Virus record (IMG/VR): IMGVR_UViG_3300031993_000003 | Source: a virus | Strand: one strand, 5' to 3' | DNA: 64,000 nt | Shown here: piece by piece, positions 1-64,000 of the stretch | Position numbering within the stretch: the stretch's first letter is position 1 | Layout of the letters: the number at the start of each line of letters is the position of its first letter | The notes under the pieces: model-generated | Databases searched by the model: none | The model's input: only the letters and a program-made list of their open reading frames with translations | Told to the model about the DNA's origin: nothing | Position numbers and translations under genes: made by a program

Positions 1-3000
1 AAGGCAGCCACCATAAGGGATTTCGTGACCGGTGTCCCCCTGAAGCCGGAGGAGATGCTCCCGGACGAGCACGGTATCCACCCGGTGAGCCCCCTGGGTT
101 TCCTGAACAAGGACGGGGAGGCACTGGGAGTGCATGACAGTACCGAGTGCTTCATGCCGTACAAGGTCGACGGGCTTACGCCTGAACAGGCCTACCTGGA
201 ATCCTACGTGGTCGAGGGGAAGTACAGCGTGTTTACCGGGGATGCCGTGGCCTTCCCGGTGCTTTCCATGGCAAGGGACGGGAACTACCTGGTCGTTACC
301 GTGGAGGAGACCGTCCCTGACAACGAGAACCAGGAGTTCTACTTCCGCAACGTGACTTCGGACGACTATTCGTCTACAGGAATCCCGATGGACCGGGGAA
401 GCGCAATCGGCTCGTTTTCCATTGCTCATTCCGCATCCGGTTCAGTTATCCGCATAAGCTTCAGTGGGAGTTTCTCGGGCATAGTGGGTGCGGGCAAGCT
501 GCTGCTATGCGTGAAGATGACACAGAACTCCATGACCCAGAATACCAAGAAGTACCTGTGTGTAAGCGGTAACGAAGACCCGCAGAAGAACGGTATATTT
601 ATTCCGGGTACCGACGTGGAGGACGAGTTCAGGAAGCTGTTCAACTACGGGGAACTTATCCCGGTAGAAATGGAATGTTCCTTCGACCTGATGATAGCAT
701 ACGATTCCGGTGCATACAATTACCTGAACGTGATGCATACCGACGGTACAGTGGAACCGATATACAACTCGTGCGCAGGGTCGTATGAGTTCAGGTATGA
801 CGGTGCATATGACGGCCGCCAGGCGGGTGACGACTTCAACCACGTGAAGATGGTTTGCACCGGCCTTCACTTCGACCACGTTGCTGTTTCCGGGATGAAT
901 CCGCTTTTCTCCACTAGATGCAACCATCACGGGGAATGGGGTCCGTACCTTTCGTCACTGGAGAATTCCGGGGCCAACAAGAAGATGTGTGTGGTGCGGG
1001 GACCGGGAGAATTGATAGAACTGTACAGTCACGATATTCCGCCAAAACACTATCCCTTGGTCCAGTCGGCAGCATGTGATTCTACTCATTCTGTGCCAGC
1101 AAACCTCTTCCCCAGCGAAGTGGAGGAGAATGCGCTGTTCTATCAGATGTCCGACGCGTTCTCGTATGAGAACCCGAGCGATGGGAAGCTATATAACGAC
1201 TTCTACCTTTACATCTACAACATCAAGTATACCGAGAACAAGTGCTACGCGAGCAACGGCTACAGCGACCGGGAGGTTTCCGACTGGGTGCGCGAGAAGC
1301 TCGGCCCGGTAATCGGGCACGGCAAGCACCCGTATTCTGCCGAGGGAAGGCTGGACGGTGCCGGCGCCTTTACCAGGTGGTTCGCATCGTGCGCCGACGT
1401 GGATATCTCGGGAGGTGCGGGAAACCGCCAGGTGAACATTCCCGGTTTCGGACTGGGCGCCGGGTATACCGGCAAGTGCAACACTGCATCGTATGACGGG
1501 AGCATTCCCGAGGAAGGGCTGGAACCGGGCGGCAGGTGGCTCACTTTCGGCTACGGCACGAAGCATGACGCGGAGCAGGTAGAGGTCGGCAAGACAGCAC
1601 TCCCGCTCGACTGGCCGTTCACCGACGTGGTCACCGGGGTGGACGAGTCCACCGAGAACAACATCACCCTATCAAGGGACGGCGTCGAGGCTGACGGTAC
1701 TCTGTACGGTCGGCTGGCTAAGTACGACGAGTGTGCCACCTGTGGAGGCACCGGGGAAGTCTCCGGCGAGCCCTGCCCGGACTGCTGCGGTACAGGCTAT
1801 GCGAAGACCGGTACGCTCATGAACCGGGTGCACGTGTGCCTATATAACGACTTCACTCCTACCGACAACAAGAATGGGCATGTCGACGGCACCACCGTGC
1901 TCAAGAAGACATTCATCAACCTGGCTGCGCCGATTGACACCGACGACGGGGACGAGTTCGAGGTGACAGTTTCGCTTCCCAATGTCAACCTCCCGGATGC
2001 TTTCCCGGTACCTGCCGAGCCTACCAGGCCGGCTGATGGTGCCACTGCCGAAGAGATATCGGCATATGAGACGGCATACGCTGCATACGAGACCGCATGC
2101 AGGAAGAACCAGAGCGGATACTACTCCTTCGTCTCCCAGCCGAGAGTATACGTAATCAGCGGCGCATGGAAGTTCAGTGACAGCAAGGTGGAGGTGGACA
2201 ACCCGGTAACGGACAGTTCCGTAGAGGAGACCGCCACGGTGACATCCTTCGACATCAAGGATGCATTCGAGGGGATTCCTGACGGCACCAGGATACGTGC
2301 TACAATTGTAAGCTCGGGCTACCCGTCCGAGGAGACAACCTTTACCGGCGAACTTTCCGACTCTACGGTAACGCTCGACTGCGGCCAGGAGGTCACCTTC
2401 CGCCGTGGTATATCCTATACCATATGTGGCGCCGCCTACGTTGAAGAGAACAACGAGACCCTTCCGGATGGAAGCACTCCAATCGGGCTCAACAACGCCC
2501 GCCGTTCCGGGGAGGGCGGACTTGGTCCCGACTACGGTAACGGAGAAGGAATCCAGGTGTACAACCGTATGTACGGCGTGGACGACGAAGGAAGGGAACA
2601 GGTAATCACGCAGTCCGACAAGCGGCAGGTCGTCGCGACGGTATACCCGACCGTGACCAACACTTTCGCCTGGGAGCTTTCCGGACGCAAGACACTGAAC
2701 CACCTGGACAGCCTCATGACTATGGCCGCCGAGGACGGCGCATCCAGCATAATGTCTCGAATCGCGTGGATGAACCGGCAGATACTTGCCGGCCACCAGG
2801 CCTTTGTCGACGCGGCTGGTCCGGACTTTGCGCTTACCCCGGAGGAATACCCGATTGACATGTCCAGGGTGACCGCGCCCGATTCCTCGGAAGGTTACTC
2901 GTACATCGCCAGCGTGCTGCAGGTGGCACCTGCGGTTGCCGGGGATGACGGTACCGTGAACGCGGAATCCAACCCGGTGCGCCAGGCGCTCAGGGCGGTT

Positions 3001-4755
3001 GGAATGCTCGCGGAGGACTACAGGAACGCCAGGGCCCGTACCGGAGAGCTGCAGCTCGGACAGGACGACAGCTTCACCGCCGAGCCTTCCCCGGTTACAC
3101 GTGACTGGGCCGGGATGTTCTCCGGGTCCACCTACGCTATTTCCGGGAGCGACGAGGACGAGGCCGCAAGGTCAATCCGCCTCAGGAACCTCGCGCCGGT
3201 AGTCTCCGGCACTGCTGCCAAGGACGACCTTACCCCGGTATCCCCGCTGCTCGACATGCATCCCTACGTGTGGGACGACGGAACCACGAGGACAGTATCA
3301 GAGTTCCATGCCGGCAACCCGTACGGATACGGGGAGTACGCCAGTACGGACGCCGTGCAGGAGGCCCCGTGCGACTTCGTCAACGATACGTACGGCAAGG
3401 CATATGTCGGCAACAGCTTCGCCATGGCCTGCCTCGCCAGGCACCCGTCATGGCTCGATGACGCAGACTCGAGGGACGACCTGCTCAGGGCCGTGGAGAT
3501 TGCCGCGGTAGACCTCGGGCAGGAAGTGCTTTCCGCATACATGGAAGGTACCTCTCCTTCCTGGATGCAGCCGTTCAACGCCTTCGGCTCCCTGGTCTCT
3601 CCCGACAACATCCCGGTGCCTGCCGCGGGGGCTACCTCCTGCGACAGCGACGACGATGCAGCCACCTGGTACGGCGTGGACGCTTACAACTACTATTCGA
3701 TACTGAAGGGGGACACCGGGAGCAACTGGGGGCTCATCGCCACCGAGATGGGTGACACCGAGCCCGGTCTTTCCGAGATTTCAGCCTTCCTCGCCAACTA
3801 CGTCCCGAGCTACGGTGCAGACCTCCCGGTGCGCAACTGGGACAGCTTCAGGGTCAGGGTGAAGAGGACTGACCAGGTAACTACGGACCCCGTGTACCTC
3901 GCGAGGATGAAGTGGTACGGGAACAGCTGCGGCGACTCATTCAGGGGACGCTACGTGGCGGACGCATTCATAGGCAGCGACGGGTACGAGGACGTCAACC
4001 TCAATACCGTCAAGATGACCGAGGTGGCCCGCAACTCGGGAGCAACCCCGTATGCACTGGGAGGTTCCTTCGACCCGACCAGGGGTGACGCGGTGGAACC
4101 GTTCAGCACGGAGTCCGACAAGGGCTCGGTGGCCTACATCAGGATGTTCATGAAGTTCACCTTCTCGGCCGATGCCGGTAGGTGGTACTGCACGGACTAC
4201 CGGCAGGCCCCGGTGTCGTACCTGTCCCCCCTATACGGTGCTCAGTCGCTCGAGGAGGAGATAGACGGCAAGCGCATATGGACCGAACCGGCATGCCCCG
4301 TGTTCGGGTGGAAGGAGGCCACCAGGCACACGTACGGCGAGTACATGCCGATGGACATCAACCCCGTCCTCGTTGAAGAGGTGATGACGGAAAGCAACGG
4401 CATGACCCGTCTGATGCAGCCGGCAAATGCCGTCGACTACGGCGGGCTCGGCCTTTCCGCCCCGTACAACAAGTCGGGTAACACCTGGTTGAGCCCGGCG
4501 GACCGGCAGTGTGCCAACTTCTGGAGCGTCCGGGAGAACCTACGGCCTGCCACCGGGGTGCTCACCGGGACATATGTTCCCAGCTACAGTCAGTCGGGCA
4601 GCACGAAAACCTACGGTGAGAGCGGGGGCATAATGTCCGACGCCGTCCTGTGGGGTCAGTACGACTACCCGGCCAAGGGAGCGCCCGAGTACCACTTGCC
4701 GGATACGGAGGTACCGGAAGTTGACCATACGCAGGATGATTTACCGGCGACATAG
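1..4755 (+). CDS. Very large hypothetical protein (>1576 aa), 5'-partial; the frame is open from base 1. It contains a CxxC…CxxC cluster (…CATCGGTGEVSGEPCPDCCGTGY…); it may be a virion or structural protein.
   Basis: A single uninterrupted 4.7-kb ORF with no in-frame stop back to the window start; coding-like GC3; the antisense ORFs inside it are shorter and low-complexity. Confidence 0.7.
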   Translation, partial: KAATIRDFVTGVPLKPEEMLPDEHGIHPVSPLGFLNKDGEALGVHDSTECFMPYKVDGLTPEQAYLESYVVEGKYSVFTGDAVAFPVLSMARDGNYLVVTVEETVPDNENQEFYFRNVTSDDYSSTGIPMDRGSAIGSFSIAHSASGSVIRISFSGSFSGIVGAGKLLLCVKMTQNSMTQNTKKYLCVSGNEDPQKNGIFIPGTDVEDEFRKLFNYGELIPVEMECSFDLMIAYDSGAYNYLNVMHTDGTVEPIYNSCAGSYEFRYDGAYDGRQAGDDFNHVKMVCTGLHFDHVAVSGMNPLFSTRCNHHGEWGPYLSSLENSGANKKMCVVRGPGELIELYSHDIPPKHYPLVQSAACDSTHSVPANLFPSEVEENALFYQMSDAFSYENPSDGKLYNDFYLYIYNIKYTENKCYASNGYSDREVSDWVREKLGPVIGHGKHPYSAEGRLDGAGAFTRWFASCADVDISGGAGNRQVNIPGFGLGAGYTGKCNTASYDGSIPEEGLEPGGRWLTFGYGTKHDAEQVEVGKTALPLDWPFTDVVTGVDESTENNITLSRDGVEADGTLYGRLAKYDECATCGGTGEVSGEPCPDCCGTGYAKTGTLMNRVHVCLYNDFTPTDNKNGHVDGTTVLKKTFINLAAPIDTDDGDEFEVTVSLPNVNLPDAFPVPAEPTRPADGATAEEISAYETAYAAYETACRKNQSGYYSFVSQPRVYVISGAWKFSDSKVEVDNPVTDSSVEETATVTSFDIKDAFEGIPDGTRIRATIVSSGYPSEETTFTGELSDSTVTLDCGQEVTFRRGISYTICGAAYVEENNETLPDGSTPIGLNNARRSGEGGLGPDYGNGEGIQVYNRMYGVDDEGREQVITQSDKRQVVATVYPTVTNTFAWELSGRKTLNHLDSLMTMAAEDGASSIMSRIAWMNRQILAGHQAFVDAAGPDFALTPEEYPIDMSRVTAPDSSEGYSYIASVLQVAPAVAGDDGTVNAESNPVRQALRAVGMLAEDYRNARARTGELQLGQDDSFTAEPSPVTRDWAGMFSGSTYAISGSDEDEAARSIRLRNLAPVVSGTAAKDDLTPVSPLLDMHPYVWDDGTTRTVSEFHAGNPYGYGEYASTDAVQEAPCDFVNDTYGKAYVGNSFAMACLARHPSWLDDADSRDDLLRAVEIAAVDLGQEVLSAYMEGTSPSWMQPFNAFGSLVSPDNIPVPAAGATSCDSDDDAATWYGVDAYNYYSILKGDTGSNWGLIATEMGDTEPGLSEISAFLANYVPSYGADLPVRNWDSFRVRVKRTDQVTTDPVYLARMKWYGNSCGDSFRGRYVADAFIGSDGYEDVNLNTVKMTEVARNSGATPYALGGSFDPTRGDAVEPFSTESDKGSVAYIRMFMKFTFSADAGRWYCTDYRQAPVSYLSPLYGAQSLEEEIDGKRIWTEPACPVFGWKEATRHTYGEYMPMDINPVLVEEVMTESNGMTRLMQPANAVDYGGLGLSAPYNKSGNTWLSPADRQCANFWSVRENLRPATGVLTGTYVPSYSQSGSTKTYGESGGIMSDAVLWGQYDYPAKGAPEYHLPDTEVPEVDHTQDDLPAT

Positions 4756-5029
4756 TGGTCCGTACAGTCGGCGATACCACCAGGGACGATGCGCTTTCGA
4801 TATCCAACGGCTCCGGCCACAACTAGCCGAATTTTGAAAATCCATAAACTACGAAAACGGCTTATGGATTGATGAGATGGCGGACAGCGTACACAAGCAG
4901 AAGAGGATTTCGCAACTCGCCCAGGCGGTGGTCGAGCAGGGCCGAGACATAGTCACCGAGATAATCAGCTCCAGGACGGAGGCGGCCAAGTGGTCCGTCC
5001 CCATCGACTACGCGAAGCCGGCATAACAA

Positions 5030-5434
5030 CTAGGTAGTCCCGCCGAACTTCACCGTATTGTGCATGAAGAACCGGAGTCCGCACCCGTGGCACTCCCGGA
5101 AGCTCCCGCGTATGTCATCGTGCGCAGGCAGTGCGGGCCCGTCGGTTCCCTTCCCGCATGATGGACACTTGAACCCGACAATGAACTTGTGCAGGCTAGA
5201 CCTGGCGGGCAGGGTGATGTCGACCGTGCCGTCATCCCAGAAGCGCACCGGGACTTCCGGGTGCTCCTTCATGAAGTTTGCAACGTGCCCGATGTTCGGG
5301 TTTATTTCCAGCAGTTCGTCTACGGTCATAGCAGGTACTTCACCGATGCGGCCAGCCCGAAGCCAACTGCAACAATCAAGGGCATCGCAAGTACTATCCC
5401 GGCAGTGTACCAGAACAGCCTCCTCAGGTTCCAC
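5030..5434 (-). CDS. Hypothetical protein with C-terminal Cys pairs (CPSCG…CHGCG), zinc-ribbon-like.
   Basis: ORF on the minus strand in a block of minus-strand genes; the opposite-strand ORF 5058-5483 is low-complexity. Confidence 0.45.
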   Translation of the reverse strand: MEPEEAVLVHCRDSTCDALDCCSWLRAGRIGEVPAMTVDELLEINPNIGHVANFMKEHPEVPVRFWDDGTVDITLPARSSLHKFIVGFKCPSCGKGTDGPALPAHDDIRGSFRECHGCGLRFFMHNTVKFGGTT

Positions 5435-5556
5435 TCGTCGTTTTCTATGCTGTACAGCTTCAGGTAGTCCATGGAGTATATGAACTCGGCGGCCAGGACT
5501 AGCCAGGCGAGCTCGAACATGTTCAGGTACTGGTTCTGGGGAACTCTCGTTATCAT
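5326..5556 (-). CDS. Small hydrophobic (2-TM) protein.
   Basis: 76-aa ORF with two hydrophobic stretches; overlaps the neighbouring ORF, so the true start is uncertain. Confidence 0.35.
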   Translation of the reverse strand: MITRVPQNQYLNMFELAWLVLAAEFIYSMDYLKLYSIENDEWNLRRLFWYTAGIVLAMPLIVAVGFGLAASVKYLL

Positions 5557-5565
5557 GCTACGAAA

Positions 5566-6231
5566 CTACATCAAATCGATGGTTTCGTCCTGGTTAGCCA
5601 CCGGTGCGTCGTCAACCCAGAGCTGCACCGGGATATCGGACGTCTCGTCGTCCAGTTGGCCAATGAACTGGTATCCGCTCCTGGCGAGCCCCTCGATGCA
5701 CTCCTTGTCGGTGGAGTCAACCACGATGAACGTGGGGGTGTCCAGGGCGTTAATCTGGGCACGGAGCTCCTGTCCTACTCCGCAGTTCCGGTACTCGTCG
5801 GCAACCGCGAAGAACTCCTGTTGTACGCGGCCGTCCAGGTTGTAGCCGCTGAGGAGGCTGTAGTACTTGATGGGGCAGACCCCGCGGTAGTCCTCCTTGG
5901 TAGGGTCGATGAGGTTAGCGGCCGCCACCGGGAAGTCGTCGTCGGTGATGTAGACCACCGTGACGGAGTTCAGTAGCCTGTCCAGTGTGCTCGGCGTGGC
6001 CACCGGGACGTGGTTGTCACTAGGAGGTACGATGTCGTTCTTACCGTCGATGACCGCCGCGATGTCCCTCAGTGTGGACTCGTCAATGTCCGCGGGGGAC
6101 TTGGCGAACGCCTTGAAGCGTTCCGGGTCGAGTTTCGGCGCATCGGCGGTGATTTCTTCCTGCGAGCCGATAGCCTCGCACATGATGAGTGCGGTATCCA
6201 TGCCTTCCATGTCGGAGAATATGCTGTTCAT
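5566..6231 (-). CDS. Hypothetical protein.
   Basis: 221-aa ORF, minus strand, tightly packed with neighbours. Confidence 0.55.
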   Translation of the reverse strand: MNSIFSDMEGMDTALIMCEAIGSQEEITADAPKLDPERFKAFAKSPADIDESTLRDIAAVIDGKNDIVPPSDNHVPVATPSTLDRLLNSVTVVYITDDDFPVAAANLIDPTKEDYRGVCPIKYYSLLSGYNLDGRVQQEFFAVADEYRNCGVGQELRAQINALDTPTFIVVDSTDKECIEGLARSGYQFIGQLDDETSDIPVQLWVDDAPVANQDETIDLM

Positions 6232-6233
6232 TA

Positions 6234-6710
6234 TCAGTACTCCCAGGTATTGTCCTCGGCGTTGTACGTCCCGCCGCTAGTCAAGGTGTTGTTCTCTGCG
6301 TTGTTGTATGCCGTCTCGTCACAGCAAGGCGGCGCAGAAAGGTCCAGGTTCTCCCGGTTGATGATGCGTGAGAACGTGTTGGCAAGAGCCTTCGTGTTTC
6401 CCCTGTTCAGGTCGTCGTAAATCTTCTTGGCGGCCTTCCAGGACTCGGTGTCCTCCACCCGGGAGGAATCCTGTATTTCCGTATGGATTCCGTCGGCAAT
6501 CTTCAGGGCGAGCTCGGTTACGCTGTCGCGGTTCACCGGGGCGTTCTCCGGCATACCCAGGGAAAGCTGCTGCTTGCCCCCGGTGCTGCACCCGGAGAAT
6601 ATGGTTCCTGCAACCAGTGCGCCTATGGTGAGCGCCTTCCGGATGAAACCGGATTCGGCCAGGGCGGCCTCGTAACCCTCCATAAGGGCGATTTTCAGTT
6701 CGGAATCCAT
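6234..6710 (-). CDS. Putative lipoprotein (hydrophobic signal peptide followed by FSGC lipobox).
   Basis: N-terminal …ALTIGALVAGTIFSGCSTGG… looks like a signal peptide with a lipobox cysteine. Confidence 0.5.
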   Translation of the reverse strand: MDSELKIALMEGYEAALAESGFIRKALTIGALVAGTIFSGCSTGGKQQLSLGMPENAPVNRDSVTELALKIADGIHTEIQDSSRVEDTESWKAAKKIYDDLNRGNTKALANTFSRIINRENLDLSAPPCCDETAYNNAENNTLTSGGTYNAEDNTWEY

Positions 6711-6769
6711 GGAAACCTTCGGGTTTTCTAGCAGTTTATCATTATATTGAAGTAGTTTCAGTATAAAAC

Positions 6770-6782
6770 TTTGCTATATTTG
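6770..6782 (+). promoter_or_regulatory. TTTGCTATATTTG promoter 13-mer (Bacteroidota-type -7 box TAnnTTTG).
   Basis: Exact 13-mer; GAGGAGG lies 2 nt after the motif and the ATG at 6800 is 18 nt downstream. Confidence 0.6.
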
Positions 6783-6799
6783 AGAGGAGGAATTCAATC

Positions 6800-7066
6800 A
6801 TGAATGCCAGACTTGAGGACTTTTCAGCAGACTACGTGGTCGTACCGATGTTCAACGCGGGCAACTACGGCATCACCAACGTCGACCGTGGCGACATGAC
6901 CGACAAGGAGTGGGCCGTGTGGAACCGTGTCAGGACGGTGCCGGAAATCAAGGCTGCAATCAAGTCAGCGCCTAGACCCCAGGAAATACCGGGGAAGGTC
7001 CTCGCAGTACTAGAAGAGAGAGGAATCGCAAGATGTCTAACAAACCAGGAACGACCTATCATGTAA
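6800..7066 (+). CDS. Hypothetical protein.
   Basis: ORF preceded by the promoter 13-mer and a GAGGAGG ribosome-binding site. Confidence 0.55.
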   Translation: MNARLEDFSADYVVVPMFNAGNYGITNVDRGDMTDKEWAVWNRVRTVPEIKAAIKSAPRPQEIPGKVLAVLEERGIARCLTNQERPIM

Positions 7067-7875
7067 CCGAGGCCGACTGCCGGACGGCATTCGACCAGTG
7101 TAGGGGATGCAACTACGTCTCGTCCAACGAGCGGTACAGGGACTGTGCAGACCGGGTGTACCTCTATATAGCGGAGGATACTGACCTGGTTAACGCATAC
7201 GCCGCCAGAATCAACGACCAGGCCAGGTCGTATCTCCAGCAGGTATACTCCGAGGTCAACTGGAACAAGTATGACCACATCATGATTATTACCGCCGGTA
7301 TGCTCCGGTGGGTCACCGTGATGTCCGCCATCTGCGAGTACATGGACCGCACCAGGAAGATTGGCGAGGCCAAGAAGATGCTCATCTGGGCGGCCAACAG
7401 GCTCACCCGCAGCTGCGCGGCCACCGACTTCGTAGCCCGTTTCGCCGACCAGTTCGGACTCCAGTGCGACGGCCGCCGGGAGGAGGTCTGCCGCATCTAT
7501 GCCATAGCCATGCTTATAGGCATCTTCGGTCATGAACTGGGCCACATGTGTCTCGGCCACTGCGGGGAGACCGCGCAGCGCGAGCAGAGTTCCGTATCCA
7601 GGAACAACGAGCGCTCCGCCGACATGTTCGCCTCGTCCGTCGCCCAGTCACTGGCAAACGGTTTCGCAGGTGCAGTGGGTGCAGTGTTCGCCGACATATC
7701 GTTCATGTGGATGGACGGGAAGCACAACAAGATGTATGGCGGCAAGGAATCCGAGTTCGCCACCCACCCGATGTCACGTGAACGTGTCGAGATGTTCATC
7801 GACTCGTTCAACACAGTGCTTGCCACTTCCCCGATTTCGGCAAAGATGCTCCGCAAGCTCATGAAGGACGCATAA
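7033..7875 (+). CDS. Putative zinc metallopeptidase (HExxH: FGHELGHMCLGH).
   Basis: An HELGH motif with a downstream Glu/Asp-rich segment; 280 aa. Confidence 0.45.
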   Translation: MSNKPGTTYHVTEADCRTAFDQCRGCNYVSSNERYRDCADRVYLYIAEDTDLVNAYAARINDQARSYLQQVYSEVNWNKYDHIMIITAGMLRWVTVMSAICEYMDRTRKIGEAKKMLIWAANRLTRSCAATDFVARFADQFGLQCDGRREEVCRIYAIAMLIGIFGHELGHMCLGHCGETAQREQSSVSRNNERSADMFASSVAQSLANGFAGAVGAVFADISFMWMDGKHNKMYGGKESEFATHPMSRERVEMFIDSFNTVLATSPISAKMLRKLMKDA

Positions 7876-8360
7876 TGGCTACAGTAAACGTAGAAGTCAC
7901 CGAGTTCACCGTACAGTACGTGCTCAAGGAAATCGAGCGGGACCTCCCGAAGATGCTCCCGGTGAGCAAGTATTCAGTCGAACTGGAACTCGAGATACCG
8001 GACGACCTTCAGCAGTACCTCCCGGCCTACGTCGAGGGTATGAAGCTGAGGGACAACCCGGATATCAAGGGCGGAAAGGACGGGGCACTCATCCCGGAAT
8101 ACGATGCCCCGAGGGAGGTCGTCAAGAAGTGGAAGAAGTTCCTGATGACCAACTACGACGACGCATTCGACAAGACCACCGGTCCCGACATGGTAATCGA
8201 CTCGGCAATCAGCTGCACACTGGAGGACTCCATCAAGGACTCGCTCGAGTCCCTGTGGGACGAGACACTAGAGGAGTCGCTGGGGGCTGCTCCCGAGGTG
8301 CCCCCGGGATACCGCCGGGATACCCGGTTCATTCACCTGGTTGACTGGAAGGTAAAATAA
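7875..8360 (+). CDS. Hypothetical protein.
   Basis: 161-aa ORF; its start overlaps the upstream stop (ATAATGG). Confidence 0.5.
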   Translation: MATVNVEVTEFTVQYVLKEIERDLPKMLPVSKYSVELELEIPDDLQQYLPAYVEGMKLRDNPDIKGGKDGALIPEYDAPREVVKKWKKFLMTNYDDAFDKTTGPDMVIDSAISCTLEDSIKDSLESLWDETLEESLGAAPEVPPGYRRDTRFIHLVDWKVK

Positions 8361-8414
8361 CCAATGGGGCTACCGGGAGGTAGCCTCTTGCAATAGTTTA
8401 ATTAGCGAGGAAAT

Positions 8415-9233
8415 ATGATGCACGAGTTCTTCGAGAGACTGGAAGTGTTCTCCCTGATACAGGCGGACCCCAAGTACAAGTCATTCACCTACGACAAGAT
8501 ACCGATGGTGGGTGTTACCAAGGTGTGCCAGGCATGCACGCCTCCTTTCGACAAGGTGTCTGCTGCGACCAAGAAGGCAGCCAAGCTGACTGCGGAAGGT
8601 ACCCCTACCACGCCTGAACAGCTCATAGCCGAGTGGGACCTCTCTGGAAAGATTTCGACGGAACTGGGATGCGCCCTGCATTCCTACATCGAGGCTTCTC
8701 TCGCCAACAAGTTCGCCCGCTACCCTGCCGACGAAATCAAGAAGGCGTTCCAGGGAGAGGACCCGGTGTTCCAGAGGTACACCAAGGTATGCACCCAGTT
8801 CGACGCGATGCGCGATAAGTTCCGCGGCAAGATGATACCGGTGGCATCAGAGCTAGTGGTCGGCGACCCCTCGACGATGATATGCGGCATCATCGACCAG
8901 CTCTTCTGGAACAAGACGGCGAACGAGTTCCAGATTTGGGACTGGAAGACGAACAAGGAACTCAAGATGTCCTCCCAGTTCATGCTGAACGACCCCCTGG
9001 GACACGTATCTACATCGGACGTGGACAAGTTCTCGCTGCAGGTTTCATTCTACAAGAAGATTTTCACCAAGATGACGGGCATACCCATCGGCAACTGCTA
9101 CATCTGCTGGTTCTCCTCGGAACGCGAGGCGGGACAGATAATCCCGGTCAAGGACATGAGCAGGGAAGTGGAGATACTGGAGCAGCTCTCGACGAAGCAG
9201 CGCGGCATCGTTGACCAGAATTCGGTATTCTAA
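8415..9233 (+). CDS. PD-(D/E)xK-family nuclease (RecB/Cas4-like motifs GIIDQLF … QIWDWKTNK).
   Basis: Motif II 'hhhD' and motif III 'E/D-x-K' spaced as in RecB-family phage exonucleases. Confidence 0.45.
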   Translation: MMHEFFERLEVFSLIQADPKYKSFTYDKIPMVGVTKVCQACTPPFDKVSAATKKAAKLTAEGTPTTPEQLIAEWDLSGKISTELGCALHSYIEASLANKFARYPADEIKKAFQGEDPVFQRYTKVCTQFDAMRDKFRGKMIPVASELVVGDPSTMICGIIDQLFWNKTANEFQIWDWKTNKELKMSSQFMLNDPLGHVSTSDVDKFSLQVSFYKKIFTKMTGIPIGNCYICWFSSEREAGQIIPVKDMSREVEILEQLSTKQRGIVDQNSVF

Positions 9234-9541
9234 TGGATATAGAGAAGATAGAGAAGATTAAGGCGTCGTTCACCGACGAGCAGAGGGAACTCTACAACGT
9301 GCTGCTGGGCGATACGGAGAAGCTCCACCGCGAGTGGAAGCTCTGCCACGACATGTACAGGAAGGCGGCCGCCGTGCTCAACGCCAAGGAGACAGGGCCG
9401 GAGGTCCGCCTCCTTCTTCGTCCGGCATCTACGGACTACTGGAACCGCCGCAGGCTCGCTCTCGAGCGCACCATGGAACAGGTAGGCATGAACGACCTGC
9501 TGGTTACCTGGCGCAAGGAGGCCTCGGATGCCGAGAAGTAA
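9233..9541 (+). CDS. Hypothetical protein.
   Basis: 102-aa ORF with start overlapping the upstream stop. Confidence 0.45.
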   Translation: MDIEKIEKIKASFTDEQRELYNVLLGDTEKLHREWKLCHDMYRKAAAVLNAKETGPEVRLLLRPASTDYWNRRRLALERTMEQVGMNDLLVTWRKEASDAEK

Positions 9542-9953
9542 GAAGCCCCTGGCCACTTTCACGGTGGACCTCATCGAGGCATCCACTCCTACCAAGGAAG
9601 GACGCATATATCCCCCGGAACTTGTCGAGAAGCTCCTCCAGCAGATACTGGAGAAGCCCATTACAATAGAGGAGGTCTCCCCTATAGAGCGCAAGGCGAA
9701 GGGGATTCCCGTGTGCTACTCGTGGCCGGAACACGCGATGGCGAACTCCACCGGTGCCGAAATCGTCGATAACCACCTCATGGTAAATTTCGACATCATC
9801 AACAACAAGTTCGGCAAGCTCCTCAAGAAGACATACGACGAGCATAAAATGAAGTTCATCCCGGTAGGCACCGGGGATGTGAACGACAAGAACGAGGTGA
9901 CCGACTACACGATGCAGTACGTTACCTTCAAGGTGGAAGATGGGCAGGATTAA
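9528..9953 (+). CDS. Hypothetical protein.
   Basis: 141-aa ORF, operon-like overlap. Confidence 0.45.
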   Translation: MPRSKKPLATFTVDLIEASTPTKEGRIYPPELVEKLLQQILEKPITIEEVSPIERKAKGIPVCYSWPEHAMANSTGAEIVDNHLMVNFDIINNKFGKLLKKTYDEHKMKFIPVGTGDVNDKNEVTDYTMQYVTFKVEDGQD

Positions 9954-11010
9954 CGTAATGCTCCGCATTTCCGATGACGGGAAGCTCGCCCGGACGAACG
10001 TGTTCGGGATTTCCGGCATATGGAACAAGGACAAGATTACCGACAAGTTCTACGGTACCGTGGCCATTCTCAGCGAGTTCATGGCCAAGCACGGTGCACT
10101 CCCGGGAATAGTCGCCATGTGCCCCATATCCGTACCCGTGAACGGAAGCTGGCTGCTCAGGAAGGTCGTCGAGAAGATTGTCGACTCCCAGGACGACATA
10201 GAGGCAACCGTGTTCGCCGACGAGTCCACCTACAGGGGCATTCTCGATTGCGACCGCATCAACGACGTGTGGGTCATCGAGCATACCTCCACGGAACAGC
10301 CATTCAGCTACCGCGGGTGGGACCGGGAGGAACCGGAGACGACTGGGATATACAGCATCTCCCGGTTGAAGCGAAAGGCGACCCTCGACATATCCGAGGA
10401 CGACCTTACCGCCGAGATAGAGCGCATGGAGACCGAGATGTCCGACGAGCCCATGTCCGAGAAGGAGGAGGACATGCTCGACCGCATATACGGCATAATA
10501 TCCGGCGGGTGGAAGGTGTTCGACCGATATGGCCACGACATGAACGAGTTCCTCCGCAACACCTCCCCCGGCAGCGTCACCGGGGACATCGACGGGGACG
10601 ACTACGACGGCTGCCTGGAGGACGACCCGGATTCCGGGGAGTTCATGAAGTCCCTCAAGGACGGTGCGCTCGACTCGCCCGCTCCCCTCCGCACGGTGAA
10701 GCTCATGTCGGAAACCCTGGCGATGCTCGGGGAGAACCTGGCCAAGGAGACAGACGCCAGGAAGAAGTCATATGACGAACTAACCCGCAAGTTCTCCGCC
10801 CTCGACGAGCATGCGGTGGGAGTAATCCGGGACTACGAGGAGGCCTCCGCGGTGACACGCGAGGCTGTACGGGAGGAAATCGGGGGGCTCCGGAGGCAGC
10901 TCGGGCTCACCATAGCCGAACGCAAGACGGAAGGTCTCGCGTTCAAGATATGTGCCATAGTATCGTTCGTATCCATGATAGTGAACGCCGTGCTGTTTTT
11001 CCTCAGGTAA
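9940..11010 (+). CDS. Hypothetical protein with a C-terminal transmembrane helix and an acidic central region.
   Basis: 356-aa ORF; C-terminus …ICAIVSFVSMIVNAVLFFLR. Confidence 0.5.
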   Translation: MGRINVMLRISDDGKLARTNVFGISGIWNKDKITDKFYGTVAILSEFMAKHGALPGIVAMCPISVPVNGSWLLRKVVEKIVDSQDDIEATVFADESTYRGILDCDRINDVWVIEHTSTEQPFSYRGWDREEPETTGIYSISRLKRKATLDISEDDLTAEIERMETEMSDEPMSEKEEDMLDRIYGIISGGWKVFDRYGHDMNEFLRNTSPGSVTGDIDGDDYDGCLEDDPDSGEFMKSLKDGALDSPAPLRTVKLMSETLAMLGENLAKETDARKKSYDELTRKFSALDEHAVGVIRDYEEASAVTREAVREEIGGLRRQLGLTIAERKTEGLAFKICAIVSFVSMIVNAVLFFLR

Positions 11011-11043
11011 TAAACTACGGGTATCGAACCAGATAGGTACGCG

Positions 11044-11358
11044 ATGCCTACAAAGCAAGACATTGAATCACTATGCGAAGGTACTCCCGGTGCATTCACC
11101 GAGAGCGTCCTCGGCGCATACGAGGCCATCTTCGAACAGGAAGAACAGCAGAAGGACGAGACCGTCCCGGTAGACGCAGACAGCCTCGTCAACAGCGACA
11201 GCGCCGACGCAATCCCGGCACTACTCAAGACCGCGCAGCAGGCGCAGGAACAGGCCGACCAGCTCCAGGGACAGGCCGACAAGGCCAAGCAGGACCTCAG
11301 GGACGCACTGGCAGTCTCCGGGAACGAACAGGGGAACCAGCAGAATGGCCAGGCATAG
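11044..11358 (+). CDS. Hypothetical Q/E-rich protein.
   Basis: 104-aa ORF. Confidence 0.4.
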   Translation: MPTKQDIESLCEGTPGAFTESVLGAYEAIFEQEEQQKDETVPVDADSLVNSDSADAIPALLKTAQQAQEQADQLQGQADKAKQDLRDALAVSGNEQGNQQNGQA

Positions 11359-11920
11359 CGCCATACTGTCCTTCATGAGGGACATGTACCGGAAGACCGG
11401 TAGCCCCGCAGTCCTCGAGGCCGCCAGGGCATATCGCCGTATCTTCATGGAGCAGGCGCTCTCGGCGTCAGCCACCAGGCAGACCCCGGCAATCGACTAC
11501 AAGGGCTTCATGCACACTGTGGCGCACGCGCCTGCAGGGACCAACCAGCCCGACGTGTGCCCAGCACAGGTCAACACCATCATCAACGGGACGTGCACCA
11601 GGGATACCGGGGAGGAGACCGCGAAGGAACACTGGGAACCTCCCGAGTTCGCCCAGTTCACCCCGGGTGAACTCAACGCGGAGCTCCTGCACGGCAGGGT
11701 CGGCCCGACCCCTACCCCGGAGAACTTCAACGACTACAACCGGAAGACCCGGGAGCAGCTCCAGAAGAACGGGAAGAAGAACCAGCAGGACAAGGCTTAC
11801 CTGGGAGTGCCCGACAGCACCATGCCCGCATGCTGCGGCTTCACCATCACCAACCCCCGGTACCAGCAGGGTGTCTACGCCGGGGATGCCGGGGGAGTTA
11901 CCGGGGGAGCGAATGGATAG
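11345..11920 (+). CDS. Hypothetical protein.
   Basis: 191-aa ORF. Confidence 0.45.
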   Translation: MARHSAILSFMRDMYRKTGSPAVLEAARAYRRIFMEQALSASATRQTPAIDYKGFMHTVAHAPAGTNQPDVCPAQVNTIINGTCTRDTGEETAKEHWEPPEFAQFTPGELNAELLHGRVGPTPTPENFNDYNRKTREQLQKNGKKNQQDKAYLGVPDSTMPACCGFTITNPRYQQGVYAGDAGGVTGGANG

Positions 11921-13334
11921 CTTGAGTGAGATACTCGGGGGACTCCGGGAGGATACCGGGTGCTACCGGGCTATAGTGGAGGCATACGGCGTCCTGTTCG
12001 AGGACGTCGCCTCTACCGCCACCCACAGGACCAAGAGGGTCATCCGGGAGATGTTTCCGGAAATGGCGGACAGATGGGACTCTATAGCGGTAGACGATAC
12101 CGGCCGTCCCATCCTGACGATGACCGGGAAGAAACAGACATATATCGAGTATTTTGAGAGAACCATCAGGAACCGCTTCTTCCATGACGGGGAGAACCAG
12201 AAGTTCGAGCCGGGTGTTGCAAGGATTGCCTACGGCGAGCTGAACCTGGAGAACCGGGGGCAGGATTCCAGGAAGCTGTCCTCCCTGAAGAAGATAGTCA
12301 AGCTGATATCCGATGGTCATGCGGAGGAATACGATTCCGACCTGAACGGACTGTCTTACTCCGGCCTGGAGGCCAGGTTCGGTACGGTCGTCCAGAAGGC
12401 CGACGACGAGCTCAAGACGGAACTTACTTCTGCCAAGTACAAGAACAGCGACTACATTATTGAACCGATACCCGACTTCGATACTGCGAAGAAGTTCAGC
12501 AAGTATACCAACCCGGATTCCCGCTGGTGCATCACTTACCTTAAGAACATGTGGGACAGCTATACTTCCGACGGACTGAACAGGGTCTACTTTGCCTACA
12601 AACCGAACTTCAAGAAAGTTAGCTGGGTAAAGGGGAAGAAGGCTCCACTGGATGAATACGGTCTTTCCCTGATTTCTATCATTGTCGACCCGTGGGAGAA
12701 CTTGAGGGCAGTCACTACCAGGTGGAACCACGACAACGGAGGCTCCGACCAGGCCATGGATGCCCGTCAACTATCGAAACTGCTCGGCGGAAACGTGTTC
12801 GAACTATGCCCGCCTCCGCCGAAACCGGAGCAGCATATCGACCGGGTAGACGAGGATTCGGTGAGGATAGGTGACCAGATTTGGATGTGCCACAACCTCC
12901 AGATGCCCGCAGACCCCGAACACGGTATCTATGTGGAAAACGGAGAGACCTACTTCACATGGGAAGCCGCCATGCGGGTGGCAAAGGAATACGGAAACGG
13001 TTGGAGACTTCCTTCCCGTGAGGACTGGAATAAGCTGTCCAGGTTCTGCGGGGGCGATTTCAAGGCTGGAACCCACCTGAAGTCTACCTCCGGTTGGGAC
13101 GGTGAGAACGGGTTCGATATCTACGGGTTTGACGGGAAGCCCTGTGGGTATTACGCTCCCGGTGATTCCAGGGTGGATTACGGTGGCAACAGCGGTTTCT
13201 TCTGGTCAGCTACACCGTATGGTACGTCGTACGCGTACTACCGTTACCTCGGCTGCCACGGCAGCTACTTCTACGAGTACTACCTTAGCAGGTCCTTCGG
13301 GTTTTCTGTTCGGCTGCTAAAGGATTCCGCTTAA
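11914..13334 (+). CDS. Protein with a C-terminal Fibrobacter-succinogenes-major-paralogous-type domain (…FGFSVRLLKDSA).
   Basis: C-terminal ~110 aa (W/G/Y-rich, ending SVRLLKD) resemble the TIGR02145-type domain that is common in Bacteroidota/Fibrobacter. The start at 11914 (MDSLSEILG…) was chosen over the overlapping upstream frame. Confidence 0.45.
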
Positions 13335-13392
13335 CCGGGTTCCGAAGCGCCCGCGGCCGGCGCAGCCCCGCGGCGGTAGGAACCCGAAATTA

Positions 13393-13415
13393 AAAAGCCC
13401 GCCATCAGGCGGGCT
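13393..13415 (+). terminator. Hairpin GCCCGCC-atcag-GCGGGC followed by a T-run; it fuses directly to the promoter 13-mer.
   Basis: Perfect 7-bp GC stem plus TTTT. Confidence 0.5.
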
Positions 13416-13427
13416 TTTGCTATATTT
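13415..13427 (+). promoter_or_regulatory. TTTGCTATATTTG promoter 13-mer.
   Basis: Exact motif, located at the left junction of the AT-rich IS607-like island. Confidence 0.55.
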
Positions 13428-13799
13428 GTTGTAGAACAGAGGAACACATATGCGGATAGAAGAAATACAGATAATGGAAAATGATAATAACGGTGTAATC
13501 AATCTTGTTCGAGACCGGTTATTCTGGCGGGCTTGGGAGAGGTCAGCCTATCTATTCAATATGCACATCATTCCATACAAGGTCCAGCATAAGTCATATA
13601 AGCAGATTAATAAGGAAATGCTATTTATTGGATTTCCCGATACTTCATTGGATAAGGTTAAACGGATATCAACTGGACAACATTTCGATATACATATTGT
13701 ATCGGAATCACATATTATTAAATGAAAATTGTTATAAACTATTGATAACTGTATAAAAATAATGTATATTTAATATAGTTATTGGTAGGAAACTCAATT

Positions 13800-14426
13800 A
13801 TGAGAGCAAAAGAAGCATTAAACCTGTTGGATGTCACAAGGGAAACTCTATGCCGTTATGTCCGTGAAGGCAAGATTAAGGTAAAACATAAATATAGCCG
13901 AACACGGTATGAATACGATGACGATTCGGTATATGCGTTCATCGGTAAGGTAGTAGATAAGAAGAACCGTGATATAGTTACCTATTCCCGTGTATCTACA
14001 CAAAACCAGAAGAAGCAACTTGAAGAGCAGAAACAACGGATATACGATTCGTGCGTAGCTCGTGGATTGATAGTCTCCAAGCAATACAGCGACATTAAGT
14101 CTGGTATGAACAGTGACCGCAAAGACTTCCAAGAGATAATTAGACGAGTAATCCAGGGCGAACTGGAACTAGTGGTCGTGGAGAACAAGGACAGACTGAT
14201 TCGTTTCGGCTTCGACTTGCTGGAACAGATTTTCAAGTTCTATGATTGTAAAATTCTTGTATTGAATGATGTGCTAGATAACAAGACATACGAACAGGAA
14301 CTCACCGAAGACCTAATCTCGATAATCCACTACTTCACGATGAAGAACTATTCTCACCGTAGAAAGCTCAATACGTTGAGAAAAGAACTAGAAAAGCAAG
14401 AAAACCCATCCAAATTGAATAAATAG
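13800..14426 (+). CDS. tnpA: IS607-type TnpA: N-terminal MerR-like HTH fused to a serine-recombinase (resolvase) catalytic domain.
   Basis: …IVTYSRVSTQNQKKQLEEQ… (catalytic Ser motif Y-x-R-V-S-T), preceded by a HTH. Confidence 0.65.
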   Translation: MRAKEALNLLDVTRETLCRYVREGKIKVKHKYSRTRYEYDDDSVYAFIGKVVDKKNRDIVTYSRVSTQNQKKQLEEQKQRIYDSCVARGLIVSKQYSDIKSGMNSDRKDFQEIIRRVIQGELELVVVENKDRLIRFGFDLLEQIFKFYDCKILVLNDVLDNKTYEQELTEDLISIIHYFTMKNYSHRRKLNTLRKELEKQENPSKLNK

Positions 14427-14474
14427 TTATAGACAACTATATAAACTTATAGATGAAATGGAATAAATATCTAT

Positions 14475-15770
14475 ATGAAGACGGTTAGACTGACGATAAG
14501 CAACAAGATAGATGTGCTGGACGACATGAGGCTGTTCAGCAGTATCGTGCGTGTTGCGTTTAACCGTTACCAGGACGGGATGGAAGAGAAGGAAGTACGA
14601 GCGTACTGCAATTCGATGTTCGACCACAACAGCTGGTTCATCCAGTCCGCCGTCAAGGAAGCTGCTGCGCTGTACAAGCTGAATGGCGAGAAGCATATCC
14701 TGTTCGGTGGAAAGAACAACCTGCACCAGTACCTTGTCGGGATTATAGACAAGACTACTTTCAAGTACCGCAGGATGTTCCCGATAGGCATCCAGGGCGA
14801 GAAACTGCATAAGGGCAATAGGCTGTTTGCCTTTGACCTTGACCATCAACGACTTACATACAAGCCCAGCAAGGACAGACACGTAGACATTCGGTTCCTT
14901 CCGATGAAGAAGAAAATCACCAGTGAAATTGCAAAGGTACAGCAACTTGTCGAACAGAACAAGATAACGGTTTCCGTCAAGTTGTCGGAAAAATATGTAT
15001 GGCTTACCTATGACGAGAGCCTAATATACAATGCGAGGTTCAAGAAGCTAGACTGTAGGCGAGTTCTCGGCATCGACATGAATCCTAACTACATCGGGCT
15101 TTCGGTAATAGAGTTCGACAAGAACGACGAGTTCAAGGTTCTCCATAAGCAAGTGTTCGATTTAAGCAAGCTGACGGGTTCTTCCGGCAAGGCGAGCACT
15201 GACAGTAAGTCCAAGTACATCACGAGCAAGCTAAGGCACGAGACGATTGCAATTGCTCACGAGATTTCCAAACTAGTAGATGTATGGAAGTGCAAGACCG
15301 TGGCTATCGAAGACTTGAGCATCAAGCCGAAAGACCAGAAGAAAGGCAAGAAACTAAACAAGCTGTGCAACAACAAATGGGAACGCCGATTGTTCGTTAC
15401 GAAGCTGAAGATGCTTGCTAACCTGCATAGATTCGATTTGGTTGAGGTCAATCCAGCGTATTCATCCATCGTAGGAAACTTTGCCTACGGTAGCGAGAAT
15501 ACGCCAGACATGGTTGCTGCCAGCATCGAAATCGGCAGACGTGCATACAAGAAATTTGAAAAGAGATGGTTCTATCCAAGATTCAATATTCAGTTCCGAG
15601 ATGAGCAATGGAAGCAAACACTCGGTCCGGTGGATGACTGGAAAGGACTATTCTCAAGAATCAAAGAAACGGGACTGAAATACCGTTTCCTGCTACGGGA
15701 CTATGTCCAGAATGCAGTCTTCAGCAAGAACTATATACAAAAGTGCTATAATATTTACACTTTTGCATAG
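14475..15770 (+). CDS. tnpB: TnpB-like RuvC-fold nuclease (OrfB of IS607/IS605).
   Basis: RuvC-I GIDMN, RuvC-II AIEDL, RuvC-III-like ENTPDMVAAS; 431 aa immediately downstream of tnpA. Confidence 0.6.
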   Translation: MKTVRLTISNKIDVLDDMRLFSSIVRVAFNRYQDGMEEKEVRAYCNSMFDHNSWFIQSAVKEAAALYKLNGEKHILFGGKNNLHQYLVGIIDKTTFKYRRMFPIGIQGEKLHKGNRLFAFDLDHQRLTYKPSKDRHVDIRFLPMKKKITSEIAKVQQLVEQNKITVSVKLSEKYVWLTYDESLIYNARFKKLDCRRVLGIDMNPNYIGLSVIEFDKNDEFKVLHKQVFDLSKLTGSSGKASTDSKSKYITSKLRHETIAIAHEISKLVDVWKCKTVAIEDLSIKPKDQKKGKKLNKLCNNKWERRLFVTKLKMLANLHRFDLVEVNPAYSSIVGNFAYGSENTPDMVAASIEIGRRAYKKFEKRWFYPRFNIQFRDEQWKQTLGPVDDWKGLFSRIKETGLKYRFLLRDYVQNAVFSKNYIQKCYNIYTFA

Positions 15771-16035
15771 TTATATATAGTTTTTGTATTTTAAAGTCTT
15801 TCATACCGAGAATACGGGAATTCCTTGATGGCACACTTGGACTGCAGTTGCACCCGAATAAGATACAGCTCCAGTCCATATATCATGGCTTCGAGTTTCT
15901 TGGAACATACATATTGCCATGGAGGAAGTATCCAGGCCGGAGGCTTCGTAAGAAATTGGCATCCGGCATCAATATGGACGACTATCATGGGGTTCTTTGC
16001 TATCTGAATGGTACTGAATTCCACAAATAGCGACT

Positions 16036-16051
16036 ATTTTTGCTATATTTG
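16036..16051 (+). promoter_or_regulatory. TTTTTGCTATATTTG promoter motif; the ATG of ligA is only 6 nt downstream, so the mRNA may be leaderless.
   Basis: Exact motif; in Bacteroides transcription starts ~7 nt after TAnnTTTG, which falls at or next to the ligA ATG. Confidence 0.55.
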
Positions 16052-16056
16052 TAGGC

Positions 16057-18168
16057 ATGATAGATTTCAAGCAATACACCGAGATGTGCGACGTCCTCAC
16101 CCAGTGGGCGAAGGAATACGCAGCAGGCACGCCCTCCGTTCCGGACGACGTATACGACAAGAACTACATCATGCTCAAGGAGTTCGAGGCGGCGAACCCG
16201 GACTTCATCCTCGATACGTCGCCTACCAGGCACGTCGAGGACGGCGCCGAGGGCTTCCGGAAGGTAAGGCACGAAATCCCGATGATTTCCATCTCCAACT
16301 CCAACGGCATCGAGGAGGCCACCGAGTGGTGCACTGCCACGATGACCAAGGCTCCCACACTGGAACTTGAATACAAGATTGACGGTCTCGGCCTTGCCCT
16401 GAAGTACAAGGACGGCCAGCTCATTGACTCAATCACCAGAGGCAAGGACAACGTGGGCGACTCTGTCTACGAGAACGCTCTCAGAGTCCGCAGAATCCCC
16501 CACAAGATTGACCTCATGGGAGACGTGGAAATCCGCGGCGAGGTGGTATGGAAGTTCGCTGACTTCGAACCAATCAATGACCAGCTCGAGGCGGACGGAA
16601 AGAAAACCTTCGCCAACCCGAGGAATGGCGCCGCCGGTACGCTCAAGATGCACGACCCGGAGGAGGTAGGCCGCCGCGGGCTCTCCTTCATCGGCTACCT
16701 CATCGTCAAGGGCAGCCCGAACATGACCCAGACCCAGGACATCGACACCCTCGAATCACTAGGCTTCGAGGTCCCCGAGCACCACACAGTCAACTCCATA
16801 CAGGACTTCGTTAACATAGCCGAATCCATGCGCGAGCGCCGGTTCGCCCAGGCATATCCCATCGACGGCGTGGTAATCAAGGTGGACAGCAAGGAACTCC
16901 AGTCCACCTTCGGCTACACGGCAAAGTCCCCCAACTTCTACCGTGCCTACAAGTTCCCCCCGGAGGAGAAGGAGACGCTCCTGCTCAACATCGAGGAATC
17001 CATCGGCATGTCCGGCGCAATCACCCCGGTAGCCGTAATCGAGCCGGTGAACCTGGCCATGACCACGGTCACCCGCTGTTCCCTCCACAACTGGGACCTA
17101 GTAGACTACCTCGGCTTGCACAAGGGCTGCCACGTGGTAATCCGGAAGGCGGGCGAGATTATCCCCGAGCTGGTCAAGTGCGTGGAGACCGGCCGTACCA
17201 AGGACGAGTACGAGGTACTCCGCACCAAGGCCGACCGCGAGCACGTAGCCCACGTAATGCCGTGGAACCCTACTACGGATGCAGAACGCCATTACGCCCG
17301 CTACACCCGTCCTTCCCACTGTCCGTATTGCGGCTCGGTGCTGAAGTGCCAGGTGAACGAATCCGGCAAGGAACTGGTTGGATGGGTATGCGACAACCCT
17401 GACTGCCGTGCGCAGCTTACCGGCAAGCTGTCCAACTTCGTCTCCCGCGAGTGCATGAACATCATGGGCGTCGGAGAGTCCATCGTCGACCAGCTCGTGG
17501 AGTCCGGAATGGTCACATGCTTCGCCGACCTGTATACGCTGAATGCGGAATCCGTTGCATCATGGTGTGGAAAGACGGAGAAGGGCGCACAGAAGATTAT
17601 CGACGCAATCCAGAAATCCAAGGGCAACTACCTGCACCAGCTCATCGAGGGGCTCTCCATCCCCGGCATAGGCCACCAGGTGTCACCGGCGATAGCCAAG
17701 TGCGTATCCGACGCGGGCGGGTTCGCAAAGTTCGTCTCGTCCAACCCGGAGGAGTCCGCGGAGTTCATCAGGGATTTCGCAATCAACGCATCCTCGTCCG
17801 GCGTATCTGACCTCCTCGCCAACAAGTTCGTCGAGTACATCACGAACAACGTGGTCCAGATTGCACGGTTCGTCCAGATGGGTATCGCCCAGACAGTCAA
17901 GGAAGTCCAGTCCGCCAAGCTCGCAGGCAAGGTCTGCATCATGACCGGTACCTTCGAGAAGCTCGACCGCGACGTGTTCAAGGACATGGTGGTAGCAAAT
18001 GGCGGTACAGTCTGCTCGTCGATTACCAAGAAATGCAACGTGGTGCTCATGGGAGACAATGCCGGCCCCTCCAAGGTCCAGAAAATCAAGGACCTTACCG
18101 CTGCAGGACAGCACATCGATGTCTACACCCCGGAAACCCTCGACCAGTTCCTGGACCTACTCAAGTGA
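16057..18168 (+). CDS. ligA: NAD+-dependent DNA ligase LigA.
   Basis: Adenylation motif EYKIDGLGLALKY (KxDG); the C-terminal tetra-Cys zinc finger CPYCGSVLKC…C…C; a C-terminal BRCT-like segment; 703 aa. Confidence 0.8.
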   Translation: MIDFKQYTEMCDVLTQWAKEYAAGTPSVPDDVYDKNYIMLKEFEAANPDFILDTSPTRHVEDGAEGFRKVRHEIPMISISNSNGIEEATEWCTATMTKAPTLELEYKIDGLGLALKYKDGQLIDSITRGKDNVGDSVYENALRVRRIPHKIDLMGDVEIRGEVVWKFADFEPINDQLEADGKKTFANPRNGAAGTLKMHDPEEVGRRGLSFIGYLIVKGSPNMTQTQDIDTLESLGFEVPEHHTVNSIQDFVNIAESMRERRFAQAYPIDGVVIKVDSKELQSTFGYTAKSPNFYRAYKFPPEEKETLLLNIEESIGMSGAITPVAVIEPVNLAMTTVTRCSLHNWDLVDYLGLHKGCHVVIRKAGEIIPELVKCVETGRTKDEYEVLRTKADREHVAHVMPWNPTTDAERHYARYTRPSHCPYCGSVLKCQVNESGKELVGWVCDNPDCRAQLTGKLSNFVSRECMNIMGVGESIVDQLVESGMVTCFADLYTLNAESVASWCGKTEKGAQKIIDAIQKSKGNYLHQLIEGLSIPGIGHQVSPAIAKCVSDAGGFAKFVSSNPEESAEFIRDFAINASSSGVSDLLANKFVEYITNNVVQIARFVQMGIAQTVKEVQSAKLAGKVCIMTGTFEKLDRDVFKDMVVANGGTVCSSITKKCNVVLMGDNAGPSKVQKIKDLTAAGQHIDVYTPETLDQFLDLLK

Positions 18169-18173
18169 GGATG

Positions 18174-18406
18174 AAATGGCAAAGGAAGACAACGAATACT
18201 CCAACATGTCTACCGAAAGTGAAGGCACGATATACATAGACTGTGCATCGGGTTTCGGTAACGGGTTCACCTGCCAGATATGCGGGAATGGCCAGGACCT
18301 GCCACCGGGAGTAACCCATGTAGGACTCGCCATGTGCGACAACTGCAAGAAGGTGCTGCTCGAACTCGTACAGAACCACAAGAGCAACTGGGGCAACCAT
18401 GAATAA
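18174..18406 (+). CDS. Small Cys-rich (zinc-ribbon-like) protein.
   Basis: MAKEDNEYS… CQICGNG… CDNC. Confidence 0.4.
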
Positions 18407-18556
18407 GTTGTTTGTAATTTCCATATTCGTCTCGATGCTCGCCCTCTTCGCCCTCCAGTCATGCGGCGACGAGGTCACCGGCCAGCCCGACGAGGAATGC
18501 ATCACAATAGACGACAGCACCAGGCTGTGCGGGGATAAAGAATGGACCGTATACTG
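18398..18556 (+). CDS. Small lipoprotein (MNKLFVISIFVSMLALFALQSCGDE…).
   Basis: Signal peptide plus LQSC lipobox; its 3' end is part of the tandemly duplicated segment. Confidence 0.4.
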
Positions 18557-18769
18557 AAATCGTATTCGCGCGAGGAAATCGCCGAGATGGAACCGGGAAA
18601 GGACCGGTTCTACCTCGCCGAGGACGTCGAGAAGGTAATCGGGGAACTGAACAGGAAGCTCCGGGAGAAACCTCCCGCTGCTACCGGGAGTGACCGGTGG
18701 ATTACCAACGGGCAGGTTCCGGACGACATCCATGAGAACAAAAGGGGCAAGTTGGGAATCTTCGGCTGA
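18542..18769 (+). CDS. Small hypothetical protein, paralog A (MDRILKSYSREEIAEMEPGKDRFYLAEDVE…).
   Basis: 75 aa; the first 30 aa are identical to the ORF at 18826. Confidence 0.5.
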   Translation: MDRILKSYSREEIAEMEPGKDRFYLAEDVEKVIGELNRKLREKPPAATGSDRWITNGQVPDDIHENKRGKLGIFG

Positions 18770-18825
18770 CACCGGGAGGAATGTATAACCATCGACGACA
18801 GCACCAGGCTGTGCGGGGATAAAGA

Positions 18826-19083
18826 ATGGACCGTATACTGAAATCGTATTCGCGCGAGGAAATCGCCGAGATGGAACCGGGAAAGGACCGGTTCTACCTC
18901 GCCGAGGACGTCGAGAGGGAAATCGGCAGGCTCCGGAGGGAACTCCGGGAGGTTAAGGAAGCTCCCGGGGAGAACCGGGAGAAGGTTGTCATATACAAGG
19001 ATGACCGCTGGATATGTAACGGGAATGTCCCGGACCCGGACCCTGCAGAAATCGAGCGTCAAAAGTGGGGACTTTTCGGTTGA
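18826..19083 (+). CDS. Small hypothetical protein, paralog B.
   Basis: 85 aa; its N-terminus is identical to 18542-18769 and its C-terminus has diverged. Confidence 0.5.
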   Translation: MDRILKSYSREEIAEMEPGKDRFYLAEDVEREIGRLRRELREVKEAPGENREKVVIYKDDRWICNGNVPDPDPAEIERQKWGLFG

Positions 19084-19097
19084 CGCCGGGAGGAACC

Positions 19098-19110
19098 TTT
19101 GCTATATTGG
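19098..19110 (+). promoter_or_regulatory. Variant promoter motif TTTGCTATATTGG upstream of the tRNA-Gly fragment.
   Basis: 12/13 match to the 13-mer. Confidence 0.4.
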
Positions 19111-19116
19111 GGGGCA

Positions 19117-19174
19117 TGCGGCGGTAATTCAGTAGGTAGAATATCTGCCTTCCAAGCAGACTGTCGCCGGTTCG
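19117..19174 (+). pseudogene. tRNA-Gly(UCC) 5' portion (acceptor 5' strand through T-loop TTCGA), interrupted by an insertion element.
   Basis: GCGGCGG-TA-ATTC/GAAT D-arm; anticodon stem TCTGC/GCAGA with loop CTTCCAA; T-stem GCCGG; the sequence then leaves the tRNA fold after TTCGA. Confidence 0.55.
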
Positions 19175-21166
19175 ACCGTTGGCTGAAATCTACTCAAACT
19201 TACCAGCAGTAAGAATTGTGTGATTTCCCATGGCCTGCTTGAACAGGCCACTGCAACGGCATTTTTCCAGGCACCTCCTTACCTTCCACATGGGCAGGCT
19301 CTTTGGCTGGAAGTACCTGTATCCGCCATCCCCTGCCAGTTCAAGCAGGTTCCCCCTTAACACGGTCGAGGTAACGCGGAATTTTATGTTTACCGAACTG
19401 TTGCGGTCTGCATTGTCCTGATGGTGGCATTCCACACAGTCGAAAGTTTCCTGGTCAGGGCGGTTACGGTCGTCTATCGCGCCGCATACCGGGCACATCT
19501 TGGAAGTATATTCCGGGTGTATCAGCGAAAGCGATTCGCCGTACTTCGGGGCGATGTGCTCGACCTCGTCCTTCAGAGATGAAAGTCCTATCCGGAGATG
19601 CAGACGGCCCAGGTTCATACCGTTCCTATCCGTCGAATCCAGCCGCCTTCCCTGGAACCCGGTCAGGTTCTCCATCACTATGTGACGGTAACCCCGCGAG
19701 TACAGGTCCTTGCACATGGCCGCTATGCGTCTTTTGTTTGACTCGTTCAGCTTCAAGGTAATGGCTTCAATGCGTTTCTTGTCCTTGTGAGAAATCTTGA
19801 ACGCATCATGTTCTTCGTCCTTAGCAAACCGGGCATTGTAGTTCTTCTGCTTCTGGTCTATTTTTAGCAGTTCGGTCTCCAGTTCCGCAACGAGTTCCTC
19901 GTCGTGTGGGATGAACTCCCCGGTGCTCAAAGCGAACATGTTGTGCTTGGAATTGACGTCTATGCCGACGGTATTTTCTTCTGTAATTTCATCGGTATTC
20001 TTGTAACGGTAACCGTCCCTTGCGAGGACTATATGGATGTCCTTTCCTCGGACAACCATCGTATAGGATGTATCTTCCCCGTTGCAGTAGCGGTTCAACG
20101 AGCGATGGTAGGCCTTGTTGTATTTGAATGGCATACACAAGGTATTCTTGCTATCACCACGGTATCCTTGGTCGAACCAATCCCATGAAAATTCGATGAA
20201 ATAGTCGAACTTTCCGGTTTCGTTACGCCTAGCATCTACGATAGGACGCTTGATACGGCTACGACCGGAAAATGTGAGCGATTCGAAGGTAATCTTGCCA
20301 CGCTTCTCGTATTCGGAGAATACAGATGTCCTTCTTGACAGCGCCAACCGCATGAGGCGGGCGAAGCCGAACTTGCGTATCTTGGCCAGTATCGTTCTAT
20401 AGAACTTCTGCTTGGATTCTACTGCGGTAGGAATAGCAGATTCAAGCCAATAAACGGTTTCTTCCTTGCCGTACCGAGCAAGCCAAGTAAGTACCTTCGT
20501 TAGTTCAGTCTTCTTGGTATGGCACTCTATGGACTTCAAGTCACCTTTCTTGTGTCCCTTGACATTTATCTTGTAGAACGAGGGAACAAGTTCCTCTACC
20601 TTGACGAACTCAATCTTCTTGCGGATTGCATCAAAGCGAAGCTGGTACGCTCGCCACACATCTTCAATAGCCTTCTTCAAGTAGTGGCTAGATAGGCGTG
20701 TATTGAATGTCGGGTTGAATAAATTGAACGCCTCGAACTTAGACATATCCTGGAAGCCGAGCATATCCGAGAAGAACACTTCCGATATGTCGTTCCTTAC
20801 TGCACGGATTTCCTCTGCTCGATGAATAATTTCGGCTCGCTTGGTGTCGGACAACAGGATAGGATAGAACGCGGCGGAGAACTGCGACTTGTACCTATCC
20901 TTCAATGTCCAACAATGATTGCTCATACAATACAGAAATGGCTCGTTAGGAACTTATTGTGAGATTCAATTCCAAACGAGCCATCATAAAGGTCTCTTAC
21001 GGAGCTTAATGAAGAATCTCACTAATTCATTAAACCTATATACATTAAGTTTATAACAATATACAAAATTTTATGCCGAATTTCAACTTAAAAATACACT
21101 AAATGCATGCAAATTTAGTTAGATTTAAGTAAGATTAGGCAGATTTTAAGTTAGCTGTGGGTAACC
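19175..21166 (-). mobile_element. TnpB-only (IS200/IS605-family, IS1341-like) insertion element of ~2 kb inserted in the T-loop of tRNA-Gly(UCC).
   Basis: tRNA 5' portion at 19117-19174 and the matching 3' portion (CCGGT-CCGCCGC) at 21167-21178; TnpB ORF between them; a TTAC tetranucleotide at the element end next to the 3' tRNA piece (minus strand). Confidence 0.5.
19190..20926 (-). CDS. tnpB: TnpB-like RuvC nuclease (578 aa) with a C-terminal zinc finger.
   Basis: RuvC-I …VGIDVNSKHN…, RuvC-II …HIVMENLTGF…, CPVCG…CVECHH zinc finger plus RuvC-III DNADRNSSVNI. Confidence 0.65.
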   Translation of the reverse strand: MSNHCWTLKDRYKSQFSAAFYPILLSDTKRAEIIHRAEEIRAVRNDISEVFFSDMLGFQDMSKFEAFNLFNPTFNTRLSSHYLKKAIEDVWRAYQLRFDAIRKKIEFVKVEELVPSFYKINVKGHKKGDLKSIECHTKKTELTKVLTWLARYGKEETVYWLESAIPTAVESKQKFYRTILAKIRKFGFARLMRLALSRRTSVFSEYEKRGKITFESLTFSGRSRIKRPIVDARRNETGKFDYFIEFSWDWFDQGYRGDSKNTLCMPFKYNKAYHRSLNRYCNGEDTSYTMVVRGKDIHIVLARDGYRYKNTDEITEENTVGIDVNSKHNMFALSTGEFIPHDEELVAELETELLKIDQKQKNYNARFAKDEEHDAFKISHKDKKRIEAITLKLNESNKRRIAAMCKDLYSRGYRHIVMENLTGFQGRRLDSTDRNGMNLGRLHLRIGLSSLKDEVEHIAPKYGESLSLIHPEYTSKMCPVCGAIDDRNRPDQETFDCVECHHQDNADRNSSVNIKFRVTSTVLRGNLLELAGDGGYRYFQPKSLPMWKVRRCLEKCRCSGLFKQAMGNHTILTAGKFE

Positions 21167-21179
21167 CCGGTCCGCCGCT
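21167..21179 (+). pseudogene. tRNA-Gly(UCC) 3' portion (T-stem 3' strand CCGGT + acceptor 3' strand CCGCCGC + discriminator).
   Basis: CCGCCGC is the exact complement of the 5' acceptor strand GCGGCGG at 19117. Confidence 0.5.
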
Positions 21180-21452
21180 CTAATGTAAAGGAAATTTTAC
21201 AAGGAATTTCCGGCAAAACCCTTGAAATCGTCAAGCCACTTTGCTAAACTTAACCACAAAGGATAATGAAAATGCAAACTCTGCAATTAAATATCATCGC
21301 ATGTGAAGAACAGTTGGCCAACGCCGACCGATTTTTCGCGTATGCGTATGATAGCAAATTGCTAGAGTTGCACCGTTGATTTCCTTGTTTGATGTTTGAA
21401 GAGGACCCGGTTGCAACCATGCAGCCGGGTTCTTTTCTTATATCCGACATAT

Positions 21453-21528
21453 GGGCCTGTGGCAGAATGGAATTGCCCCTCCCCTGCAAGGAGTGTGTTT
21501 TTGTGGGTTCGAATCCCACCAGTGTCCA
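21453..21528 (+). tRNA. tRNA-Ala(UGC)-like, with G3:U wobble, an 8-nt 3' acceptor strand (bulged U), C33 and an unusually long T-rich variable loop.
   Basis: GGGCCTG-TG-GCAG…TTGC; anticodon stem CCTCC/GGAGT with loop CCTGCAA; T-arm GTGGG-TTCGAAT-CCCAC; 3' CAGTGTCC-A. Confidence 0.45.
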
Positions 21529-21587
21529 CTAACGGTAGCTCCCGGAGAGCTGCCGGCAGATTGACAGTCCGGAATGAATTTCTTTTT

Positions 21588-21660
21588 GGGCCATTAGCTC
21601 AATGGTAGAGCGCCTGTCCGGCAGACAGGAGGTTATCGGTTCGAGCCCGATATGTGTCCA
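21588..21660 (+). tRNA. tRNA-Ala(GGC), with G3:U, a bulged U in the 3' acceptor strand and C33.
   Basis: GGGCCAT-TA-GCTC-AATGGTA-GAGC-G-CCTGT-CCGGCAG-ACAGG-AGGTT-ATCGG-TTCGAGC-CCGAT-ATGTGTCC-A. Confidence 0.55.
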
Positions 21661-21670
21661 GTATATCTTT

Positions 21671-21742
21671 GGGTCATTAGTTCAATGGTAGAACTCCCGG
21701 TCCGCATCCGGGGGATACCGGTTCGACTCCGGTATGTATCCA
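21671..21742 (+). tRNA. tRNA-Ala(CGC), with G3:U, a bulged U in the 3' acceptor strand and C33.
   Basis: GGGTCAT-TA-GTTC-AATGGTA-GAAC-T-CCCGG-TCCGCAT-CCGGG-GGAT-ACCGG-TTCGACT-CCGGT-ATGTATCC-A. Confidence 0.55.
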
Positions 21743-21746
21743 CTAA

Positions 21747-21823
21747 GGTCACTTAGCTCAGCAGGATTTCAGAGCGCCGTGCTACGAACGCGGAGGCCGG
21801 GAGTTCGAACCTCTCAGTGACTA
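21747..21823 (+). tRNA. tRNA-Arg(ACG).
   Basis: GGTCACT…; anticodon stem CCGTG/CGCGG with loop CTACGAA; T-arm GGGAG-TTCGAAC-CTCTC; 3' AGTGACT-A. Confidence 0.65.
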
Positions 21824-21838
21824 CTAACAAACTAATTC

Positions 21839-21911
21839 GGTCCCTTCGGCCAGTGGTTGAAGCCATCGCACTTTCTATGCGAAGACCCCGGTTCGAATCC
21901 GGGAGGGACTA
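21839..21911 (+). tRNA. tRNA-Glu(UUC).
   Basis: GGTCCCT…; stem TCGCA/TGCGA with loop CTTTCTA; T-arm CCCGG-TTCGAAT-CCGGG; 3' AGGGACT-A. Confidence 0.6.
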
Positions 21912-21915
21912 CTAC

Positions 21916-21989
21916 GTTCGTCTAGCTCAATTGGTTAGAGCTTCTGTCTGATATGCAGAGGGTTGCACGTTCAAGTCGTGCGGCGAACA
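21916..21989 (+). tRNA. tRNA-Ile(GAU).
   Basis: GTTCGTC-TA-GCTC…GAGC; stem TCTGT/GCAGA with loop CTGATAT; T-arm GCACG-TTCAAGT-CGTGC; 3' GGCGAAC-A. Confidence 0.65.
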
Positions 21990-21994
21990 CTAAT

Positions 21995-22067
21995 GCCGCT
22001 GTAGCTCAGTTGGTAGAGCGGAAGCCTGAAGAGCTTCGCGTCGGACGTTCGAGCCGTCCCGGCGGCA
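21995..22067 (+). tRNA. tRNA-Phe(GAA).
   Basis: GCCGCTG-TA-GCTC-AGTTGGTA-GAGC; stem GAAGC/GCTTC with loop CTGAAGA; T-arm GGACG-TTCGAGC-CGTCC; 3' CGGCGGC-A. Confidence 0.7.
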
Positions 22068-22074
22068 CTAAATT

Positions 22075-22146
22075 GGGGCCATAGTATAGTGGTCAGTACT
22101 CCGGCTTGTCACGCCGGCAACGCGGGTCCGATTCCCGCTGGTCCCG
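22075..22146 (+). tRNA. tRNA-Asp(GUC) (discriminator G).
   Basis: GGGGCCA-TA-GTAT…GTAC; stem CCGGC/GCCGG with loop TTGTCAC; T-arm GCGGG-TCCGATT-CCCGC; 3' TGGTCCC-G. Confidence 0.65.
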
Positions 22147-22156
22147 CTAGATTTTT

Positions 22157-22240
22157 GGGTGTGCGCCGACGATGGCGAGTCGGGACGGTCTGTAAAACCG
22201 TTGCCTTCGGGCTTAGCTGGTTCGAATCCAGCTACACCCA
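22157..22240 (+). tRNA. tRNA-Tyr(GUA), type II (long variable arm).
   Basis: GGGTGTG…; D-stem CCGA/TCGG; anticodon stem ACGGT/ACCGT with loop CTGTAAA; variable arm GCC-TTCG-GGC; T-arm GCTGG-TTCGAAT-CCAGC; 3' TACACCC-A. Confidence 0.6.
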
Positions 22241-22244
22241 CTAT

Positions 22245-22317
22245 TCCACCCTAGTTCAACTGGTAGAACGCCCGGCCGTTAACCGGGAGGTTCCAGGGTC
22301 GTAGCCTGGGGGTGGAG
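22245..22317 (+). tRNA. tRNA-Asn(GUU), with C33 and an atypical T-loop GTCGTAG.
   Basis: TCCACCC-TA-GTTC…GAAC; stem CCCGG/CCGGG with loop CCGTTAA; 3' GGGTGGA-G. Confidence 0.5.
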
Positions 22318-22323
22318 CTAAAT

Positions 22324-22409
22324 GGGTGTTCTCTGGTGATGGTGAATCGGGGCTGGCTGTAACCCAGCTGCCTTAAACGGCTTAGGGCGTTCGAATCGCT
22401 CAACACCCA
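22324..22409 (+). tRNA. Second type-II tRNA with anticodon GUA (Tyr), sequence-divergent from the one at 22157.
   Basis: GGGTGTT…; anticodon stem GCTGG/CCAGC with loop CTGTAAC; variable arm GCC-TTAAAC-GGC; T-arm GGGCG-TTCGAAT-CGCTC; 3' AACACCC-A (perfect acceptor pairing). Confidence 0.55.
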
Positions 22410-22549
22410 CTAAAGGATATAATTTCTGTAGTGCAATATAAATTACCAGAGGACAGGTAACTGGCATTACTTGACTTGTCGTTCTAGTCTAACTCTGGTA
22501 ATTATCAATCTATATAAACTGCATATAGAACATTGCCAGATGTTTTATC

Positions 22550-23245
22550 ATGAATTACACTAAGATTTACGCAAGTATTGTCTTGCGAGCTCAGACTGAA
22601 CGAACTGAGCGGTTAGCCTTGAAGAAACAGGGCCAGTATTTCGAGAACCATCATATAATACCTCGTTGCTTAGGCGGTATCGACAATGCATCTAATATGG
22701 CGTTATTAACTGGGCGCGAACATTTTATATGTCATTGGTTGCTAGTTAAAATTTATAGGCCGAATACTGTTGAATATTCTAAAATGATTCTAGCGCTGTG
22801 GCGAATGCGCTCTGCCGGTCAAGACCATCATGGTCGATATATCAACGCTCGTACATACGAATATCTTCGTGAAGACTATGCCCATGCTATTGGTAAAATT
22901 ACGTCTGTGACTCAGCACGGTTCAAAAAATTCTCACTATGGCGCTAAATGGTACACGAATTCGTATGATGGGACTGTTATAATATCTAAAACTGCATTAG
23001 AGTTTCCTTGGGTGCTTGGTCGAAATTTATTTAAAGGGGAATCGGTTTGTCTACAAACTTCTAGACAGCATATGCGGTTGTATGCACAAAGGTTATGGAA
23101 TCAATTCCATTCCGGTGATTATACTTCATTAAGAGACTTTAAGCGAAGAGAACATATTTCTGGTGCTTTGGTGAGCCGATTATTTTTACATCATATTCCG
23201 TTATACAGTACATTAAATGCTAATGGTCGTAAAAAAGTATTGTAA
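22550..23245 (+). CDS. HNH homing endonuclease.
   Basis: HHIIPRCLGGIDNASNMALLTGREHFICH motif; located in an AT-rich island between tRNA genes. Confidence 0.7.
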   Translation: MNYTKIYASIVLRAQTERTERLALKKQGQYFENHHIIPRCLGGIDNASNMALLTGREHFICHWLLVKIYRPNTVEYSKMILALWRMRSAGQDHHGRYINARTYEYLREDYAHAIGKITSVTQHGSKNSHYGAKWYTNSYDGTVIISKTALEFPWVLGRNLFKGESVCLQTSRQHMRLYAQRLWNQFHSGDYTSLRDFKRREHISGALVSRLFLHHIPLYSTLNANGRKKVL

Positions 23246-23757
23246 ATTTTTAAAAATATTCGAGAAAAAGGTTGCAAAAATAAGAAAAAATATATAAACT
23301 GTATGAGATGAGTGAACGAACAAGTTATGCCCTTGCACGCAGAACCATCAAAGCATAACCGACCATATAACTAACATTCAGAGCCTTCGGCTACGACCTT
23401 AATTGGGGAAGTTGAAGGACAAGGTATGGAAGGGCCGAGATGCGGAGCCGCAAGTCTTCAGAAGCATGACCGCTGTAACTGCCGTCAAGACATAGAGATG
23501 CAAATGCAGTCCCCAAAACTCACGTGGAGGGGATAGAGGCCGTTGTAGTTCGGCCATCACGTACTTCGTTGCGTGACTAATCGCTTTCATGATTTTTCAT
23601 TGAAAGCGGAAACTATTACCAAATAAAGCACTAATTGATAAATTTGAGTAATATAACTTTCCTAGGGGCTATAATCTGGTGACAACACCTCCCCAGAAGG
23701 GGAGGGCTTATAAGTAGAACATTTTTCTTATGCATGTTTGACACGAAGCAAGATTTT

Positions 23758-23770
23758 TTGCTATATTTGT
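23758..23770 (+). promoter_or_regulatory. TTTGCTATATTTG promoter 13-mer upstream of the second tRNA cluster.
   Basis: Exact motif. Confidence 0.55.
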
Positions 23771-23833
23771 CTTCGAAAAGGGAAATCCCCCGAGATTTCC
23801 GAGCAGATTTACATTTCGGATGCAATTATTCAA

Positions 23834-23907
23834 CGTGACCTACGCCAAATGGAGAGCGGCAGGTAGAGAGTGCCTGTGGTATGCCGGTTCAACTCCGGCT
23901 GTCACGT
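23834..23907 (+). tRNA. tRNA-like gene with a good acceptor stem (6 bp) and T-arm (GCCGG-TTCAACT-CCGGC) but a non-canonical anticodon arm (9-nt loop TAGAGAGTG, or a 7-nt loop lacking U33); identity unassigned.
   Basis: CGTGACC-TA…; 3' TGTCACG; standard 74-nt length; the anticodon region does not fold canonically. Confidence 0.3.
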
Positions 23908-24017
23908 TTATTAAACCCTTGATACCGGTGTCGGCCGGCGGCTTATTTCCATGGCCGCGCCTCCTAAACGGTTGTTGTGTTCTCTAGGCTGGCACCGGTA
24001 TAGGGGTGGAGTTTTAT

Positions 24018-24091
24018 CGCGGGTTGGAGCAGTTGGTAGCTCGCCAGGCCCATAACCTGGAGGCCGCGGCGTTCGAGTCCCGCACCCGCTA
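24018..24091 (+). tRNA. tRNA-Met(CAU), with a C1·U72 mismatch (initiator-like?), C33 and an imperfect T-stem.
   Basis: CGCGGGT-TG-GAGC-AGTTGGTA-GCTC-G-CCAGG-CCCATAA-CCTGG…TTCGAGT…ACCCGC. Confidence 0.45.
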
Positions 24092-24293
24092 GAAATTCCC
24101 TAAACATCTCCCGGTGACAAGCCGGGGGCACCCGGCGCCCGGACCGGGGACAACCGGGCAAACCTTTGACGTAGCCAGCGCATATCTATGGATATGCCTG
24201 GTTGCGGACGTGCTTGCGTGGTATGTACCGGCCTTGTGCTGGCGGCAACACCGTGGTATCTCCCTAGTGTGTCCGGGAGGTACCTAAAATTTA

Positions 24294-24368
24294 GCCCCGG
24301 TAGCTCAATTGGATGAGAGTACTACCCTCCGAAGGTAGTGGTTACCGGTTCAAGCCCGGTCTGGGGTA
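24294..24368 (+). tRNA. tRNA-Arg(CCG).
   Basis: GCCCCGG-TA-GCTC…; stem CTACC/GGTAG with loop CTCCGAA; T-arm ACCGG-TTCAAGC-CCGGT; 3' CTGGGGT-A. Confidence 0.6.
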
Positions 24369-24501
24369 CGAGAAATTTCCCTGGTGTAGCCACCGGGGTT
24401 TCCGGAGTAAGGACCGCGATATCTCCGGTAGAAAGCGCAAAGTTATTCGGGGGCGCTCTAAAGGCCGTGACTGGGTTAACACGGCTGACCCGTGCGGTTT
24501 C

Positions 24502-24576
24502 CGGAGTGTAGCTCAGCCTGGTAGAGCATCGGTTTTGGGAACCGAGGGTTCGCGTGTTCGAATCACGCTACTCCGA
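24502..24576 (+). tRNA. tRNA-Pro(UGG).
   Basis: CGGAGTG-TA-GCTC-AGCCTGGTA-GAGC-A-TCGGT-TTTGGGA-ACCGA…GCGTG-TTCGAAT-CACGC-TACTCCG-A. Confidence 0.65.
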
Positions 24577-24890
24577 CTAAATCCCCGACACACAAGGGGT
24601 CATTCCCCGTCGTGTGCGCCCCTACCTGGCATGCCGACATTCCGGTAGGTTCAAATTGCGAGGATAAGGGTGGACCTCGCCGGGGAGACCATTGAAATAC
24701 CCATGCACCGGGAAATCTACGGCCGTGGAATCCTCCCTTGGAGGGAGGACGGTGAAGCGGCAAGGGGCCCGTTCCTACAGTTAACATCATTGATGTCTAC
24801 GATAGGTTGCCACCGGTAGTCCCGGTAGGTGGTGGCGTAAAACGGTCGAAGGAGGCAGTTCAAGGCGTCCCCGGGCACCGAGTTTAAGTT

Positions 24891-25257
24891 GGACCGATAA
24901 CTCAATGGTTAGAGTTGCGGACTCATATATGTGCATATATGCATAAAAGCTATATGCGACTTGTGACCTCCCGGGGAAACCCTGGAGTGAAAACGGGAAG
25001 AATTCGGCGAAACCTAACCTGCCCTAGCCATAGGACCGAAAGGTTACTAGACCGGCAGTATGGTGACGCCGAGCCGAGCCCCGGGTACACCCGGGGAAGG
25101 TGTAGAGACTAGTGGAGGAGTCCAGTCTCCTTAATGACCACAACAGCATCCCGCATCTAAACCGGAAACGGCACGATGAAGACATAGTCCCGGGTAGTAT
25201 GAAAATATTACTTTATAAGGAACCCGTCGGTTGCAGGTTCGAATCCTGCTCGGTCCA
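24891..25257 (+). tRNA. tRNA-Met/Ile2(CAU) interrupted by a ~294-nt intron in the anticodon loop (exon 1 24891-24926, exon 2 25221-25257).
   Basis: 5' GGACCGA and 3' TCGGTCC are perfectly complementary 367 nt apart; D-arm ACTC/GAGT; the loop would be CTCAT|AA after splicing; T-arm GCAGG-TTCGAAT-CCTGC. Confidence 0.55.
24927..25220 (+). other. Putative group I intron (no ORF) in the tRNA anticodon loop.
   Basis: Inserted after U36 (exon 1 ends with U); the intron ends in G; GC-rich paired elements (CCCGGGG…CCCCGGG). The size and position are typical of bacterial or phage tRNA group I introns. Confidence 0.4.
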
Positions 25258-25277
25258 CTATTTAGTTTGAAAGTTTT

Positions 25278-25354
25278 GTCCTCGTCGCCTAATTGGAATG
25301 GCACCTCTCTCCTAAAGAGGTTTTTAAATGCAGGTTCGAGTCCTGCCGGGGATA
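25278..25354 (+). tRNA. tRNA-Arg(CCU), with a 9-nt T/A-rich variable loop.
   Basis: GTCCTCG…; stem CCTCT/AGAGG with loop CTCCTAA; T-arm GCAGG-TTCGAGT-CCTGC; 3' CGGGGAT-A. Confidence 0.55.
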
Positions 25355-26227
25355 CTATCCGGTGGGTGAAATTTTACTACGAAGCAAGGTAAGTAATTCT
25401 TCAATTTTGTTGGGGCGATAGCAATCCTTAAAATGTAGCTCAATAACTTCCCAGCCTTGCGATACTAAATAATCATGTCGTTCTTGATAATATGGCTTCA
25501 GTTGACCACCATAGTAATGTTGATTTCCGTTGACTTCAATGTCTAACTTTATATCAATAAAGGCTATGTCTAATGAATATGCATGTGACCACGATGCATC
25601 AGTATATTCACTTTCAAACTTGAATTTGTTGTCGGCCAATATCGTTTTCAGTGTTTCACATGGTGGAGATACAAACTTATCCGTGGATTTCCAGTTACAC
25701 TTCTCTGGATGTTCTTTAGCAAACTGGCGTTTAACTTCGGCTAGATGCGCCCTTTCCTCATTAGTCCATTTATGAGGGCCATGCGGTTTCTTTGTACATA
25801 ACTTATAATGGTCACGTTTCTTTCCGGTGTATTTCTCATTACAATATGGACATACACTATCTCGGTTCTTGGACTTGATAGTGTCTGGATGTTCCGCATG
25901 CCTATGTGCATATAGTTTGTTTTTTGACATGAAGATGCTATCGCAGAATGGACATTTCCACCCTTCTGGTCTGGCGAGTCGTTCACTGTGGAAATTGCAG
26001 TAATTATGTTTTATCTGCACTCTATTCGGATTAGAATGGCATGACTGTTCATGAAGCTTTAGTGTTCCTGGACGTTTGCATATCTTTCCACAATATTGAC
26101 AGTGGTATTCACCGGAGTCTGGCATTGTGTTGATTCGGTTTTGATTACATGGGCAGTGTTTTTCATGCACCATGCATGCTGATTTTACTGGTATTTCTTT
26201 TGAACAATATTTGCATTTCATACACAA
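25355..26227 (-). CDS. Homing-endonuclease-like protein: three C2H2-type zinc fingers plus a C-terminal DUF559/Vsr-like (PD-(D/E)xK) endonuclease domain.
   Basis: C..C…H..H repeats (CQYCGKICKRPGTLKLHEQSCH; CPFCDS…HRHAEH; CPYCNEKY…); C-terminus …LDIAFIDIKLDIEVNGNQHY…QERHDYLVSQGWEVIELHF; AT-rich island abutting the tRNA-Arg 3' end. Confidence 0.55.
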   Translation of the reverse strand: MCMKCKYCSKEIPVKSACMVHEKHCPCNQNRINTMPDSGEYHCQYCGKICKRPGTLKLHEQSCHSNPNRVQIKHNYCNFHSERLARPEGWKCPFCDSIFMSKNKLYAHRHAEHPDTIKSKNRDSVCPYCNEKYTGKKRDHYKLCTKKPHGPHKWTNEERAHLAEVKRQFAKEHPEKCNWKSTDKFVSPPCETLKTILADNKFKFESEYTDASWSHAYSLDIAFIDIKLDIEVNGNQHYYGGQLKPYYQERHDYLVSQGWEVIELHFKDCYRPNKIEELLTLLRSKISPTG

Positions 26228-26432
26228 TAGTTTATATCCGCTTTAGCTAACGGATGATGCTAACTCTGTGTTCTGTACCACTTTATTTATGCTATTAAAA
26301 GCTAGCCTCTCCGCAATAGACTCCCGGAAGTACAACGGGATGTTCGATAAGGTGGTCCTTTGCGATACATGTGGAGCAACTTACGGAATCACGGCAGGGA
26401 GTCTGAGACTCACCGTATCCGTAAGCCATCGG

Positions 26433-26457
26433 GCCGGTCCGATTCCGGCGGGAGGCA
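26433..26457 (+). other. Orphan tRNA-like 3' end (T-arm GCCGG-TCCGATT-CCGGC + acceptor 3' strand GGGAGGC-A); a complementary 5' strand GCCTCTC lies 150 nt upstream (26305), but no canonical tRNA body was found.
   Basis: A strong T-arm consensus; the intervening 26312-26432 does not fold as a D-arm or anticodon arm. Confidence 0.25.
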
Positions 26458-26601
26458 CTAAGACCGCGAACCTGCGCCGAAGCTCTTTGAGGCTGGTTTT
26501 CTCGTGGGAGGCGATATCGCCCTAGGACAGGTACAGGACTGCATGTAATGGCCGGGGTAGCTCCACGGAAAGATGCAAGCCGTAGGGGGAACAATGCTAT
26601 C

Positions 26602-26688
26602 TGGAGGGCTACGCTAATTGGTAAGCGACCACGGTGCTAACGTGGCGTCCCGGAAACGGGGCTTACAGGTTCGAACCCTGTGCCCTCC
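26602..26688 (+). tRNA. tRNA-Ser(GCU), type II.
   Basis: GGAGGGC-TA-CGCT…AGCG; stem CCACG/CGTGG with loop GTGCTAA; variable arm CCCG-GAAA-CGGG; T-arm ACAGG-TTCGAAC-CCTGT; 3' GCCCTCC (perfect). Confidence 0.65.
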
Positions 26689-26719
26689 TCTATATAAACC
26701 ACATATTCGGAGAAACATT

Positions 26720-27013
26720 ATGGACTTGTCGTCGTTCGCAATATGGAAGTTTAGGTACGTCGAGGGATACCTCGAGGGAATGCAGTCATATGACGTGGAG
26801 ACGACCAAGTACGTGAACCCGAAGACGTTCATGACTACCTGGATAAGGTACGACATGAAGAACGAGACGGCCAGCATCGAGGAGTTCGATAGGCCTCCCG
26901 TAGTCTGCAAGTTTGCCGAACTGGAGGCCACCCTGAAGAAGCTGGGTATGTACCGGGAGCGCCCGGTGACTGCCAGGCACATGCTGGCGGGGCCCCAGGA
27001 GAAGGAAGATTAA
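26720..27013 (+). CDS. Small hypothetical protein.
   Basis: The ORF track's start at 26618 lies inside tRNA-Ser; the first plausible ATG is at 26720 (MDLSSFAIWKF…). Confidence 0.45.
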   Translation: MDLSSFAIWKFRYVEGYLEGMQSYDVETTKYVNPKTFMTTWIRYDMKNETASIEEFDRPPVVCKFAELEATLKKLGMYRERPVTARHMLAGPQEKED

Positions 27014-27031
27014 AGCATAAGCACTGACCCG

Positions 27032-27157
27032 ATAGGTGTCTGCGCGGGTTGCGAACTGCGCAGGTGCCGACAAGGAGGTTCCTTCGGGCCCGGCGTTAAG
27101 CCGGTGCAAAAGTGCTTCCGGTGTCGCAACGCCGGAGGTCCCGGTTCGATTCCGGCG
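27032..27157 (+). other. 126-nt GC-rich tRNA-like element with a canonical 3' T-arm (CCGG-TTCGATT-CCGG) and 6-7-bp pairing between its 5' end (GCGCGGG) and 3' end (CCGCGC-A); the internal hairpins are too long for a standard tRNA.
   Basis: U8-like TT after the 5' acceptor strand; multiple CCGG-stem hairpins inside; it could be an unusual or intron-bearing tRNA, or a tRNA-like ncRNA. Confidence 0.25.
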
Positions 27158-27680
27158 GTGCCGCGCATTTTTTATTTGAGTTTGCCGCGAGGGTGGACGT
27201 CATCCCGGAGCGCGGCAGGGTGCTTCCCGATTAAGCACAGCCGAGTAGGCCTACTGGCGAAAGGAAATCGGAAAAACGCTACCCCGGGTTGGGCGAAAGA
27301 CATAAGTCCGACGCAAGGTAGTTAGTTTGGCAATGCGATGCTATGTGGGAAAACTGCCCGTCATTGCCCCCTGATAGGCTTGCTACGCCGGCAAGCGAGC
27401 GCTAAATCAACGCACGGGGCGAAGTTTCTAACAGGTTGACCCACGTCCATTTCGAGGCGTTCCAACATTCGGGTTTCCGGATGGGAGAAACCACCCGTCA
27501 ATTCGGGCAAACTTCTAAAGCTGGCGTTTCTAGAGCGCATCGTAGCTCCCCGCGTTGGTAGCGGCGACACCGGGTTAAAATCCGTGAGCCGGCGTGCAGA
27601 CTGTGCGCCCCATGAACGAGCGGCATAATCGTAGGTGTATGACAGGTTTCCGGTCCTGGGGAGATTTAAAACCGGTTTAT

Positions 27681-27753
27681 GGCCACGTCGAATAACGGTT
27701 CAGTTCGCCGCCCTCTCAAGGCGGAAATTCGGGTTCGAGTCCCGGCGCGGCTA
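27681..27753 (+). tRNA. tRNA-Glu(CUC).
   Basis: GGCCACG-TC-GAAT…GTTC; stem CCGCC/GGCGG with loop CTCTCAA; T-arm TCGGG-TTCGAGT-CCCGG; 3' CGCGGCT-A (one A·C mismatch). Confidence 0.5.
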
Positions 27754-27757
27754 CTAA

Positions 27758-28261
27758 ATGTCAAAGCTGATTCTCATGATAGGAATCCCCGGTTGCGGCA
27801 AGTCGACCTGGGCGACCCGGTATGCACAGGAGCATCCCGGGTGTTTCGTCGTGTCCAGCGACGGAATCAGGCGGGAACTGTACGGTACGGAGGAATTCGA
27901 CCCTGACCCGGCGGTGAACATGAGAGTGTTCGCCATGGTTCGCGCCAGGGTTTCTTCCGGTATCATCAAGGGAGATGTCATAGTGGACGCGACGAACGTC
28001 CATGTGCGCGACTGGAGGCAGTACATAGAACTGTGCCCGGGAGGTACGGACTGCAGAGCCGTGCTGCTCGACGTGGGACCGGACGAGGCGATGCGCCGCC
28101 AGGAGGGACGCGAGAGAAAGGTGCCGAGGGAGGTGCTGGAGAGGATGTGGGAGACCATCGGGAGCAACCGGGGGAGAATCCCGGAGTTCTTCGGGAGATG
28201 GCTCGTAATCGGCGAAGATGGAATAGTTTCGGAGATGACACGAGAAGAGGGACGACAATGA
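27758..28261 (+). CDS. pnk: Polynucleotide 5'-kinase (T4 Pnk kinase-domain-like, P-loop).
   Basis: MSKLILMIGIPGCGKSTWA…HPGCFVVSSDGIRRE versus T4 Pnk MKKIILTIGCPGSGKSTWA…NPGFYNINRDDYRQ; 167 aa, kinase domain only. Confidence 0.7.
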   Translation: MSKLILMIGIPGCGKSTWATRYAQEHPGCFVVSSDGIRRELYGTEEFDPDPAVNMRVFAMVRARVSSGIIKGDVIVDATNVHVRDWRQYIELCPGGTDCRAVLLDVGPDEAMRRQEGRERKVPREVLERMWETIGSNRGRIPEFFGRWLVIGEDGIVSEMTREEGRQ

Positions 28262-28425
28262 AAGTTAGAGAATGGTTAGCCAGCTTGACTAAAGAACAGC
28301 TTGACAGCTATGCGCTGCTCGGGTTCGGGTTCTGGCCGCGGCTTCTCATGAAGATGACTGAAGAGGATAGCTTCAGGATAGGCTGTAAGAGCCGATACGA
28401 CTTTGCGAAGAATATGACGAGATGA
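28259..28425 (+). CDS. Small hypothetical protein.
   Basis: ATGA overlap with pnk. Confidence 0.35.
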
Positions 28426-28444
28426 AAAGAGAAGAGGTACAACA

Positions 28445-28639
28445 ATGAGCGCATGGAAGAAAACTGCCGAGGAGCTTCCCGAGAATGACGAGCCGGTGGC
28501 AATCCGCCCAAGTTTCCATGGGCGACAGTTCGCCGTATGGAACCGGAAGTGCGACTGTTGGGACGACGAGACTGGCGACGACTACATGTGCGACCGTGAC
28601 GCGGTCGAGGAATGGTACCCTATTCCATGGAACGAATAA
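28445..28639 (+). CDS. Small hypothetical protein.
   Basis: 64-aa ORF. Confidence 0.4.
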   Translation: MSAWKKTAEELPENDEPVAIRPSFHGRQFAVWNRKCDCWDDETGDDYMCDRDAVEEWYPIPWNE

Positions 28640-28649
28640 CAGGAGCGAA

Positions 28650-28833
28650 CATGAAGAAGCACGAGGATATCCCGGAAGAGACCGAGGAACAGAAGAGGGA
28701 GCGCTGGGAGAAGTCCCAGAAGAAGGCGAGGTCGTTCGCGAGGCAGTGCGGCGTGGACCTGAAGAAGATTACCAGGGAGCGCCGGAAGATTGCCATGGAG
28801 CATGCCAGGGGTTCCGAGAAGTACGACTACTGA
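28650..28833 (+). CDS. Small basic hypothetical protein.
   Basis: ORF starting MKKHEDIPEE…. Confidence 0.4.
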
Positions 28834-28842
28834 TTTTAAGGA

Positions 28843-28932
28843 GGTGTGGCCGAGAGGTTGATGGCTGCCGATTTGAAATCGGCCGAGGGCTGATGAGGTC
28901 CTCCGTGGGTTCGAATCCTACCACCTCTTCTA
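28843..28932 (+). tRNA. tRNA-Ser(UGA), type II.
   Basis: GGAGGTG-TG-GCC…GGC; stem GCCGA/TCGGC with loop TTTGAAA; variable arm GAGG…CCTC; T-arm GTGGG-TTCGAAT-CCTAC; 3' CACCTCT. Confidence 0.6.
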
Positions 28933-28983
28933 AAGATTGTATCCGAACAAAATCACGTCAAGCGGGTCGCCACGGCGGCCCGC

Positions 28984-28997
28984 TTTTGCTATATTTG
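28984..28997 (+). promoter_or_regulatory. Terminator hairpin (GCGGGTCGCCACGGCGGCCCGC) fused to the TTTTGCTATATTTG promoter.
   Basis: Exact motif; the ATG at 29003 is 6 nt downstream. Confidence 0.55.
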
Positions 28998-29002
28998 GTG
29001 GC

Positions 29003-29227
29003 ATGAAAAAGGTATTAGACTATTTTGCTGAGGCGTTCGTCCTCATGGGATTCTCCACGGCAGGTACCGGGCTGCTCGCCAGTATCGCCCTGCTGCTCGG
29101 CATGGAAGACTACGGCAAGGCACTCTTGTCGGTCACGCTGATGCTTATGGCGTCAACGCTGGTGGCGTTCGTGGCCGGGTGGGCAGCATACTTCATCGGA
29201 AGGAAGATGGGAAAATGGAAAAGGTGA
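29003..29227 (+). CDS. Small membrane protein (2 TM).
   Basis: Hydrophobic MKKVLDYFAEAFVLMGFSTAG…. Confidence 0.45.
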   Translation: MKKVLDYFAEAFVLMGFSTAGTGLLASIALLLGMEDYGKALLSVTLMLMASTLVAFVAGWAAYFIGRKMGKWKR

Positions 29228-29424
29228 TTAACGTTGCATTCACGGCGTTCGCCGTTGCACTCGGGAGTTCGCTCGGGTGCAGCCTGACTGCTATATTCGG
29301 CAAGTTCGTAGGATACGAGGAACTGACGAATACGTCTACCGTCATGAGCATGGTGATGGCTGGCATATCCGGGCTGTCCTACATAGTATACGCCATAGCG
29401 TCAAGAAAAAAGACCGGGGAGTAG
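29179..29424 (+). CDS. Small membrane protein (holin-like size, 2-3 TM).
   Basis: 81-aa hydrophobic ORF. Confidence 0.4.
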   Translation: MGSILHRKEDGKMEKVINVAFTAFAVALGSSLGCSLTAIFGKFVGYEELTNTSTVMSMVMAGISGLSYIVYAIASRKKTGE

Positions 29425-29427
29425 GAT

Positions 29428-30060
29428 ATGGGAATACTGACGGATACGGACTACTCGAACATCACGGTGGAGGAATACCGGGCGATGCAGACGTTGCTCA
29501 GGTCGGACAGGTGCGGGATACTTGTCAGTAGTCTGTGCGATTCCATGGTGGACATGGACCAGGAAGCTGCCGGATACCTCGTATCGATGATACCCGGTAT
29601 CGTGCAGGCCTATACCAAGAAGACTACTGAGCGCATCGGGAACATGCGGAACTTCATGTACATGCTGGGGAGGAACCTGTCGAGCGACAAGGTATCTACC
29701 GGTAGCCGCCGGGGTAAGCCCGCGTTCCTTACGGCAAAGTTCGAGGAACGGATGGAGCACTGGACGTGGTATGTCCTGGCGTTCGTGTTCGACTTCGCTA
29801 ACTTCCAGGAGTCCGCCAGGAAGGTGGATGCGAGCGGAGACAGGGCTACCCAGCTTACGGCATCTTCCGTATGCGAGCAGGACGAGCTTTCAAGGTGTTA
29901 CGTGGAGCGGTTCCGGAAGTTCCTGGACGACATGGAGACGACCGACGTGAAGGACCTGGTGTCCCCCACGGTATTCGACGAGTACCCGGGCATGAGGGAG
30001 TTCGTGGACTGGTGCCGGGAGAACCGGAAGGTATGGGATGACATGGGGGAGAAGAAATGA
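29428..30060 (+). CDS. Hypothetical protein.
   Basis: 210 aa. Confidence 0.5.
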   Translation: MGILTDTDYSNITVEEYRAMQTLLRSDRCGILVSSLCDSMVDMDQEAAGYLVSMIPGIVQAYTKKTTERIGNMRNFMYMLGRNLSSDKVSTGSRRGKPAFLTAKFEERMEHWTWYVLAFVFDFANFQESARKVDASGDRATQLTASSVCEQDELSRCYVERFRKFLDDMETTDVKDLVSPTVFDEYPGMREFVDWCRENRKVWDDMGEKK

Positions 30061-30452
30061 AAGATATAGGACTGAAGCCGAAGTTCGAGTTCTGCGGTGA
30101 ATACGGTTACTCCAAGGACGAGGTGGACGAGCTCTTCGAGAAGATGGAAGAGGAGCACCGCATGGAGCTGGACCAGTTCGTCATGGAGCTTGCAGGCAAG
30201 GACCTGAGGATTAGGTTATTGAACCGGCAGAAGTGGTACTCCCGGTATCTCCACGCGAGGAGCGAGAGGAAGTACTGGGAGCTGATGGAGCGGGAGAAGG
30301 TCGGTCTTGGCTGCCACTACCGGGTGACCCACCGTGCATCCGAGAAGGACGGGACCAAGCGGATGCGTACGGACGAGTGGGTGAAGATTTGGAAGAAGGT
30401 TGAGAAGAAACTGAAGAAGAAGGCCGATGAATGCCTGCAGGAGGTGAAATGA
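30057..30452 (+). CDS. Hypothetical protein.
   Basis: 131 aa; ATGA overlap. Confidence 0.5.
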   Translation: MKDIGLKPKFEFCGEYGYSKDEVDELFEKMEEEHRMELDQFVMELAGKDLRIRLLNRQKWYSRYLHARSERKYWELMEREKVGLGCHYRVTHRASEKDGTKRMRTDEWVKIWKKVEKKLKKKADECLQEVK

Positions 30453-31015
30453 TTTCGATGTATGCCGAGTACAGGACTCCCGGTGGCACCTGGCTGCTTG
30501 CCGGGAAGGGCCCGGTGATTGCCGACGTGGAGGACCTGCTGATATTCCACGGGGCATGGTGGGAGATGCTGGACGACTTCTACGAGATTGAGCCGAAGGA
30601 GCTCTCCCGGGGCCTCCGGAAGGCTGCCGGGAGCCTGAAGGAATGCGAGGTAAAGTACATTCCCTACGTGGAGTTCTGTGACCGGTGCTCAGCGTCGTAT
30701 GACGAGTTCGCTAGGTCAACCGAGACGATGTACCGTGCGCTCGGCATAGACGCCAGGGTGGTGCGAGAAGGGTGCCGCCTGCTGAACTGCATGGCCGAGG
30801 GTGACAAGAAGTACACCCCGAAGGGGGACATCAGGAAGAACTACAACCAGATGACATTCCCTGTGGACAAGGAACTGGCGATTGACCTCAACAGGAAGAG
30901 CGAGGACGCATACAAGGCCGTGGTATGGAGGGGCATACTTCATACTGTCAGGGACAGTGTAAGCGTGCGGGACATAAAGGAAGACATCAGGCTGGTGTTC
31001 GTCCGGCCGTACTAG
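30431..31015 (+). CDS. Hypothetical protein.
   Basis: 194 aa. Confidence 0.5.
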   Translation: MPAGGEMISMYAEYRTPGGTWLLAGKGPVIADVEDLLIFHGAWWEMLDDFYEIEPKELSRGLRKAAGSLKECEVKYIPYVEFCDRCSASYDEFARSTETMYRALGIDARVVREGCRLLNCMAEGDKKYTPKGDIRKNYNQMTFPVDKELAIDLNRKSEDAYKAVVWRGILHTVRDSVSVRDIKEDIRLVFVRPY

Positions 31016-31026
31016 GGGAGACTGAA

Positions 31027-31464
31027 ATGGCGATTATGTACATCTGTGCCGGACTGCTGCTGACTGCGTTCCTGGTATGGAGTTTCATTAGGGGAGACCG
31101 GCACCTGGAACAGGTGCGCCTGATGGAGATTAGGGCGAAGCTTGATTCGTTCATGAAGCTGGAGAAGGGCTGGTACGCCTATGACAATCCACCGATAGAC
31201 CCTCTTGTGATGGCCAACGCGGGATACCTTGTCGACTGCATGGAGCTTTCGGGCCAGTGCGGCCACTGGGAGGTGTTCCCTTGTGTAGACGGGACGATAC
31301 AGTTCGAGCTGGACAAGAAGCCGAACAGGTACTGGTTCATTGTAAGCGTGGAGAAGGACCACTACGTGCTGTGGACCAATTCGGACAGTTTCGCCGAGGG
31401 CAGGGTCGACAACCCGGAGGTGGTGTTCGACTGGATGCTGCGTGCGATGCCGTTCGTGAAGTAG
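31027..31464 (+). CDS. Hypothetical protein with an N-terminal TM helix.
   Basis: MAIMYICAGLLLTAFLVWSF…. Confidence 0.45.
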   Translation: MAIMYICAGLLLTAFLVWSFIRGDRHLEQVRLMEIRAKLDSFMKLEKGWYAYDNPPIDPLVMANAGYLVDCMELSGQCGHWEVFPCVDGTIQFELDKKPNRYWFIVSVEKDHYVLWTNSDSFAEGRVDNPEVVFDWMLRAMPFVK

Positions 31465-31599
31465 AAGGCTATGTCAACCCAAAGTGTTGCTATTGCATAA
31501 TCAAAAAATAAATTGCTATATTTGCAATAGGCTAACTCCCGTTCATTTCGTAGCGAAAAATGCCTGAGCAACAACTTGGGTGGACAAAGCCAAGTAGTA

Positions 31600-31612
31600 T
31601 TTGCTATATTTG
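31600..31612 (+). promoter_or_regulatory. TTTGCTATATTTG promoter 13-mer (a second, weaker copy lies at 31512-31524).
   Basis: Exact motif 31 nt upstream of the ATG at 31643. Confidence 0.55.
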
Positions 31613-31642
31613 TGTTGCAAACTTTCAGACAAAGGAAACAAG

Positions 31643-32407
31643 ATGAAGAAACTCATTGGGCTTATCGTGGTGGCACTGCTCGCGGGCTGTGCGCAGATTG
31701 ACGAGACGGAGCGCGGTGTCGTGCTCGAGTTCGGAAAGTACTCCGAGTCGTTCGACCCGGGACTCCACTTCTACAACGTGTTCACCAAGGACATCGTGCG
31801 CATCCCGGTGGCAACCCAGCTGGAGACGGTACGCATCGAGTCCGGCTCCAAGGACCTCCAGACGGTACGCGTGGAGACGAACGTGAACTACCATGTCGAC
31901 CCCCTGCAGGTGGGCAAGGTCTACTCGCAGTTCGGCAAGGCGTATGTATCTACCATATTGCAACCGAAAATCAAGGAGACGATTACCGGTATCACCCCGC
32001 AGTACGTTCCGGAGGAGATGCTCCAGAAGCGCGAGGAAATCCGTGCGAGGATGGAGACCGCGCTGAAGGAGAAGCTTGACTCCGCAAAGGCTAACATCGT
32101 AATCGACGGCTTCACCATCACTTCCTTCAGTTTCTCCCAGGCGTTCGACCGTGCTATCGAGGAGAAGCAGGTAGCCGAGCAGGAGGCTCTGCGCGAGAAG
32201 AACATCAAGATTAAGGTGGACTACCAGAACGAGCAGCGCATCGCGAAGGCGAAGGCTGACTCTGCGGTAATCGCCCTCCAGATGGAGGCCCTCAAGAAGC
32301 AGAACGGCAAGGAGTACCTGATGCTCAAGTGGATTGAGAAGTGGGACGGAAAACTACCGCAGGTCAACGCCAACGAGAAGACCATCCCGGTAATCAACAT
32401 GAATTGA
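31643..32407 (+). CDS. SPFH/band-7 (prohibitin/HflC-like) lipoprotein.
   Basis: MKKLIGLIVVALLAGCAQ signal peptide plus lipobox; the central region follows the SPFH pattern with a C-terminal coiled-coil (EEKQVAEQEALREKN…). Confidence 0.55.
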   Translation: MKKLIGLIVVALLAGCAQIDETERGVVLEFGKYSESFDPGLHFYNVFTKDIVRIPVATQLETVRIESGSKDLQTVRVETNVNYHVDPLQVGKVYSQFGKAYVSTILQPKIKETITGITPQYVPEEMLQKREEIRARMETALKEKLDSAKANIVIDGFTITSFSFSQAFDRAIEEKQVAEQEALREKNIKIKVDYQNEQRIAKAKADSAVIALQMEALKKQNGKEYLMLKWIEKWDGKLPQVNANEKTIPVINMN

Positions 32408-32420
32408 ACAGAGGCTGGCT

Positions 32421-32942
32421 ATGGAAAGAGTTACGTGGATAGACCATATACGCCTGTGCACCCGGAACCTACTGAACGAACTGATGGATACGGTGGAGAA
32501 GGAAGCGGATGGCATGAAGTCTCTCGATATGAGTTCTCGGCTGAAGCAGGCTACGGAGCGTATCCGTACAAAGCTGGAAGTCATTGACGATTTCGACAAG
32601 TACATCACCACATGCGACGAGAACAACCGGTTCGTGGATAAGACGCTGAAGCCACACCGGAGAGACTCCCTTCCTCCCCACGGTATGCCTGCTCCTGTTC
32701 CCCCTCTCCCGGAAAGGAAGGACGACTATGCGCCACCCAAGGACGGACTGGTAGGACACTGGCCTCCCCCGTACTGGGACGGGTTCAACCCCGGACAGTT
32801 CCCGTGCGAGTGCAATCCCGGGCAGTTCCCGTGCGAGACCGATTCCACCTACGTGAAGCCGTGCGAGTGGAAGCCGGCAGTTCCTGGCACGGAGACTTAC
32901 AACGTGATGTACTCGGACAAGACTTCCGGAGGCATGCAATGA
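32421..32942 (+). CDS. Hypothetical Pro-rich protein.
   Basis: 173 aa. Confidence 0.4.
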   Translation: MERVTWIDHIRLCTRNLLNELMDTVEKEADGMKSLDMSSRLKQATERIRTKLEVIDDFDKYITTCDENNRFVDKTLKPHRRDSLPPHGMPAPVPPLPERKDDYAPPKDGLVGHWPPPYWDGFNPGQFPCECNPGQFPCETDSTYVKPCEWKPAVPGTETYNVMYSDKTSGGMQ

Positions 32943-33238
32943 TTTCAGTAGTGGAAGCCGCCGAGAGTCTAGTGCACAAGTACCTCCCGGATACTGCCGG
33001 TTACGTCGACAGGCTCCGGAACGACATCTACGCGGCACTTGTCGCGGTAGGGGTGAACTCCGACATCGACCTGGACTGGGAAGGCAGTAACCGGCACGTC
33101 GTGTATTCCCCAAGGAACGCCGCGGAGGAGCTCCTGGAGAAGTACTGGCCAGAGGCCGGAATGGGCGAGGTGATTTCCGTGGAGAAGGCTATAGTTGACT
33201 CGTTGAGCCGACTGGGAGCCACCGGGATTTCCTTGTAA
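32939..33238 (+). CDS. Hypothetical protein.
   Basis: Start MISVVEAAESL…. Confidence 0.4.
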   Translation: MISVVEAAESLVHKYLPDTAGYVDRLRNDIYAALVAVGVNSDIDLDWEGSNRHVVYSPRNAAEELLEKYWPEAGMGEVISVEKAIVDSLSRLGATGISL

Positions 33239-33250
33239 ACTTCTTGCAAA

Positions 33251-33263
33251 ATTGCTATATTTG
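33251..33263 (+). promoter_or_regulatory. ATTGCTATATTTG promoter motif.
   Basis: 12/13 match. Confidence 0.45.
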
Positions 33264-33313
33264 GGACATAGGCGAAAGCCGTGTCCCATTTATAGTTTTT
33301 GGAGTTTTAACAT

Positions 33314-33661
33314 ATGAAGACAGACAGTAAGAAAAAGAAAACATTGATGCAGAAGATTGCGAAGCTCCTCGTGAAGAACCCGGTATCCTCCCGGTTCCGC
33401 CAGGTGTTCTGCCGGTGGCGCAAGGTGAAGCGCCACGGGGTGACGATTTGGTACCAGCCGGTGAAGCGTCTCCCTGGATACAGCGAGTACGACCACGAGA
33501 TGATGTTCGAGAAGGCCGTGCGCGTATCGAGGAAGTTCAAGCGGGAGTACAGCGACCGCCGCGTGGCTATACCGGTGGAGGTGTACTACTCGGGCGGCAG
33601 GCCCGGTATCGGTACCCGCATGGTGAGCTACAAGATTATGCCCTACCGCAAGGTGTTCTAG
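33314..33661 (+). CDS. Small basic hypothetical protein.
   Basis: 115 aa. Confidence 0.45.
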   Translation: MKTDSKKKKTLMQKIAKLLVKNPVSSRFRQVFCRWRKVKRHGVTIWYQPVKRLPGYSEYDHEMMFEKAVRVSRKFKREYSDRRVAIPVEVYYSGGRPGIGTRMVSYKIMPYRKVF

Positions 33662-35269
33662 TTGATTGACCCGAAGAAAAGAGCCGCTGCCGAGATGGCG
33701 ATTAAGGATGCCGTGCTGGCCATGTCAAGGACCGCCCACGGCATGCTCCCGGTGTACATGGGCATGCGCCAGAGGGCGACCGATGACCCCGCCGTTACCG
33801 TGAGGACAAACGTGGGCAACGGCGGTGTCGAGCTCGAGTACAACGTGGACTTCGTAACCAAGCTGGAGACGTCCATGCTTGGCGCAGTCGTGTACATGCA
33901 GTGCCTGAAGGTGGCGCTGCATCACTGCGACCACAGGAAGAAGGAACCGCTGGCCATGCTGAAGCTCGCGAGCGACATAGTGGTCGCCGAGTACGCGAGG
34001 AAGGTGGTGGACACGTCCAGGGCCGACAACTACGAGATTCTCAACAGGCTGTTCCCTAGCATCTGGGAGCACTGGGACGTGCTGGGCAAGCACGGGTTCA
34101 TGCCGGAGAACGACCTGGTGCTCGAGAAGCTGTTCGCCATATTCTCCGAGGAGCAGGAGTCGATAGAGAAGCAGAAGGGCATGAAGCCACGCGAGGAAAG
34201 GGAACAGTCCTCCTCCGAGGGAGAACCCGGGGAGGAAGGCGAGGAATCCGGGGAAGAGTCAGATGAAGGCGAACCGCAGGATTCCAAGTCCGGGGGTGAC
34301 GAGGGTAAAGGCGATGGAGAAGACTCTGACGATTCAGGGGAAAGTTCTCCAGGTGACTCCGGGGAGCAGCGGGAAGGCGACGGGGACAACCCGGGTGAAG
34401 GCGAGGGCGAAGGGGACAAGTCCGATGAAGGCGACGGGGAACCCGGTGACGGGGAACCCGGCGAGGGCGAAGGCGATGGAGAATCTGACGGTGACGGGGA
34501 CGCCGAAGGCGATACCGGGGATGCACCGGCAGCTCCCGGGGCAGGCACCGGTAACTACGAGGCGATGGAGAAGTACTTCTCGCTGGAGAGCGCCGAGGCC
34601 GAGACCGAGAACTGGGCGCAGGACGAGGCGGCAACCGACCGCATAACGGCGACAGTGATGGACGCGCTGGACAAGGGAATGTTCGATAGGATGCGTGGAA
34701 AGCTCCCGCTGGCCCTGCGCGATGCCAACCGGCTGAAGGTGGACACCGCCGCGATGTTCAGGAAGTTCCTTACGAGCGTGATGGATGACGAGACCAAGTC
34801 TAGCTGGGGCAGGCGGAACCGGAAGTACATGAGGTACGGGGTGATTGCCCCGGGATACCTGTATGACGAGACGCCGAGGATACTCGTTTGCGTGGACGTG
34901 TCCGGGTCGATGTACGTGGACAACCTGATAGGCGAGTGCCTGAAGGTCATGGACGCAGTGTGCAACGGGATATCGGTGGACCTGGTTTACTGGGATGCCG
35001 TGTGCAGCCCGGTGTTCGACACCCCCAAGACTATCAAGGAAGTGGAGATTTACGGTGGCGGCTATACGAACCCCGACTGCGTCCTGCAGAAGCTGGGTCC
35101 CGACAGGTTCAAGTACGACGGGCTGGTGTTCATAACCGACTGCGAGTTCTCATGGAACGAGCCTCCCCGGGCGAAACAGATTATGATACTCCGTGCCGGT
35201 GACAGGAAGTACGACTTTCCTTCCTGGTGCGTGTACAAGGATGAACTGAAGAATTTCATAAACAAATAG
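33662..35269 (+). CDS. von Willebrand factor A (vWA) domain protein with a long acidic D/E/G low-complexity linker (CobT-like).
   Basis: MIDAS motif VCVDVSGSM; ~120-aa acidic repeat EGEPGEEGEESGEESDEGE…GDGEPGEGEGDGESDGDGD. Confidence 0.6.
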   Translation: MIDPKKRAAAEMAIKDAVLAMSRTAHGMLPVYMGMRQRATDDPAVTVRTNVGNGGVELEYNVDFVTKLETSMLGAVVYMQCLKVALHHCDHRKKEPLAMLKLASDIVVAEYARKVVDTSRADNYEILNRLFPSIWEHWDVLGKHGFMPENDLVLEKLFAIFSEEQESIEKQKGMKPREEREQSSSEGEPGEEGEESGEESDEGEPQDSKSGGDEGKGDGEDSDDSGESSPGDSGEQREGDGDNPGEGEGEGDKSDEGDGEPGDGEPGEGEGDGESDGDGDAEGDTGDAPAAPGAGTGNYEAMEKYFSLESAEAETENWAQDEAATDRITATVMDALDKGMFDRMRGKLPLALRDANRLKVDTAAMFRKFLTSVMDDETKSSWGRRNRKYMRYGVIAPGYLYDETPRILVCVDVSGSMYVDNLIGECLKVMDAVCNGISVDLVYWDAVCSPVFDTPKTIKEVEIYGGGYTNPDCVLQKLGPDRFKYDGLVFITDCEFSWNEPPRAKQIMILRAGDRKYDFPSWCVYKDELKNFINK

Positions 35270-35273
35270 TCCA

Positions 35274-36554
35274 ATGAGAATCGAAGAAGCGAAAGATATC
35301 GAGAGTGTTGAAAGAGGTCTCCGGCTTGTGCGGGAGATTGAGTCGTGCGGATATACCGCATGCATCGCGGGCGGCTGCGTACGCGACCTTGTAAGGTGGA
35401 AGATTAGCCTTTCGCACGACCCGGACATACATGACGTGGATATAGCGACCAACATGCCCATGGAAAGGCTGAAGGAGCACTTCAGGTGCGCCAGCAACAA
35501 CGGGGAGGCCCACGGTACCATCCTGGTGCTGTTCGAGGATGTTCCGTACGAGGTGACCCAGTACAGGGCCGACGGGAAGTACACCGACGGGCGGCATCCC
35601 GATTCGGTGAAGTGGGCCGATACGTTCGAGGAAGATACCCGGAGAAGGGACTTCACCATGAACTCGATGGGACTCGATTCCGATTACAATGTGCTGGACT
35701 ACCACGGCGGGGAAGATTCCATACGTTTTGGCGAGATTGCAACCGTAGGCGACCCCATAGAGAGGTTCAACGAGGATGCCCTGAGGATTGTGCGTGCCTA
35801 CCGGTTCGCCTCCCGGTTCGGAATGTCGATTTCCCCGGTGACTTCCGCGGCCTGCATGGCGCTTGCCGGGAGGGTCTCCCACCTTACCCCGGAGAGACTG
35901 CATGACGAGTTCTACAAGACTGCGTCGTACGGGGTGAAGGCGTTCGCCGAGTTCATCAGCTACCTCGCCGAGGGCGTCGGTCCGTACATATGCGGCGGCA
36001 TAGACTGGAAGGAACTGTCCACCCAGATGCACCGCATAAGGTCCTCCCAGTTGCTCCAGTGGGACCCCGACTATGCCCTCGCGCTGGTCTTCGACACCGA
36101 GGAGCAGATGAGGGCCTTCCGGTGCAGCCTGGACGAGATAAGGGCGATGAAGTTCATCCACTCGTACTACCCACGGTACCTTGCCGGGGAGCTCGACCTG
36201 GTGGACTTCGTGGACGGCACCAACGACCCACGGTGGGACGCGCTGAGGGCCTATGCGATATCCAGGCAGGGGTTCTTCGTGCTGCGCCCCGACGAGGAGG
36301 CGAGGTTCCGCTCGTTCAGGTACAGGTATCCTACGGCCGGGGACATAAGCAAGGAACTTGAGGAGTCCGGGGTAGCATCCGGGAAGCAGTTTGGGGAGTA
36401 CCTCAAGGAGGTCCGGAAGATGGCCTACCGGGAGATGCTGGCTAGGAAGGATATTGGTAAAGATGACCTGCATAAACTGGTTGCCGAAGCAAGGAGACAA
36501 GTCGACAGCCGATGCACGCAGTCCTCAGTATCATCTTCTGGCTCCTCGGAATAG
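35274..36554 (+). CDS. cca: tRNA nucleotidyltransferase (CCA-adding enzyme), class II.
   Basis: Head-domain motifs GGCVRD…DVD, RRDFTMN and DPIERFNEDALRIVRAYRF. Confidence 0.75.
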   Translation: MRIEEAKDIESVERGLRLVREIESCGYTACIAGGCVRDLVRWKISLSHDPDIHDVDIATNMPMERLKEHFRCASNNGEAHGTILVLFEDVPYEVTQYRADGKYTDGRHPDSVKWADTFEEDTRRRDFTMNSMGLDSDYNVLDYHGGEDSIRFGEIATVGDPIERFNEDALRIVRAYRFASRFGMSISPVTSAACMALAGRVSHLTPERLHDEFYKTASYGVKAFAEFISYLAEGVGPYICGGIDWKELSTQMHRIRSSQLLQWDPDYALALVFDTEEQMRAFRCSLDEIRAMKFIHSYYPRYLAGELDLVDFVDGTNDPRWDALRAYAISRQGFFVLRPDEEARFRSFRYRYPTAGDISKELEESGVASGKQFGEYLKEVRKMAYREMLARKDIGKDDLHKLVAEARRQVDSRCTQSSVSSSGSSE

Positions 36555-36799
36555 CGGGAGCAGTGGCATTCGCATTCAACCTGGCCCCGCAGCTGGTTTC
36601 CGCCTTGAGGAAGAAGGCTACCGGGCTGACCTACGGGTTCTTCGCGCTGGCACTGGTGGGGAACATAGGTTCGTGCTCGTATGTATTCTGGACTAACCTG
36701 CAGACCGGGGTGTGGCAGTGGCCACTGTACGGGAACTACGGGGTTGCCACCGGGCTTACGGTGTCGCTGCTGGTGCTCCGGAAAAAGTACGGAAAGTGA
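36512..36799 (+). CDS. Small integral membrane protein (3 TM).
   Basis: 95-aa hydrophobic ORF. Confidence 0.4.
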   Translation: MHAVLSIIFWLLGIAGAVAFAFNLAPQLVSALRKKATGLTYGFFALALVGNIGSCSYVFWTNLQTGVWQWPLYGNYGVATGLTVSLLVLRKKYGK

Positions 36800-36841
36800 C
36801 ATAAACTGTGTATAACAGTATGGAATCGAGGAAGATTTACC

Positions 36842-37396
36842 ATGAACAAGCAGCAGAAGACCTACACAGCATTCATAGAGAGTGTATGCAAGAAGTTTAA
36901 CCGGCCGGAGATGGCTCCGGCACTCCAGGAAGGGTTCCAGGCCTTCTGTGAGGCGGACGACAATGTTATTGAACATGGACAGGAAGCCGAGCATCTTGGC
37001 GATATCAATGTTATCCTTGACCCGAGCGATAACGATGGAAAGGGAGAGGACGTTGCTGCACTCAAGTTCTTATACAATGGTAAAATTGTCGGTCGTGAGT
37101 ATATTACAGTGGGCAAGACCAAGTCCGGTGATTACGATTTTGGAAAGTATTTCCATTGGGAAGGGATAGAATCGCTTGATAACAACAACATGGTTCATGG
37201 GTTAGGTGGACTGGATGATAGCATTATAAAGAATAGTGAATGGTTCAAAAACAATGTTAGTAAGCATGCCGCTGAGGAAGCTGCCGAAACGGAGCGTATG
37301 AAAGAACATCAGCATCGATATGAAACTGACCCACAATATCGACGGCAATGCCGTAAAGAAACGGTGGACTGGTTCAAACAATTGTTTGACCGATAA
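36842..37396 (+). CDS. Hypothetical protein.
   Basis: 184 aa. Confidence 0.5.
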   Translation: MNKQQKTYTAFIESVCKKFNRPEMAPALQEGFQAFCEADDNVIEHGQEAEHLGDINVILDPSDNDGKGEDVAALKFLYNGKIVGREYITVGKTKSGDYDFGKYFHWEGIESLDNNNMVHGLGGLDDSIIKNSEWFKNNVSKHAAEEAAETERMKEHQHRYETDPQYRRQCRKETVDWFKQLFDR

Positions 37397-37450
37397 ATAG
37401 GTGAATTTCTTCAAAAAAAGTCCGCGGAAATGCTCCGTGGACTTTTCTCT

Positions 37451-37463
37451 TTTGCTATATTTG
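37451..37463 (+). promoter_or_regulatory. Terminator hairpin (GTCCGCGG…CCGTGGAC) followed by the TTTGCTATATTTG promoter.
   Basis: Exact motif 25 nt upstream of the ATG at 37488. Confidence 0.55.
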
Positions 37464-37487
37464 CTTTAGGAAAATTAAGAGGCTGCG

Positions 37488-38678
37488 ATGAGAGAAGGCT
37501 ACAGCATAGCCCAGTTCTACGACCTTATGAGGATTAGCCCCACCAGGCAGGCGATACTGCTGGAGGGCGAGACCGGCATCGGAAAGACGACCATAGTGAA
37601 GGACTTCGCAGAGAACGTGGCGAAGCTCCCGCTGTGCACCATACAGGTTTCCGAGGGAACCGACATGGTGGACGTGTTCGGCCTACCGGACATCTCCGGC
37701 GACCACACGATATACAAGCCGCCATCATGGTACATTCCCGGCCAGCGCTGCGTCCTGTTCATGGACGAGGTGAACCGCAACAAAACAATCATGAAGGGCC
37801 TGATGCGCCTGGCTACCGACCAGCGGATAGGCGACCTCGTATTGCCAGACGGCTCCTACGTGTTCGGCGCGATAAATCCCGAGTTCGGACAGAAGTACCA
37901 GGTGGTCGAGCTCGACCCGGCGCACCGTGCCAGGTTCATGCTGGTTGAACTCAACCCGACGACTGACGAGTGGCTGACTTTTGCAAGGAAGGAAAATGTC
38001 CACCATGCTATCCTGGAGTATATCGAGGAGCACGGGGAGGACCTTGACTCCTTCACCAACGAGAGCAACATGGTAGCGGCCAACGGCCGGTTCTACCACA
38101 ACGTGCTGCCGTGCCGCCGCCAGTGGCATGCCCTGTCCCCGTACCTGTACAACGGGGAGGATTTCCCGGGAGGCAAGTCGAGGTTCGACGTGAACGCCTA
38201 CGAGGACGCCGAGGACTTCCTGAGGGGAGTGGTGAGCGGCCTGGTTGGAGTAGGAGTTGCCGACCGGTTCGTACCTTTCTACTATGCATCGGGCGGAGGC
38301 ATAAGCGCAATAAGGATTCTGGAAGGCGACGACGATACCTGGAGCCCGAAGGGTGAGCTGGTGAAGGAGATACGGAAGATGGCCGATACTGACCTGCCGT
38401 CGCTCACCAGGCTATCCGAGCGCGTATTCGGCAGGGTAGCCAGGTCGGAATCCGAACTGTGGAACGCACCGAAGAGCGGATACAGCGAGCTCGCGATGAA
38501 GTATTCGAGGAATGTATACAAGTTCCTCCACCTGTGCCCCCCGGAAGTTCAGAGCAACGTGTACTTCAGCATCGTGCGCCCTGCGACCAAGTCCGGCAAC
38601 AAGTGGCCCAACCTTTTATGCAACGCTACGCCTGCACTGGTCGACATGTTTACCAAGGCGTGCACAAAGTCCAAATGA
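37488..38678 (+). CDS. AAA+ ATPase of the MoxR/CobS-like (AAA_5) type; the likely partner of the vWA protein.
   Basis: Walker A GETGIGKTT; Walker B VLFMDEVNR; sensor residues; 396 aa. Confidence 0.6.
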   Translation: MREGYSIAQFYDLMRISPTRQAILLEGETGIGKTTIVKDFAENVAKLPLCTIQVSEGTDMVDVFGLPDISGDHTIYKPPSWYIPGQRCVLFMDEVNRNKTIMKGLMRLATDQRIGDLVLPDGSYVFGAINPEFGQKYQVVELDPAHRARFMLVELNPTTDEWLTFARKENVHHAILEYIEEHGEDLDSFTNESNMVAANGRFYHNVLPCRRQWHALSPYLYNGEDFPGGKSRFDVNAYEDAEDFLRGVVSGLVGVGVADRFVPFYYASGGGISAIRILEGDDDTWSPKGELVKEIRKMADTDLPSLTRLSERVFGRVARSESELWNAPKSGYSELAMKYSRNVYKFLHLCPPEVQSNVYFSIVRPATKSGNKWPNLLCNATPALVDMFTKACTKSK

Positions 38679-38689
38679 GGAGACAATAA

Positions 38690-39127
38690 ATGGCTGCTAT
38701 GGAAACAAATGAAAACACTACCGTACCTCCCGACGAGGACAGCGAGTACATCAAGGGATTGCCTAGTCTTGTCCGGGAGAGGATAGACGAGGCCCGGGCA
38801 ATGGACTACGAGGACGGCGACAGCATCGTGCTGCTGCATGGCATGGAACGCGCCATGATTGGTACGGTCGAGAATGCCGCCGGGAAGATAGTAGCCGTGT
38901 ACGAGGAGAGTCTCTGCATAAAGTGCATCATGGATGACATGTCGAAGCCGGAAGATGCCGGTGACGACTGGGGAGAGGACGACGCCTACACGGACGCGCT
39001 GGAGTTCTACGAGTACAATACCGTGCGTGCCCTGCCCTACATAGGCGAGAGCGCTCCCATCATTATACGAGGTTTCGTCGTAGACTCAGAACGATGGGAG
39101 GCCTTCAAGGATGCCGCAGGAAATTGA
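38690..39127 (+). CDS. Acidic hypothetical protein.
   Basis: 145 aa. Confidence 0.45.
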   Translation: MAAMETNENTTVPPDEDSEYIKGLPSLVRERIDEARAMDYEDGDSIVLLHGMERAMIGTVENAAGKIVAVYEESLCIKCIMDDMSKPEDAGDDWGEDDAYTDALEFYEYNTVRALPYIGESAPIIIRGFVVDSERWEAFKDAAGN

Positions 39128-39650
39128 CTATAACGCAGTTGTCCGCATGGCCGCCGGTGTCGGGCTCAGGCTCGGCAACCACGAGGGCCGCCCGGTGTTC
39201 GTCTACGGGAAGCCAGGGGGATTCGGTATGGAGTTCGCCTGCCAGTGGCTGACCGAGGACGGCAAGTACGACCCGCAGCAGGTACGGACACAACTCCAGG
39301 CGATGCTGGGCTCGGCCAAGCTGGACGAGAAGGTGTACGACTTCCTTCACGTGCAGTCGAACGTGGACAGGATTACCAAGGCGTGCAAGGACTTCGGTAT
39401 GGTCTACGACAGCTCCACCGGCAGCTTCTACTACGTGAAGAAGGGCAAGGCCGTATTCGGAGTGGACCATGACTATATAGCCAGCCTGGTATGCACCGGC
39501 AAGGCATCGATGGATAAGCTGAAGGAACTGCTGGAGACGTTCCTGGAGACTGCCGAGTTCGAGGCGGAGTGCTCCCGGGTGGCATCCGGGGAGGACCTGC
39601 TTGAAGTCCGGGCGAAGCCAAAGAGGAAATCAAATGGAAAGAAGAAGTAA
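39111..39650 (+). CDS. Hypothetical protein.
   Basis: 179 aa. Confidence 0.45.
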   Translation: MPQEIDYNAVVRMAAGVGLRLGNHEGRPVFVYGKPGGFGMEFACQWLTEDGKYDPQQVRTQLQAMLGSAKLDEKVYDFLHVQSNVDRITKACKDFGMVYDSSTGSFYYVKKGKAVFGVDHDYIASLVCTGKASMDKLKELLETFLETAEFEAECSRVASGEDLLEVRAKPKRKSNGKKK

Positions 39651-40098
39651 CCAAGGTGTCACCGGGAGGAAGCAGCTCACGATAGCCGTTGACTTCGACG
39701 GTACTATCGCGCTGGGCTCGTGGCCGGACGTACACCAGGGGAAACTGAACCTCCCGGTATATCACTGGCTCATCAAGAGGCAGAAGAAGGGCGACCGGAT
39801 AATACTGTGGACCTGCCGGGAGAACTACGGCGGCCGGCAGTTTCCTGACGGGGAGTACCTGAACGATGCGATACAGTTCTGCAACAGGAACAGGCTGTTC
39901 CTCTCGAACGTCAACCGGAACATCGGGGAGGCTCCCGGTGAGTACCAGGAAGGCTCCAGGAACTACGGGAGGAAGATATGCGCGGACGTATATATCGACG
40001 ACCATTCGGTTCCGTTCAATCCGGAATCCCGGCTGGCCGTCTGGTGGTGGAAGATTTATTTCTGGCTCATGGACAGGAAACTAGCGAGGATGACATGA
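39634..40098 (+). CDS. HAD-superfamily phosphatase, Pnk 3'-phosphatase-domain-like.
   Basis: Motif I IAVDFDGTI (DxDGT); C-terminal DVYIDD motif comparable to the T4 Pnk phosphatase IFDVDGTL…AIDD. Confidence 0.5.
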   Translation: MERRSNQGVTGRKQLTIAVDFDGTIALGSWPDVHQGKLNLPVYHWLIKRQKKGDRIILWTCRENYGGRQFPDGEYLNDAIQFCNRNRLFLSNVNRNIGEAPGEYQEGSRNYGRKICADVYIDDHSVPFNPESRLAVWWWKIYFWLMDRKLARMT

Positions 40099-40853
40099 TT
40101 AAATGGACGGACGAGAAGGTAACCAAGCTGGCCAGGAAATACCGGTACCAGCGTGACTTCCGAGAGAATCAATATAGCGCGTTCCACTATGCCTATCGGA
40201 ACGGGCTTCTAGACTCCTTCACCTGGCTGAAGCTGAAGCGCCCTAAGGTACAGTCCGAGGAAGAATGCCGCCGTCTGGCCAGTCAGTGCAGCACGTTCAA
40301 GGAATTCAGGGAAAGCCACTTTTCCGAGTACATGTCGGCCTACCGCAAGGGATGGCTGAAGGATTACACCTGGCTTGCCCACGGCAGGTCGCCAAACGGG
40401 ACATGGACGGAGACGTCCTGTCGCCGTGAAGCAAAGAAATACCGCTCGCTGAAGGATTTCAGCATGAAATCCACCAGCGCATACAGCAAGGCTGGAAGGG
40501 AAGGATGGCTGGCATCGTACGACTGGCTGGAGCGGAAGAAGTTCAGGCCGTCCGCAACTGGCCCAACCTATGATGAATGCATGGATGCTGCAAGGAAGTA
40601 CAGCATGCAGAAGGACTTCCGGCTCGGCGACAAGAGGTTGTATATGTTCGCAGCCAAGAAGGACTGGCTTAAGGACTTCTCCTGGCTCCGTAAGTTGAAG
40701 GAACATGCTGCGCATTCCTACGGGGAATGCCGGGAGGTAGCCAGGCAGTACGGTACTCTACAGGAGTTCAGGGAAAACTGCAAGAGCATGTACCACTATG
40801 CGTACAAGCACGGATGGCTGAAGAAGTTCAAGTGGCTCAGAAGGTTACGATAG
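40097..40853 (+). CDS. Tandem-repeat protein (≈6 × ~35-aa repeats: …EC..A.KY..L.DF….Y..AYR.GWL.D..WL…).
   Basis: Clear internal periodicity in the translation (KYRYQRDFRENQYSAFHYAYRNGLLDSFTWL / KYRSLKDFSMKSTSAYSKAGREGWLASYDWL / …). Confidence 0.5.
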
Positions 40854-40878
40854 AAAGAGTCCCGCCGGCGGCGGGATT

Positions 40879-40891
40879 TTTGCTATATTTG
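40879..40891 (+). promoter_or_regulatory. Terminator hairpin (CCCGCCGGCGGCGGG) followed by TTTGCTATATTTG.
   Basis: Exact motif. Confidence 0.55.
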
Positions 40892-40913
40892 TGTCAGTCA
40901 AGGAGTTACGTAT

Positions 40914-41210
40914 ATGTTTGTGCTGCTACATTCTTCAACCAGGCCGGGTAACCGGGCTCTGCAGGCGCCGGAAGTTGTCACCCGTAGCGACTACAAGAGT
41001 ATGCTGGTAAGCAGGCTGTGCGACGAGGTCGAGGGCTGCATAGGGTTCGGGTCACGCGTGTATGCCAGGGTGCCTAACGAGGGAGAGACCAGGATAGAAC
41101 CCCCTAACAACATGTATGCGCTGGCCTCCGCAGTGGACCGGGGTTGCACAGGGGTCACCGTAGAGGTTCCCGGGAGCTACCGGGAGCACTTTGTGATAGC
41201 AGAAATATAG
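40914..41210 (+). CDS. Hypothetical protein.
   Basis: 98 aa. Confidence 0.4.
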   Translation: MFVLLHSSTRPGNRALQAPEVVTRSDYKSMLVSRLCDEVEGCIGFGSRVYARVPNEGETRIEPPNNMYALASAVDRGCTGVTVEVPGSYREHFVIAEI

Positions 41211-41233
41211 TGGTTTCATCACCTGATGATTTT

Positions 41234-41246
41234 TTTGCTATATTTG
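41234..41246 (+). promoter_or_regulatory. TTTGCTATATTTG promoter 13-mer.
   Basis: Exact motif. Confidence 0.5.
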
Positions 41247-41296
41247 GATATGTAACAAAAACATAATAACTCAATAGCAAGGAAACAGGTTGCCTA

Positions 41297-41644
41297 ATGA
41301 CGAAGACGGTACAGAAGGGCCGGAGCCACGAGCTGGAACACCTCCGCAAGGAGGTGGAACGCCTGTCTTCCGCCCTTACTGCAATAAAGAACCAGAAGGA
41401 CGCTTACTTCCTCGAAATCCGGGAGGATGACGGGGAGAGCTTCCGCATAACGAGGACGTATTATCGCGCCAAGAAGGATGCGGTGAACGACCTCAACGTC
41501 GCCAAGCACGCTTTCTGCGAGGGGGACGAGGCATTGCTTGCCAAGTCGCCGGAGCAGGTAGCCAGAGGCAACGTAGACCTTACAATATCGCGGGACGACG
41601 GTCACGTGTTTCGCGGAATCATAACCAGAATAAAAATCATATAG
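41297..41644 (+). CDS. Hypothetical coiled-coil protein.
   Basis: 115 aa. Confidence 0.45.
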   Translation: MTKTVQKGRSHELEHLRKEVERLSSALTAIKNQKDAYFLEIREDDGESFRITRTYYRAKKDAVNDLNVAKHAFCEGDEALLAKSPEQVARGNVDLTISRDDGHVFRGIITRIKII

Positions 41645-41674
41645 GAGAGTTAGTCAAAGTATAGTAAAATATAC

Positions 41675-42985
41675 CTAATGACCTTTTATCGAATCCGGGA
41701 CTCTTAGCTCCGAACCATCTATCCTGAATATTCCGGTAGGCAACCAGAAGAAGCCTTCCTTCCTAGCCAGTCTGGACAACTCATCGGTACGAGGTATGGC
41801 GGGCAGCTCTAATTCGTGGTTCCTGGCGGCATTTATGTCCGCGTCAATCACGAGTCCACATAACGGGCAGATGTAGAGCTTTCCCTTCCTCGCCTTCTTG
41901 AGTACGTGGCCGCACCCGGAGCAGCGTTGAGAACGGTAGGCGTTCGACTGCGGATTTATTCGGACACCGAACTCCTCCGCGACTTGCGCCAGCCTGATGA
42001 CTATCTCCGGGTTGGACCAATGTTTAAGTTTTCGTGAAGTATTCCTTCCGTATTTGATGTTGTCAATCTTCTCCAGGCCTATTTCCTTAATGCCTGAGAA
42101 GTTCAGCCGCTTGATTGCGTAGTTGATATAGTTCCTTCTCTCGCACTGGCAGCGTTCGAATGCCTTGGAACCCTTCGTCTTGCGGCACATCTTGTCCGTT
42201 ATCGTGTCCAGGTTGACTTTCAGTTTCCTGGTAGGCTCTCCCTTCCTGGGAGCATCTAGAACCATGTCGGCCGTAGTCTGGCCGTCAGATAGGGAAATGC
42301 AGGTAAGTAAGCCCTGGTCTGCACCGACCTTCTCTCCTTCTTCCTTCTGTGCGAATTCCTTCTGCCAACGGAGCTGGATTCCGTACTCGTCGATGAGGTA
42401 CCCGTTACAGGCTTCCCACGTCCCGTCGAGATACTTCGCCATGTGTTTATGACGGCATACAGGAACGTTGAATATATCAAGACCGGTGGACCTTATCTTC
42501 AGGAATCCATAAAATTCCCCTTCGGGTGTTGGGTAGAACTCGGCACACTTGCTTGAAATCTCTATACCCGCATCCGATAGGTCGGGTTTGGAAGGGTTCC
42601 TCTCCTCTATGACTTCCCACAACCGTTCGAGATAATTGCCTTGTGCTGCTTCCTTGTCGAATACGTATAGCCTCTTGGCGTTCTTCGAGCAGATGGCGCG
42701 AAGCTTCCCGCTTAGCTGGGTAACCAGAGAACTCATCATCCTGGCAGAAAGCCAGGTATCTATCTCGAACCTGTTGTAGTCCAGGTACTTCGGAAGCTCG
42801 TACTTGAACTTGTCGGGATTGAACTCGTGCCAGCCGTCCTCTTCCTGCCATCGGTATCCGTTCGACCATATGTCGTCGCAAATCAGCTGCATCACGCGCC
42901 GCCATTCGGCAAGGAGGCGGTCTATCGACTCCCTCTTGCCGGTATTGGCGAACTTGAGCGTATGTCTGGTGGCGCGAACTATCAT
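41675..42985 (-). CDS. tnpB: TnpB-like RuvC nuclease with zinc finger.
   Basis: RuvC-I GADQG; RuvC-II LEKIDN; CSGCG…CPLCG zinc finger plus DADINAARN (RuvC-III). Confidence 0.65.
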   Translation of the reverse strand: MIVRATRHTLKFANTGKRESIDRLLAEWRRVMQLICDDIWSNGYRWQEEDGWHEFNPDKFKYELPKYLDYNRFEIDTWLSARMMSSLVTQLSGKLRAICSKNAKRLYVFDKEAAQGNYLERLWEVIEERNPSKPDLSDAGIEISSKCAEFYPTPEGEFYGFLKIRSTGLDIFNVPVCRHKHMAKYLDGTWEACNGYLIDEYGIQLRWQKEFAQKEEGEKVGADQGLLTCISLSDGQTTADMVLDAPRKGEPTRKLKVNLDTITDKMCRKTKGSKAFERCQCERRNYINYAIKRLNFSGIKEIGLEKIDNIKYGRNTSRKLKHWSNPEIVIRLAQVAEEFGVRINPQSNAYRSQRCSGCGHVLKKARKGKLYICPLCGLVIDADINAARNHELELPAIPRTDELSRLARKEGFFWLPTGIFRIDGSELRVPDSIKGH

Positions 42986-42990
42986 GGCTA

Positions 42991-43575
42991 CTAGTCTTCC
43001 GAGTTGAGTGCTTCCTTCATCTTGTTCGCCTTGTTGTGCCCCCTACGGGCTCCGTACAACCGGCAACAGAAACTGGTCACGATTGCTATCATGTCCTTGA
43101 TGATGTCCTGCTCGTTGTTGTCGTTCGGATACATCACGTCTATCGAGCAGCCGTTTCGCGAAAGCAGCCTCTCTATGTAGTTGAAGCCGAACCTGGTAAG
43201 CCGGTCCTTGTTCTCGCAGATGATTGTTGTCGGCTCCGAGTAGAGCATTTCCCAGAATTTCGGCCTGTTGTCGTTCATGCCGGAAGCAATTTCCTTGTAG
43301 ATGGCATCCACCTTGTAGCCGTTATGCGCGGCATAGTCCTTGCACCGTTCTACCTGACGGTTGAGGTCGTCCTTCTTGTCGTGACTGCTTACACGGGCAT
43401 ATATTACAATCCTGGGTCGGTCAAGTTCGGAATGGTTCGGGGTTATCGTGACGAATATGCTCTTGGTATCCGGGTCCTGGTAGGCATTGAGTATCTTCCC
43501 CATGTGGAACCAGCGGTGGGCCGTCCTGTACTTTATCCCATGCTCCTTGGCATATGTCGATAGCTTGATGTCCAT
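42991..43575 (-). CDS. tnpA: IS607-type TnpA (MerR-HTH + serine recombinase).
   Basis: …IVIYARVSSHDKKDDLNRQ… catalytic Ser motif; N-terminal HTH (YRTAHRWF). Confidence 0.65.
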   Translation of the reverse strand: MDIKLSTYAKEHGIKYRTAHRWFHMGKILNAYQDPDTKSIFVTITPNHSELDRPRIVIYARVSSHDKKDDLNRQVERCKDYAAHNGYKVDAIYKEIASGMNDNRPKFWEMLYSEPTTIICENKDRLTRFGFNYIERLLSRNGCSIDVMYPNDNNEQDIIKDMIAIVTSFCCRLYGARRGHNKANKMKEALNSED

Positions 43576-43650
43576 ATACTATCCTGTTTATATATGTTCA
43601 TGACATAAACTATGACATTTCATGAAAATAGTTGGTATGAATGAGTATTT

Positions 43651-43663
43651 TTTGCTATATTTG
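43651..43663 (+). promoter_or_regulatory. TTTGCTATATTTG promoter 13-mer.
   Basis: Exact motif. Confidence 0.5.
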
Positions 43664-43683
43664 TGGTGTTATGATGGAGACCA

Positions 43684-43903
43684 TATGGACACTAGAAAGA
43701 CTAGACCGGCAGCGGTTAAAGATTTCGCCGAATATTTCAACCGACTGGTTGAACTTGGCATGGGCGACCTTGTAGTATTGATTAATGACAATCTCGGCCG
43801 AAACTATCCTATCGAATTGGACCTGTCTCTTGGAAAGAATGAACAAGGGCTGCGCTCTGAGTTCGGCTCCATCTATACTGACGGTGTGAACCTAGGAGGT
43901 TAA
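43684..43903 (+). CDS. Small hypothetical protein.
   Basis: Start MDTRKTRPAAV… downstream of the promoter. Confidence 0.4.
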
Positions 43904-43904
43904 T

Positions 43905-44459
43905 ATGCCGGTACCTGTATCAAGAATCATGAAGCTCGGGACGCCGCGTCTTGACCTCCCGACCGGTGACTATCCGGCCATCATCGTCGCCATGATATAC
44001 CCGAAGGAAGTCAACGGTGCATGCAACAGGACCCGCGGGGAATATATCCTCCAGGTCCATACCAAGGACGACATGGTGTGCTACGTGGCCACCAAGCCGT
44101 TCGACATCTCTATAAACGAGAGCAGCCCGCTGTATACATTGCTGTGCGGACTCAGCAACACCCATTCGCCCGACCAGCTCTTCGCCTGGCTCGAGAGGAA
44201 CGAGTACTTCATCGACGACATGTTCGACGAGACCGACTTCCTGGGTGCCGCAGTGATGGCCCACGTGGAGCGCCGGGAGAAGCGCAAGGTCAACGTTCCC
44301 GGGCAGTCCAAGTTCTACAACCTTGTTACCGAGTTCGCTCCCATCGACGAGTCCAAGGAACCAACCCTGAATACCGGGAGGCTCATCCCGGCAGGATTCA
44401 CGAACTCCTCCAAGTACGTAATCGAGAAGCTCGAAGAGCTTGACGTGGACGAGGGCTAG
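43905..44459 (+). CDS. Hypothetical protein.
   Basis: 184 aa. Confidence 0.5.
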   Translation: MPVPVSRIMKLGTPRLDLPTGDYPAIIVAMIYPKEVNGACNRTRGEYILQVHTKDDMVCYVATKPFDISINESSPLYTLLCGLSNTHSPDQLFAWLERNEYFIDDMFDETDFLGAAVMAHVERREKRKVNVPGQSKFYNLVTEFAPIDESKEPTLNTGRLIPAGFTNSSKYVIEKLEELDVDEG

Positions 44460-44742
44460 CATGACACTGGGTCAGGCGCTATTCAACATGAACGACGGTA
44501 TCCACATGGTTACCGACTTCATGTGGGTTCGTAACGGCAAAATTACCTACACCAGCCCGATGCAGGAGATGCTCCCGGTGAATACCAGCATGCACCTCAT
44601 ATCGCGCAACGACTTCCTGGAGTACCTGGAATCCGTGGGCGCCACGTATAGCGACCTGGAGAAACCCTACGGGACCTACAACACGTTTGCCAAGGCGGAC
44701 GACACAGAGGACTACTTTGCCTACTACGACAACGATAGATAA
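44440..44742 (+). CDS. Hypothetical protein.
   Basis: 100 aa. Confidence 0.45.
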   Translation: MTWTRASMTLGQALFNMNDGIHMVTDFMWVRNGKITYTSPMQEMLPVNTSMHLISRNDFLEYLESVGATYSDLEKPYGTYNTFAKADDTEDYFAYYDNDR

Positions 44743-45319
44743 TACCCCGTGGTTGCCTACCGGTTCACCTACCGATAAGGACAGGAAGGAACTCGGCGAA
44801 GTACTCGACATGTGGACCTCGATATCACCGGTATGTACAGTATCGACCGAGACGCATGACCAGTGGAACCATGACCTTCTATGGCGCGGCCACATCTTCG
44901 GCCTCGTTACACAGGGGTTGGGAATGATAGGGTTTACTTCCAAGGTATGCCTCGGGAGGGACCCGTATGCTTGCAAGCCGGTCTCCATAGCGGACATGCC
45001 TGAAGTCTATGGGGGATTTTGTGGGTATGTCTCCCGGATGGAGGCCATGGTGCGCCAGTGGCCAGACGTCCTATTGGATGCCGCCGGCAACATCCGGCTG
45101 CTATACGGGAAAGGAGAATACGGGCTAATCGAGTTCGCCATAAACGAGGTGAAGTTCAGAAAGGTCAAGAGCGTAAACAAGCACAACCCGAGGCTGAGTA
45201 CATGGGAATACGCAGATTTAGAAGTAATGGAAAGGTACACGGAGAGCATCGTGGACCAGATAGACGCGAAGGACGACCAGAAGCTGGCCGACGAGATAAG
45301 GGGACTGCTGACGCTGTAG
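44687..45319 (+). CDS. Hypothetical protein (the true start may be internal).
   Basis: 210-aa ORF; a -1-frame ORF (45019-45561) continues past its stop. Confidence 0.4.
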   Translation: MPRRTTQRTTLPTTTTIDNTPWLPTGSPTDKDRKELGEVLDMWTSISPVCTVSTETHDQWNHDLLWRGHIFGLVTQGLGMIGFTSKVCLGRDPYACKPVSIADMPEVYGGFCGYVSRMEAMVRQWPDVLLDAAGNIRLLYGKGEYGLIEFAINEVKFRKVKSVNKHNPRLSTWEYADLEVMERYTESIVDQIDAKDDQKLADEIRGLLTL

Positions 45320-45553
45320 ACAAGGAGATTGATGCCGCCGAGAAGGAACTGGAGGAAAGGAAGCTCCCGGTGAGGATGCGTGACTCCCGGATGGCTCCCG
45401 ACGACGGGGTGGAGAACTACCTGACGCAGGCCGAGGAGATAGCCAGGTCGGTCCGGGTGGCCGCCACGATGGACAAGCTGAAGCTCCTCAGGGACTTCAA
45501 GCGGTACAAGGAATACGGCGAGGAACTCAAACATCAAGCAAAGGATAGGAAAG

Positions 45554-45838
45554 ATGACTAAGGATATGCAAGGATGGCTGCAGGATGCTCCGGGAAGAGC
45601 GTTCCTGACTGCGAAGATTGAACTTGAACGGGCCGGATACGTGCAGGTTAAGTCCGTGCGCAACCGTGCCACCAAGAATACGGTTGTGTCGTTCCGCAAG
45701 GCTGAACGCGGGGAGGACCCCGCATACACCATCGAGATGGAACACGACTGGATATATGACAGCTACGGCATAGGCAAGCCGGGCAAGGTTGTCAGGACCA
45801 GCGAGATGTCCGGGGGGTTGCGAAATGACTATACCTGA
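45554..45838 (+). CDS. Hypothetical protein.
   Basis: 94 aa. Confidence 0.4.
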   Translation: MTKDMQGWLQDAPGRAFLTAKIELERAGYVQVKSVRNRATKNTVVSFRKAERGEDPAYTIEMEHDWIYDSYGIGKPGKVVRTSEMSGGLRNDYT

Positions 45839-46184
45839 TGCCTTCCTCAAGGTTGCCGATGCGGCCGTACAGACAGGCTGTGGGATACTGCTGGCCAGGA
45901 TATTGAGGACCATGGATTATCCGGTTTCTGACCCGTCAGGCGAGGACGGACTGCTGGACGAGGATGAACTACTGACTGTAAGTCCTGACCACATGTGTAT
46001 AGTTGGGTGTATGCTACTGGGAAGGTTCTACGAGCCGATGTCAGGCATCATGCCGCGGGTTCCTGTGGAATGCGCTGATAAGATACGTAGAGGTATGGAG
46101 CGCATAGCGAAGGGGCTTACATCGGAAGGTGTGTCCGACTCCGCACTGGAAGCGGACATGGACAACAACATGGACCTGCTCTAG
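45789..46184 (+). CDS. Hypothetical protein.
   Basis: 131 aa. Confidence 0.4.
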   Translation: MSGPARCPGGCEMTIPDAFLKVADAAVQTGCGILLARILRTMDYPVSDPSGEDGLLDEDELLTVSPDHMCIVGCMLLGRFYEPMSGIMPRVPVECADKIRRGMERIAKGLTSEGVSDSALEADMDNNMDLL

Positions 46185-46618
46185 CGGCGCTTCCTGTCCT
46201 TCTCGCGGTAGCGCTTGCGCCAGCTGTCCCTGTCGCCACGCATGTAGTCCAGCTTGTCGCTGTAGGAGTCTCGGGTGCTGTATGCCCTGTCGCGGGCCTT
46301 GTTCGCCCTCTCTACGTCGCGGACGGCCTTGTCATACTGGCGGCCGGCCCGTCGGATTTCAGACAGGATTGACGTTCGGAGCGAGTCAACGTCGCGCATG
46401 ATGTCATACGGGGCCTGCCGGTAGCTCCCGGTGGCAGCCCGGTCCTCCCTCCTGGCATTCTTCTCGTAGAAGCGGTCGAAGATGTCGTTGACCTTTTCCT
46501 CGAGACGCTGCGAGGGGGACTTCCCGGAGCCGAACAGCCAGCCGAACAGTCCTTCGACCATTGGCCGGCCCGCGATGCCCTCATAGGCTTCCGACAGTGC
46601 CTTCTCGATTGATTCCAT
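46181..46618 (-). CDS. Hypothetical R/D-rich protein.
   Basis: 145 aa on the minus strand, convergent with the gene at 45789. Confidence 0.45.
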   Translation of the reverse strand: MESIEKALSEAYEGIAGRPMVEGLFGWLFGSGKSPSQRLEEKVNDIFDRFYEKNARREDRAATGSYRQAPYDIMRDVDSLRTSILSEIRRAGRQYDKAVRDVERANKARDRAYSTRDSYSDKLDYMRGDRDSWRKRYREKDRKRR

Positions 46619-46663
46619 GGATTCCCCGGGAGTTTTCCGGTAGTTTATGGATGGCTGGAGAAA

Positions 46664-46676
46664 ATTGCTATATTTG
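46664..46676 (+). promoter_or_regulatory. ATTGCTATATTTG promoter motif.
   Basis: 12/13 match 34 nt upstream of the ATG at 46710. Confidence 0.45.
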
Positions 46677-46709
46677 AAGAAAACTTAAACCAACCTAAAG
46701 AGGTACCAA

Positions 46710-47006
46710 ATGAACACCAAGACAAAAGTAATCATCGCAACCACGTGTGCCGCCGTCCTGGTAGGCTCCGCGCTGTCCTTCAAGAAGATTAAGGCCGGCG
46801 TCACCAAGATTATCAAGGCGGAGGAACCGGAGGACGAGGAAGACCGCAAGGCCAAGTTCGACAGCACCAACGAGTATGTCGGCGATAGCTGCGAGGCAGA
46901 AGCCTGCGACTGTGCCGCACGCCGTCAACGCCGAGCTGAATCCATGTCGGCTATTGAACCCTGCTGTGATTCCGCAGTCATGGGCAAGACCCGCCTGGTC
47001 GACTAG
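46710..47006 (+). CDS. Small secreted protein (signal peptide).
   Basis: MNTKTKVIIATTCAAVLVGSALSF…. Confidence 0.45.
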   Translation: MNTKTKVIIATTCAAVLVGSALSFKKIKAGVTKIIKAEEPEDEEDRKAKFDSTNEYVGDSCEAEACDCAARRQRRAESMSAIEPCCDSAVMGKTRLVD

Positions 47007-47031
47007 CATAAACTCCGGACGAGGAATTACA

Positions 47032-47709
47032 ATGGCTATTACTGTTATCTTTTCGGACCTTGGGGATGTGGACTGCGCGAGCATCCCGAACCTCTGGGCA
47101 GGCATTCCTGACGTCAACGTACTCAGGTTGACCATGGATTCTCCCTTTACCCGGGAGGACGTCCATGAAGCCATCCGCAACGAGTCGGATACGCTCATCA
47201 TGGCCGGCCATGGAACCCCGGCAGGCCTTCTTGGCTACGTCGCCCCTCCGAAGGAGGAAGAGGACGAGGAAGCGGACGAACTTGAAGCCGGCGATACCTT
47301 CGGGTACAATACCGCTCTCGGCCCTGCAGCGTCGAGGAAACGCCGGCCGTACCCGGGATACCGCCACCTCGATACCGTCGTCGACAGCATGATGGCCAAG
47401 GACATCCACGCCGACAAGGTAATCGCAGTATGGTGCCATGCGTCCAGCTTCGCCAAGGCGAACAACCTGTACGGGTTCTGGTCCTCCATGTTCATCTCCA
47501 ACAGCTCCGAGGCACGCTACTGCGGATATCCCGGAGTTCCCAACGAGATTATCGTGAAGGAGACCGTGAAGTTCTGGCGCGATGCCAACGTGCTACTCAA
47601 GGCAGGAGTTCCCCTGGAGGAATGGGTCGACCGTCTCAAGTCCGTAGCCAACATGAACTACCCGACCACCAAGTACAACTACGACGGGCTGATGTACTTC
47701 CCGAAATAG
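47032..47709 (+). CDS. Hypothetical protein with a caspase-like His/Cys dyad context (…LIMAGHGTP… / …VIAVWCHASS…).
   Basis: β-strand-like N-terminus ITVIFSD; the spacing between HG and C is compatible with the C14/CHAT fold; weak. Confidence 0.3.
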   Translation: MAITVIFSDLGDVDCASIPNLWAGIPDVNVLRLTMDSPFTREDVHEAIRNESDTLIMAGHGTPAGLLGYVAPPKEEEDEEADELEAGDTFGYNTALGPAASRKRRPYPGYRHLDTVVDSMMAKDIHADKVIAVWCHASSFAKANNLYGFWSSMFISNSSEARYCGYPGVPNEIIVKETVKFWRDANVLLKAGVPLEEWVDRLKSVANMNYPTTKYNYDGLMYFPK

Positions 47710-47755
47710 CTGAGTTCATGAAGTGATTTATGAAATCCCCCGGTATACCGGGGGA

Positions 47756-47770
47756 TTTTTGCTATATTTG
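47756..47770 (+). promoter_or_regulatory. Terminator hairpin (CCCCCGGTATACCGGGGG) followed by TTTTTGCTATATTTG.
   Basis: Exact motif. Confidence 0.55.
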
Positions 47771-47921
47771 TTTAAAAAAGATTGGCAAAATGAACGACTT
47801 CATCATTCTGGACCACGAGGAAGGTCCAACAAATGTAAATTAAAATTTTACATTTAAACCCTTGACAACAGGGTATTTTTAATATAATTTTCAGAGAGAA
47901 CAAACAACAAAGGAGCACACC

Positions 47922-48578
47922 ATGGCATACCGCAACATCGCATCTCTCTTCGGAGGCCGCTGGATTAGACCGGAAGATATCCGCGTCATTACCTGGAAGT
48001 TCCCGGCGAAGCTGTACGACGTGGAAGTCTACTTCACCGACGGCTCCAGTAAGCCCCTCGCAGAATGCACTGGCAAGGAAAGGAACGTCGAGAAGATTGT
48101 AATCTCGTATATCGACGGTACCGGCAAGCAGGATATCGAGCCGTACGTCGAGCATGTCTACGGGCCGGTAAACGGGCACCAGTTCCTCGCCGGCACATTC
48201 GACCGAAACCCTGTGCTCTACTTCTACGAGCGCGGCAAGGACGAGTTCCACCCGCAGACACGCAACGAGGACCCGAGGAGCATCGCCATGTTCCGTGAGG
48301 CCGCCCGCAGGCGCTTTGTCGACTTCGTCGGCATGGACGGCGTCGACACCGGGAAGAAGGACGGCACGCTCCACATCCCGCTCAACATCTTCAACAAGGC
48401 GGGACGCAAGAACCTGCTCCGTATCCTCGAGAACCTGGACAACGACGGTATCAACGTGTTCGTGGACGTGGAATTCGACCATAGCACCATAGACCAGCTC
48501 CAGCGCCTCGATACCGAGATGGAACTCATCCGTGTCGAGGAATCCATCGAAAATGAACCCGTGCAGGAGGAACTCTGA
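47922..48578 (+). CDS. Hypothetical protein.
   Basis: 218 aa; preceded by GGAG. Confidence 0.5.
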   Translation: MAYRNIASLFGGRWIRPEDIRVITWKFPAKLYDVEVYFTDGSSKPLAECTGKERNVEKIVISYIDGTGKQDIEPYVEHVYGPVNGHQFLAGTFDRNPVLYFYERGKDEFHPQTRNEDPRSIAMFREAARRRFVDFVGMDGVDTGKKDGTLHIPLNIFNKAGRKNLLRILENLDNDGINVFVDVEFDHSTIDQLQRLDTEMELIRVEESIENEPVQEEL

Positions 48579-49039
48579 TGGCAGTCTACGTGAAGCAGAA
48601 GAAGGACCGCTGGCTCCCGGAGGAGGTTGCACTACTCCGCATAGGCCAGGTACCCGAGGGACGAACCCTCGCTGCCGCCCGGGCCAAGGCCAAGACGCTC
48701 GGCATCACCCTGTTCGACCGGGAAGGCCCGGGTACCAGGTGGACCCCCGATGAAATCGACTCCCTGGAGAAGGGGGTGCAGCCTCCCGGACGCTCCCAGG
48801 TGGCATGCACGTACAAGGGGATATCCCTTGGCCTGGACGTAAGGTTCGACGACGACGGCAACATGTATGTCACCCAGAAGGTACCGGGAGGCGACCGCAG
48901 GAAGTCCCTGCTGGAACGCGCCAGGAAGTACGCCATGATGAAGGACTGCGGTCAGTCCCTGGCGGAAATAGGAAGGCGCGACGGTGTGTCGCGCCAGCGT
49001 GTGAACGAGATTATCGGCGAGCTAACTATTCGTCGCTGA
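48578..49039 (+). CDS. Hypothetical protein with a C-terminal HTH (sigma region-4-like: KDCGQSLAEIGRRDGVSRQRVNEIIGE).
   Basis: HTH pattern at the C-terminus. Confidence 0.4.
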   Translation: MAVYVKQKKDRWLPEEVALLRIGQVPEGRTLAAARAKAKTLGITLFDREGPGTRWTPDEIDSLEKGVQPPGRSQVACTYKGISLGLDVRFDDDGNMYVTQKVPGGDRRKSLLERARKYAMMKDCGQSLAEIGRRDGVSRQRVNEIIGELTIRR

Positions 49040-50171
49040 ACGCCTCTACGCGTCCGTCCGGGGAGACTTCGGCCTCGGGAAGGATTTCCCCGCCGTCAAC
49101 CATCCGCTGCACGTCCGACTCGGACGATGCGGTGAACAATTCCTTCCAGTCGGTTTCCAAGGACGCCCCTTCGTTGAACGGGGCGTTTCCGTTGTACCTG
49201 TCGGTCACCCCGTAAATCCCCACGGGCTTCCCGGTAGCAGCCGCGACTGCGCCAGCTATGCTCCCGGAAGTTTCCGGGGTGCACCGGGAGACCATCACCT
49301 GGCCGTCCACGGTGACGCACAGGAGCTTCTCCTGGACTTCCTTCCCGGTATTTTCCAGGTATTCCCCGGTCTCGTCCTTGACCACCCCGGAATCCTCCAG
49401 CTCGGACAGGTATGATTCGGGTACCGTGCTGGTCTTGACCATGTCGTCTGAATCGGGGAAGTACTTCATGATTACGTGCGACTCGGCGGTGGACAGTATG
49501 CGGAACTGCATGCCGCCCTCCCTCAGCTTCATCACGGCCTTCCTGAGCTTCGGGGCGGCCATGCCGACTACGTTCACTGCACCTGCCTGGTCCGCGGGGG
49601 CCACCAGGAGGAATTCCTTTTCGCCTGCCGGGATGCTCCGGGAGGCAACCCCGTCCTGGATTATGGGCTGGTCGTTTGTCACGGTCACCTGGAGCCCGAG
49701 GTCGCGGTTGATTTCGTCCGCGAGCTTTCTGAACTCCTCGCCATGACCCATTTCGTCCTCGGCCAGCTGCCGGTAGTGGAATTTGCCTTCCGCTGCGCCC
49801 TCGGTTGCCATCCTGGTCACTGCCATTGTAAGGAGCAGATGAATCATCTCGTGGGCCATGACGTTCATGAGCTGGAAGGGGGTGAGGCGGAACTGGTTGC
49901 TGAACTCGATTTCGTAGTCAGTGGAGGTCATCTCATGGATTGCCCCGTCAGGTGCAGTCATGTACTGGATGTTGGCCTTGAATTCTCCCAGGTAGTCGTC
50001 GGTATTGCCGAAGGTGAACTCTACGTCAACGGGGAATTCCACGCCCATTGTGTCGCCCCGTTCGGCGAACCACTGCTGTCTGAGGGCGGTATACATCCTC
50101 TGCAGGGTAGGGATTCCGAATTCTCCCGGTGTCTTCAATGTTTCTGCTTTCTTCTCGTATGTCAGTGGCAT
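49026..50171 (-). CDS. SprT-like zinc metallopeptidase domain protein (HEMIH).
   Basis: …QLMNVMAHEMIHLLL… within the N-terminal ~130 aa; 381 aa. Confidence 0.45.
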   Translation of the reverse strand: MPLTYEKKAETLKTPGEFGIPTLQRMYTALRQQWFAERGDTMGVEFPVDVEFTFGNTDDYLGEFKANIQYMTAPDGAIHEMTSTDYEIEFSNQFRLTPFQLMNVMAHEMIHLLLTMAVTRMATEGAAEGKFHYRQLAEDEMGHGEEFRKLADEINRDLGLQVTVTNDQPIIQDGVASRSIPAGEKEFLLVAPADQAGAVNVVGMAAPKLRKAVMKLREGGMQFRILSTAESHVIMKYFPDSDDMVKTSTVPESYLSELEDSGVVKDETGEYLENTGKEVQEKLLCVTVDGQVMVSRCTPETSGSIAGAVAAATGKPVGIYGVTDRYNGNAPFNEGASLETDWKELFTASSESDVQRMVDGGEILPEAEVSPDGRVEAFSDE

Positions 50172-50266
50172 GTCAAGTTCCGCGGTTTTCTACCAGTTTA
50201 TCCGGTTAGCAAGATTCAAAACGTATAAACTGCGGGTAATCGCGATTAAACCATGGAGATTTCCAT

Positions 50267-51229
50267 ATGAAGCAGACATTCGACCAGTTCCTCGCTATGC
50301 TCGAGAGCAAGGCCTCAACTCCGGAAAGGAAGGCCGACCTCCACGCTGCGCGCGAACTCTACCACAAGGGCGCCCTGACCGAGGGCTGGACCACCATTTC
50401 CGACATCGGCAAGTGGGGCCGCAGCAAGCTCGGCAACGTGTTCGGCGGCGCCGGCAAGGACAGCACCAAGTACGGCAACGCCACGAAGGCTCCCGAAATC
50501 AAGGAGCGTGACGACGCCAAGGCAGCCCGCCTCCGCGAGGTGGACGAGAACCTCAACAAGGCAGGCAAGCTCGTCATCGACGCTACCGAGTGGAACCCTG
50601 GCCAGGTCGACGCATGGGTAGACTGCCGCCTGAAGCCGGCAATCATCAAGTCCCTCAACACCGAGGGCGGCTTCCTCACTTCCGAGGAGAAGAAGGCCGC
50701 CTTCAAGGAAGAGAAGAAGAAGTTCGAGAAAATCTACAGGAACGCCGACAAGTCCGACAAGAAGGTCTGGGAAGACAACATGGCCGACGCAATGAAGAAG
50801 GCCGAAGAGGACGAGGCATACAGGAAGGAAGAGGAACAGGTGAAGGCAGCCGATGAAGCCGACCGCAAGGAACGCGAACTCGCCGCAGCCGCCCAGGAGA
50901 AGCGTGACGCGCTCGACAAGAAGGACGAGGGCCATACAGCGCTCGACCCGGTGAACGGCTCCGAGCTCGACTCCAACATGCGTGCCGCCACGGCCCGCTC
51001 CGAGGACTTCAACAAGGCCGAGGAGGACCGCAAGAAGAACACCATTACCGGTGACGACGGCAACACAATCAACATCGACGACATCATGATGAAGTTCCCG
51101 GATGTCGCCTCGGTGAACGACAAGGGCCTCCGTGCCGCCTTCGAGAGCGTCTACGGCGACTCCGCCGGATACAGTGACGGTGAAATCCGCGCAATCTGCG
51201 GTTCCTGCTACCGCCGCCTCAAGAAGTAG
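50267..51229 (+). CDS. Hypothetical K/E/A-rich protein.
   Basis: 320 aa. Confidence 0.5.
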   Translation: MKQTFDQFLAMLESKASTPERKADLHAARELYHKGALTEGWTTISDIGKWGRSKLGNVFGGAGKDSTKYGNATKAPEIKERDDAKAARLREVDENLNKAGKLVIDATEWNPGQVDAWVDCRLKPAIIKSLNTEGGFLTSEEKKAAFKEEKKKFEKIYRNADKSDKKVWEDNMADAMKKAEEDEAYRKEEEQVKAADEADRKERELAAAAQEKRDALDKKDEGHTALDPVNGSELDSNMRAATARSEDFNKAEEDRKKNTITGDDGNTINIDDIMMKFPDVASVNDKGLRAAFESVYGDSAGYSDGEIRAICGSCYRRLKK

Positions 51230-51242
51230 TATTCGGAAAATC

Positions 51243-51290
51243 AAAAAAATTAAAAATCCCGGGAATTCTCCCGGGATTTTCCTTTTCCAC
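51243..51290. terminator. Bidirectional terminator hairpin (AAAATCCCGGGAATTCTCCCGGGATTTT) between convergent genes.
   Basis: Perfect 10-bp palindromic GC stem flanked by A- and T-runs. Confidence 0.55.
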
Positions 51291-51302
51291 ACAAATAATG
51301 TA

Positions 51303-51971
51303 CTATTGCCGGACCATTTCCCGGATGAAATCCTCGATGTCTATCTCGGTATTCCCTAGTTTTTCCAGAAGGATTCTATTGTCCCTAATGAACTGTTTAA
51401 CTGCATCTATGTCGGATGCAGACAGTTCCATATCGGGGGATTGTACCAGGATGCGCGGATTATCCTCGATGGACATCGGAATCATGTCACGCGTGATTGG
51501 ACGGTCACCCTTGTCTCGCTGAAACTTGATTCTGTTTGCATGGCCAGACTCCTTCCATGCACCGCTGTCGTCAACATAAATGTTCACCGGCAATCCAGTC
51601 TTGTTCTTTCGGAGGCATGCCATCTCAAACAATGAATCACCAGAATCATTGAACGTGGCATTAAACCCTTGCCTTACAGCGTCGGCAAATACTGACTGTC
51701 GATTGCAGTCGTCTAGCATAGAATCAAAATATTTTTGAGATACGGGCATATTTTTGCAATACCACTTTTTCTCACAGTTTATTACGAGAAGTCCTGGTTG
51801 AAGCACCAGTCGCTCTCCTCGCAGTACTTCTTGCGGAGCTTCTGCAGGGCCTGCTTGTGTTTGCTCCTGATATAGTCCTTGCTGCTCCCGGTGACTCCGG
51901 CGATGGACGCGAAGGACCACGTATGGCCGCTCATGCGCCCGTCGGTGTCGGCCTCGTCCTTCATGTAGCAC
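51303..51971 (-). CDS. Hypothetical protein.
   Basis: 222 aa. Confidence 0.45.
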   Translation of the reverse strand: MLHEGRGRHRRAHERPYVVLRVHRRSHREQQGLYQEQTQAGPAEAPQEVLRGERLVLQPGLLVINCEKKWYCKNMPVSQKYFDSMLDDCNRQSVFADAVRQGFNATFNDSGDSLFEMACLRKNKTGLPVNIYVDDSGAWKESGHANRIKFQRDKGDRPITRDMIPMSIEDNPRILVQSPDMELSASDIDAVKQFIRDNRILLEKLGNTEIDIEDFIREMVRQ

Positions 51972-52552
51972 TTGTCGACGATGTCCTTCTCCTCTTTGTC
52001 GAGGACGCAGGAGATGCTGTCGGTGATTGTCCGGTATTCCCTGGTGGCCGAGTAGTTGACCACGGAGTCGGCGGCTTCCCCTTCGAGGGTGTCGAACAGG
52101 GTGAGGCTACCGCCTTCCTTGACGGACTTGTAGCCGGACTCGAGCTTGACGTACTTGTCGCACTTGTTGGCCTTCACGATGTTCTCCGGGAGGTGGATGA
52201 GTCGGTCCTCGTAGCATTCCTTGTTCATTGCGGAGAACACGTGGTTGCGGAGGAACGTCCAGAAGCGGTTTCCCTGGGTCGGGTCGAACAGTTCGATTGC
52301 ACGGTCGATGGCCAGCATAGCGGCGGAAATGAGCTCCTCCACGTTGCCCTTGAAGTGCTTGTACTTGTCCTTGCTGGCCATCTCCATGATGGCCGGTAAC
52401 TGCTTCTCGAACAGTAGGTTACGGGCTATTATGTCGCCCTTCTTGGCCCGCATGATGATGGAGTTCTCGGCATCAGCCGTGTATGCCGCCTTGCTGGCCC
52501 TGGTGTATACCTTCCTTACCCTGTCCTTGAACTGCTCCGTTGCCTTTTCCAT
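51782..52552 (-). CDS. Sigma-70-family RNA polymerase sigma factor.
   Basis: Region-2-like (…FDPTQGNRFWTFLRNHV…) and region-4.2 HTH (SFASIAGVTGSSKDYIRSKHKQALQKLRK). Confidence 0.55.
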   Translation of the reverse strand: MEKATEQFKDRVRKVYTRASKAAYTADAENSIIMRAKKGDIIARNLLFEKQLPAIMEMASKDKYKHFKGNVEELISAAMLAIDRAIELFDPTQGNRFWTFLRNHVFSAMNKECYEDRLIHLPENIVKANKCDKYVKLESGYKSVKEGGSLTLFDTLEGEAADSVVNYSATREYRTITDSISCVLDKEEKDIVDKCYMKDEADTDGRMSGHTWSFASIAGVTGSSKDYIRSKHKQALQKLRKKYCEESDWCFNQDFS

Positions 52553-52673
52553 TCTTTCGTCTCCGGTTAGTTTGTTGTTAAGTTGTGTTCTTTTGAAAAT
52601 AATTTCGTGATAGAAATATAATAAATAAATCCATCACGAAACATATTTTTCAAAAATAATTTGTAAAAAATTA

Positions 52674-53270
52674 TTACTCCTGCTCGATGAAGAGTTCGGG
52701 GTGGACCCTGCGCATCGAGGAAAAGCCCTGGCGGCTCACCACCATGCTGTCGAGCAGGCGGATTCCGAGTAGCTTTCCGGCCTCGATTAGACCCTTCGTG
52801 AAGGAGGCATCCTTGCCGGAGAACTCGAGGCTCCCGCTCGGGTGGTTGTGCGCCACGATGATGCCGGTCGCTTGGTCCTCGATTGCGTAACGGTATACCT
52901 CTCCGTAGTTTACGCACACGCCGCCGGCGCTCCCGGTAGCGACAAGGTGACGCCCGATGAGCGTGTTCTCGGAGGTGACGGTGAGGACGACGAGGTTCTC
53001 GACCATCTTGTCCTTGAGGTCGCTGAGGCGCCACGCGACGATGTCCGGGTTGGACAGCGGCAGCATCATGGTGCCGAATACGAACTTGGTGGACATCCCG
53101 GCGGCAGCCGCAATCTTTCGAGCGGTGACCATCGGTACCTTGAGCGCGGAGGCTATCTGCTCCGGCTCGGGAATCGCGCGGCATGTCGCGAGGTAGCTAA
53201 CCGCGCTTTCGGCCACCCGGCGGTTGCCGAGCAGTGTGGCCATGAGTGTGATTGTTTCGCTGTTTGCCAT
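52674..53270 (-). CDS. radC: RadC-like JAB/MPN-domain protein.
   Basis: JAMM-like motif …GIIVAHNHPSGSLEFSGKD…. Confidence 0.6.
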   Translation of the reverse strand: MANSETITLMATLLGNRRVAESAVSYLATCRAIPEPEQIASALKVPMVTARKIAAAAGMSTKFVFGTMMLPLSNPDIVAWRLSDLKDKMVENLVVLTVTSENTLIGRHLVATGSAGGVCVNYGEVYRYAIEDQATGIIVAHNHPSGSLEFSGKDASFTKGLIEAGKLLGIRLLDSMVVSRQGFSSMRRVHPELFIEQE

Positions 53271-53311
53271 GATTGACTCCTGTTGTTGAAAAATCGAAAT
53301 ATTTTCCCTGC

Positions 53312-54586
53312 CTATGCGTACATGACCGTCTCGGGTCCCTGCACCCAGCCCAGGTCAGCGAGACGCTTTCCTGCCGCTGCGCATGCCTTAATCTCATCGT
53401 CCGTAAGCATGCACCCGTGCAGTCTCGTCGGCACGTCGCCGTCCGGGCCCACGTAGAGCATGTCCCCGCGTCCGCACAGGGTCTCCGCTCCCCCGCGGTC
53501 GATGATGACCTGGGAGTCGGTCCTGGAGGCCACCTTCAACGCCACGCGGGTGGAGAGGTTGGCCTTCAGGGCGCCCTTCACCACGTCGGCGCTAGGACGC
53601 TGCGTGGCCAGCACCAGGTGGATACCCGCGCTCCTTGCCTTCGCAGCGAGGACGGAGAGGGGTTCCTCGAATGCCGCCCCGAAGGACACCATAAGGTCAT
53701 AGAACTCGTCGATTACCACCACGACCCTCGGGAAGATGTTCCCTACGCTGTAGTGGCGGCCCTCATAGTCGAAAACGATTATTTTTTCCGCGTCGCGGAT
53801 TACCGAGTTGCACGCATCGAGACTGTTCACCCCGACGTGGCGGAAGAAGGCCATGCGGAACCTCATAGTCTCCACCATGTGCTCCACCACCTCCACCGCG
53901 TCATCGGTGCCGTACGCGACGTTCACCGCCAGGCCGCCCTCGCGAGTCATCCCCCCGATGGAGGGATGGCCGGAAAAAGAATTAAATTCCGTGCCCTTCG
54001 GGTCCACGATGATGACCCTGGCCTCGCCCGGGAAGTAGTTCGTCACTATCCCGCAAATCAAAGAATTCAGGAACACGGACTTGCCGGAGCCGCTCTGCCC
54101 GGCCACCAGCATGTGCGGGGCCTTCGCCACGTCCACCGTGTACGGCCTGCCGGCAGTGTCCACGCCGAAGCACACCTTCAGGCCCGCCCCGCCGCCGCAC
54201 GGCACGACTACGCCGCTCGGGACAGCCACGCGCTCCATGTTCGGTACCTCCACCGCGAGGCACACCCTGCCGTTCCACATCGTCTCTCCGATGTAGACCT
54301 TCGCGGAGCCGACCCCGAGACGCAGCCCGAGGTCCCTGCGGAGGTTCTCTATCCTGGAAATGTGCTCCGTGTCCTTGCTCAGCTCGAGGATGTACGTCGA
54401 CACCACCGGGCCCCTCTCGGTGCCCACTACCTTCGCCCCCACGCCGTTCGACCTGAAGAACGCGTCGATGCGGCTCCCCATGTCGTCAGCCGGGAACTCC
54501 GGCATGATTCCGCCGAAGATGCCGGAAGTGGACTTCCTCCACACTCCAAGGTATCTCGGGTCGTGCCATTCGCTGTAGTAGGACAT
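53312..54586 (-). CDS. FtsK/SpoIIIE-family DNA translocase ATPase.
   Basis: Walker A LVAGQSGSGKSVFLNSLI; motif IIVDPKGTEF; Walker B VVVIDEFYDL. Confidence 0.6.
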   Translation of the reverse strand: MSYYSEWHDPRYLGVWRKSTSGIFGGIMPEFPADDMGSRIDAFFRSNGVGAKVVGTERGPVVSTYILELSKDTEHISRIENLRRDLGLRLGVGSAKVYIGETMWNGRVCLAVEVPNMERVAVPSGVVVPCGGGAGLKVCFGVDTAGRPYTVDVAKAPHMLVAGQSGSGKSVFLNSLICGIVTNYFPGEARVIIVDPKGTEFNSFSGHPSIGGMTREGGLAVNVAYGTDDAVEVVEHMVETMRFRMAFFRHVGVNSLDACNSVIRDAEKIIVFDYEGRHYSVGNIFPRVVVVIDEFYDLMVSFGAAFEEPLSVLAAKARSAGIHLVLATQRPSADVVKGALKANLSTRVALKVASRTDSQVIIDRGGAETLCGRGDMLYVGPDGDVPTRLHGCMLTDDEIKACAAAGKRLADLGWVQGPETVMYA

Positions 54587-54655
54587 ATCGCTATTCTCCG
54601 TTAAATTTGACGTTTTTCCTTTACATTCCCTCTATGCCACAGGGAATCCTCCCAG

Positions 54656-54680
54656 GCATCCCCCGGGCGTACCCGGTAGT
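54656..54680 (-). promoter_or_regulatory. GC-rich upstream motif (top strand …GCATCCCCCGG…CCCGGTAG), variant copy, upstream of the FtsK-like gene.
   Basis: Shares the GCATCCCCCGG core with 11 other copies. Confidence 0.35.
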
Positions 54681-54689
54681 TCCCGGGAG

Positions 54690-55355
54690 CTACCTCCCGT
54701 CCCACCCGACATCCACCTCCCGGTAGACATCGCGGGTGTTCCTCCGGTGCATGTCGGGCCCCTCGTAGTATTCGACCTGGCGCCTGTACACCGAATCAGC
54801 GCACTTCCCGAACAGCCTAGGCTTCGTCCGGTGGGATATGTCGAAGAAGATGTCCCCCGGCACTCCACGGGAAGTGTACCGGCCCGGGTTGTCTCCCTTC
54901 CGGTAATACTTCGCGCCAAGGACGCGCATGCGCCCGTCCCCCGACGAGGTAACAACTATGTCCGGGCAGTGGGAAACCACCCCCGTCACCATCACAGCCT
55001 GAGGGCCCGGATAGGCGGCATCGTACTCGCAGGTGAATCCCCTGCACTCGCCGCCCTCCCTCACCATTATCACCTGGCGCAGGTGCCTCACGGTCACGTC
55101 CGGGCAGCGCCAGGCGTATTCCCCGGTGTAAGGGTCGGTATACCTCCCGGCAGGTACATCGAGGTCCCCCAGGAACACGCAGTAGCGCCTCCCGTCCTCC
55201 ACCCGCAGCTCCCCGGTACGCCCCGGGAGGTCCCAGGCCGTACTGGTTGCACCCGGGATGTAGGGCATAGAGAAATTGAAGTCCGACGGAACCGGGTCCG
55301 CCGGGCATATGCCGGCGAAGGCCAGCCCGAAGGCAATCGTGGCAATCCTATTCAT
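54690..55355 (-). CDS. Secreted hypothetical protein (signal peptide).
   Basis: MNRIATIAFGLAFAGICPA…. Confidence 0.45.
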   Translation of the reverse strand: MNRIATIAFGLAFAGICPADPVPSDFNFSMPYIPGATSTAWDLPGRTGELRVEDGRRYCVFLGDLDVPAGRYTDPYTGEYAWRCPDVTVRHLRQVIMVREGGECRGFTCEYDAAYPGPQAVMVTGVVSHCPDIVVTSSGDGRMRVLGAKYYRKGDNPGRYTSRGVPGDIFFDISHRTKPRLFGKCADSVYRRQVEYYEGPDMHRRNTRDVYREVDVGWDGR

Positions 55356-55692
55356 GGGTGACCCCCTTCATGGAAACGGCACGCTGGACGGCCCGCAGCA
55401 CCGCCCCGGAAACCTTGCCGTAGGGCTCCACCTTGCCGTGGGCCCCGCGGCAGTCCAGCGACAGCGAAAGCGCCTGTATGCCCCCGTCCGTGCGGAGACG
55501 GAATACAATCCTCGGGACCACCGGGGAACCTCCCGGGAGACCCGCGCGGGAAAGGAGCGCCTCCCTCTCCCCGTCAGTCGAGAAGGCCATCTCGGCTATA
55601 ACCGTGGCCTGGCCGTTCCTCCTGCGCGTGGTCGTGACGCTGAAAATCTTCACGTATCTCATATCTCTCTCCTTTCCTGCCTTGCAATCCAC
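55348..55692 (-). CDS. Hypothetical protein.
   Basis: 114 aa. Confidence 0.4.
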   Translation of the reverse strand: MDCKAGKERDMRYVKIFSVTTTRRRNGQATVIAEMAFSTDGEREALLSRAGLPGGSPVVPRIVFRLRTDGGIQALSLSLDCRGAHGKVEPYGKVSGAVLRAVQRAVSMKGVTHE

Positions 55693-55710
55693 GTATCCCG
55701 CCAGTAACCT

Positions 55711-55742
55711 CCCGGAAGCATCCCCCGGGAAAACCCGGTGGT
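55711..55742 (-). promoter_or_regulatory. GC-rich upstream motif copy (CCTCCCGGAAGCATCCCCCGGG…CCCGGTGG).
   Basis: Core plus CCGGTGG half-site. Confidence 0.4.
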
Positions 55743-55821
55743 TCCCCGGGAAATCCCCCTGGAGGACACGGGAAGGTCCCCGGCACGTGCCGGGGGCCCT
55801 CCGGGAGACGTAAAATTTTCC

Positions 55822-56073
55822 TTACAGCGGGGGCATGTCCTCGAAGTCCACTATGCGCTTGTCAATGAACCATTCCTTGCCCTTGTGGTTCTCCACCTCG
55901 GCCCCGGTGTACTGCATGGCCCAGTCCCTCCCGAAACGGGCCATGAAGATGTTCCTGGCCTCCTCGTAGGCATCCGGGCATTCCCTCTCGTAGGGGACGG
56001 TAACGCGCACGTAGATGTCCTTGTTGGGGCTGTCACAGCCGAAGGTGAAGTAGTAGCTAGTCTTTCCTGCCAT
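55822..56073 (-). CDS. Hypothetical protein.
   Basis: 83 aa. Confidence 0.4.
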   Translation of the reverse strand: MAGKTSYYFTFGCDSPNKDIYVRVTVPYERECPDAYEEARNIFMARFGRDWAMQYTGAEVENHKGKEWFIDKRIVDFEDMPPL

Positions 56074-56136
56074 ATTTGACTCCTTGATGTATGTTCCTAT
56101 TGTATATATCGTCTCGCCCGCCGAAAATGTAAAGCG

Positions 56137-56517
56137 CTATGCCGACGCCATGCGGGAAACGACCTCGCCCAGGGCAGTGCGGCTGAACTTGCAGCGTTCG
56201 CGCATGCTAGGCTTCCCGGGACCGTCATGGCGGCTCACCAGCACGGAAGATTCCTCCTTCACCCGGCCGTCCCCGGCATAATCCAGCTCGAACTCGAAGG
56301 TCCACCTGGACTTGCCCCCTGACGTGGACACGCAGGCCACCAGCCCGCGCTTACCCCCCGCAAAAAGGTTGCTGCTGTAAGATATCCCGTTGCTTTCCTC
56401 CGGAGAAAGCGCCCCAGCCATGCACACCGATACCATCAGGCGGAGGTCCGCCAGCAGTACGTTCACGTGCTTGACTGCATTTCCGAGGTCCTTGCCGTAG
56501 TCTATCCTTGCACTCAT
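56137..56517 (-). CDS. Hypothetical protein.
   Basis: 126 aa. Confidence 0.4.
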   Translation of the reverse strand: MSARIDYGKDLGNAVKHVNVLLADLRLMVSVCMAGALSPEESNGISYSSNLFAGGKRGLVACVSTSGGKSRWTFEFELDYAGDGRVKEESSVLVSRHDGPGKPSMRERCKFSRTALGEVVSRMASA

Positions 56518-56551
56518 GTCATATCTCCTTGTCTATCTGTTTGCAACTCCC

Positions 56552-57556
56552 CTATCCATCCCGGGCAACCCCCGGAGCATCCCCCGGGACATCCCGGTGG
56601 TCCACGCGGAGACGGCACAGGAGCCTCTTGTACTGCTCCCTGCCCCCGACGTAAGCCTTCATCCGTATCCCGGTATCCCACCCGGAGGGTCTGCCGTGAG
56701 GGTAGGAACACCCCAATATCTCGAACTGCTCCGGGCACAGCCGGTTCAAGGCCGTCACCGGGACCCCGAACACCCCGTAGTAGTCCGACGGGATGCACTC
56801 CGCCCACGGAACGTCTATGGCGTCGTACCGGTCGTACCTACGGTAGCCCCTGCACTTTTCCGGCTTGTGCTCCAGGTTCCACCCCATGCTCTCCAGGTGC
56901 ATCTCCCGGTGCCTCCCCGGATAGTCCACCGTGGTAAGCCAGCATACCCCGGACACCCGCATCACCGCCTCTCCGCCGACCTCCCGCTCCTCGTGGTAGC
57001 TCTCCGCGTACCCGTAACCCTCCGGCACACGGAAGAACATCCCGCGGTTGAAACCCGTCGCCCCCGCCCAGCACTCGCCGTCCCTTATCGCCGGGAACAC
57101 CTCCGGGTACGTCACGCAGTTCACCGGGGCTATCACCGAAAAACCCTTCCCGGTACCAAGGAGCCACCGGGAGAAACCGTGCATCAGGCTGAAAGGGGGA
57201 TTGGTCGCTATGAAGTCGCACTCCCCCGCAAGGTCCGTGCTCTCCGCAGAACAGTAGCTCCCGTCCCCCGCCATGTCCCAGGTCACCCATTCCCTACCGT
57301 CATAGGACCCGGCCTTCCCGTGCCCTCCCGGTACGTACCCGGAACACACCACGCGGGACAGCCCGAAAGAGGAAAAATTATCCGCGAAAAATTTCGGGAA
57401 CGCGCTCTCTCCCGGGAGGTCGCACGGGCAGTACACCGCCTTCCCCTCGAGCGTCCCCTCCGGATATGCCGAGAACTCGGCCCCTATGTCCGACTCCCGA
57501 GTGTAGAACTCGTCGCTCCTGCTCTCCCGCGCCTTGACCAGCTGTCCACGTCCCAT
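56552..57556 (-). CDS. Putative DNA N6-adenine methyltransferase.
   Basis: Motif IV IATNPPF; N-terminal DEFYTRESD (the EFYTP pattern common in phage adenine MTases). Confidence 0.5.
   Translation of the reverse strand: MGRGQLVKARESRSDEFYTRESDIGAEFSAYPEGTLEGKAVYCPCDLPGESAFPKFFADNFSSFGLSRVVCSGYVPGGHGKAGSYDGREWVTWDMAGDGSYCSAESTDLAGECDFIATNPPFSLMHGFSRWLLGTGKGFSVIAPVNCVTYPEVFPAIRDGECWAGATGFNRGMFFRVPEGYGYAESYHEEREVGGEAVMRVSGVCWLTTVDYPGRHREMHLESMGWNLEHKPEKCRGYRRYDRYDAIDVPWAECIPSDYYGVFGVPVTALNRLCPEQFEILGCSYPHGRPSGWDTGIRMKAYVGGREQYKRLLCRLRVDHRDVPGDAPGVARDG
56574..56600 (-). promoter_or_regulatory. GC-rich upstream motif copy.
   Basis: GGAGCATCCCCCGGGACATCCCGGTGG. Confidence 0.4.
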
Positions 57557-57601
57557 CCTATAGTCTCCAAAAATATTTTCCCGTAAGGAAAATATAGCAT
57601 C

Positions 57602-57951
57602 TTACCCGTCGCTTACCTCGGTCTCCCCGGAAAGCAGCCCGGTGAGTATCCGGGAGTACCGGGAATGCTCCGAACTTCCCGGGTCGCACACACCGCAGGC
57701 CTCCGTGTAGTGAGCTATGGCCGCCTCCCGGGTGCCCCAGTGCACCGTCTCCCCGTAGCACGTCACGTCAACCCCGTGGACGGCCTCCATCAGCACCGAG
57801 GGAGTTCCGGTATGCACCGGGAGGGGAAGGCCGAGCCTGTCCATGAGGGCAACCCCGGAAATTCCCTCGATGGAACGGGTGAACTCGTCCGGGTTCACCC
57901 CGTCATCCAGGACTACCGGAATCTTCAATGTAAAATTAAATTTTCTCATGT
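57602..57951 (-). CDS. Hypothetical protein (start trimmed to MRKFNFTLK…).
   Basis: The upstream part of the listed ORF runs through the GC-rich promoter motif. Confidence 0.4.
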
Positions 57952-58102
57952 CATACCCCGAAACATGCCGTGGCGGCCTCGTCCGCGGAGCGTCCCCCAA
58001 AGGGTCGCCAGCGATACGCAGACCGTCTCGCCTTCCGTAAACTTTGCCGTGCTCACGATTCTGTCTCCTTTTGTTTGAATCTTGTATTCCGGCGGGAATG
58101 CC

Positions 58103-58131
58103 CGGGAGCATCCCCCGGAAATCCCCGGTGG
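58103..58131 (-). promoter_or_regulatory. GC-rich upstream motif copy.
   Basis: GGGAGCATCCCCCGGAAATCCCCGGTGG. Confidence 0.4.
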
Positions 58132-58132
58132 G

Positions 58133-58560
58133 CTACCCGAACTCCTTCTTCAGTTCCTCGTATTGCTTCCGGCGCCTGTCCTTCTCGATGGCTTCCCATT
58201 TCTTGCGGTCAGCCTCCGCCTTGGCCCTGCGTTCCTCCTCGACCTTGCGTTTCTCCTCGCCGTGGATGCGCTTCAGTTCCTTGTATGCCTCGGCACGTGT
58301 CTCCTCGCACATGCACTTTTCCAGGAGAGCCCCGTCCACGCTGAACGTCTCGTCGTATTCGGTATCGCCGCCCTGGATTTCCCAGTCGACCGTAATCACG
58401 TAGCGGTCACCCTTGCGTTCGATGCCCTTGAATGTATACCAGCCATGATTAGATATATACATGGCTCCGAGCTTCTCGGCTACCCAGTGCATGTCCTTCC
58501 ATAGGCTGTCAATCGTCCTTTTCGCCTTTATGTAGGCGTCTATCTTTTCCTTTCCCGTCA
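58133..58560 (-). CDS. Hypothetical K/E-rich protein (start trimmed to MTGKEKIDAY…).
   Basis: As above; GGAG lies before the ATG. Confidence 0.45.
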
Positions 58561-58610
58561 TAGCGAGGTCTCCTTTTCTGTTTCTATCCACCGTATCCTC
58601 CCGGTAGCCC

Positions 58611-58641
58611 CCGGGAGCATCCCCCGGGAAAATCCGGTGGG
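58611..58641 (-). promoter_or_regulatory. GC-rich upstream motif copy (~45 nt upstream of the ATG at 58560).
   Basis: GGGAGCATCCCCCGGGAAAATCCGGTGGG. Confidence 0.45.
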
Positions 58642-58643
58642 CC

Positions 58644-58889
58644 CTACCGGGGTATCCGGTACACATGCACCGAGCTGTACCAGTCGCCACCGGTAGGCTC
58701 CCCGAAACTCCTCTCGGACACCTTCCCGTAGCCGTTCTCCTCCATCACCCAGTCCAGGTGGAGGTGGTCGTGCTTCCAGTCCCCGTCCGCCACCGTGACC
58801 TCCACGTTCCCCTCGCGGGTCACGCTCCAGTCGTAGGGCAAGTCGTTGTCCTTGAAGAACTTGCTAACCTTGTCAATCAGTGTCTGCAT
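58644..58889 (-). CDS. Small hypothetical protein (start MQTLIDKVSKFF…).
   Basis: The start was trimmed from the listed ORF. Confidence 0.4.
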   Translation of the reverse strand: MQTLIDKVSKFFKDNDLPYDWSVTREGNVEVTVADGDWKHDHLHLDWVMEENGYGKVSERSFGEPTGGDWYSSVHVYRIPR

Positions 58890-58900
58890 GTCTATTCCTC

Positions 58901-59275
58901 TTACTGCATCTCCCCGTCGACCGGGACGATGGAATAGATGGTCTCGATGCAGTTCTTGGGCTTGATGACGATTACGTCGACCTTGCCGTCCACGAGCTGC
59001 ATCTTCAGGTCGAGAAGGTCCTCCTCGTGCTCGTCCTTGTCGGTGATGCGGAAATGCACCGGGTTGCACAGGTCGGCACGGTAGGCCACCACGTCGACGT
59101 ATTCCTCGTCGCAGTTCACCAGCGCGTCGTACAGCGTGAGGAACAGCTCGTCAGCGGTAGCCCTCCGGCCCGCCGGGGAGGCCAGTACCTTCGTGAAGTC
59201 CGGGAAGTGCCTCCTCCCAATCGAGAAGGCGCTGCCGCCCACGATTAGGCCGATGTAGTGTTTCAGTTCGCTCAT
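58901..59275 (-). CDS. Hypothetical protein.
   Basis: 124 aa. Confidence 0.45.
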   Translation of the reverse strand: MSELKHYIGLIVGGSAFSIGRRHFPDFTKVLASPAGRRATADELFLTLYDALVNCDEEYVDVVAYRADLCNPVHFRITDKDEHEEDLLDLKMQLVDGKVDVIVIKPKNCIETIYSIVPVDGEMQ

Positions 59276-59337
59276 GATAACGTCTCCTTTTCAGTTAAAA
59301 GTTTTTCCCTGCCTCCCGTATCCTCCCGGAAGCCCCC

Positions 59338-59365
59338 GGGAGCATCCCCCGGCACAACCCGGTGG
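59338..59365 (-). promoter_or_regulatory. GC-rich upstream motif copy.
   Basis: GGGAGCATCCCCCGGCACAACCCGGTGG. Confidence 0.45.
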
Positions 59366-59642
59366 CTACCAGTCCACCTTCTTCCCGGTGACCTTCTCGA
59401 TAGTGAGGTTCTTCTTTCCGGCGGTGTGTACATAGAGATAGCAGAAGGGACCTCCGTCACCTACGATGAAGCGGTGGCCCTTTCCGTTCCACCCGCTGTA
59501 CTCCGCGAGGCGCACGATGGTTCCACCGGTAAGGACCTTACGGGTCTCGTCCTGGATGGCGAGCATCATTTCTTCCATAGAGGAAAATGTTTTCCCCTTG
59601 CTCCATTCGGCAAGATGTTCAGTATATTTGGTGATGGCCATG
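59366..59642 (-). CDS. Hypothetical protein (start MAITKYTEHL…).
   Basis: Trimmed start; the GC motif lies upstream. Confidence 0.4.
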
Positions 59643-59702
59643 ATTCTTTCTCCTTGTTGAAATTCTCTGCCCACAATATCGCATATCCTCCCGGTACTCC
59701 CC

Positions 59703-59730
59703 GGGTGCATCCCCCGTCCATACCCGGTGA
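59703..59730 (-). promoter_or_regulatory. GC-rich upstream motif copy (variant).
   Basis: GGGTGCATCCCCCGTCCATACCCGGTGA. Confidence 0.35.
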
Positions 59731-59733
59731 TTC

Positions 59734-59940
59734 TCACCCGTAGTACTCCGACAACGCCTCCTCCACGCTGCCCCCAACGAAGTCCCGGTCCGCCATAGGG
59801 TCCTCTACAGAAAAAAATTCCCCGTAGTCAACCAGCGACAGACGACCCCACCGAACACGGTCACCATCCAGCCTCACCCCGGTAGCTCCCGGGAGACCCC
59901 TCGATTCCAAATAATCCCTAACCTTCTCCACGTTCCCCAT
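59734..59940 (-). CDS. Small hypothetical protein.
   Basis: 68 aa. Confidence 0.35.
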   Translation of the reverse strand: MGNVEKVRDYLESRGLPGATGVRLDGDRVRWGRLSLVDYGEFFSVEDPMADRDFVGGSVEEALSEYYG

Positions 59941-59944
59941 ATAC

Positions 59945-60277
59945 CTATCCCCCTGTCACGAATATCCTTACCCCGCCAACGTCAACCTCGTTCACAGAGC
60001 CGGTGGCAACCGCGCCCTCGAGAGCCTCCAGCAACTCCCCGCACCCCTTCCCGCTCTCAATAGAAGGAAGGACGAAACGGCACCTCCCAGTACCCCCCAG
60101 GCTGTTGTGGAAGCCCACGACCGTAGTCCCCTGACCGTAAGCCTGCTGGCGCTCCACTATAGAACGTACCTCACGCGCCGCCTCCCGGAGTCCCCGGAAG
60201 GTACCGTCGCTCCACGTAGACCTCGCCACGCCGTTCACCTTCACCTCGCTCTGCCCGTATACTACTACGTGTACCAT
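59945..60277 (-). CDS. Hypothetical protein.
   Basis: 110 aa; GC motif upstream. Confidence 0.45.
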   Translation of the reverse strand: MVHVVVYGQSEVKVNGVARSTWSDGTFRGLREAAREVRSIVERQQAYGQGTTVVGFHNSLGGTGRCRFVLPSIESGKGCGELLEALEGAVATGSVNEVDVGGVRIFVTGG

Positions 60278-60342
60278 GTCTATGTCTCCTATGTTGAGTG
60301 TTAAATTCCTTTCTCACCCCATATACATCCCGGCATGCCCCG

Positions 60343-60369
60343 CAGGCATCCCCCGGTTCTCCCCGGTGG
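60343..60369 (-). promoter_or_regulatory. GC-rich upstream motif copy (variant).
   Basis: CAGGCATCCCCCGGTTCTCCCCGGTGG. Confidence 0.4.
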
Positions 60370-60699
60370 CCACCGGGAGGTACCTACGGATATTACCCGC
60401 ATGCACGCCGGGTGATTCCTTCGGGTGATGCCCGACAGTACACCACCGACAGTACACCAGCATGATACCGGGAGGTAATATGGCAACTCATGGACCGGTT
60501 ACACGGGGCACGTACCCCCACTATCCCCCACCGCGTACCACATATACCCACTACCGCCATGACACCCTGCTCACCCGTGCAGGGTATCCAGTGCCCTGGC
60601 TATGGGACGCACGCCAACCTCCCGGGAGACCCCCGTCGCTGAATACATGGGGCGCTCCGGGGGTTACCGGGAGGAAACCGGGTCAAACCCGTGAAAAAC

Positions 60700-61550
60700 G
60701 ACAAATTTGTTAGCGTTTTTGAGCTAAAAACGCCACTTGGTTAACCAAAATTTACAGAAAACACCTCCCGGAACCTTCCGTTCCGCTTTTTGGTCAAAAA
60801 ACGGGTACCTGCCAGTACCCCCACCGCGTACCTGGGGAATCTCCCGGAATCTCCCGGAACCTCCCGGAATCTCCCGGAATCTCCCGGAACCTCCCGGAAC
60901 CTCCCGGAAGCACCCAGTAACCTCCCGGAATCTCCCGGAAGCAACCCAGTAACCTCCCGGAATCTCCCGGAATCTCCCGGAACCTCCCGGAAGCACCCAC
61001 GTATGCCACCCGTCCCCGGAGGGGAACCTGGGGCAGACCGGGAGGCGACCGGGAGGCGACCGGGATGTAACCATGGTATATACCGGGAGGCGACCGGGAG
61101 GCATCCCCCGGTGGGACCCGGTGGGTCACGGTGGGGAGAACCGGGAGGTACCTCCCGGAGCAGACCTGGGAATCGTACTGGGGGAATACCGGGAGGTGAC
61201 CGGGAGGTGTCCACCCTTGAACCCGACGAGCGCGTAGGACCTGGTAATAACCGGGAGACATCCCCCGGTGGGACCCGGTGGGATACATGGTGGGGAACCG
61301 TGGGGAATTCCGGGAGGTACCTCCCGGTAGCACCCTTGAACCCGACGAGCGCGTAGGAGGTGTCCACCCTTGAAGCCGACCAAAGCGTATGACTGGGGAG
61401 CCACCCTTGAATCCGACCAAAGCATATGAGGAGTCCACCCTTGAAGCCGACCAAAGCGTATGACCGGGGAGCCACCGGGAGGTTGAGAAATAAAAAAATA
61501 AAAAAGTCCCCCCGGGGAGACCCGGGAGGACAGTAGGGGACGACACAAGA
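60700..61550. repeat. Non-coding iteron-rich region. Repeat family (a): ~15 tandem copies of CTCCCGGAA(T/C) at 60833-60990. Family (b): GACCGGGAGGC ×4-5 at 61025-61100. Family (c): 5 copies of a ~31-bp unit CCACCCTTGAANCCGAC…GCGTATGA at 61207-61470. The region ends in an A-rich run.
   Basis: Direct reading of the repeats; the only ORF here (60741-61889, minus) is a low-complexity artefact of the repeats. Confidence 0.65.
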
Positions 61551-61557
61551 AAAAATT

Positions 61558-62109
61558 TTAGGAATAGAACACCGGGGTGGTGGTGATGCGGGGGTTTTGT
61601 ACGGGGTTACCTTCGGTGTCGCGCGCCAGGAGGGAACCACGGGCGGAAGCGATGGCTTCCTCGATGGTGTCCTCGGGCGGGAGGTCGTATACCTTGACGA
61701 GCTTACCGTTTTCGTCGACGGTATTGATTGTGGGGACGAAGGCATCCGGGGTGGGGGGTTCGTCGACCTTCTCCTGGAGGGAGTCGAGTCGTTCGCGGAT
61801 GCCCTCTGCGGTTTCCTGGAACTCGTCCTTGAATGAGTCGGTCTCGTCCGAGAGGGTGTCGAGCTTGTCGGAGAGTTCATCCAGGGCATCCTGCTCGGCC
61901 TTCTTCTTACCCCATTTCGGGAGATGGAAGGCGGGTGAGCCGACTGCCTTGACGAAGGCGGCGCCTGCGAGGATGAGGATGATGGCGTAGACCGCGACGG
62001 TCTCGACGATGGTGGTCGGGGAGGCCTGTCCGGTGACGATGAGGAAGGTGTTGAAGCCGGCGACCGCGAGGATAGCTACGGCTACGGTGTAGATGAGTGT
62101 CTTGAGCAT
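61558..62109 (-). CDS. Membrane protein (2-3 N-terminal TM helices) with a coiled-coil/acidic tail.
   Basis: MLKTLIYTVAVAILAVAGFNTFLIVTG…. Confidence 0.5.
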   Translation of the reverse strand: MLKTLIYTVAVAILAVAGFNTFLIVTGQASPTTIVETVAVYAIILILAGAAFVKAVGSPAFHLPKWGKKKAEQDALDELSDKLDTLSDETDSFKDEFQETAEGIRERLDSLQEKVDEPPTPDAFVPTINTVDENGKLVKVYDLPPEDTIEEAIASARGSLLARDTEGNPVQNPRITTTPVFYS

Positions 62110-62167
62110 TGGTTGACTCCTTGGTTTATGGTTTAAGTTCTTGATTGTTATGGTATCGGGAGTTACC

Positions 62168-62197
62168 GGGAGGCATCCCCCGGTGGCATCCGGTGGT
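62168..62197 (-). promoter_or_regulatory. GC-rich upstream motif copy.
   Basis: GGGAGGCATCCCCCGGTGGCATCCGGTGG. Confidence 0.4.
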
Positions 62198-62199
62198 AA

Positions 62200-62763
62200 T
62201 TACTGGTTGAGCATCCTGTCGATGATGTTGGCGAGTTCCTGTAGTTTTTCCTTGTCGCCGTTGACCGCGTGAACCCGGATGGACATGGAGAGCCTCTTGA
62301 GGAAGCGTGGGTCCTTCCGGGAGGGGAATGGTAGCTGGTCGAGGGGGATACGGGAGAGTTCGGCCTCCTTCTTGAGTCGGAGTTCCTCGGCCTGTGCCTG
62401 GGCGGCGAGCGCCTTGAGCTGTAGGTAGTGCTGGTGTGCGTCGTCTGCGGAGGTGTAGTTTGCCTTGGAGAGTGTACCGGTGGCGCAGTTCCCGCATGAG
62501 ACGGGGAAGCCCTTGTTGATTCTGGAGTAGTGGAGGTCCTTGCCGCAGGAACAGCGGTAGGGGTACGGGAGCCCGAGGAGCATGGCGAAGCACTCGTCGA
62601 CGCGTGCGCCGTGGTCGTGGTAGACGTGGTCCTCGAAGTTTCTTTTCGGGAAGGGCTGCCTGCACAGGGGGCAGTGGATGGTGGTACGGGAGTACTTCAT
62701 GCCCTCGGTCTTCTGGTGGGTGACGTACTGTGGTTTCGGCTCGGTAATGAACTTGAGTTGCAT
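62200..62763 (-). CDS. Hypothetical Cys/His-rich (zinc-finger-like) protein.
   Basis: HCPLC…H…H; CSCG…CGNC. Confidence 0.45.
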   Translation of the reverse strand: MQLKFITEPKPQYVTHQKTEGMKYSRTTIHCPLCRQPFPKRNFEDHVYHDHGARVDECFAMLLGLPYPYRCSCGKDLHYSRINKGFPVSCGNCATGTLSKANYTSADDAHQHYLQLKALAAQAQAEELRLKKEAELSRIPLDQLPFPSRKDPRFLKRLSMSIRVHAVNGDKEKLQELANIIDRMLNQ

Positions 62764-62794
62764 CGTTGTCGGCTCCTTTAAAAAATTTTTCTGA

Positions 62795-62870
62795 AACGGG
62801 TATTCCTCCCGGAGATTGCCGGGAGCATCCCCCGGGGATACCCGGTGGGAATTACGGGAGGCTACCGGGA
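62795..62870 (-). promoter_or_regulatory. GC-rich upstream motif copy embedded in a ~70-bp repeat (copy 1 of 2).
   Basis: GTATTCCTCCCGGAGATTGCCGGGAGCATCCCCCGGGGATACCCGGTGGGAATTACGGGAGGCTACCGGG; the identical repeat recurs at 63465-63540. Confidence 0.5.
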
Positions 62871-62880
62871 GGAATCCGGG

Positions 62881-63443
62881 TTAATCGTCGGTGAAAACGG
62901 GTTCGATTTCCTCGAGGTCTTTGATTTTATCCTTGTCGTTGGTAATTTCGATGGAATTGAATGCCCATGAGCCTACCAGTGGGTCTTCCTTGTGGTAGTC
63001 GCCGCCACCGCGCCCGTTGCCGAGGGCGGTAAGGATAGAAACCGGGAATATGCACCATCCGTCCTTGTCCGAGGAGGCCTCCTTGTACTTCTTGAGGTCT
63101 ACGAACTGTTTCTTGTCGTGGTTGACGAGGTAGGCGTAGTCGTCGAGGGAGAAGCCATCGGGCGCGGGGTCGATGGGTTCGTCGATGTCCTCGTCCCATA
63201 CCCTGCCGTAGGAGAAGCCGAGTGCCTGGCATTCGTCTTCCTTTGCGTAGTCGCCGCACCAGCATACCTGGGTGGGTTTGTCGACGATGGAAGCGGCGAG
63301 CGCCTTGCAGACGCGGTTGTCCCACCAGGAGTGTTCGAGGAGCTTCGCCATGACGTAGCTGCCGTCGCCCTTGATGTTGCGGTCGTTGACGGTGAGCTTG
63401 CCGTCGGAAGTCTTGGTAACGATTTTGTAGTATTGGCCCATGA
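62881..63443 (-). CDS. Hypothetical protein (start MGQYYKIV…).
   Basis: AAAAGGAGAC ribosome-binding site before the ATG. Confidence 0.45.
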
Positions 63444-63464
63444 TTATGTCTCCTTTTGTTGTAT

Positions 63465-63540
63465 TGCAGGTATTCCTCCCGGAGATTGCCGGGAGCATCC
63501 CCCGGGGATACCCGGTGGGAATTACGGGAGGCTACCGGGT
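63465..63540 (-). promoter_or_regulatory. GC-rich upstream motif copy embedded in a ~70-bp repeat (copy 2 of 2).
   Basis: Near-identical to 62795-62870. Confidence 0.5.
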
Positions 63541-63575
63541 CCTGCCGGTGCCCCCGTCCTCACCCGGTGGGTCAG

Positions 63576-64000
63576 CTAGTAGTTCTCCGCTTCCTTCTTG
63601 GTACGGAAGAAGTGGATTCCGGTGGAACACTCGACGTTGTACGCGAGGTCGAAGTCCTTGACCTTTAAAATTTTTCCCGGAGTATAAGTGAACTCAGGGT
63701 CATGCCGGGAATGGAGTACCTTGCACTTACCCATGTCTAAATGGAGTACCTTGCACTTACCTATGTCTATTACCTTGGCGGTGTTCGTGCGGCACTTGGA
63801 ACCGTTGATGCAGAACACTACGGCACCCTTGGGGATTTCCAGGGTAATAACCACTCCTTCGGCAGTTGTCTTGTAGCCCTTAATGGGTTTGTCGAGGATG
63901 ATTCCCTTGCGGAATTCATCTTTAGGAGAAAGTGTCGTCCCGGAGAGGTTCGCCCCGGAGAGTGTCGCCCCGGCGAGGTCCGCCTGTCGGAGGTCCGCCC
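63576..64000 (-). CDS. Pentapeptide-repeat protein, 5'-partial (continues beyond the window end).
   Basis: Translating the minus strand from the window end gives ADLRQ-ADLAG-ATLSG-ANLSG-TTLS…, in frame with the listed ORF 63576-63854. Confidence 0.55.
   Translation of the reverse strand, partial: ADLRQADLAGATLSGANLSGTTLSPKDEFRKGIILDKPIKGYKTTAEGVVITLEIPKGAVVFCINGSKCRTNTAKVIDIGKCKVLHLDMGKCKVLHSRHDPEFTYTPGKILKVKDFDLAYNVECSTGIHFFRTKKEAENY

What the first reader, a model, noticed from the sequence alone, without database searches (positions are those of the whole stretch)
6770..47770. Identical 13-mer TTTGCTATATTTG, often fused to a terminator hairpin, precedes 15 + strand genes or operons
Exact or near-exact copies start at 6770, 13415, 16039, 19098, 23758, 28985, 31512, 31600, 33251, 37451, 40879, 41234, 43651, 46664 and 47758. 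The sequence matches the Bacteroidota sigma-A '-7' consensus TAnnTTTG, which argues for a Bacteroidota host despite ~58% GC. Many copies are immediately preceded by a GC-stem hairpin plus T-run, forming compact terminator-promoter cassettes. At ligA the ATG is only 6 nt downstream, suggesting a leaderless transcript. The invariance of 13 nt well beyond the -7 box suggests an additional phage-specific determinant.
Basis: partly seen in the sequence, partly recalled or inferred. Interest (0 to 1): 0.6.

Follow-up and report, generated by a model that had tools for sequence, protein, structure and literature searches.

The report
Phage promoter repeated before gene cassettes
A 13-base sequence repeated 15 times in this uncultivated giant phage is almost certainly its standard strong promoter, often joined to a terminator hairpin as in T4-type phages. 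It does not show that the host is a Bacteroidota bacterium.

Summary
TTTGCTATATTTG occurs 11 times exactly and 4 times with one mismatch. All copies are on the + strand, intergenic and co-oriented with the next gene or tRNA; chance expectation is about 0.

It behaves as a promoter. In 44 unique copies from this window and related phage contigs, an ATG lies exactly 5 nt after the motif in 10. tRNA 5' ends lie 7-8 nt after it in three cases. The leaderless ligA arrangement is kept in relatives with 67-72% LigA identity.

The invariant core across relatives is TTGCTATATT, which reads as an extended -10 element (TGnTATATT). The 3' TTTG varies in relatives. A TTGnCA -35 box sits 17 bp upstream in copies that lack a hairpin. 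The Bacteroidota -33 TTTG is not enriched. About 69% of genes carry Shine-Dalgarno-like sites, against 11% in a Bacteroides phage control.

The best reading is therefore a canonical sigma-70-type, -35-independent promoter. Five of 15 copies abut GC hairpins, forming terminator-promoter cassettes like the PeSLs of T4-type phages. One indel and one mobile 125-bp cassette are bounded by the motif.

The host remains unidentified. This is a new member of a known kind, of modest interest.

The parts
6770..6782 (+). Promoter copy (exact 13-mer) in a divergent intergenic region. The gene at 6800 follows after 17 nt that include an SD.
13393..13418 (+). GC hairpin (intrinsic-terminator-like). Its T-tract is formed by the first bases of the promoter copy at 13416.
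   Evidence: dG -21.4, z -4.4
13416..13428 (+). Promoter copy (exact) and left boundary of the inserted module. It precedes the 91-aa ORF at 13450.
13429..16038 (+). Module lying between two promoter copies: a 91-aa ORFan truncated by an IS607-like element (resolvase 13782-14426, TnpB-like 14475-15770). It is absent from relatives L133, L137 and L134, where a single cassette directly precedes ligA.
16039..16051 (+). Promoter copy (exact) of ligA. The ATG starts 5 nt after the motif, implying a leaderless mRNA.
16057..18168 (+). NAD-dependent DNA ligase gene, inferred leaderless.
   Evidence: Pfam LigA domains; spacing kept in relatives
19080..19085 (+). -35 box TTGACG, 17 bp upstream of TATATT of the 19098 copy.
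19098..19110 (+). Promoter copy with one mismatch (TTTGCTATATTGG). The tRNA-Gly 5' end lies 7 nt downstream.
19118..19168 (+). 5' part of tRNA-Gly(TCC), interrupted by an IS605-like element (tnpB 19190-20905 on the minus strand). It is the transcription target of the 19098 copy.
23738..23743 (+). Perfect -35 box TTGACA, 18 bp upstream of TATATT of the 23757 copy.
23757..23769 (+). Promoter copy (exact) ahead of tRNA-Ser (23833) and the downstream tRNA and small-gene cluster.
28960..28985 (+). GC hairpin abutting the promoter copy at 28985.
   Evidence: dG -21.6, z -5.1
28985..28997 (+). Promoter copy (exact). The ATG of a 74-aa membrane-protein gene (29003-29227) starts 5 nt after it (leaderless).
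31467..31591 (+). 125-bp cassette with roughly 30-nt inverted-repeat arms enclosing the promoter copy at 31512 and about 65 nt of transcribed non-coding sequence. It is 100% identical in an otherwise unrelated context in L069, with variants in L139, L140 and L141.
31512..31524 (+). Promoter copy (ATTG variant) inside the palindromic cassette.
31600..31612 (+). Promoter copy (exact) of the SPFH/prohibitin-like lipoprotein gene (31643-32407).
33251..33263 (+). Promoter copy (ATTG variant). A hairpin (GGACA..TGTCC) starts right after the motif, so here the stem-loop lies downstream of the -10.
37416..37446 (+). GC hairpin with T-tract just upstream of the 37451 copy.
   Evidence: dG -19.7, z -6.9
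37451..37463 (+). Promoter copy (exact) of the AAA_5 ATPase operon (37488 onward).
40855..40881 (+). GC hairpin fused to the 40879 copy.
   Evidence: dG -17.3, z -4.2
40879..40891 (+). Promoter copy (exact) of the ORFan at 40914-41210.
41234..41246 (+). Promoter copy (exact) of the ORFan at 41297-41644.
43651..43663 (+). Promoter copy (exact), divergent from the minus-strand IS genes. A 34-aa ORF starts 7 nt after it, and the next gene is at 43905.
46664..46676 (+). Promoter copy (ATTG variant) in a divergent region; the gene starts at 46710.
47732..47759 (+). GC hairpin fused to the 47758 copy.
   Evidence: dG -23.7, z -8.0
47758..47770 (+). Promoter copy (exact), the last of the + strand block.
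57589..57601 (-). Weak extra copy of the core (GATGCTATATTTT) on the minus strand, 45 nt upstream of the minus-strand gene 56552-57556. A candidate only.

Best explanation
The 13-mer is the -17 to -5 region of this phage's main promoter class. It is most likely read by the host's primary sigma-70-family holoenzyme. This mechanism is inferred, not measured.

Proposed anatomy, numbered from the TSS: T-17 T-16 T-15 G-14 C-13 | T-12 A-11 T-10 A-9 T-8 T-7 | T-6 G-5.
- TG at -15/-14 together with TATATT forms an extended -10 promoter, which needs no -35 box.
- That allows a GC hairpin with a T-tract (an intrinsic terminator for the upstream unit) to occupy the -35 region in 5 of the 15 copies.
- Copies without a hairpin often carry TTGnCA at a 17-bp spacer.
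- Transcription is inferred to start 5-7 nt after the motif. This produces leaderless mRNAs (ligA and the 29003 gene), nearly leader-free tRNAs, or short SD-containing leaders.

The result is a chain of insulated terminator-promoter expression cassettes in front of mostly ORFan genes, tRNAs and DNA-metabolism genes. This is the architecture of the PeSL cassettes of T4-type phages.

As with PeSLs, the shared motif coincides with boundaries of gene-content differences between related genomes. It therefore probably also serves as a short homology patch for modular exchange.

By analogy with T4, this would be the early (host-RNAP) class. The timing is not shown.
For: - Non-random placement: 15 of 15 copies are intergenic, on the + strand and co-oriented with the next feature.
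- TSS geometry: among 44 unique TGCTATATT sites in the window and relatives, ATG lies exactly 5 nt after the 13-mer in 10 and 4 nt after it in 3, against an expected ~0.7 per position. tRNA 5' ends lie 7-8 nt after it at window 19098, L134 8609 and L137 8627.
- Conservation: orthologous ligA promoters in relatives with 67-72% LigA identity keep the core and the leaderless spacing, while the upstream DNA is unrelated.
- Sigma-70 features: TG at -15/-14 and TATATT are invariant. The column consensus TTGnCA sits exactly 17 bp upstream of TATATT. A match of 5/6 or better to TTGACA occurs in 10 of 44 sites against 1.4% of control positions. TTG peaks at one position (10 of 42). TTTG is not enriched there.
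- Hairpins: 5 of 15 copies have strong GC hairpins whose T-tract is the motif's own 5' end.
- ORFan context: most downstream genes have no Pfam or PHROG hit.
- Modular exchange: the segment 13429-16038 lies between two copies and is absent in L133, L137 and L134. The 125-bp cassette 31467-31591 is identical in a different context in L069 and occurs twice in another genome.
- T4-like background: the DNA polymerase of near-identical variant L129 is distantly gp43-like, and a T4 Y07B family gene lies nearby.
- PeSL definition, from Arbiol et al. (PMC2839356) and Comeau et al. (PMC4122927): strong sigma-70-like promoters plus stem-loops in variable positions, upstream of ORFans, flanking indels.
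Against: - No transcript data exist. TSS, strength and timing are all inferred.
- The -10 hexamer is always TATATT, never the canonical TATAAT. T-6 and G-5 are kept in 14 of 15 window copies. A plain sigma-70 model does not predict this, whereas the Bacteroidota TAnnTTTG box does.
- The host is unidentified: both genome-contig scans failed.
- A second cassette type (GGGGGATGC) dominates the neighbouring minus-strand block, whose genes look anti-defence or early. The 13-mer class could therefore be middle rather than early.
- Evidence for recombination at the motif rests on one indel and one mobile cassette. The hairpins differ in sequence, so shared homology is only about 13-17 nt, much less than the ~100 bp of T4-type PeSLs.
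Confidence: 0.62

Rival explanations
1. The motif is a Bacteroidota sigma-ABfr '-7' promoter (TAnnTTTG), the host is a Bacteroidota bacterium, and the extra 5' bases are a phage-specific addition.
For: - TATATTTG fits TAHHTTTG perfectly in 14 of 15 copies.
- The 5-nt distance to leaderless ATGs equals the 4-5 nt between the -7 box and the TSS in F. johnsoniae (PMC6847099).
- T at -8 is invariant, as in Bacteroidota boxes.
- A Fib_succ_major domain protein is encoded at 11913-13334; by my recollection, not checked here, that domain is typical of the Fibrobacter-Chlorobi-Bacteroidetes (FCB) group.
- The SPFH lipoprotein is 66-71% identical to proteins of 30%-GC megaphage contigs. These resemble Prevotella-infecting Lak phages, but that link is my recollection and was not verified.
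Against: - T-6 and G-5 vary in relatives while TG-C stays invariant.
- The upstream box is TTGnCA at 17 bp, not TTTG at 19-21 bp.
- SD-like sites occur in 69% of genes against a 20% background. Bacteroides phage B40-8 shows 11% against 17%, and Bacteroidia do not use SD (PMC6847099, PMC9976891).
- Short leaders are rare in Bacteroidota: about 3.7% of B. thetaiotaomicron 5' UTRs are under 10 nt (PMC7366714).
- Generic TAHHTTTG is not enriched in intergenic DNA once the 13-mers are masked.
Confidence: 0.2
2. The 13-mer is recognised by a phage-encoded specificity factor rather than by unmodified host holoenzyme. Candidates are a gp55-like late sigma, a full sigma-70-family protein, or a sigma-appropriating protein. 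That would explain 13 invariant bases.
For: - The invariance covers positions that host sigma factors normally leave free (C-13, T-10, A-9, T-6) across 15 copies whose flanks are unrelated. This looks like constraint rather than recent duplication.
- The phage is distantly T4-like, and T4 late promoters are also short, -35-less, invariant AT-rich boxes.
- P23-45 shows that a phage can favour extended -10 promoters by remodelling sigma region 4 (PMC3950348).
Against: - A canonical -35 box at canonical spacing is enriched 16-fold. A gp55-type factor would not use one.
- The downstream genes (ligase, tRNAs, CCA-adding enzyme, ORFans) are early or middle types, not structural.
- No sigma-like or RNAP-like protein was detected among the window proteins scanned.
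- A different motif (ATAAACT) is a better candidate for a T4-late-like box.
Confidence: 0.13
3. The motif is primarily a DNA-level site, such as a recombination, nicking, replication or packaging signal, or the footprint of a small mobile repeat. Any link to transcription is incidental.
For: - One copy sits inside a 125-bp palindromic, MITE-like cassette found in several contexts.
- Motif copies bracket an indel.
Against: - Strict co-orientation with downstream genes.
- Fixed 5-nt spacing to ATG and 7-8 nt spacing to tRNA 5' ends.
- A phased -35 box and fusion to terminators.
All of these are promoter properties. Moreover, 14 of 15 copies have no extended repeat around them.
Confidence: 0.05

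Closest known systems
PeSL (promoter-early stem-loop) cassettes of T4-type phages (Arbiol et al. 2010, PMC2839356; Comeau et al. 2014, PMC4122927)
   Same: - A strong sigma-70-like promoter is combined with a GC stem-loop terminator in one short intergenic unit.
- The stem-loop can lie upstream of, or just downstream of, the -10.
- Many copies occur per genome, mostly upstream of ORFans in variable regions.
- Copies flank indels between related genomes.
- The phage has a (distantly) gp43-like DNA polymerase.
   Different: - Conservation here is concentrated in 13 nt, and the hairpin sequences are all different. PeSLs share about 100 bp including AT-rich and -35 parts.
- Only 5 of 15 copies carry a hairpin.
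- Several copies drive leaderless mRNAs or tRNAs, whereas PeSLs end with an SD.
- No evidence of mini-circles was sought or found.
- The phage is very far from the T4 group (25% polymerase identity).
Extended -10 (TGnTATAAT) class promoters, including the middle/late promoters of Thermus phage P23-45 (PMC3950348)
   Same: - TG at -15/-14 immediately upstream of the -10 hexamer.
- The -35 box is dispensable.
- A phage uses the class for most of its genes, and intrinsic terminators lie between units.
   Different: - The hexamer is TATATT, followed by a conserved TG.
- No sigma-4-remodelling factor has been identified here.
- The host and the temporal class are unknown.
Bacteroidota sigma-ABfr promoters (-33 TTTG / -7 TAnnTTTG)
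   Same: The octamer TATATTTG matches the -7 consensus, and the inferred distance to the TSS (5 nt) matches the 4-5 nt reported.
   Different: - The upstream element is TTGnCA, not TTTG.
- T-6 and G-5 are not conserved in relatives.
- TG at -15/-14 is not part of the -33/-7 consensus described in the papers read.
- The phage uses SD sites and leaderless mRNAs, both atypical for that phylum.
T4-type late promoters (TATAAATA, gp55-dependent)
   Same: A short, invariant, AT-rich -10-region box that works without a -35 box, in a distantly T4-like phage.
   Different: - The sequence differs.
- A -35 box is present in a quarter of copies.
- The downstream genes are not structural.
- A separate ATAAACT motif in this genome resembles the late box more closely.

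Membership tests
Sigma-70-type extended -10 promoter | TG dinucleotide one base upstream of the -10 hexamer (-15/-14) | tested here: met
   All 15 window copies have TG-C-TATATT. The 44 family sites were selected by the core TGCTATATT, so their TG is true by selection and is no independent test. In relatives the bases 3' of the core vary while the core is kept.
Sigma-70-type extended -10 promoter | -10 hexamer close to TATAAT with T-12, A-11 and T-7 | tested here: met
   TATATT (5 of 6) is present in every copy. T replaces the consensus A at -8.
Sigma-70-type extended -10 promoter | Optional -35 TTGACA at a 17 +/- 1 bp spacer | tested here: met
   The column consensus TTGnCA lies 17 bp upstream. 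A match of 5/6 or better occurs in 10 of 44 sites against 1.4% of controls, and perfect TTGACA occurs at 23738 and in L136.
Sigma-70-type extended -10 promoter | Transcription starts about 6-8 nt downstream of the hexamer | tested here: inconclusive
   Only indirect evidence: ATG 5 nt after the 13-mer in 10 of 44 sites, and tRNA 5' ends 7-8 nt after it. No RNA data are available.
Bacteroidota sigma-ABfr -33/-7 promoter | -7 box TAnnTTTG (TAHHTTTG) with near-invariant T-6 and G-5 | tested here: inconclusive
   Met in 14 of 15 window copies. In related phages the same promoters end in TTTA, TTCA, TTGA, TTGG, TTTT or TTGT.
Bacteroidota sigma-ABfr -33/-7 promoter | -33 element TTTG about 19-21 bp upstream of the -7 box | tested here: not met
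   TTTG shows no positional peak, whereas TTG(A)C(A) peaks at the sigma-70 position.
Bacteroidota sigma-ABfr -33/-7 promoter | Bacteroidota host context: genes lack SD sites and most mRNAs have leaders | tested here: not met
   SD-like sites occur in 56 of 81 genes against a 20% background. The Bacteroides phage B40-8 control has 5 of 46 against 17%. Recurrent leaderless starts occur here.
Bacteroidota sigma-ABfr -33/-7 promoter | Host is a member of Bacteroidota | not testable with these tools
   Both genome-contig scans (via the phage's TnpB) found no close relative. The phage and plasmid collections were uninformative.
PeSL cassettes of T4-type phages | Composite of a strong sigma-70-like promoter and an adjacent stable stem-loop | tested here: met
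   Five copies have abutting upstream GC hairpins. One has a hairpin just after the -10 (33251), with similar cases in L134 and L137. Ten copies have no hairpin.
PeSL cassettes of T4-type phages | Many copies, preferentially upstream of ORFans in variable regions | tested here: met
   There are 15 copies in 41 kb. Most downstream genes lack any family hit. IS elements and tRNAs are interspersed.
PeSL cassettes of T4-type phages | Copies flank insertions, deletions or replacements between related genomes | tested here: met
   The module 13429-16038 lies between two copies, against a single cassette in L133, L137 and L134. The promoter cassette 31467-31591 is shared with L069 in unrelated flanks. 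The sample of comparisons is small.
PeSL cassettes of T4-type phages | Carried by a T4-type myovirus | tested here: inconclusive
   Only a distant gp43-like polymerase (about 25% identity) and a T4 Y07B family hit were seen in the near-identical variant L129. No structural genes were seen.
PeSL cassettes of T4-type phages | Recombination between copies yields mini-circles | not testable with these tools
   This requires inverse PCR or long reads from infected cells.
T4-type late promoter | TATAAATA box with no -35, upstream of late (structural) genes | tested here: not met
   The sequence differs, a -35 box is present in a quarter of copies, and the downstream genes are ligase, tRNAs and ORFans.

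The most novel reading that the evidence does not exclude
The strict 13-mer is not just a strong sigma-70 promoter but a hybrid signal. It would combine the canonical -35/TG elements with the Bacteroidota-type T-8 T-7 T-6 G-5 box, and be read by the primary sigma of an unstudied rumen lineage (for example a non-Bacteroidia member of the FCB group such as Fibrobacterota) or by a phage-remodelled holoenzyme. In addition, it would spread between giant phages on small palindromic, MITE-like promoter cassettes such as 31467-31591.
Probability: 0.15. Interest if true: 0.55.

Novelty: new member of a known kind. Interest (0 to 1): 0.33.

Why it matters
- **Annotation.** The motif gives a usable promoter model for a clade of uncultivated giant phages (contigs up to 195-284 kb carry identical window genes). 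It includes predicted transcription starts, leaderless genes and nearly leader-free tRNAs.
- **Generality of PeSL architecture.** The terminator-promoter cassette design described for T4-type coliphages appears to recur in a very distant lineage.
- **A caution on host prediction.** A perfect match to the Bacteroidota TAnnTTTG box was read as host evidence. Comparative data and Shine-Dalgarno usage point the other way.
- **Practical use.** Short, -35-independent promoters that tolerate an abutting terminator are useful parts for compact expression cassettes.

Tried and rejected
- **Near-identical cultured relative.** Megablast of 20 kb against 50,697 phage records found no match.
- **Host through IS elements.**
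  - The TnpB at 19190-20905 has over 120 protein clusters at 77-100% identity in metagenomes, on contigs up to 454 kb.
  - Neither the single protein nor a 13-sequence alignment found a relative in 185,579 species genomes, apart from one 27% hit.
  - Plasmid and phage collections gave only distant hits.
  - NCBI-derived homologues come from bulk assemblies without organism names.
- **Host through LigA, the FtsK-like protein and the SPFH lipoprotein.** Best hits against cultured phages were 30-36% identical and came from many phyla, so they were uninformative.
- **Lak link.** Megablast of the 30%-GC megaphage locus L126 against cultured phages found no match, so its relation to Prevotella Lak phages is unverified.
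- **Literature.** A search for the exact 12-mer returned only irrelevant human and mouse papers.
- **Scan of viral contigs for the 14-mer.** Most hits were chance matches inside genes of AT-rich phages. Only contigs with GC of about 50% or more showed promoter-like contexts.
- **Structured sRNA between 31512 and 31600.** The fold z-score was -0.8, and the alignment showed no compensatory pairs. I rejected a structured RNA. What remains is a palindromic DNA cassette.
- **Large ORF at 1-4755 (1584 aa).** It has no Pfam, PHROG or PDB sequence match, so I have no evidence that it is an RNA polymerase.
- **Generic TAHHTTTG in intergenic DNA.** It is not specifically enriched once the 13-mers are masked.

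Full report
**1. Observation**

TTTGCTATATTTG occurs 11 times exactly, against 0.00 expected in shuffles. At up to 2 mismatches there are 15 copies, the four extra ones each differing at one base, against 0.57 expected. All 15 are on the + strand.

A rough gene map and tRNA calls place every copy in intergenic DNA, although about 80% of the window is coding. Every copy points toward the next gene or tRNA.

All but one of the TATATTTG octamers in the window lie inside the 13-mer. Sequences flanking the copies are unrelated to one another. The invariance therefore reflects constraint on the 13 bases, not recent duplication of a longer repeat.

**2. What kind of genome this is**

The window carries:
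- 19 tRNA genes plus a fragment of a twentieth;
- an NAD-dependent DNA ligase, a CCA-adding/poly(A) polymerase-like enzyme and an AAA_5 ATPase;
- two TnpB-like genes and an IS607-like element;
- many ORFans.

No cultured phage is similar at the DNA level. Window proteins are found, with identical sequence, on metagenome contigs whose longest examples are 195-284 kb. Near-identical variants (L129, L130) carry a family-B DNA polymerase that is distantly T4 gp43-like, ThyX and a T4 Y07B family gene.

This is therefore an uncultivated giant phage, very distantly T4-like. The IMG sample numbers look to me like rumen metagenomes, but the tools do not show the environment, so that is recollection only.

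**3. Evidence that the motif is a promoter, and where transcription starts**

I collected every unique site with the core TGCTATATT from the window and from related contigs fetched through the motif, LigA and other genes. This gave 44 sites.

- An ATG begins exactly 5 nt after the 13-mer in 10 sites and 4 nt after it in 3 more. About 0.7 would be expected at any one offset.
- The cases include ligA here, the 74-aa membrane-protein gene at 29003, three genes in L031, one in L069 and one in L135.
- tRNA 5' ends lie 7-8 nt after the motif in three cases: the window tRNA-Gly fragment at 19118, and tRNAs in L134 and L137.

These independent features put the transcription start about 5-7 nt downstream of the motif. 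That is where a -10-region element would place it.

The ligA promoter is informative. Relatives whose LigA is 67-72% identical keep the core and the leaderless spacing, although the DNA upstream of the motif is completely different.

**4. Which promoter type**

Numbered from the inferred start, the motif is T-17 T-16 T-15 G-14 C-13 T-12 A-11 T-10 A-9 T-8 T-7 T-6 G-5. Two readings fit the window alone:
- the Bacteroidota -7 box TAnnTTTG (T-12 A-11 T-8 T-7 T-6 G-5, 4-5 nt from the start; PMC6847099);
- a sigma-70-type extended -10 element (TG at -15/-14 plus TATATT).

Four lines of evidence separate them.

*(a) Variation in relatives.* The bases TTGCTATATT never change. The 3' TTTG becomes TTTA, TTCA, TTGA, TTGG, TTTT or TTGT. 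The ligA promoters of L135 and L136 read TATGCTATATTCA.

*(b) The upstream box.* In copies without a hairpin, the upstream columns give the consensus TTGnCA exactly 17 bp from TATATT.
- Matches of 5/6 or better to TTGACA occur in 10 of 44 sites, against 1.4% of control positions.
- Perfect TTGACA occurs at 23738 and in L136, and TTGACG at 19080 and in L138 and L069.
- TTG peaks sharply at one position.
- TTTG, the Bacteroidota -33 element, shows no peak.

*(c) Translation signals.* 56 of 81 predicted genes have an SD-like site at -18 to -4, against a 20% background. Many read AAGGAG. My start-codon choice included a bonus for such sites, so the 69% is somewhat inflated. The annotated genes of Bacteroides phage B40-8 show 5 of 46 against a 17% background. 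That is one control phage. It matches the known lack of SD use in Bacteroidia (PMC6847099; PMC9976891).

*(d) Generic -7 boxes.* Once the 13-mers are masked, TAHHTTTG is no more common in intergenic DNA than letter-permuted controls.

I conclude that the motif is a canonical sigma-70-family promoter of the extended -10 class. The Bacteroidota host inference is not supported.

Two things remain unexplained. The hexamer is always TATATT rather than TATAAT. T-6 and G-5 are kept in 14 of 15 copies in this phage. From memory (not checked here), a G at -5 favours sigma region 1.2 contacts in E. coli and Thermus, and a T at -17 is part of the TRTG '-16 region' of Gram-positive promoters.

**5. Terminator-promoter cassettes**

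Five copies (13416, 28985, 37451, 40879 and 47758) are immediately preceded by strong GC hairpins, with dG -17 to -24 kcal/mol and z -4 to -8. In four of them the T-tract is formed by the 5' T's of the motif itself. In each case a + strand gene ends 25-151 nt upstream.

These hairpins occupy the -35 region. That is tolerable only for a -35-independent (extended -10) promoter.

At 33251, and in L134 and L137, a hairpin begins right after the motif. A transcript starting there would lack the 5' arm, while read-through from upstream would meet the complete hairpin. This last point is inference.

The remaining copies lie in divergent regions or after IS elements and have no hairpin.

**6. Comparison with PeSLs**

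Arbiol et al. (PMC2839356) and Comeau et al. (PMC4122927) described PeSLs in T4-type phages. These are about 100 short cassettes per genome pair. [quoted passage not shown] They lie mostly upstream of ORFans in hyperplastic regions and flank the indels that distinguish close relatives.

The present cassettes share that anatomy and context, and I found two exchange signatures.

*First signature.* In L133, L137 and L134 the exonuclease-to-Fib_succ operon is followed by one cassette and then ligA. In the window, a 2.6-kb module lies between two copies of the 13-mer (13416 and 16039). The module is an ORFan later truncated by an IS607-like insertion.

*Second signature.* A 125-bp unit (31467-31591) carries the 31512 promoter and about 65 nt of transcribed sequence between roughly 30-nt inverted-repeat arms.
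- It is 100% identical in contig 3300028887_000075 (L069), where the neighbouring genes are unrelated.
- It occurs twice in contig 3300012007_000007 and once in 3300028914_000499.

*Differences from PeSLs.* Shared homology here is only about 13-17 nt, because the hairpins all differ in sequence. Only a third of copies have hairpins. Several copies drive leaderless mRNAs or tRNAs.

**7. Other promoter-like classes and timing**

The 13-mer is absent from the minus-strand block at 49-64 kb. There, 12 copies of a GC-rich cassette precede almost every gene. Its consensus is CCACCGGG-N-CCGGGGGATGC-YCCCGG-N-CCGGGAGGMATAC, and it lies 62-78 nt before the start codon. There are 23 copies in the 20.5-kb locus L143, which overlaps this block and extends 10 kb beyond the window.

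A third motif, ATAAACT, is mostly intergenic (14 of 17). It lies 23-41 nt upstream of start codons on both strands and recurs in the relatives, including upstream of the homologues of the 11044 gene in L133, L134 and L137. It resembles a T4-late-type box more than the 13-mer does.

The genome therefore seems to have at least three promoter classes. By analogy with T4, the sigma-70-type 13-mer would be the early class. The GC-rich block, however, carries anti-defence-like genes (methylase, pentapeptide, RadC), so the order is open.

**8. Host**

The host is unresolved.
- The TnpB family of the inserted IS is abundant in metagenomic contigs but absent from 185,579 species genomes.
- Hits in cultured phages are too distant to help.
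- Hints toward the FCB group are the Fib_succ_major domain and a 66-71% identical SPFH protein in 30%-GC megaphage contigs.
- SD use and the TTGACA box point to a host with conventional initiation signals.

**9. Verdict**

The motif is a promoter (about 0.9 confidence).

Most likely it is a host sigma-70-type extended -10 promoter organised in PeSL-like terminator-promoter cassettes (0.62). The rivals are the Bacteroidota reading (0.2) and a phage-specific factor (0.13).

This is a new member of a known kind. It is useful for annotating a clade of giant phages and as a caution about host inference from a single motif. It would not surprise a specialist.

Noticed in passing
window 54600-63510, minus strand; L143 1-20561: A second, GC-rich regulatory cassette with consensus about CCACCGGG-N5-6-CCGGGGGATGC-YCCCGG-N5-6-ACCGGGAGGMATAC. 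It lies 62-78 nt upstream of nearly every gene of the minus-strand block and is followed by AAGGAGACA and the ATG. There are 12 copies in the window and 23 in the 20.5-kb L143, all on one strand. None occurs in the 13-mer block. It may be an activator-dependent or phage-RNAP promoter class, or an RNA hairpin signal.
   Followed up: partly
window, e.g. 4844, 11010, 14441, 36801, 47008, 50225 (+); 6739, 46648, 50201 (-): A third motif, ATAAACT. 14 of 17 copies are intergenic, typically 23-41 nt upstream of start codons on both strands. Three minus-strand copies extend to ATAAACT-N4-GAAAAC. Copies also occur in relatives L133, L134, L137 and L021, including divergent pairs. It is a candidate T4-late-like promoter box.
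   Followed up: partly
window 19118-21180: tRNA-Gly(TCC) appears split by an IS605-like element (tnpB 20905..19190 on the minus strand). The 5' 51 nt lie at 19118-19168. The 3' acceptor part CCCCGGTCCGCCGC lies near 21165-21178, and the minus-strand flank ends in TTAC. This TnpB family has over 120 clusters at 77-100% identity on metagenome contigs up to 454 kb, but no close relative in 185,579 species genomes. It may be a phage-borne IS lineage.
   Followed up: partly
window 13716-16000; L129: An IS607-like element (serine recombinase 13782-14426 plus TnpB-like 14475-15770; GC about 44%) has its left end at 13716 and truncates the 91-aa ORF at 13450-13725. In the otherwise identical contig L129, the DNA left of this IS end is a different region (ThyX, DNA polymerase). 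This suggests either IS-mediated rearrangement or an assembly join at a repeated IS.
   Followed up: partly
window 31467-31591; L069, L139, L140, L141: A 125-bp cassette with roughly 30-nt inverted-repeat arms contains a 13-mer promoter. It is present in at least 5 loci of 4 contigs with different flanks and resembles a MITE. It shows no significant RNA structure and no compensatory changes.
   Followed up: yes
window 31643-32407; L121-L127: The SPFH/prohibitin-like lipoprotein (lipobox LLAGC) is 66-71% identical to proteins encoded on about 30%-GC viral contigs up to 415 kb. It is at most 34% identical to any cultured-phage protein. This implies gene exchange between giant phages of very different base composition.
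   Followed up: partly
whole window: Shine-Dalgarno-like sites (often AAGGAG) precede about 69% of predicted genes, against a 20% background. This contrasts with Bacteroides phage B40-8 (11% against 17%).
   Followed up: yes
window 18492-18642 and 18776-18926: A 151-bp direct repeat, 96% identical, covers the starts of two small ORFs (18542 and 18826), which have identical upstream sequence.
   Followed up: no
window 60277-61558: A 1.3-kb stretch without a confident gene call is packed with CCGGG/CCCGG-containing repeats on both strands, including tandem CCTCCCGGTCG units near 61040-61110.
   Followed up: no
window 1-4755: A very large ORF (at least 1584 aa, running off the left end) has no Pfam, PHROG or PDB sequence match.
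   Followed up: partly
L121-L127 (30%-GC megaphage loci): Several genes there are preceded by TATAAATA(T)TAT immediately before the ATG, and one by CTATATTTG+5 nt+ATG. This suggests leaderless or late-promoter-like arrangements in those phages too.
   Followed up: no

What the first reader, a model, noticed from the sequence alone, without database searches (positions are those of the whole stretch)
13428..16035. Two IS607-like (TnpA serine recombinase + TnpB) islands; one is flanked on both sides by the phage promoter 13-mer
The elements at 13.43-16.03 kb and 41.65-43.62 kb are AT-rich against a GC-rich background, so they appear horizontally acquired. The first lies exactly between two copies of TTTGCTATATTTG (13415 and 16039). 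It therefore inserted between a promoter and ligA, with a promoter copy on each side, which may explain how ligA remains expressed. The second ends just before the promoter at 43651. With the solo TnpB in tRNA-Gly, the window carries three TnpB nucleases.
Basis: partly seen in the sequence, partly recalled or inferred. Interest (0 to 1): 0.55.

Follow-up and report, generated by a model that had tools for sequence, protein, structure and literature searches.

The report
Insertion sequence that killed a phage DGR
The AT-rich "island" in front of the phage ligase gene is the wreck of a diversity-generating retroelement, whose middle has been replaced by a 2.1-kb IS607-type transposon. That transposon carries an unusual zinc-finger-less TnpB-like nuclease and its guide-RNA scaffold. 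The two flanking promoter copies are the phage's own and were not made by the insertion.

Summary
The sequence features are real, but the island is composite.

- **Promoter 13-mer:** exact copies lie at 13416-13428 and 16039-16051. The window holds 11 exact and 4 near copies, all on the + strand, against 0.02 expected by chance.
- **The mobile element:** it spans only 13716-15793 (2,078 bp). Independent copies in other contexts share exactly this stretch.
- **Its contents:** an IS607-family serine-recombinase TnpA, a 431-aa TnpB-like protein and an ωRNA-like structure. The protein keeps an invariant RuvC D-E-D triad, has no zinc finger, and its predicted fold matches Cas12f and TnpB. The RNA structure overlaps the gene's 3' end and shows strong covariation.
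- **The AT-rich flanks (13429-13715 and 15794-16038):** these are remnants of a diversity-generating retroelement (DGR). A close relative (L028) has, at the same place, an intact 128-aa ORF, an Avd-like gene, a template repeat and the start of a reverse transcriptase (RT). That template repeat differs from the 3' end of the upstream FISUMP gene (13156-13331) almost only at adenines.
- **What was lost:** about 1.5 kb of DGR is missing in the window. Only the last 78 RT codons remain and no template repeat is present, so the variable repeat is orphaned.
- **The promoters:** the first drives the DGR accessory genes and the second is ligA's own, conserved in relatives that lack the island.
- **The other elements:** the second IS607 island and the TnpB element that splits tRNA-Gly are both confirmed.

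This is a known kind of element with a divergent, phage-enriched nuclease.

The parts
11913..13334 (+). DGR target gene ('geneX'), with a C-terminal FISUMP / Fib_succ_major domain
   Evidence: ORF. The gene call on L013 maps to 11913-13334. Pfam PF09603 scores 56.6 bits and TIGR02145 scores 77.6 bits. Fib_succ_major/DUF1566 proteins are a known class of DGR target (PMC5758913).
13156..13331 (+). Variable repeat (VR), now orphaned
   Evidence: It is 85.8% identical to the AAC-rich template repeat of relative L028 (973-1148). Over the 192-nt alignment, 22 of 50 template adenines differ. I count only 2 non-adenine differences inside the repeat core. No second copy exists in the 64-kb window.
13393..13418 (+). 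Intrinsic terminator of geneX, fused to the promoter 13-mer
   Evidence: An 11-pair stem followed by a T-run. The same architecture is present in L005 and L028.
13416..13428 (+). Promoter 13-mer of the DGR accessory operon
   Evidence: Exact match. It is present at the same place upstream of the intact 128-aa ORF in IS-free L028.
13450..13725 (+). orf91, the truncated 5' part of a 128-aa ORF; its last codons and stop come from the IS left end
   Evidence: The intact allele P0271 is 98% identical and 128 aa long. DNA homology to L028/L029 stops at window 13718.
13716..15793 (+). IS607-family insertion sequence (2,078 bp). The left end starts TA|TTAAATGAAAATT and the right end finishes ...TTTTTGTATTTTA.
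   Evidence: Independent copies L016 and L017 (82% nucleotide identity, different flanks) match only 13716-15798 and 13716-15804. L012 shares everything to the right of 13716 but has a different left flank. Contig L014 starts at 13721. The right-end motif is conserved in copies whose protein is 63% identical (L021), and a TATATTTTA variant persists at 48-56% (L024, L047, L048).
13800..14426 (+). tnpA, a serine recombinase with an N-terminal HTH
   Evidence: NCBIfam NF033518 (IS607 family transposase) scores 153.1 bits against a cut-off of 110. Pfam Resolvase scores 72 bits, with weak HTH_17/MerR hits. PHROG 6620 'transposase'. The YSRVST motif with the catalytic Ser is present.
14475..15770 (+). 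TnpB-like RuvC nuclease gene (431 aa) without a zinc finger
   Evidence: The family has 975 50%-identity clusters. D201, E279 and D345 are invariant and there is no CxxC motif. The AlphaFold model has mean pLDDT 94.9. Foldseek top hits are Cas12f (E 9e-11), Cas12k, ISFba1 TnpB 8iaz and ISDra2 TnpB 8exa. A profile search against PDB sequences gives only weak Cas12f hits.
15596..15793 (+). ωRNA-like conserved RNA scaffold, overlapping the tnpB 3' end and the right end of the IS
   Evidence: RNAalifold predicts the same helices on 11 and on 26 sequences. On 26 sequences, 95.7% of cells are paired. There are 143 double-sided changes, against 45.5±4.9 in shuffles and 12-25 when partners are slid. 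The single sequence folds at -60.1 kcal/mol, z = -4.3, and reproduces the helices.
15794..15813 (+). Predicted guide segment, the first ~20 nt past the right end (inferred)
   Evidence: Sequence conservation among copies stops exactly at ...TATTTTA, and each copy continues differently. The guide function is inferred from the TnpB paradigm and was not tested.
15794..16030 (+). 3'-terminal remnant of the DGR reverse transcriptase gene (78 codons plus stop)
   Evidence: It is 51% identical to residues 278-318 of a 367-aa RVT_1 protein, L030 (pairwise E 3e-12). tblastn also finds phage retron-type RTs at E 5e-4. No other RT is found in the window.
16039..16051 (+). ligA's own promoter 13-mer, 5 nt upstream of the ATG
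   Evidence: Exact match. The same motif sits at the same spacing before ligA in L001, L005 and L002, which have no island.
16057..18168 (+). NAD-dependent DNA ligase gene (ligA)
   Evidence: Pfam DNA_ligase_aden scores 205 bits, with OB and BRCT domains.
41675..43575 (-). Second IS607-type element: tnpA2 (42991-43575) and a canonical zinc-finger tnpB2 (41675-42985). Its ends are not mapped and must lie within 41645-43650.
   Evidence: NF033518 scores 174.8 bits. Pfam Cas12f1-like_TNB scores 49.8 bits and NF040570 scores 66.5 bits. TnpA1 and TnpA2 are 34% identical. No close relatives were found.
19118..21179 (-). Solo 578-aa TnpB element (ORF 19190-20926), about 1.99 kb, inserted in the T-arm of a tRNA-Gly(UCC) gene
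   Evidence: Pfam TNB domain scores 51 bits. Rfam finds a partial tRNA at 19118-19168. Deleting about 19168-21157 in silico restores a 73-nt tRNA-Gly.

Best explanation
The tract 13429-16038 is a broken diversity-generating retroelement (DGR) cassette with an IS607-family insertion sequence in its middle.

Original layout, as seen in a close relative:
- the target gene with its C-terminal variable repeat, then a terminator;
- a promoter, a 128-aa ORF, an Avd-like gene, the template repeat and the reverse transcriptase (RT);
- ligA's own promoter and ligA.

What happened (shown by comparison): a 2,078-bp IS607-type element now joins codon ~89 of the 128-aa ORF to codon ~277 of the RT. The element consists of a serine-recombinase TnpA, a zinc-finger-less TnpB-like RuvC nuclease, and an ωRNA-like scaffold at its right end. 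The roughly 1.5 kb in between is gone. That stretch held the ORF's 3' end, avd, the template repeat and the 5' three-quarters of the RT.

How it most likely happened (inferred): the element inserted at a TA dinucleotide. The DNA next to one end was then deleted. This could be an intramolecular TnpA recombination to a second TA, or recombination between two IS copies.

Consequences:
- The DGR can no longer mutagenise the target gene, so its variable repeat is frozen.
- The two flanking promoter 13-mers are the native promoters of the DGR accessory operon and of ligA. ligA expression never depended on the insertion.
- By analogy with characterised TnpB systems, the nuclease and its ωRNA would cut IS-free alleles next to the right-end flank, keeping or spreading the element among co-infecting phages. 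This step is inferred.
For: **IS limits**
- Copies in other contexts (L016, L017) and the variant L012 share only window 13716-15793/15804.
- The right-end motif is conserved across copies, and each copy diverges immediately after it.

**IS-free allele**
- L028 and L029 are 96.9-98.8% identical to window 13273-13718. They continue with an intact 128-aa ORF (P0271) and a 116-aa Avd-like ORF (Pfam bAvd 18.7 bits, PHROG 'Avd protein of DGR' E 4e-4).
- They then carry an AAC-rich repeat that is 85.8% identical to window 13156-13331, followed by an RT N-terminus.

**DGR signature**
- 22 of 50 template-repeat adenines are changed, against about 2 non-adenine changes inside the repeat.
- The target is a FISUMP-domain protein, a known class of DGR target.

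**RT remnant**
- Window 15794-16027 aligns to residues 278-318 of a 367-aa RVT_1 protein. It ends in a stop 8 nt before the ligA promoter.
- There is no template repeat and no other RT in the window.

**Native promoters**
- L028 has the first promoter without the IS.
- L001, L005 and L002 have the ligA promoter with no island.

**TnpA**
- NF033518 scores 153 bits, above the cut-off.

**Nuclease**
- The D/E/D triad is invariant in 90 diverse homologues.
- The model has pLDDT 94.9 and matches Cas12f and TnpB folds.
- An adjacent IS607 TnpA recurs in divergent members.

**ωRNA-like structure**
- Covariation lies well above the shuffled and slid controls.

**TA at junctions**
- TA is present at every mapped junction of this IS subfamily.
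Against: - No contig with the complete intact cassette (RT followed by the promoter and ligA) was found. The right-hand native junction therefore rests on the RT remnant's frame and stop codon.
- The template repeat used for the comparison comes from a relative on a 1.3-kb contig, not from this genome.
- The Avd-like hits are below curated cut-offs. The RT remnant has no Pfam hit and no word-index homologue.
- A second template repeat and RT elsewhere in this >200-kb genome cannot be excluded.
- The order and mechanism of insertion and deletion are not observable.
- The solo copies (L007, L015, L018) do not have TA before their left ends, so the TA crossover idea is tentative.
- No target-adjacent motif (TAM) could be derived.
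- The nuclease fails sequence-based TnpB models and is not significantly similar to the window's canonical TnpB by hhalign. RNA guidance is inferred, not shown.
Confidence: 0.8

Rival explanations
1. The whole tract 13429-16035 is one IS607-like island that inserted between a promoter and ligA. The promoter copy on each side was either duplicated by the insertion or brought in by it.
For: - Exact 13-mers (15-16 bp including neighbouring bases) directly bound the AT-rich tract.
- L001 and L005 have a single promoter and nothing between the upstream gene and ligA.
Against: - The IS ends map well inside the tract.
- Both flanks are homologous to DGR parts, and the left one is contiguous with an intact ORF in IS-free L028.
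- IS607 elements make no target-site duplication (PMC13565253).
- Both promoters exist in relatives without the IS.
Confidence: 0.04
2. Cassette exchange at promoter/terminator repeats. The DGR cassette, with or without the IS, is a promoter-bounded module. It is gained or lost by recombination between the 13-16-bp terminator-promoter repeats. This would resemble the PeSL-flanked cassettes of T4-type phages (recalled from memory). It would explain why L001 and L005 have exactly one promoter and no cassette. This concerns the origin of the cassette and is compatible with the best explanation.
For: - The cassette is precisely absent, with one promoter copy retained, in L001 and L005.
- The cassette is AT-rich: L028 has GC 0.46 and the flanks 0.37-0.45, against 0.555.
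- Many promoters in this phage are fused to upstream terminators and form a repeated unit.
Against: - No donor or circular form was seen.
- L001 and L005 are only ~72% identical in the flanking genes, so gain cannot be told from loss.
- 13-16 bp is short for homologous recombination.
- No second cassette bounded in this way was demonstrated.
Confidence: 0.25
3. The 431-aa protein is not an RNA-guided nuclease. It would instead be a RuvC-like protein with another role, such as a nuclease-dead regulator like TldR or a junction resolvase. The conserved RNA-like signal would then reflect codon constraints or TnpA binding sites.
For: - There is no zinc-finger/TNB domain.
- There is no Pfam-A hit, and NCBIfam TnpB models score below their cut-offs.
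- hhalign to the canonical TnpB2 is not significant.
- Bacterial RuvC also appears among the fold matches.
Against: - The D/E/D triad is invariant across 90 homologues at 29-46% identity, which argues against a dead regulator.
- The full-length fold match is to Cas12f, Cas12k and TnpB, not only to the RuvC core.
- The structured region has 24 pairs with compensatory changes, including pairs between coding and non-coding positions. It ends exactly at the transposon end.
- Loss of the zinc finger is documented for some TnpB branches (PMC10691335).
Confidence: 0.1
4. Assembly artefact. The IS/DGR junctions are chimeric joins made by a metagenome assembler across repeats.
For: - L012 and the window disagree to the left of 13716.
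- Contig L014 breaks at 13721. Both are typical of repeat boundaries.
- VR/TR repeats also confuse assemblers, and L028 starts inside such a repeat.
Against: - The same 13716 and 15793 junctions occur in contigs from several samples and sources: L013 plus three similar places, JGI contig L014, and the window.
- Both junctions fall at the ends defined by unrelated copies.
- The truncated ORF and the RT remnant are what a real deletion would leave.
Confidence: 0.03

Closest known systems
IS607 family insertion sequences (IS607 of H. pylori, IS1535, ISFba1)
   Same: - Serine-recombinase TnpA with an N-terminal HTH, followed in the same orientation by a TnpB-type gene.
- No terminal inverted repeats and no target duplication.
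- A guide-RNA scaffold at the right end.
- Many solo-tnpB derivatives.
- The IS607 TnpB structure 8iaz (ISFba1) is among the fold matches.
   Different: - The ends are TA...TA rather than the usual GG (review PMC13565253).
- The TnpB partner lacks the zinc-finger/TNB module and escapes the Pfam and NCBIfam TnpB models.
- There is no match to the RAGATH-18 or any other Rfam ωRNA family.
- Copies are found mostly on large phage contigs.
TnpB / OMEGA nucleases and miniature Cas12f
   Same: - Size of about 430 aa and the RuvC D-E-D triad.
- Overall fold (Foldseek E 1e-10 to 1e-5).
- A structured RNA overlapping the 3' end of the gene, ending at the transposon boundary and followed by copy-specific sequence.
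   Different: - Only about 13 residues separate the '...NPAYSS' strand from the RuvC-III Asp. Canonical TnpB (for example the window's TnpB2) has a ~30-residue CxxC...CxxC insert there.
- Sequence similarity to canonical TnpB is at noise level.
- Cleavage, TAM and guide length are untested.
Zinc-finger-less TnpB clade RIIIr-4 (Altae-Tran et al. 2023, PMC10691335)
   Same: - It lacks the C4 zinc finger.
- The paper reports it as represented in viruses.
   Different: - RIIIr-4 has His in place of the RuvC-III Asp, and includes MazE/RHH-associated members.
- The present family keeps an invariant Asp (D345) and associates with serine recombinases.
- Placement in that tree was not tested.
Phage DGRs with C-type-lectin / FISUMP (Fib_succ_major, DUF1566) targets: BPP-1 type, 'category d' of Wu et al. 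2018
   Same: - The target gene has its variable repeat at the extreme 3' end.
- Template/variable repeat differences are adenine-specific.
- The accessory Avd-like gene, template repeat and RT lie downstream.
   Different: In this genome only the variable repeat, the first accessory ORF fragment and the last 78 RT codons survive. The element is inactivated by an IS-associated deletion.

Membership tests
IS607 family | Transposase is a serine recombinase with an N-terminal MerR-like HTH | tested here: met
   NF033518 scores 153.1 bits (cut-off 110) for TnpA1 and 174.8 bits for TnpA2. Pfam Resolvase scores 72 and 71 bits. HTH_17/MerR hits at residues 7-51 are sub-threshold.
IS607 family | No terminal inverted repeats and no target-site duplication | tested here: met
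   The left and right ends are not inverted copies of each other. The flanks of the window copy, L012, L016 and L017 share nothing except a possible TA. The shared 7-8-mers between the ends are not above chance.
IS607 family | Element ends in GG (true of most members) | tested here: not met
   The ends read TA|TTAAATG... and ...GTATTTTA|. This feature is not universal in the family (PMC13565253).
IS607 family | Mobility: the same unit occurs in different genomic contexts | tested here: met
   L016 and L017 hold one nearly identical element in two different contexts. It is 82% identical in nucleotides to the window's element. Empty sites are seen in L028/L029.
TnpB / OMEGA RNA-guided nucleases | Split RuvC domain with the catalytic D, E, D | tested here: met
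   D201, E279 and D345 are invariant in 90 homologues. An RNase-H-like core is present in the model.
TnpB / OMEGA RNA-guided nucleases | C4 zinc-finger (TNB) module between RuvC-II and RuvC-III | tested here: not met
   There is no CxxC motif in the protein or in the family consensus. There is no PF07282 hit. Loss of this module is documented in some TnpB branches.
TnpB / OMEGA RNA-guided nucleases | Passes curated sequence models (Pfam OrfB_IS605 / Cas12f1-like_TNB; NCBIfam guided_TnpB) | tested here: not met
   No Pfam-A hit. TIGR01766 scores 22.4 bits against a cut-off of 32. The only precomputed family is PF27229 SSO2105_N.
TnpB / OMEGA RNA-guided nucleases | Overall TnpB/Cas12f fold (WED, REC, RuvC) | tested here: met
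   Model pLDDT 94.9. Foldseek finds AsCas12f at E 9e-11 (TM 0.47), Cas12k, ISFba1 TnpB and ISDra2 TnpB, over 390-510 aligned columns.
TnpB / OMEGA RNA-guided nucleases | Conserved structured RNA overlapping the 3' end of the gene, ending at the transposon end, followed by variable guide sequence | tested here: met
   45-48 pairs, 94-96% of cells paired, and 23-24 pairs with compensatory changes. Both kinds of control fall far below these values. Conservation stops at ...TATTTTA.
TnpB / OMEGA RNA-guided nucleases | TAM-dependent, guide-dependent DNA cleavage | not testable with these tools
   No consensus is visible upstream of the left ends. This needs biochemistry.
Diversity-generating retroelement | Template/variable repeat pair differing almost only at template adenines | tested here: met
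   The variable repeat is window 13156-13331 and the template repeat is from relative L028. Of 50 template adenines 22 are changed, against about 2 non-adenine changes inside the repeat. The template repeat itself is absent from the window.
Diversity-generating retroelement | DGR-type reverse transcriptase next to the template repeat | tested here: inconclusive
   Only a 78-codon C-terminal remnant is left in the window. L028 shows an RT N-terminus after the template repeat (pairwise E 3e-4 to L031 RT). No full-length copy of this RT was recovered.
Diversity-generating retroelement | Accessory Avd-like four-helix-bundle gene | tested here: inconclusive
   It is absent from the window. The 116-aa ORF of L028 gives sub-threshold hits to Pfam bAvd (18.7 bits against a cut-off of 40) and to PHROG 3206 'Avd protein of DGR' (E 4e-4).

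The most novel reading that the evidence does not exclude
The zinc-finger-less, D-E-D-intact TnpB-like family and its ~200-nt ωRNA may form an OMEGA lineage specialised for large phages. It would spread by homing between co-infecting genomes. With its TnpA it would repeatedly remodel those genomes through end-anchored deletions, here destroying the phage's own DGR.

Observations that leave this open:
- 102 relatives were found in IMG/VR, often several per 200-550-kb contig, against 8 loci in 185,579 species genomes.
- The L012 variant is a second rearrangement anchored at the same IS end.
Probability: 0.3. Interest if true: 0.55.

Novelty: new member of a known kind. Interest (0 to 1): 0.38.

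Why it matters
**For annotating this phage**
- The 'island' should be read as a dead DGR plus an IS. The FISUMP-domain gene is a former hypervariable (probably receptor-binding) gene whose variable repeat is now frozen.
- It is a clear natural example of one selfish element disabling a phage's diversification machinery.

**More generally**
- The element carries a compact 431-aa TnpB-type nuclease that standard Pfam and NCBIfam TnpB models miss.
- It has an intact catalytic triad, no zinc finger, a high-confidence structural model and an ωRNA scaffold supported by covariation.
- It is abundant in large rumen and gut phages. That makes it a well-defined candidate for testing whether the zinc-finger/TNB module is dispensable for RNA-guided cleavage.

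None of this is a new kind of system.

Tried and rejected
**Searches that found nothing useful**
- megablast of 11-19 kb against INPHARED phages: no match.
- phmmer of the 431-aa protein against PDB sequences: nothing. The family profile gives only weak Cas12f hits.
- Rfam at E≤1 on 13.0-16.5 kb, and at gathering score on the whole window: no ωRNA, RAGATH-18 or intron family. Only chance leader hits at the terminator, plus tRNAs. An IStron (group I intron) reading is therefore not supported.
- orf91 and the RT remnant in IMG/VR: no relatives.
- The RT remnant in the 5.8-billion-protein index: nothing.
- The Avd-like ORF in JGI metagenomes: nothing.
- The RT remnant in JGI metagenomes: only two distant RTs.
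- As a result, the intact cassette joined to ligA was not recovered.

**Ideas tested and dropped**
- orf91 and the RT remnant as two halves of one interrupted gene. Rejected because the reading frames do not join, and L028 shows that avd, the template repeat and most of the RT once lay between them.
- The RT remnant as a group II intron relic inserted after the terminator. Rejected in favour of a DGR RT because of the TR/VR pair.
- Membership of clade RIIIr-4. Not supported, because the RuvC-III residue is Asp, not His.
- Subterminal repeat units shared by the left and right ends. Not above chance.

**Left unresolved or unavailable**
- The ends of island 2: flanking-gene and TnpB2 searches found no close relatives. 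Only an analogy-based guess is given.
- The full 90-sequence alignment was too diverse for pattern searches.
- The afdb50 fold library was unavailable.

Full report
**1. Checking the observation**

The 13-mer TTTGCTATATTTG is strongly over-represented. The window has 11 exact and 4 one-mismatch copies, all on the + strand, against 0.02 expected. Exact copies lie at 13416-13428 and 16039-16051.

The tract between them is AT-rich, with GC 0.35-0.48 against a window mean of 0.555. It contains three ORFs:
- a 91-codon ORF at 13450-13725;
- a serine-recombinase ORF at 13782/13800-14426;
- a 431-codon ORF at 14475-15770.

The recombinase passes the curated NCBIfam model for IS607 transposases, scoring 153 bits against a cut-off of 110.

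The second island (41675-43575, minus strand) has an IS607 TnpA (175 bits) and a canonical zinc-finger TnpB. Its GC of 0.509 is only slightly below background.

The third TnpB (578 aa, 19190-20926, minus strand) does split a tRNA-Gly(UCC) gene. Rfam sees the 5' part. Removing about 1.99 kb in silico restores a 73-nt tRNA-Gly for ARAGORN.

**2. Where the first element really begins and ends**

Several lines of evidence define the mobile unit.
- Proteins 81-90% identical to the 431-aa product are numerous.
- Two full copies in unrelated contexts (L016, L017) match the window only from 13716 to 15798 and 15804.
- L012 is a contig of the same phage lineage, 99.98% identical from 13716 rightwards. 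It has a completely different sequence to the left of 13716.
- A JGI contig (L014) starts at 13721.
- All four full copies start TA|TTAAATGAAAATT.
- The close copies end ...TTTTTGTATTTTA and diverge from each other immediately afterwards. The motif persists at 63% protein identity, and as a TATATTTTA variant down to about 48%.

The mobile unit is therefore 13716-15793, 2,078 bp. The 287 bp on its left (GC 0.37) and the 245 bp on its right (GC 0.45) are something else.

**3. What the flanks are**

*Right flank.* It encodes, in one frame and down to a stop at 16028-16030, a peptide with the ...LHPNKIQ...GFEFLG... signature.
- The peptide aligns to residues 278-318 of a 367-aa RVT_1 protein. Identity is 51% and the pairwise E-value is 3e-12.
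- It also matches retron-type RTs of phages more weakly.

*Left flank.* It is the 5' part of an ORF that exists intact (128 aa, 98% identical) on two short contigs, L028 and L029. L028 is 96.9% identical to window 13273-13718. From that point it reads:
- the end of the upstream gene, the same terminator and the same 13-mer promoter;
- the intact 128-aa ORF;
- a 116-aa ORF with weak hits to Avd families;
- a 176-nt AAC-rich stretch that is 85.8% identical to window 13156-13331, the 3' end of the upstream gene;
- the N-terminus of an RT.

Over the 192-nt alignment of that stretch with the window, 22 of 50 adenines differ. I count only about two differences at other bases inside the repeat itself. 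This is the adenine-specific template-repeat/variable-repeat signature of a diversity-generating retroelement (DGR).

The upstream gene (11913-13334) has a FISUMP/Fib_succ_major domain, a documented class of DGR target (PMC5758913).

The window contains no template repeat and no other RT.

**4. Reconstruction**

The ancestral arrangement was, in order:
- the target gene with its variable repeat, then a terminator;
- a promoter, the 128-aa ORF, avd, the template repeat and the RT;
- a second promoter and ligA.

In the window, the IS joins codon ~89 of the 128-aa ORF to codon ~277 of the RT. About 1.5 kb of DGR is missing.

The left junction matches the intact allele to the base. Homology runs to 13718 and overlaps the IS terminus by the trinucleotide TAT. 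A TA lies at both junctions, and also at the L012, L016 and L017 left junctions.

That pattern fits a serine-recombinase crossover at TA, followed by an intramolecular deletion to a second TA. Recombination between two IS copies would give the same product. This step is inferred. The solo copies do not show TA before their left ends, so the TA rule is tentative.

L012 is either a second rearrangement anchored at the same IS end or an assembler join across an IS repeat. I could not decide between these.

**5. The promoters**

The left 13-mer is fused to the terminator of the target gene. It precedes the intact accessory ORF in IS-free L028.

The right 13-mer lies 5 nt before the ligA ATG. In L001, L005 (exact) and L002 (one mismatch) it sits at the same spacing before ligA. 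L001 and L005 have nothing between the FISUMP gene and ligA, and L002 has a different upstream gene.

Both promoters therefore predate the IS, and ligA expression needs no special explanation. IS607 elements make no target duplications (PMC13565253).

The exact absence of the whole cassette in L001 and L005, with one promoter copy left, would fit gain or loss of the DGR cassette by recombination between promoter repeats. At ~72% identity the direction cannot be told, and I rate this only as a possibility.

**6. The 431-aa protein**

By sequence it is not recognisable as TnpB:
- It has no Pfam-A hit.
- It falls below the NCBIfam cut-offs.
- hhalign to the window's canonical TnpB gives E 0.23.

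Other evidence places it in the TnpB/Cas12f superfamily:
- Its family is large, with 975 clusters at 50% identity.
- D201, E279 and D345 are invariant, in GIDxNPN, xEDL and PDxxAASIEIxRR contexts, and there is no CxxC motif.
- The AlphaFold model is confident, with pLDDT 94.9.
- The model matches Cas12f (E 9e-11), Cas12k, the IS607-type ISFba1 TnpB and ISDra2 TnpB over nearly its full length.
- An adjacent IS607 TnpA recurs in divergent members: L025, L027 and 9 of 79 viral loci.

Loss of the zinc finger in some TnpB branches is known (PMC10691335). The named zinc-finger-less clade RIIIr-4 has His at RuvC-III, whereas this family keeps Asp. Placement in that tree is open.

**7. ωRNA**

The last ~200 nt of the gene plus the 23 nt up to the right end form a conserved multi-helix structure. 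RNAalifold predicts the same helices from 11 and from 26 sequences.

| Measure (26 sequences) | Observed | Shuffled | Partners slid |
|---|---|---|---|
| Cells paired | 95.7% | 83.2 ± 0.6% | 34-44% |
| Cells with changes on both sides | 143 | 45.5 ± 4.9 | 12-25 |

- One 9-13-bp helix pairs coding positions with the non-coding right end.
- The window's own sequence folds at -60.1 kcal/mol (z = -4.3) into the same helices.
- Conservation stops at ...TATTTTA, so the guide would be 15794 onwards (AAGTCTTTCATACC...), which lies inside the former RT gene.
- No Rfam family matches.
- RNA-guided cleavage, the TAM and homing are inferred from characterised TnpB systems (PMC8612924; PMC13565253) and were not tested here.

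**8. Distribution**

Pattern-based searches found 102 relatives in IMG/VR. Most lie on 50-550-kb viral contigs, often with several copies per contig. The same kind of search found only 8 loci in one-genome-per-species bacterial and archaeal contigs, all from gut MAGs and mostly from ruminants.

The search patterns were not identical in the two runs, so the contrast is indicative only. That TnpB genes are frequent in phages is already in the literature (PMC12607003).

**9. Verdict**

The promoter-flanking idea, however, is an accident of where a DGR cassette sat.

This is a new member of known kinds: an IS607 family element and a TnpB/OMEGA nuclease inside a degraded phage DGR. Two aspects are moderately interesting:
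- an IS-associated deletion that kills a DGR;
- a well-supported, zinc-finger-less, phage-enriched TnpB lineage with a defined ωRNA.

Noticed in passing
window 19118-21179: A ~1.99-kb solo TnpB element (578-aa ORF, 19190-20926, minus strand) interrupts a tRNA-Gly(UCC) gene in its T-arm. Joining the two halves in silico restores a 73-nt tRNA. The TnpB stop lies about 20 nt or less from the junction with the tRNA 5' half, so its guide would read into the tRNA gene.
   Followed up: partly
window 22550-23245 (+) and 25355-26227 (-): The AT-rich islands inside the 19-tRNA array are free-standing endonuclease genes. The first is a homing endonuclease (PHROG 655, 130.8 bits). The second is a zinc-finger protein with weak DUF559/RAP-type endonuclease hits. 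Together with three TnpB elements, the window is dense in selfish elements.
   Followed up: partly
window 16039, 19098, 28985; L005 7983; L002 7983: Several copies of the promoter 13-mer lie exactly 5 nt before an ATG, which suggests leaderless mRNAs. The motif contains TAnnTTTG, which I recall as the Bacteroidota -7 element. Many copies are fused to the T-run of an upstream terminator hairpin (13416, 28985, 40879, 47758), forming a repeated terminator-promoter unit.
   Followed up: partly
L012 1-5243 versus window 13716: L012 is a 195-kb contig of the same phage lineage. It is 99.98% identical to the window from the IS left end rightwards. To the left it carries polB, Thy1, AAA, Y07B and DUF6225 genes that are absent from the window. 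This is either a second IS-anchored rearrangement or an assembler join across an IS repeat.
   Followed up: partly
window 41665-41674 and 43618-43630 (minus-strand element): After the tnpB2 stop, the second IS reads GTATATTTTA, resembling the right-end motif of the first IS. TA+TTTTCATGAAATG upstream of tnpA2 resembles the first IS's left end. IS2 may therefore span about 41665-43630. This rests on analogy only.
   Followed up: partly
L007-L011, L015, L018 (upstream of the tnpB-like gene): Solo copies keep a left-end-like sequence (TTAACTCGAA...TATTGAA...). In place of tnpA they have a ~270-nt non-coding stretch, with a 32-codon ORF called in some. These look like TnpA-deleted derivatives that retain both ends.
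   Followed up: no
L021-L023 (contig JAFYKO010000122.1) and several IMG/VR contigs: Single contigs carry three or four diverged copies (59-66% identical) of the zinc-finger-less tnpB-like gene. An example is IMGVR_UViG_3300031998_000006, with four copies. This suggests long-term residence and diversification within large phage genomes.
   Followed up: no
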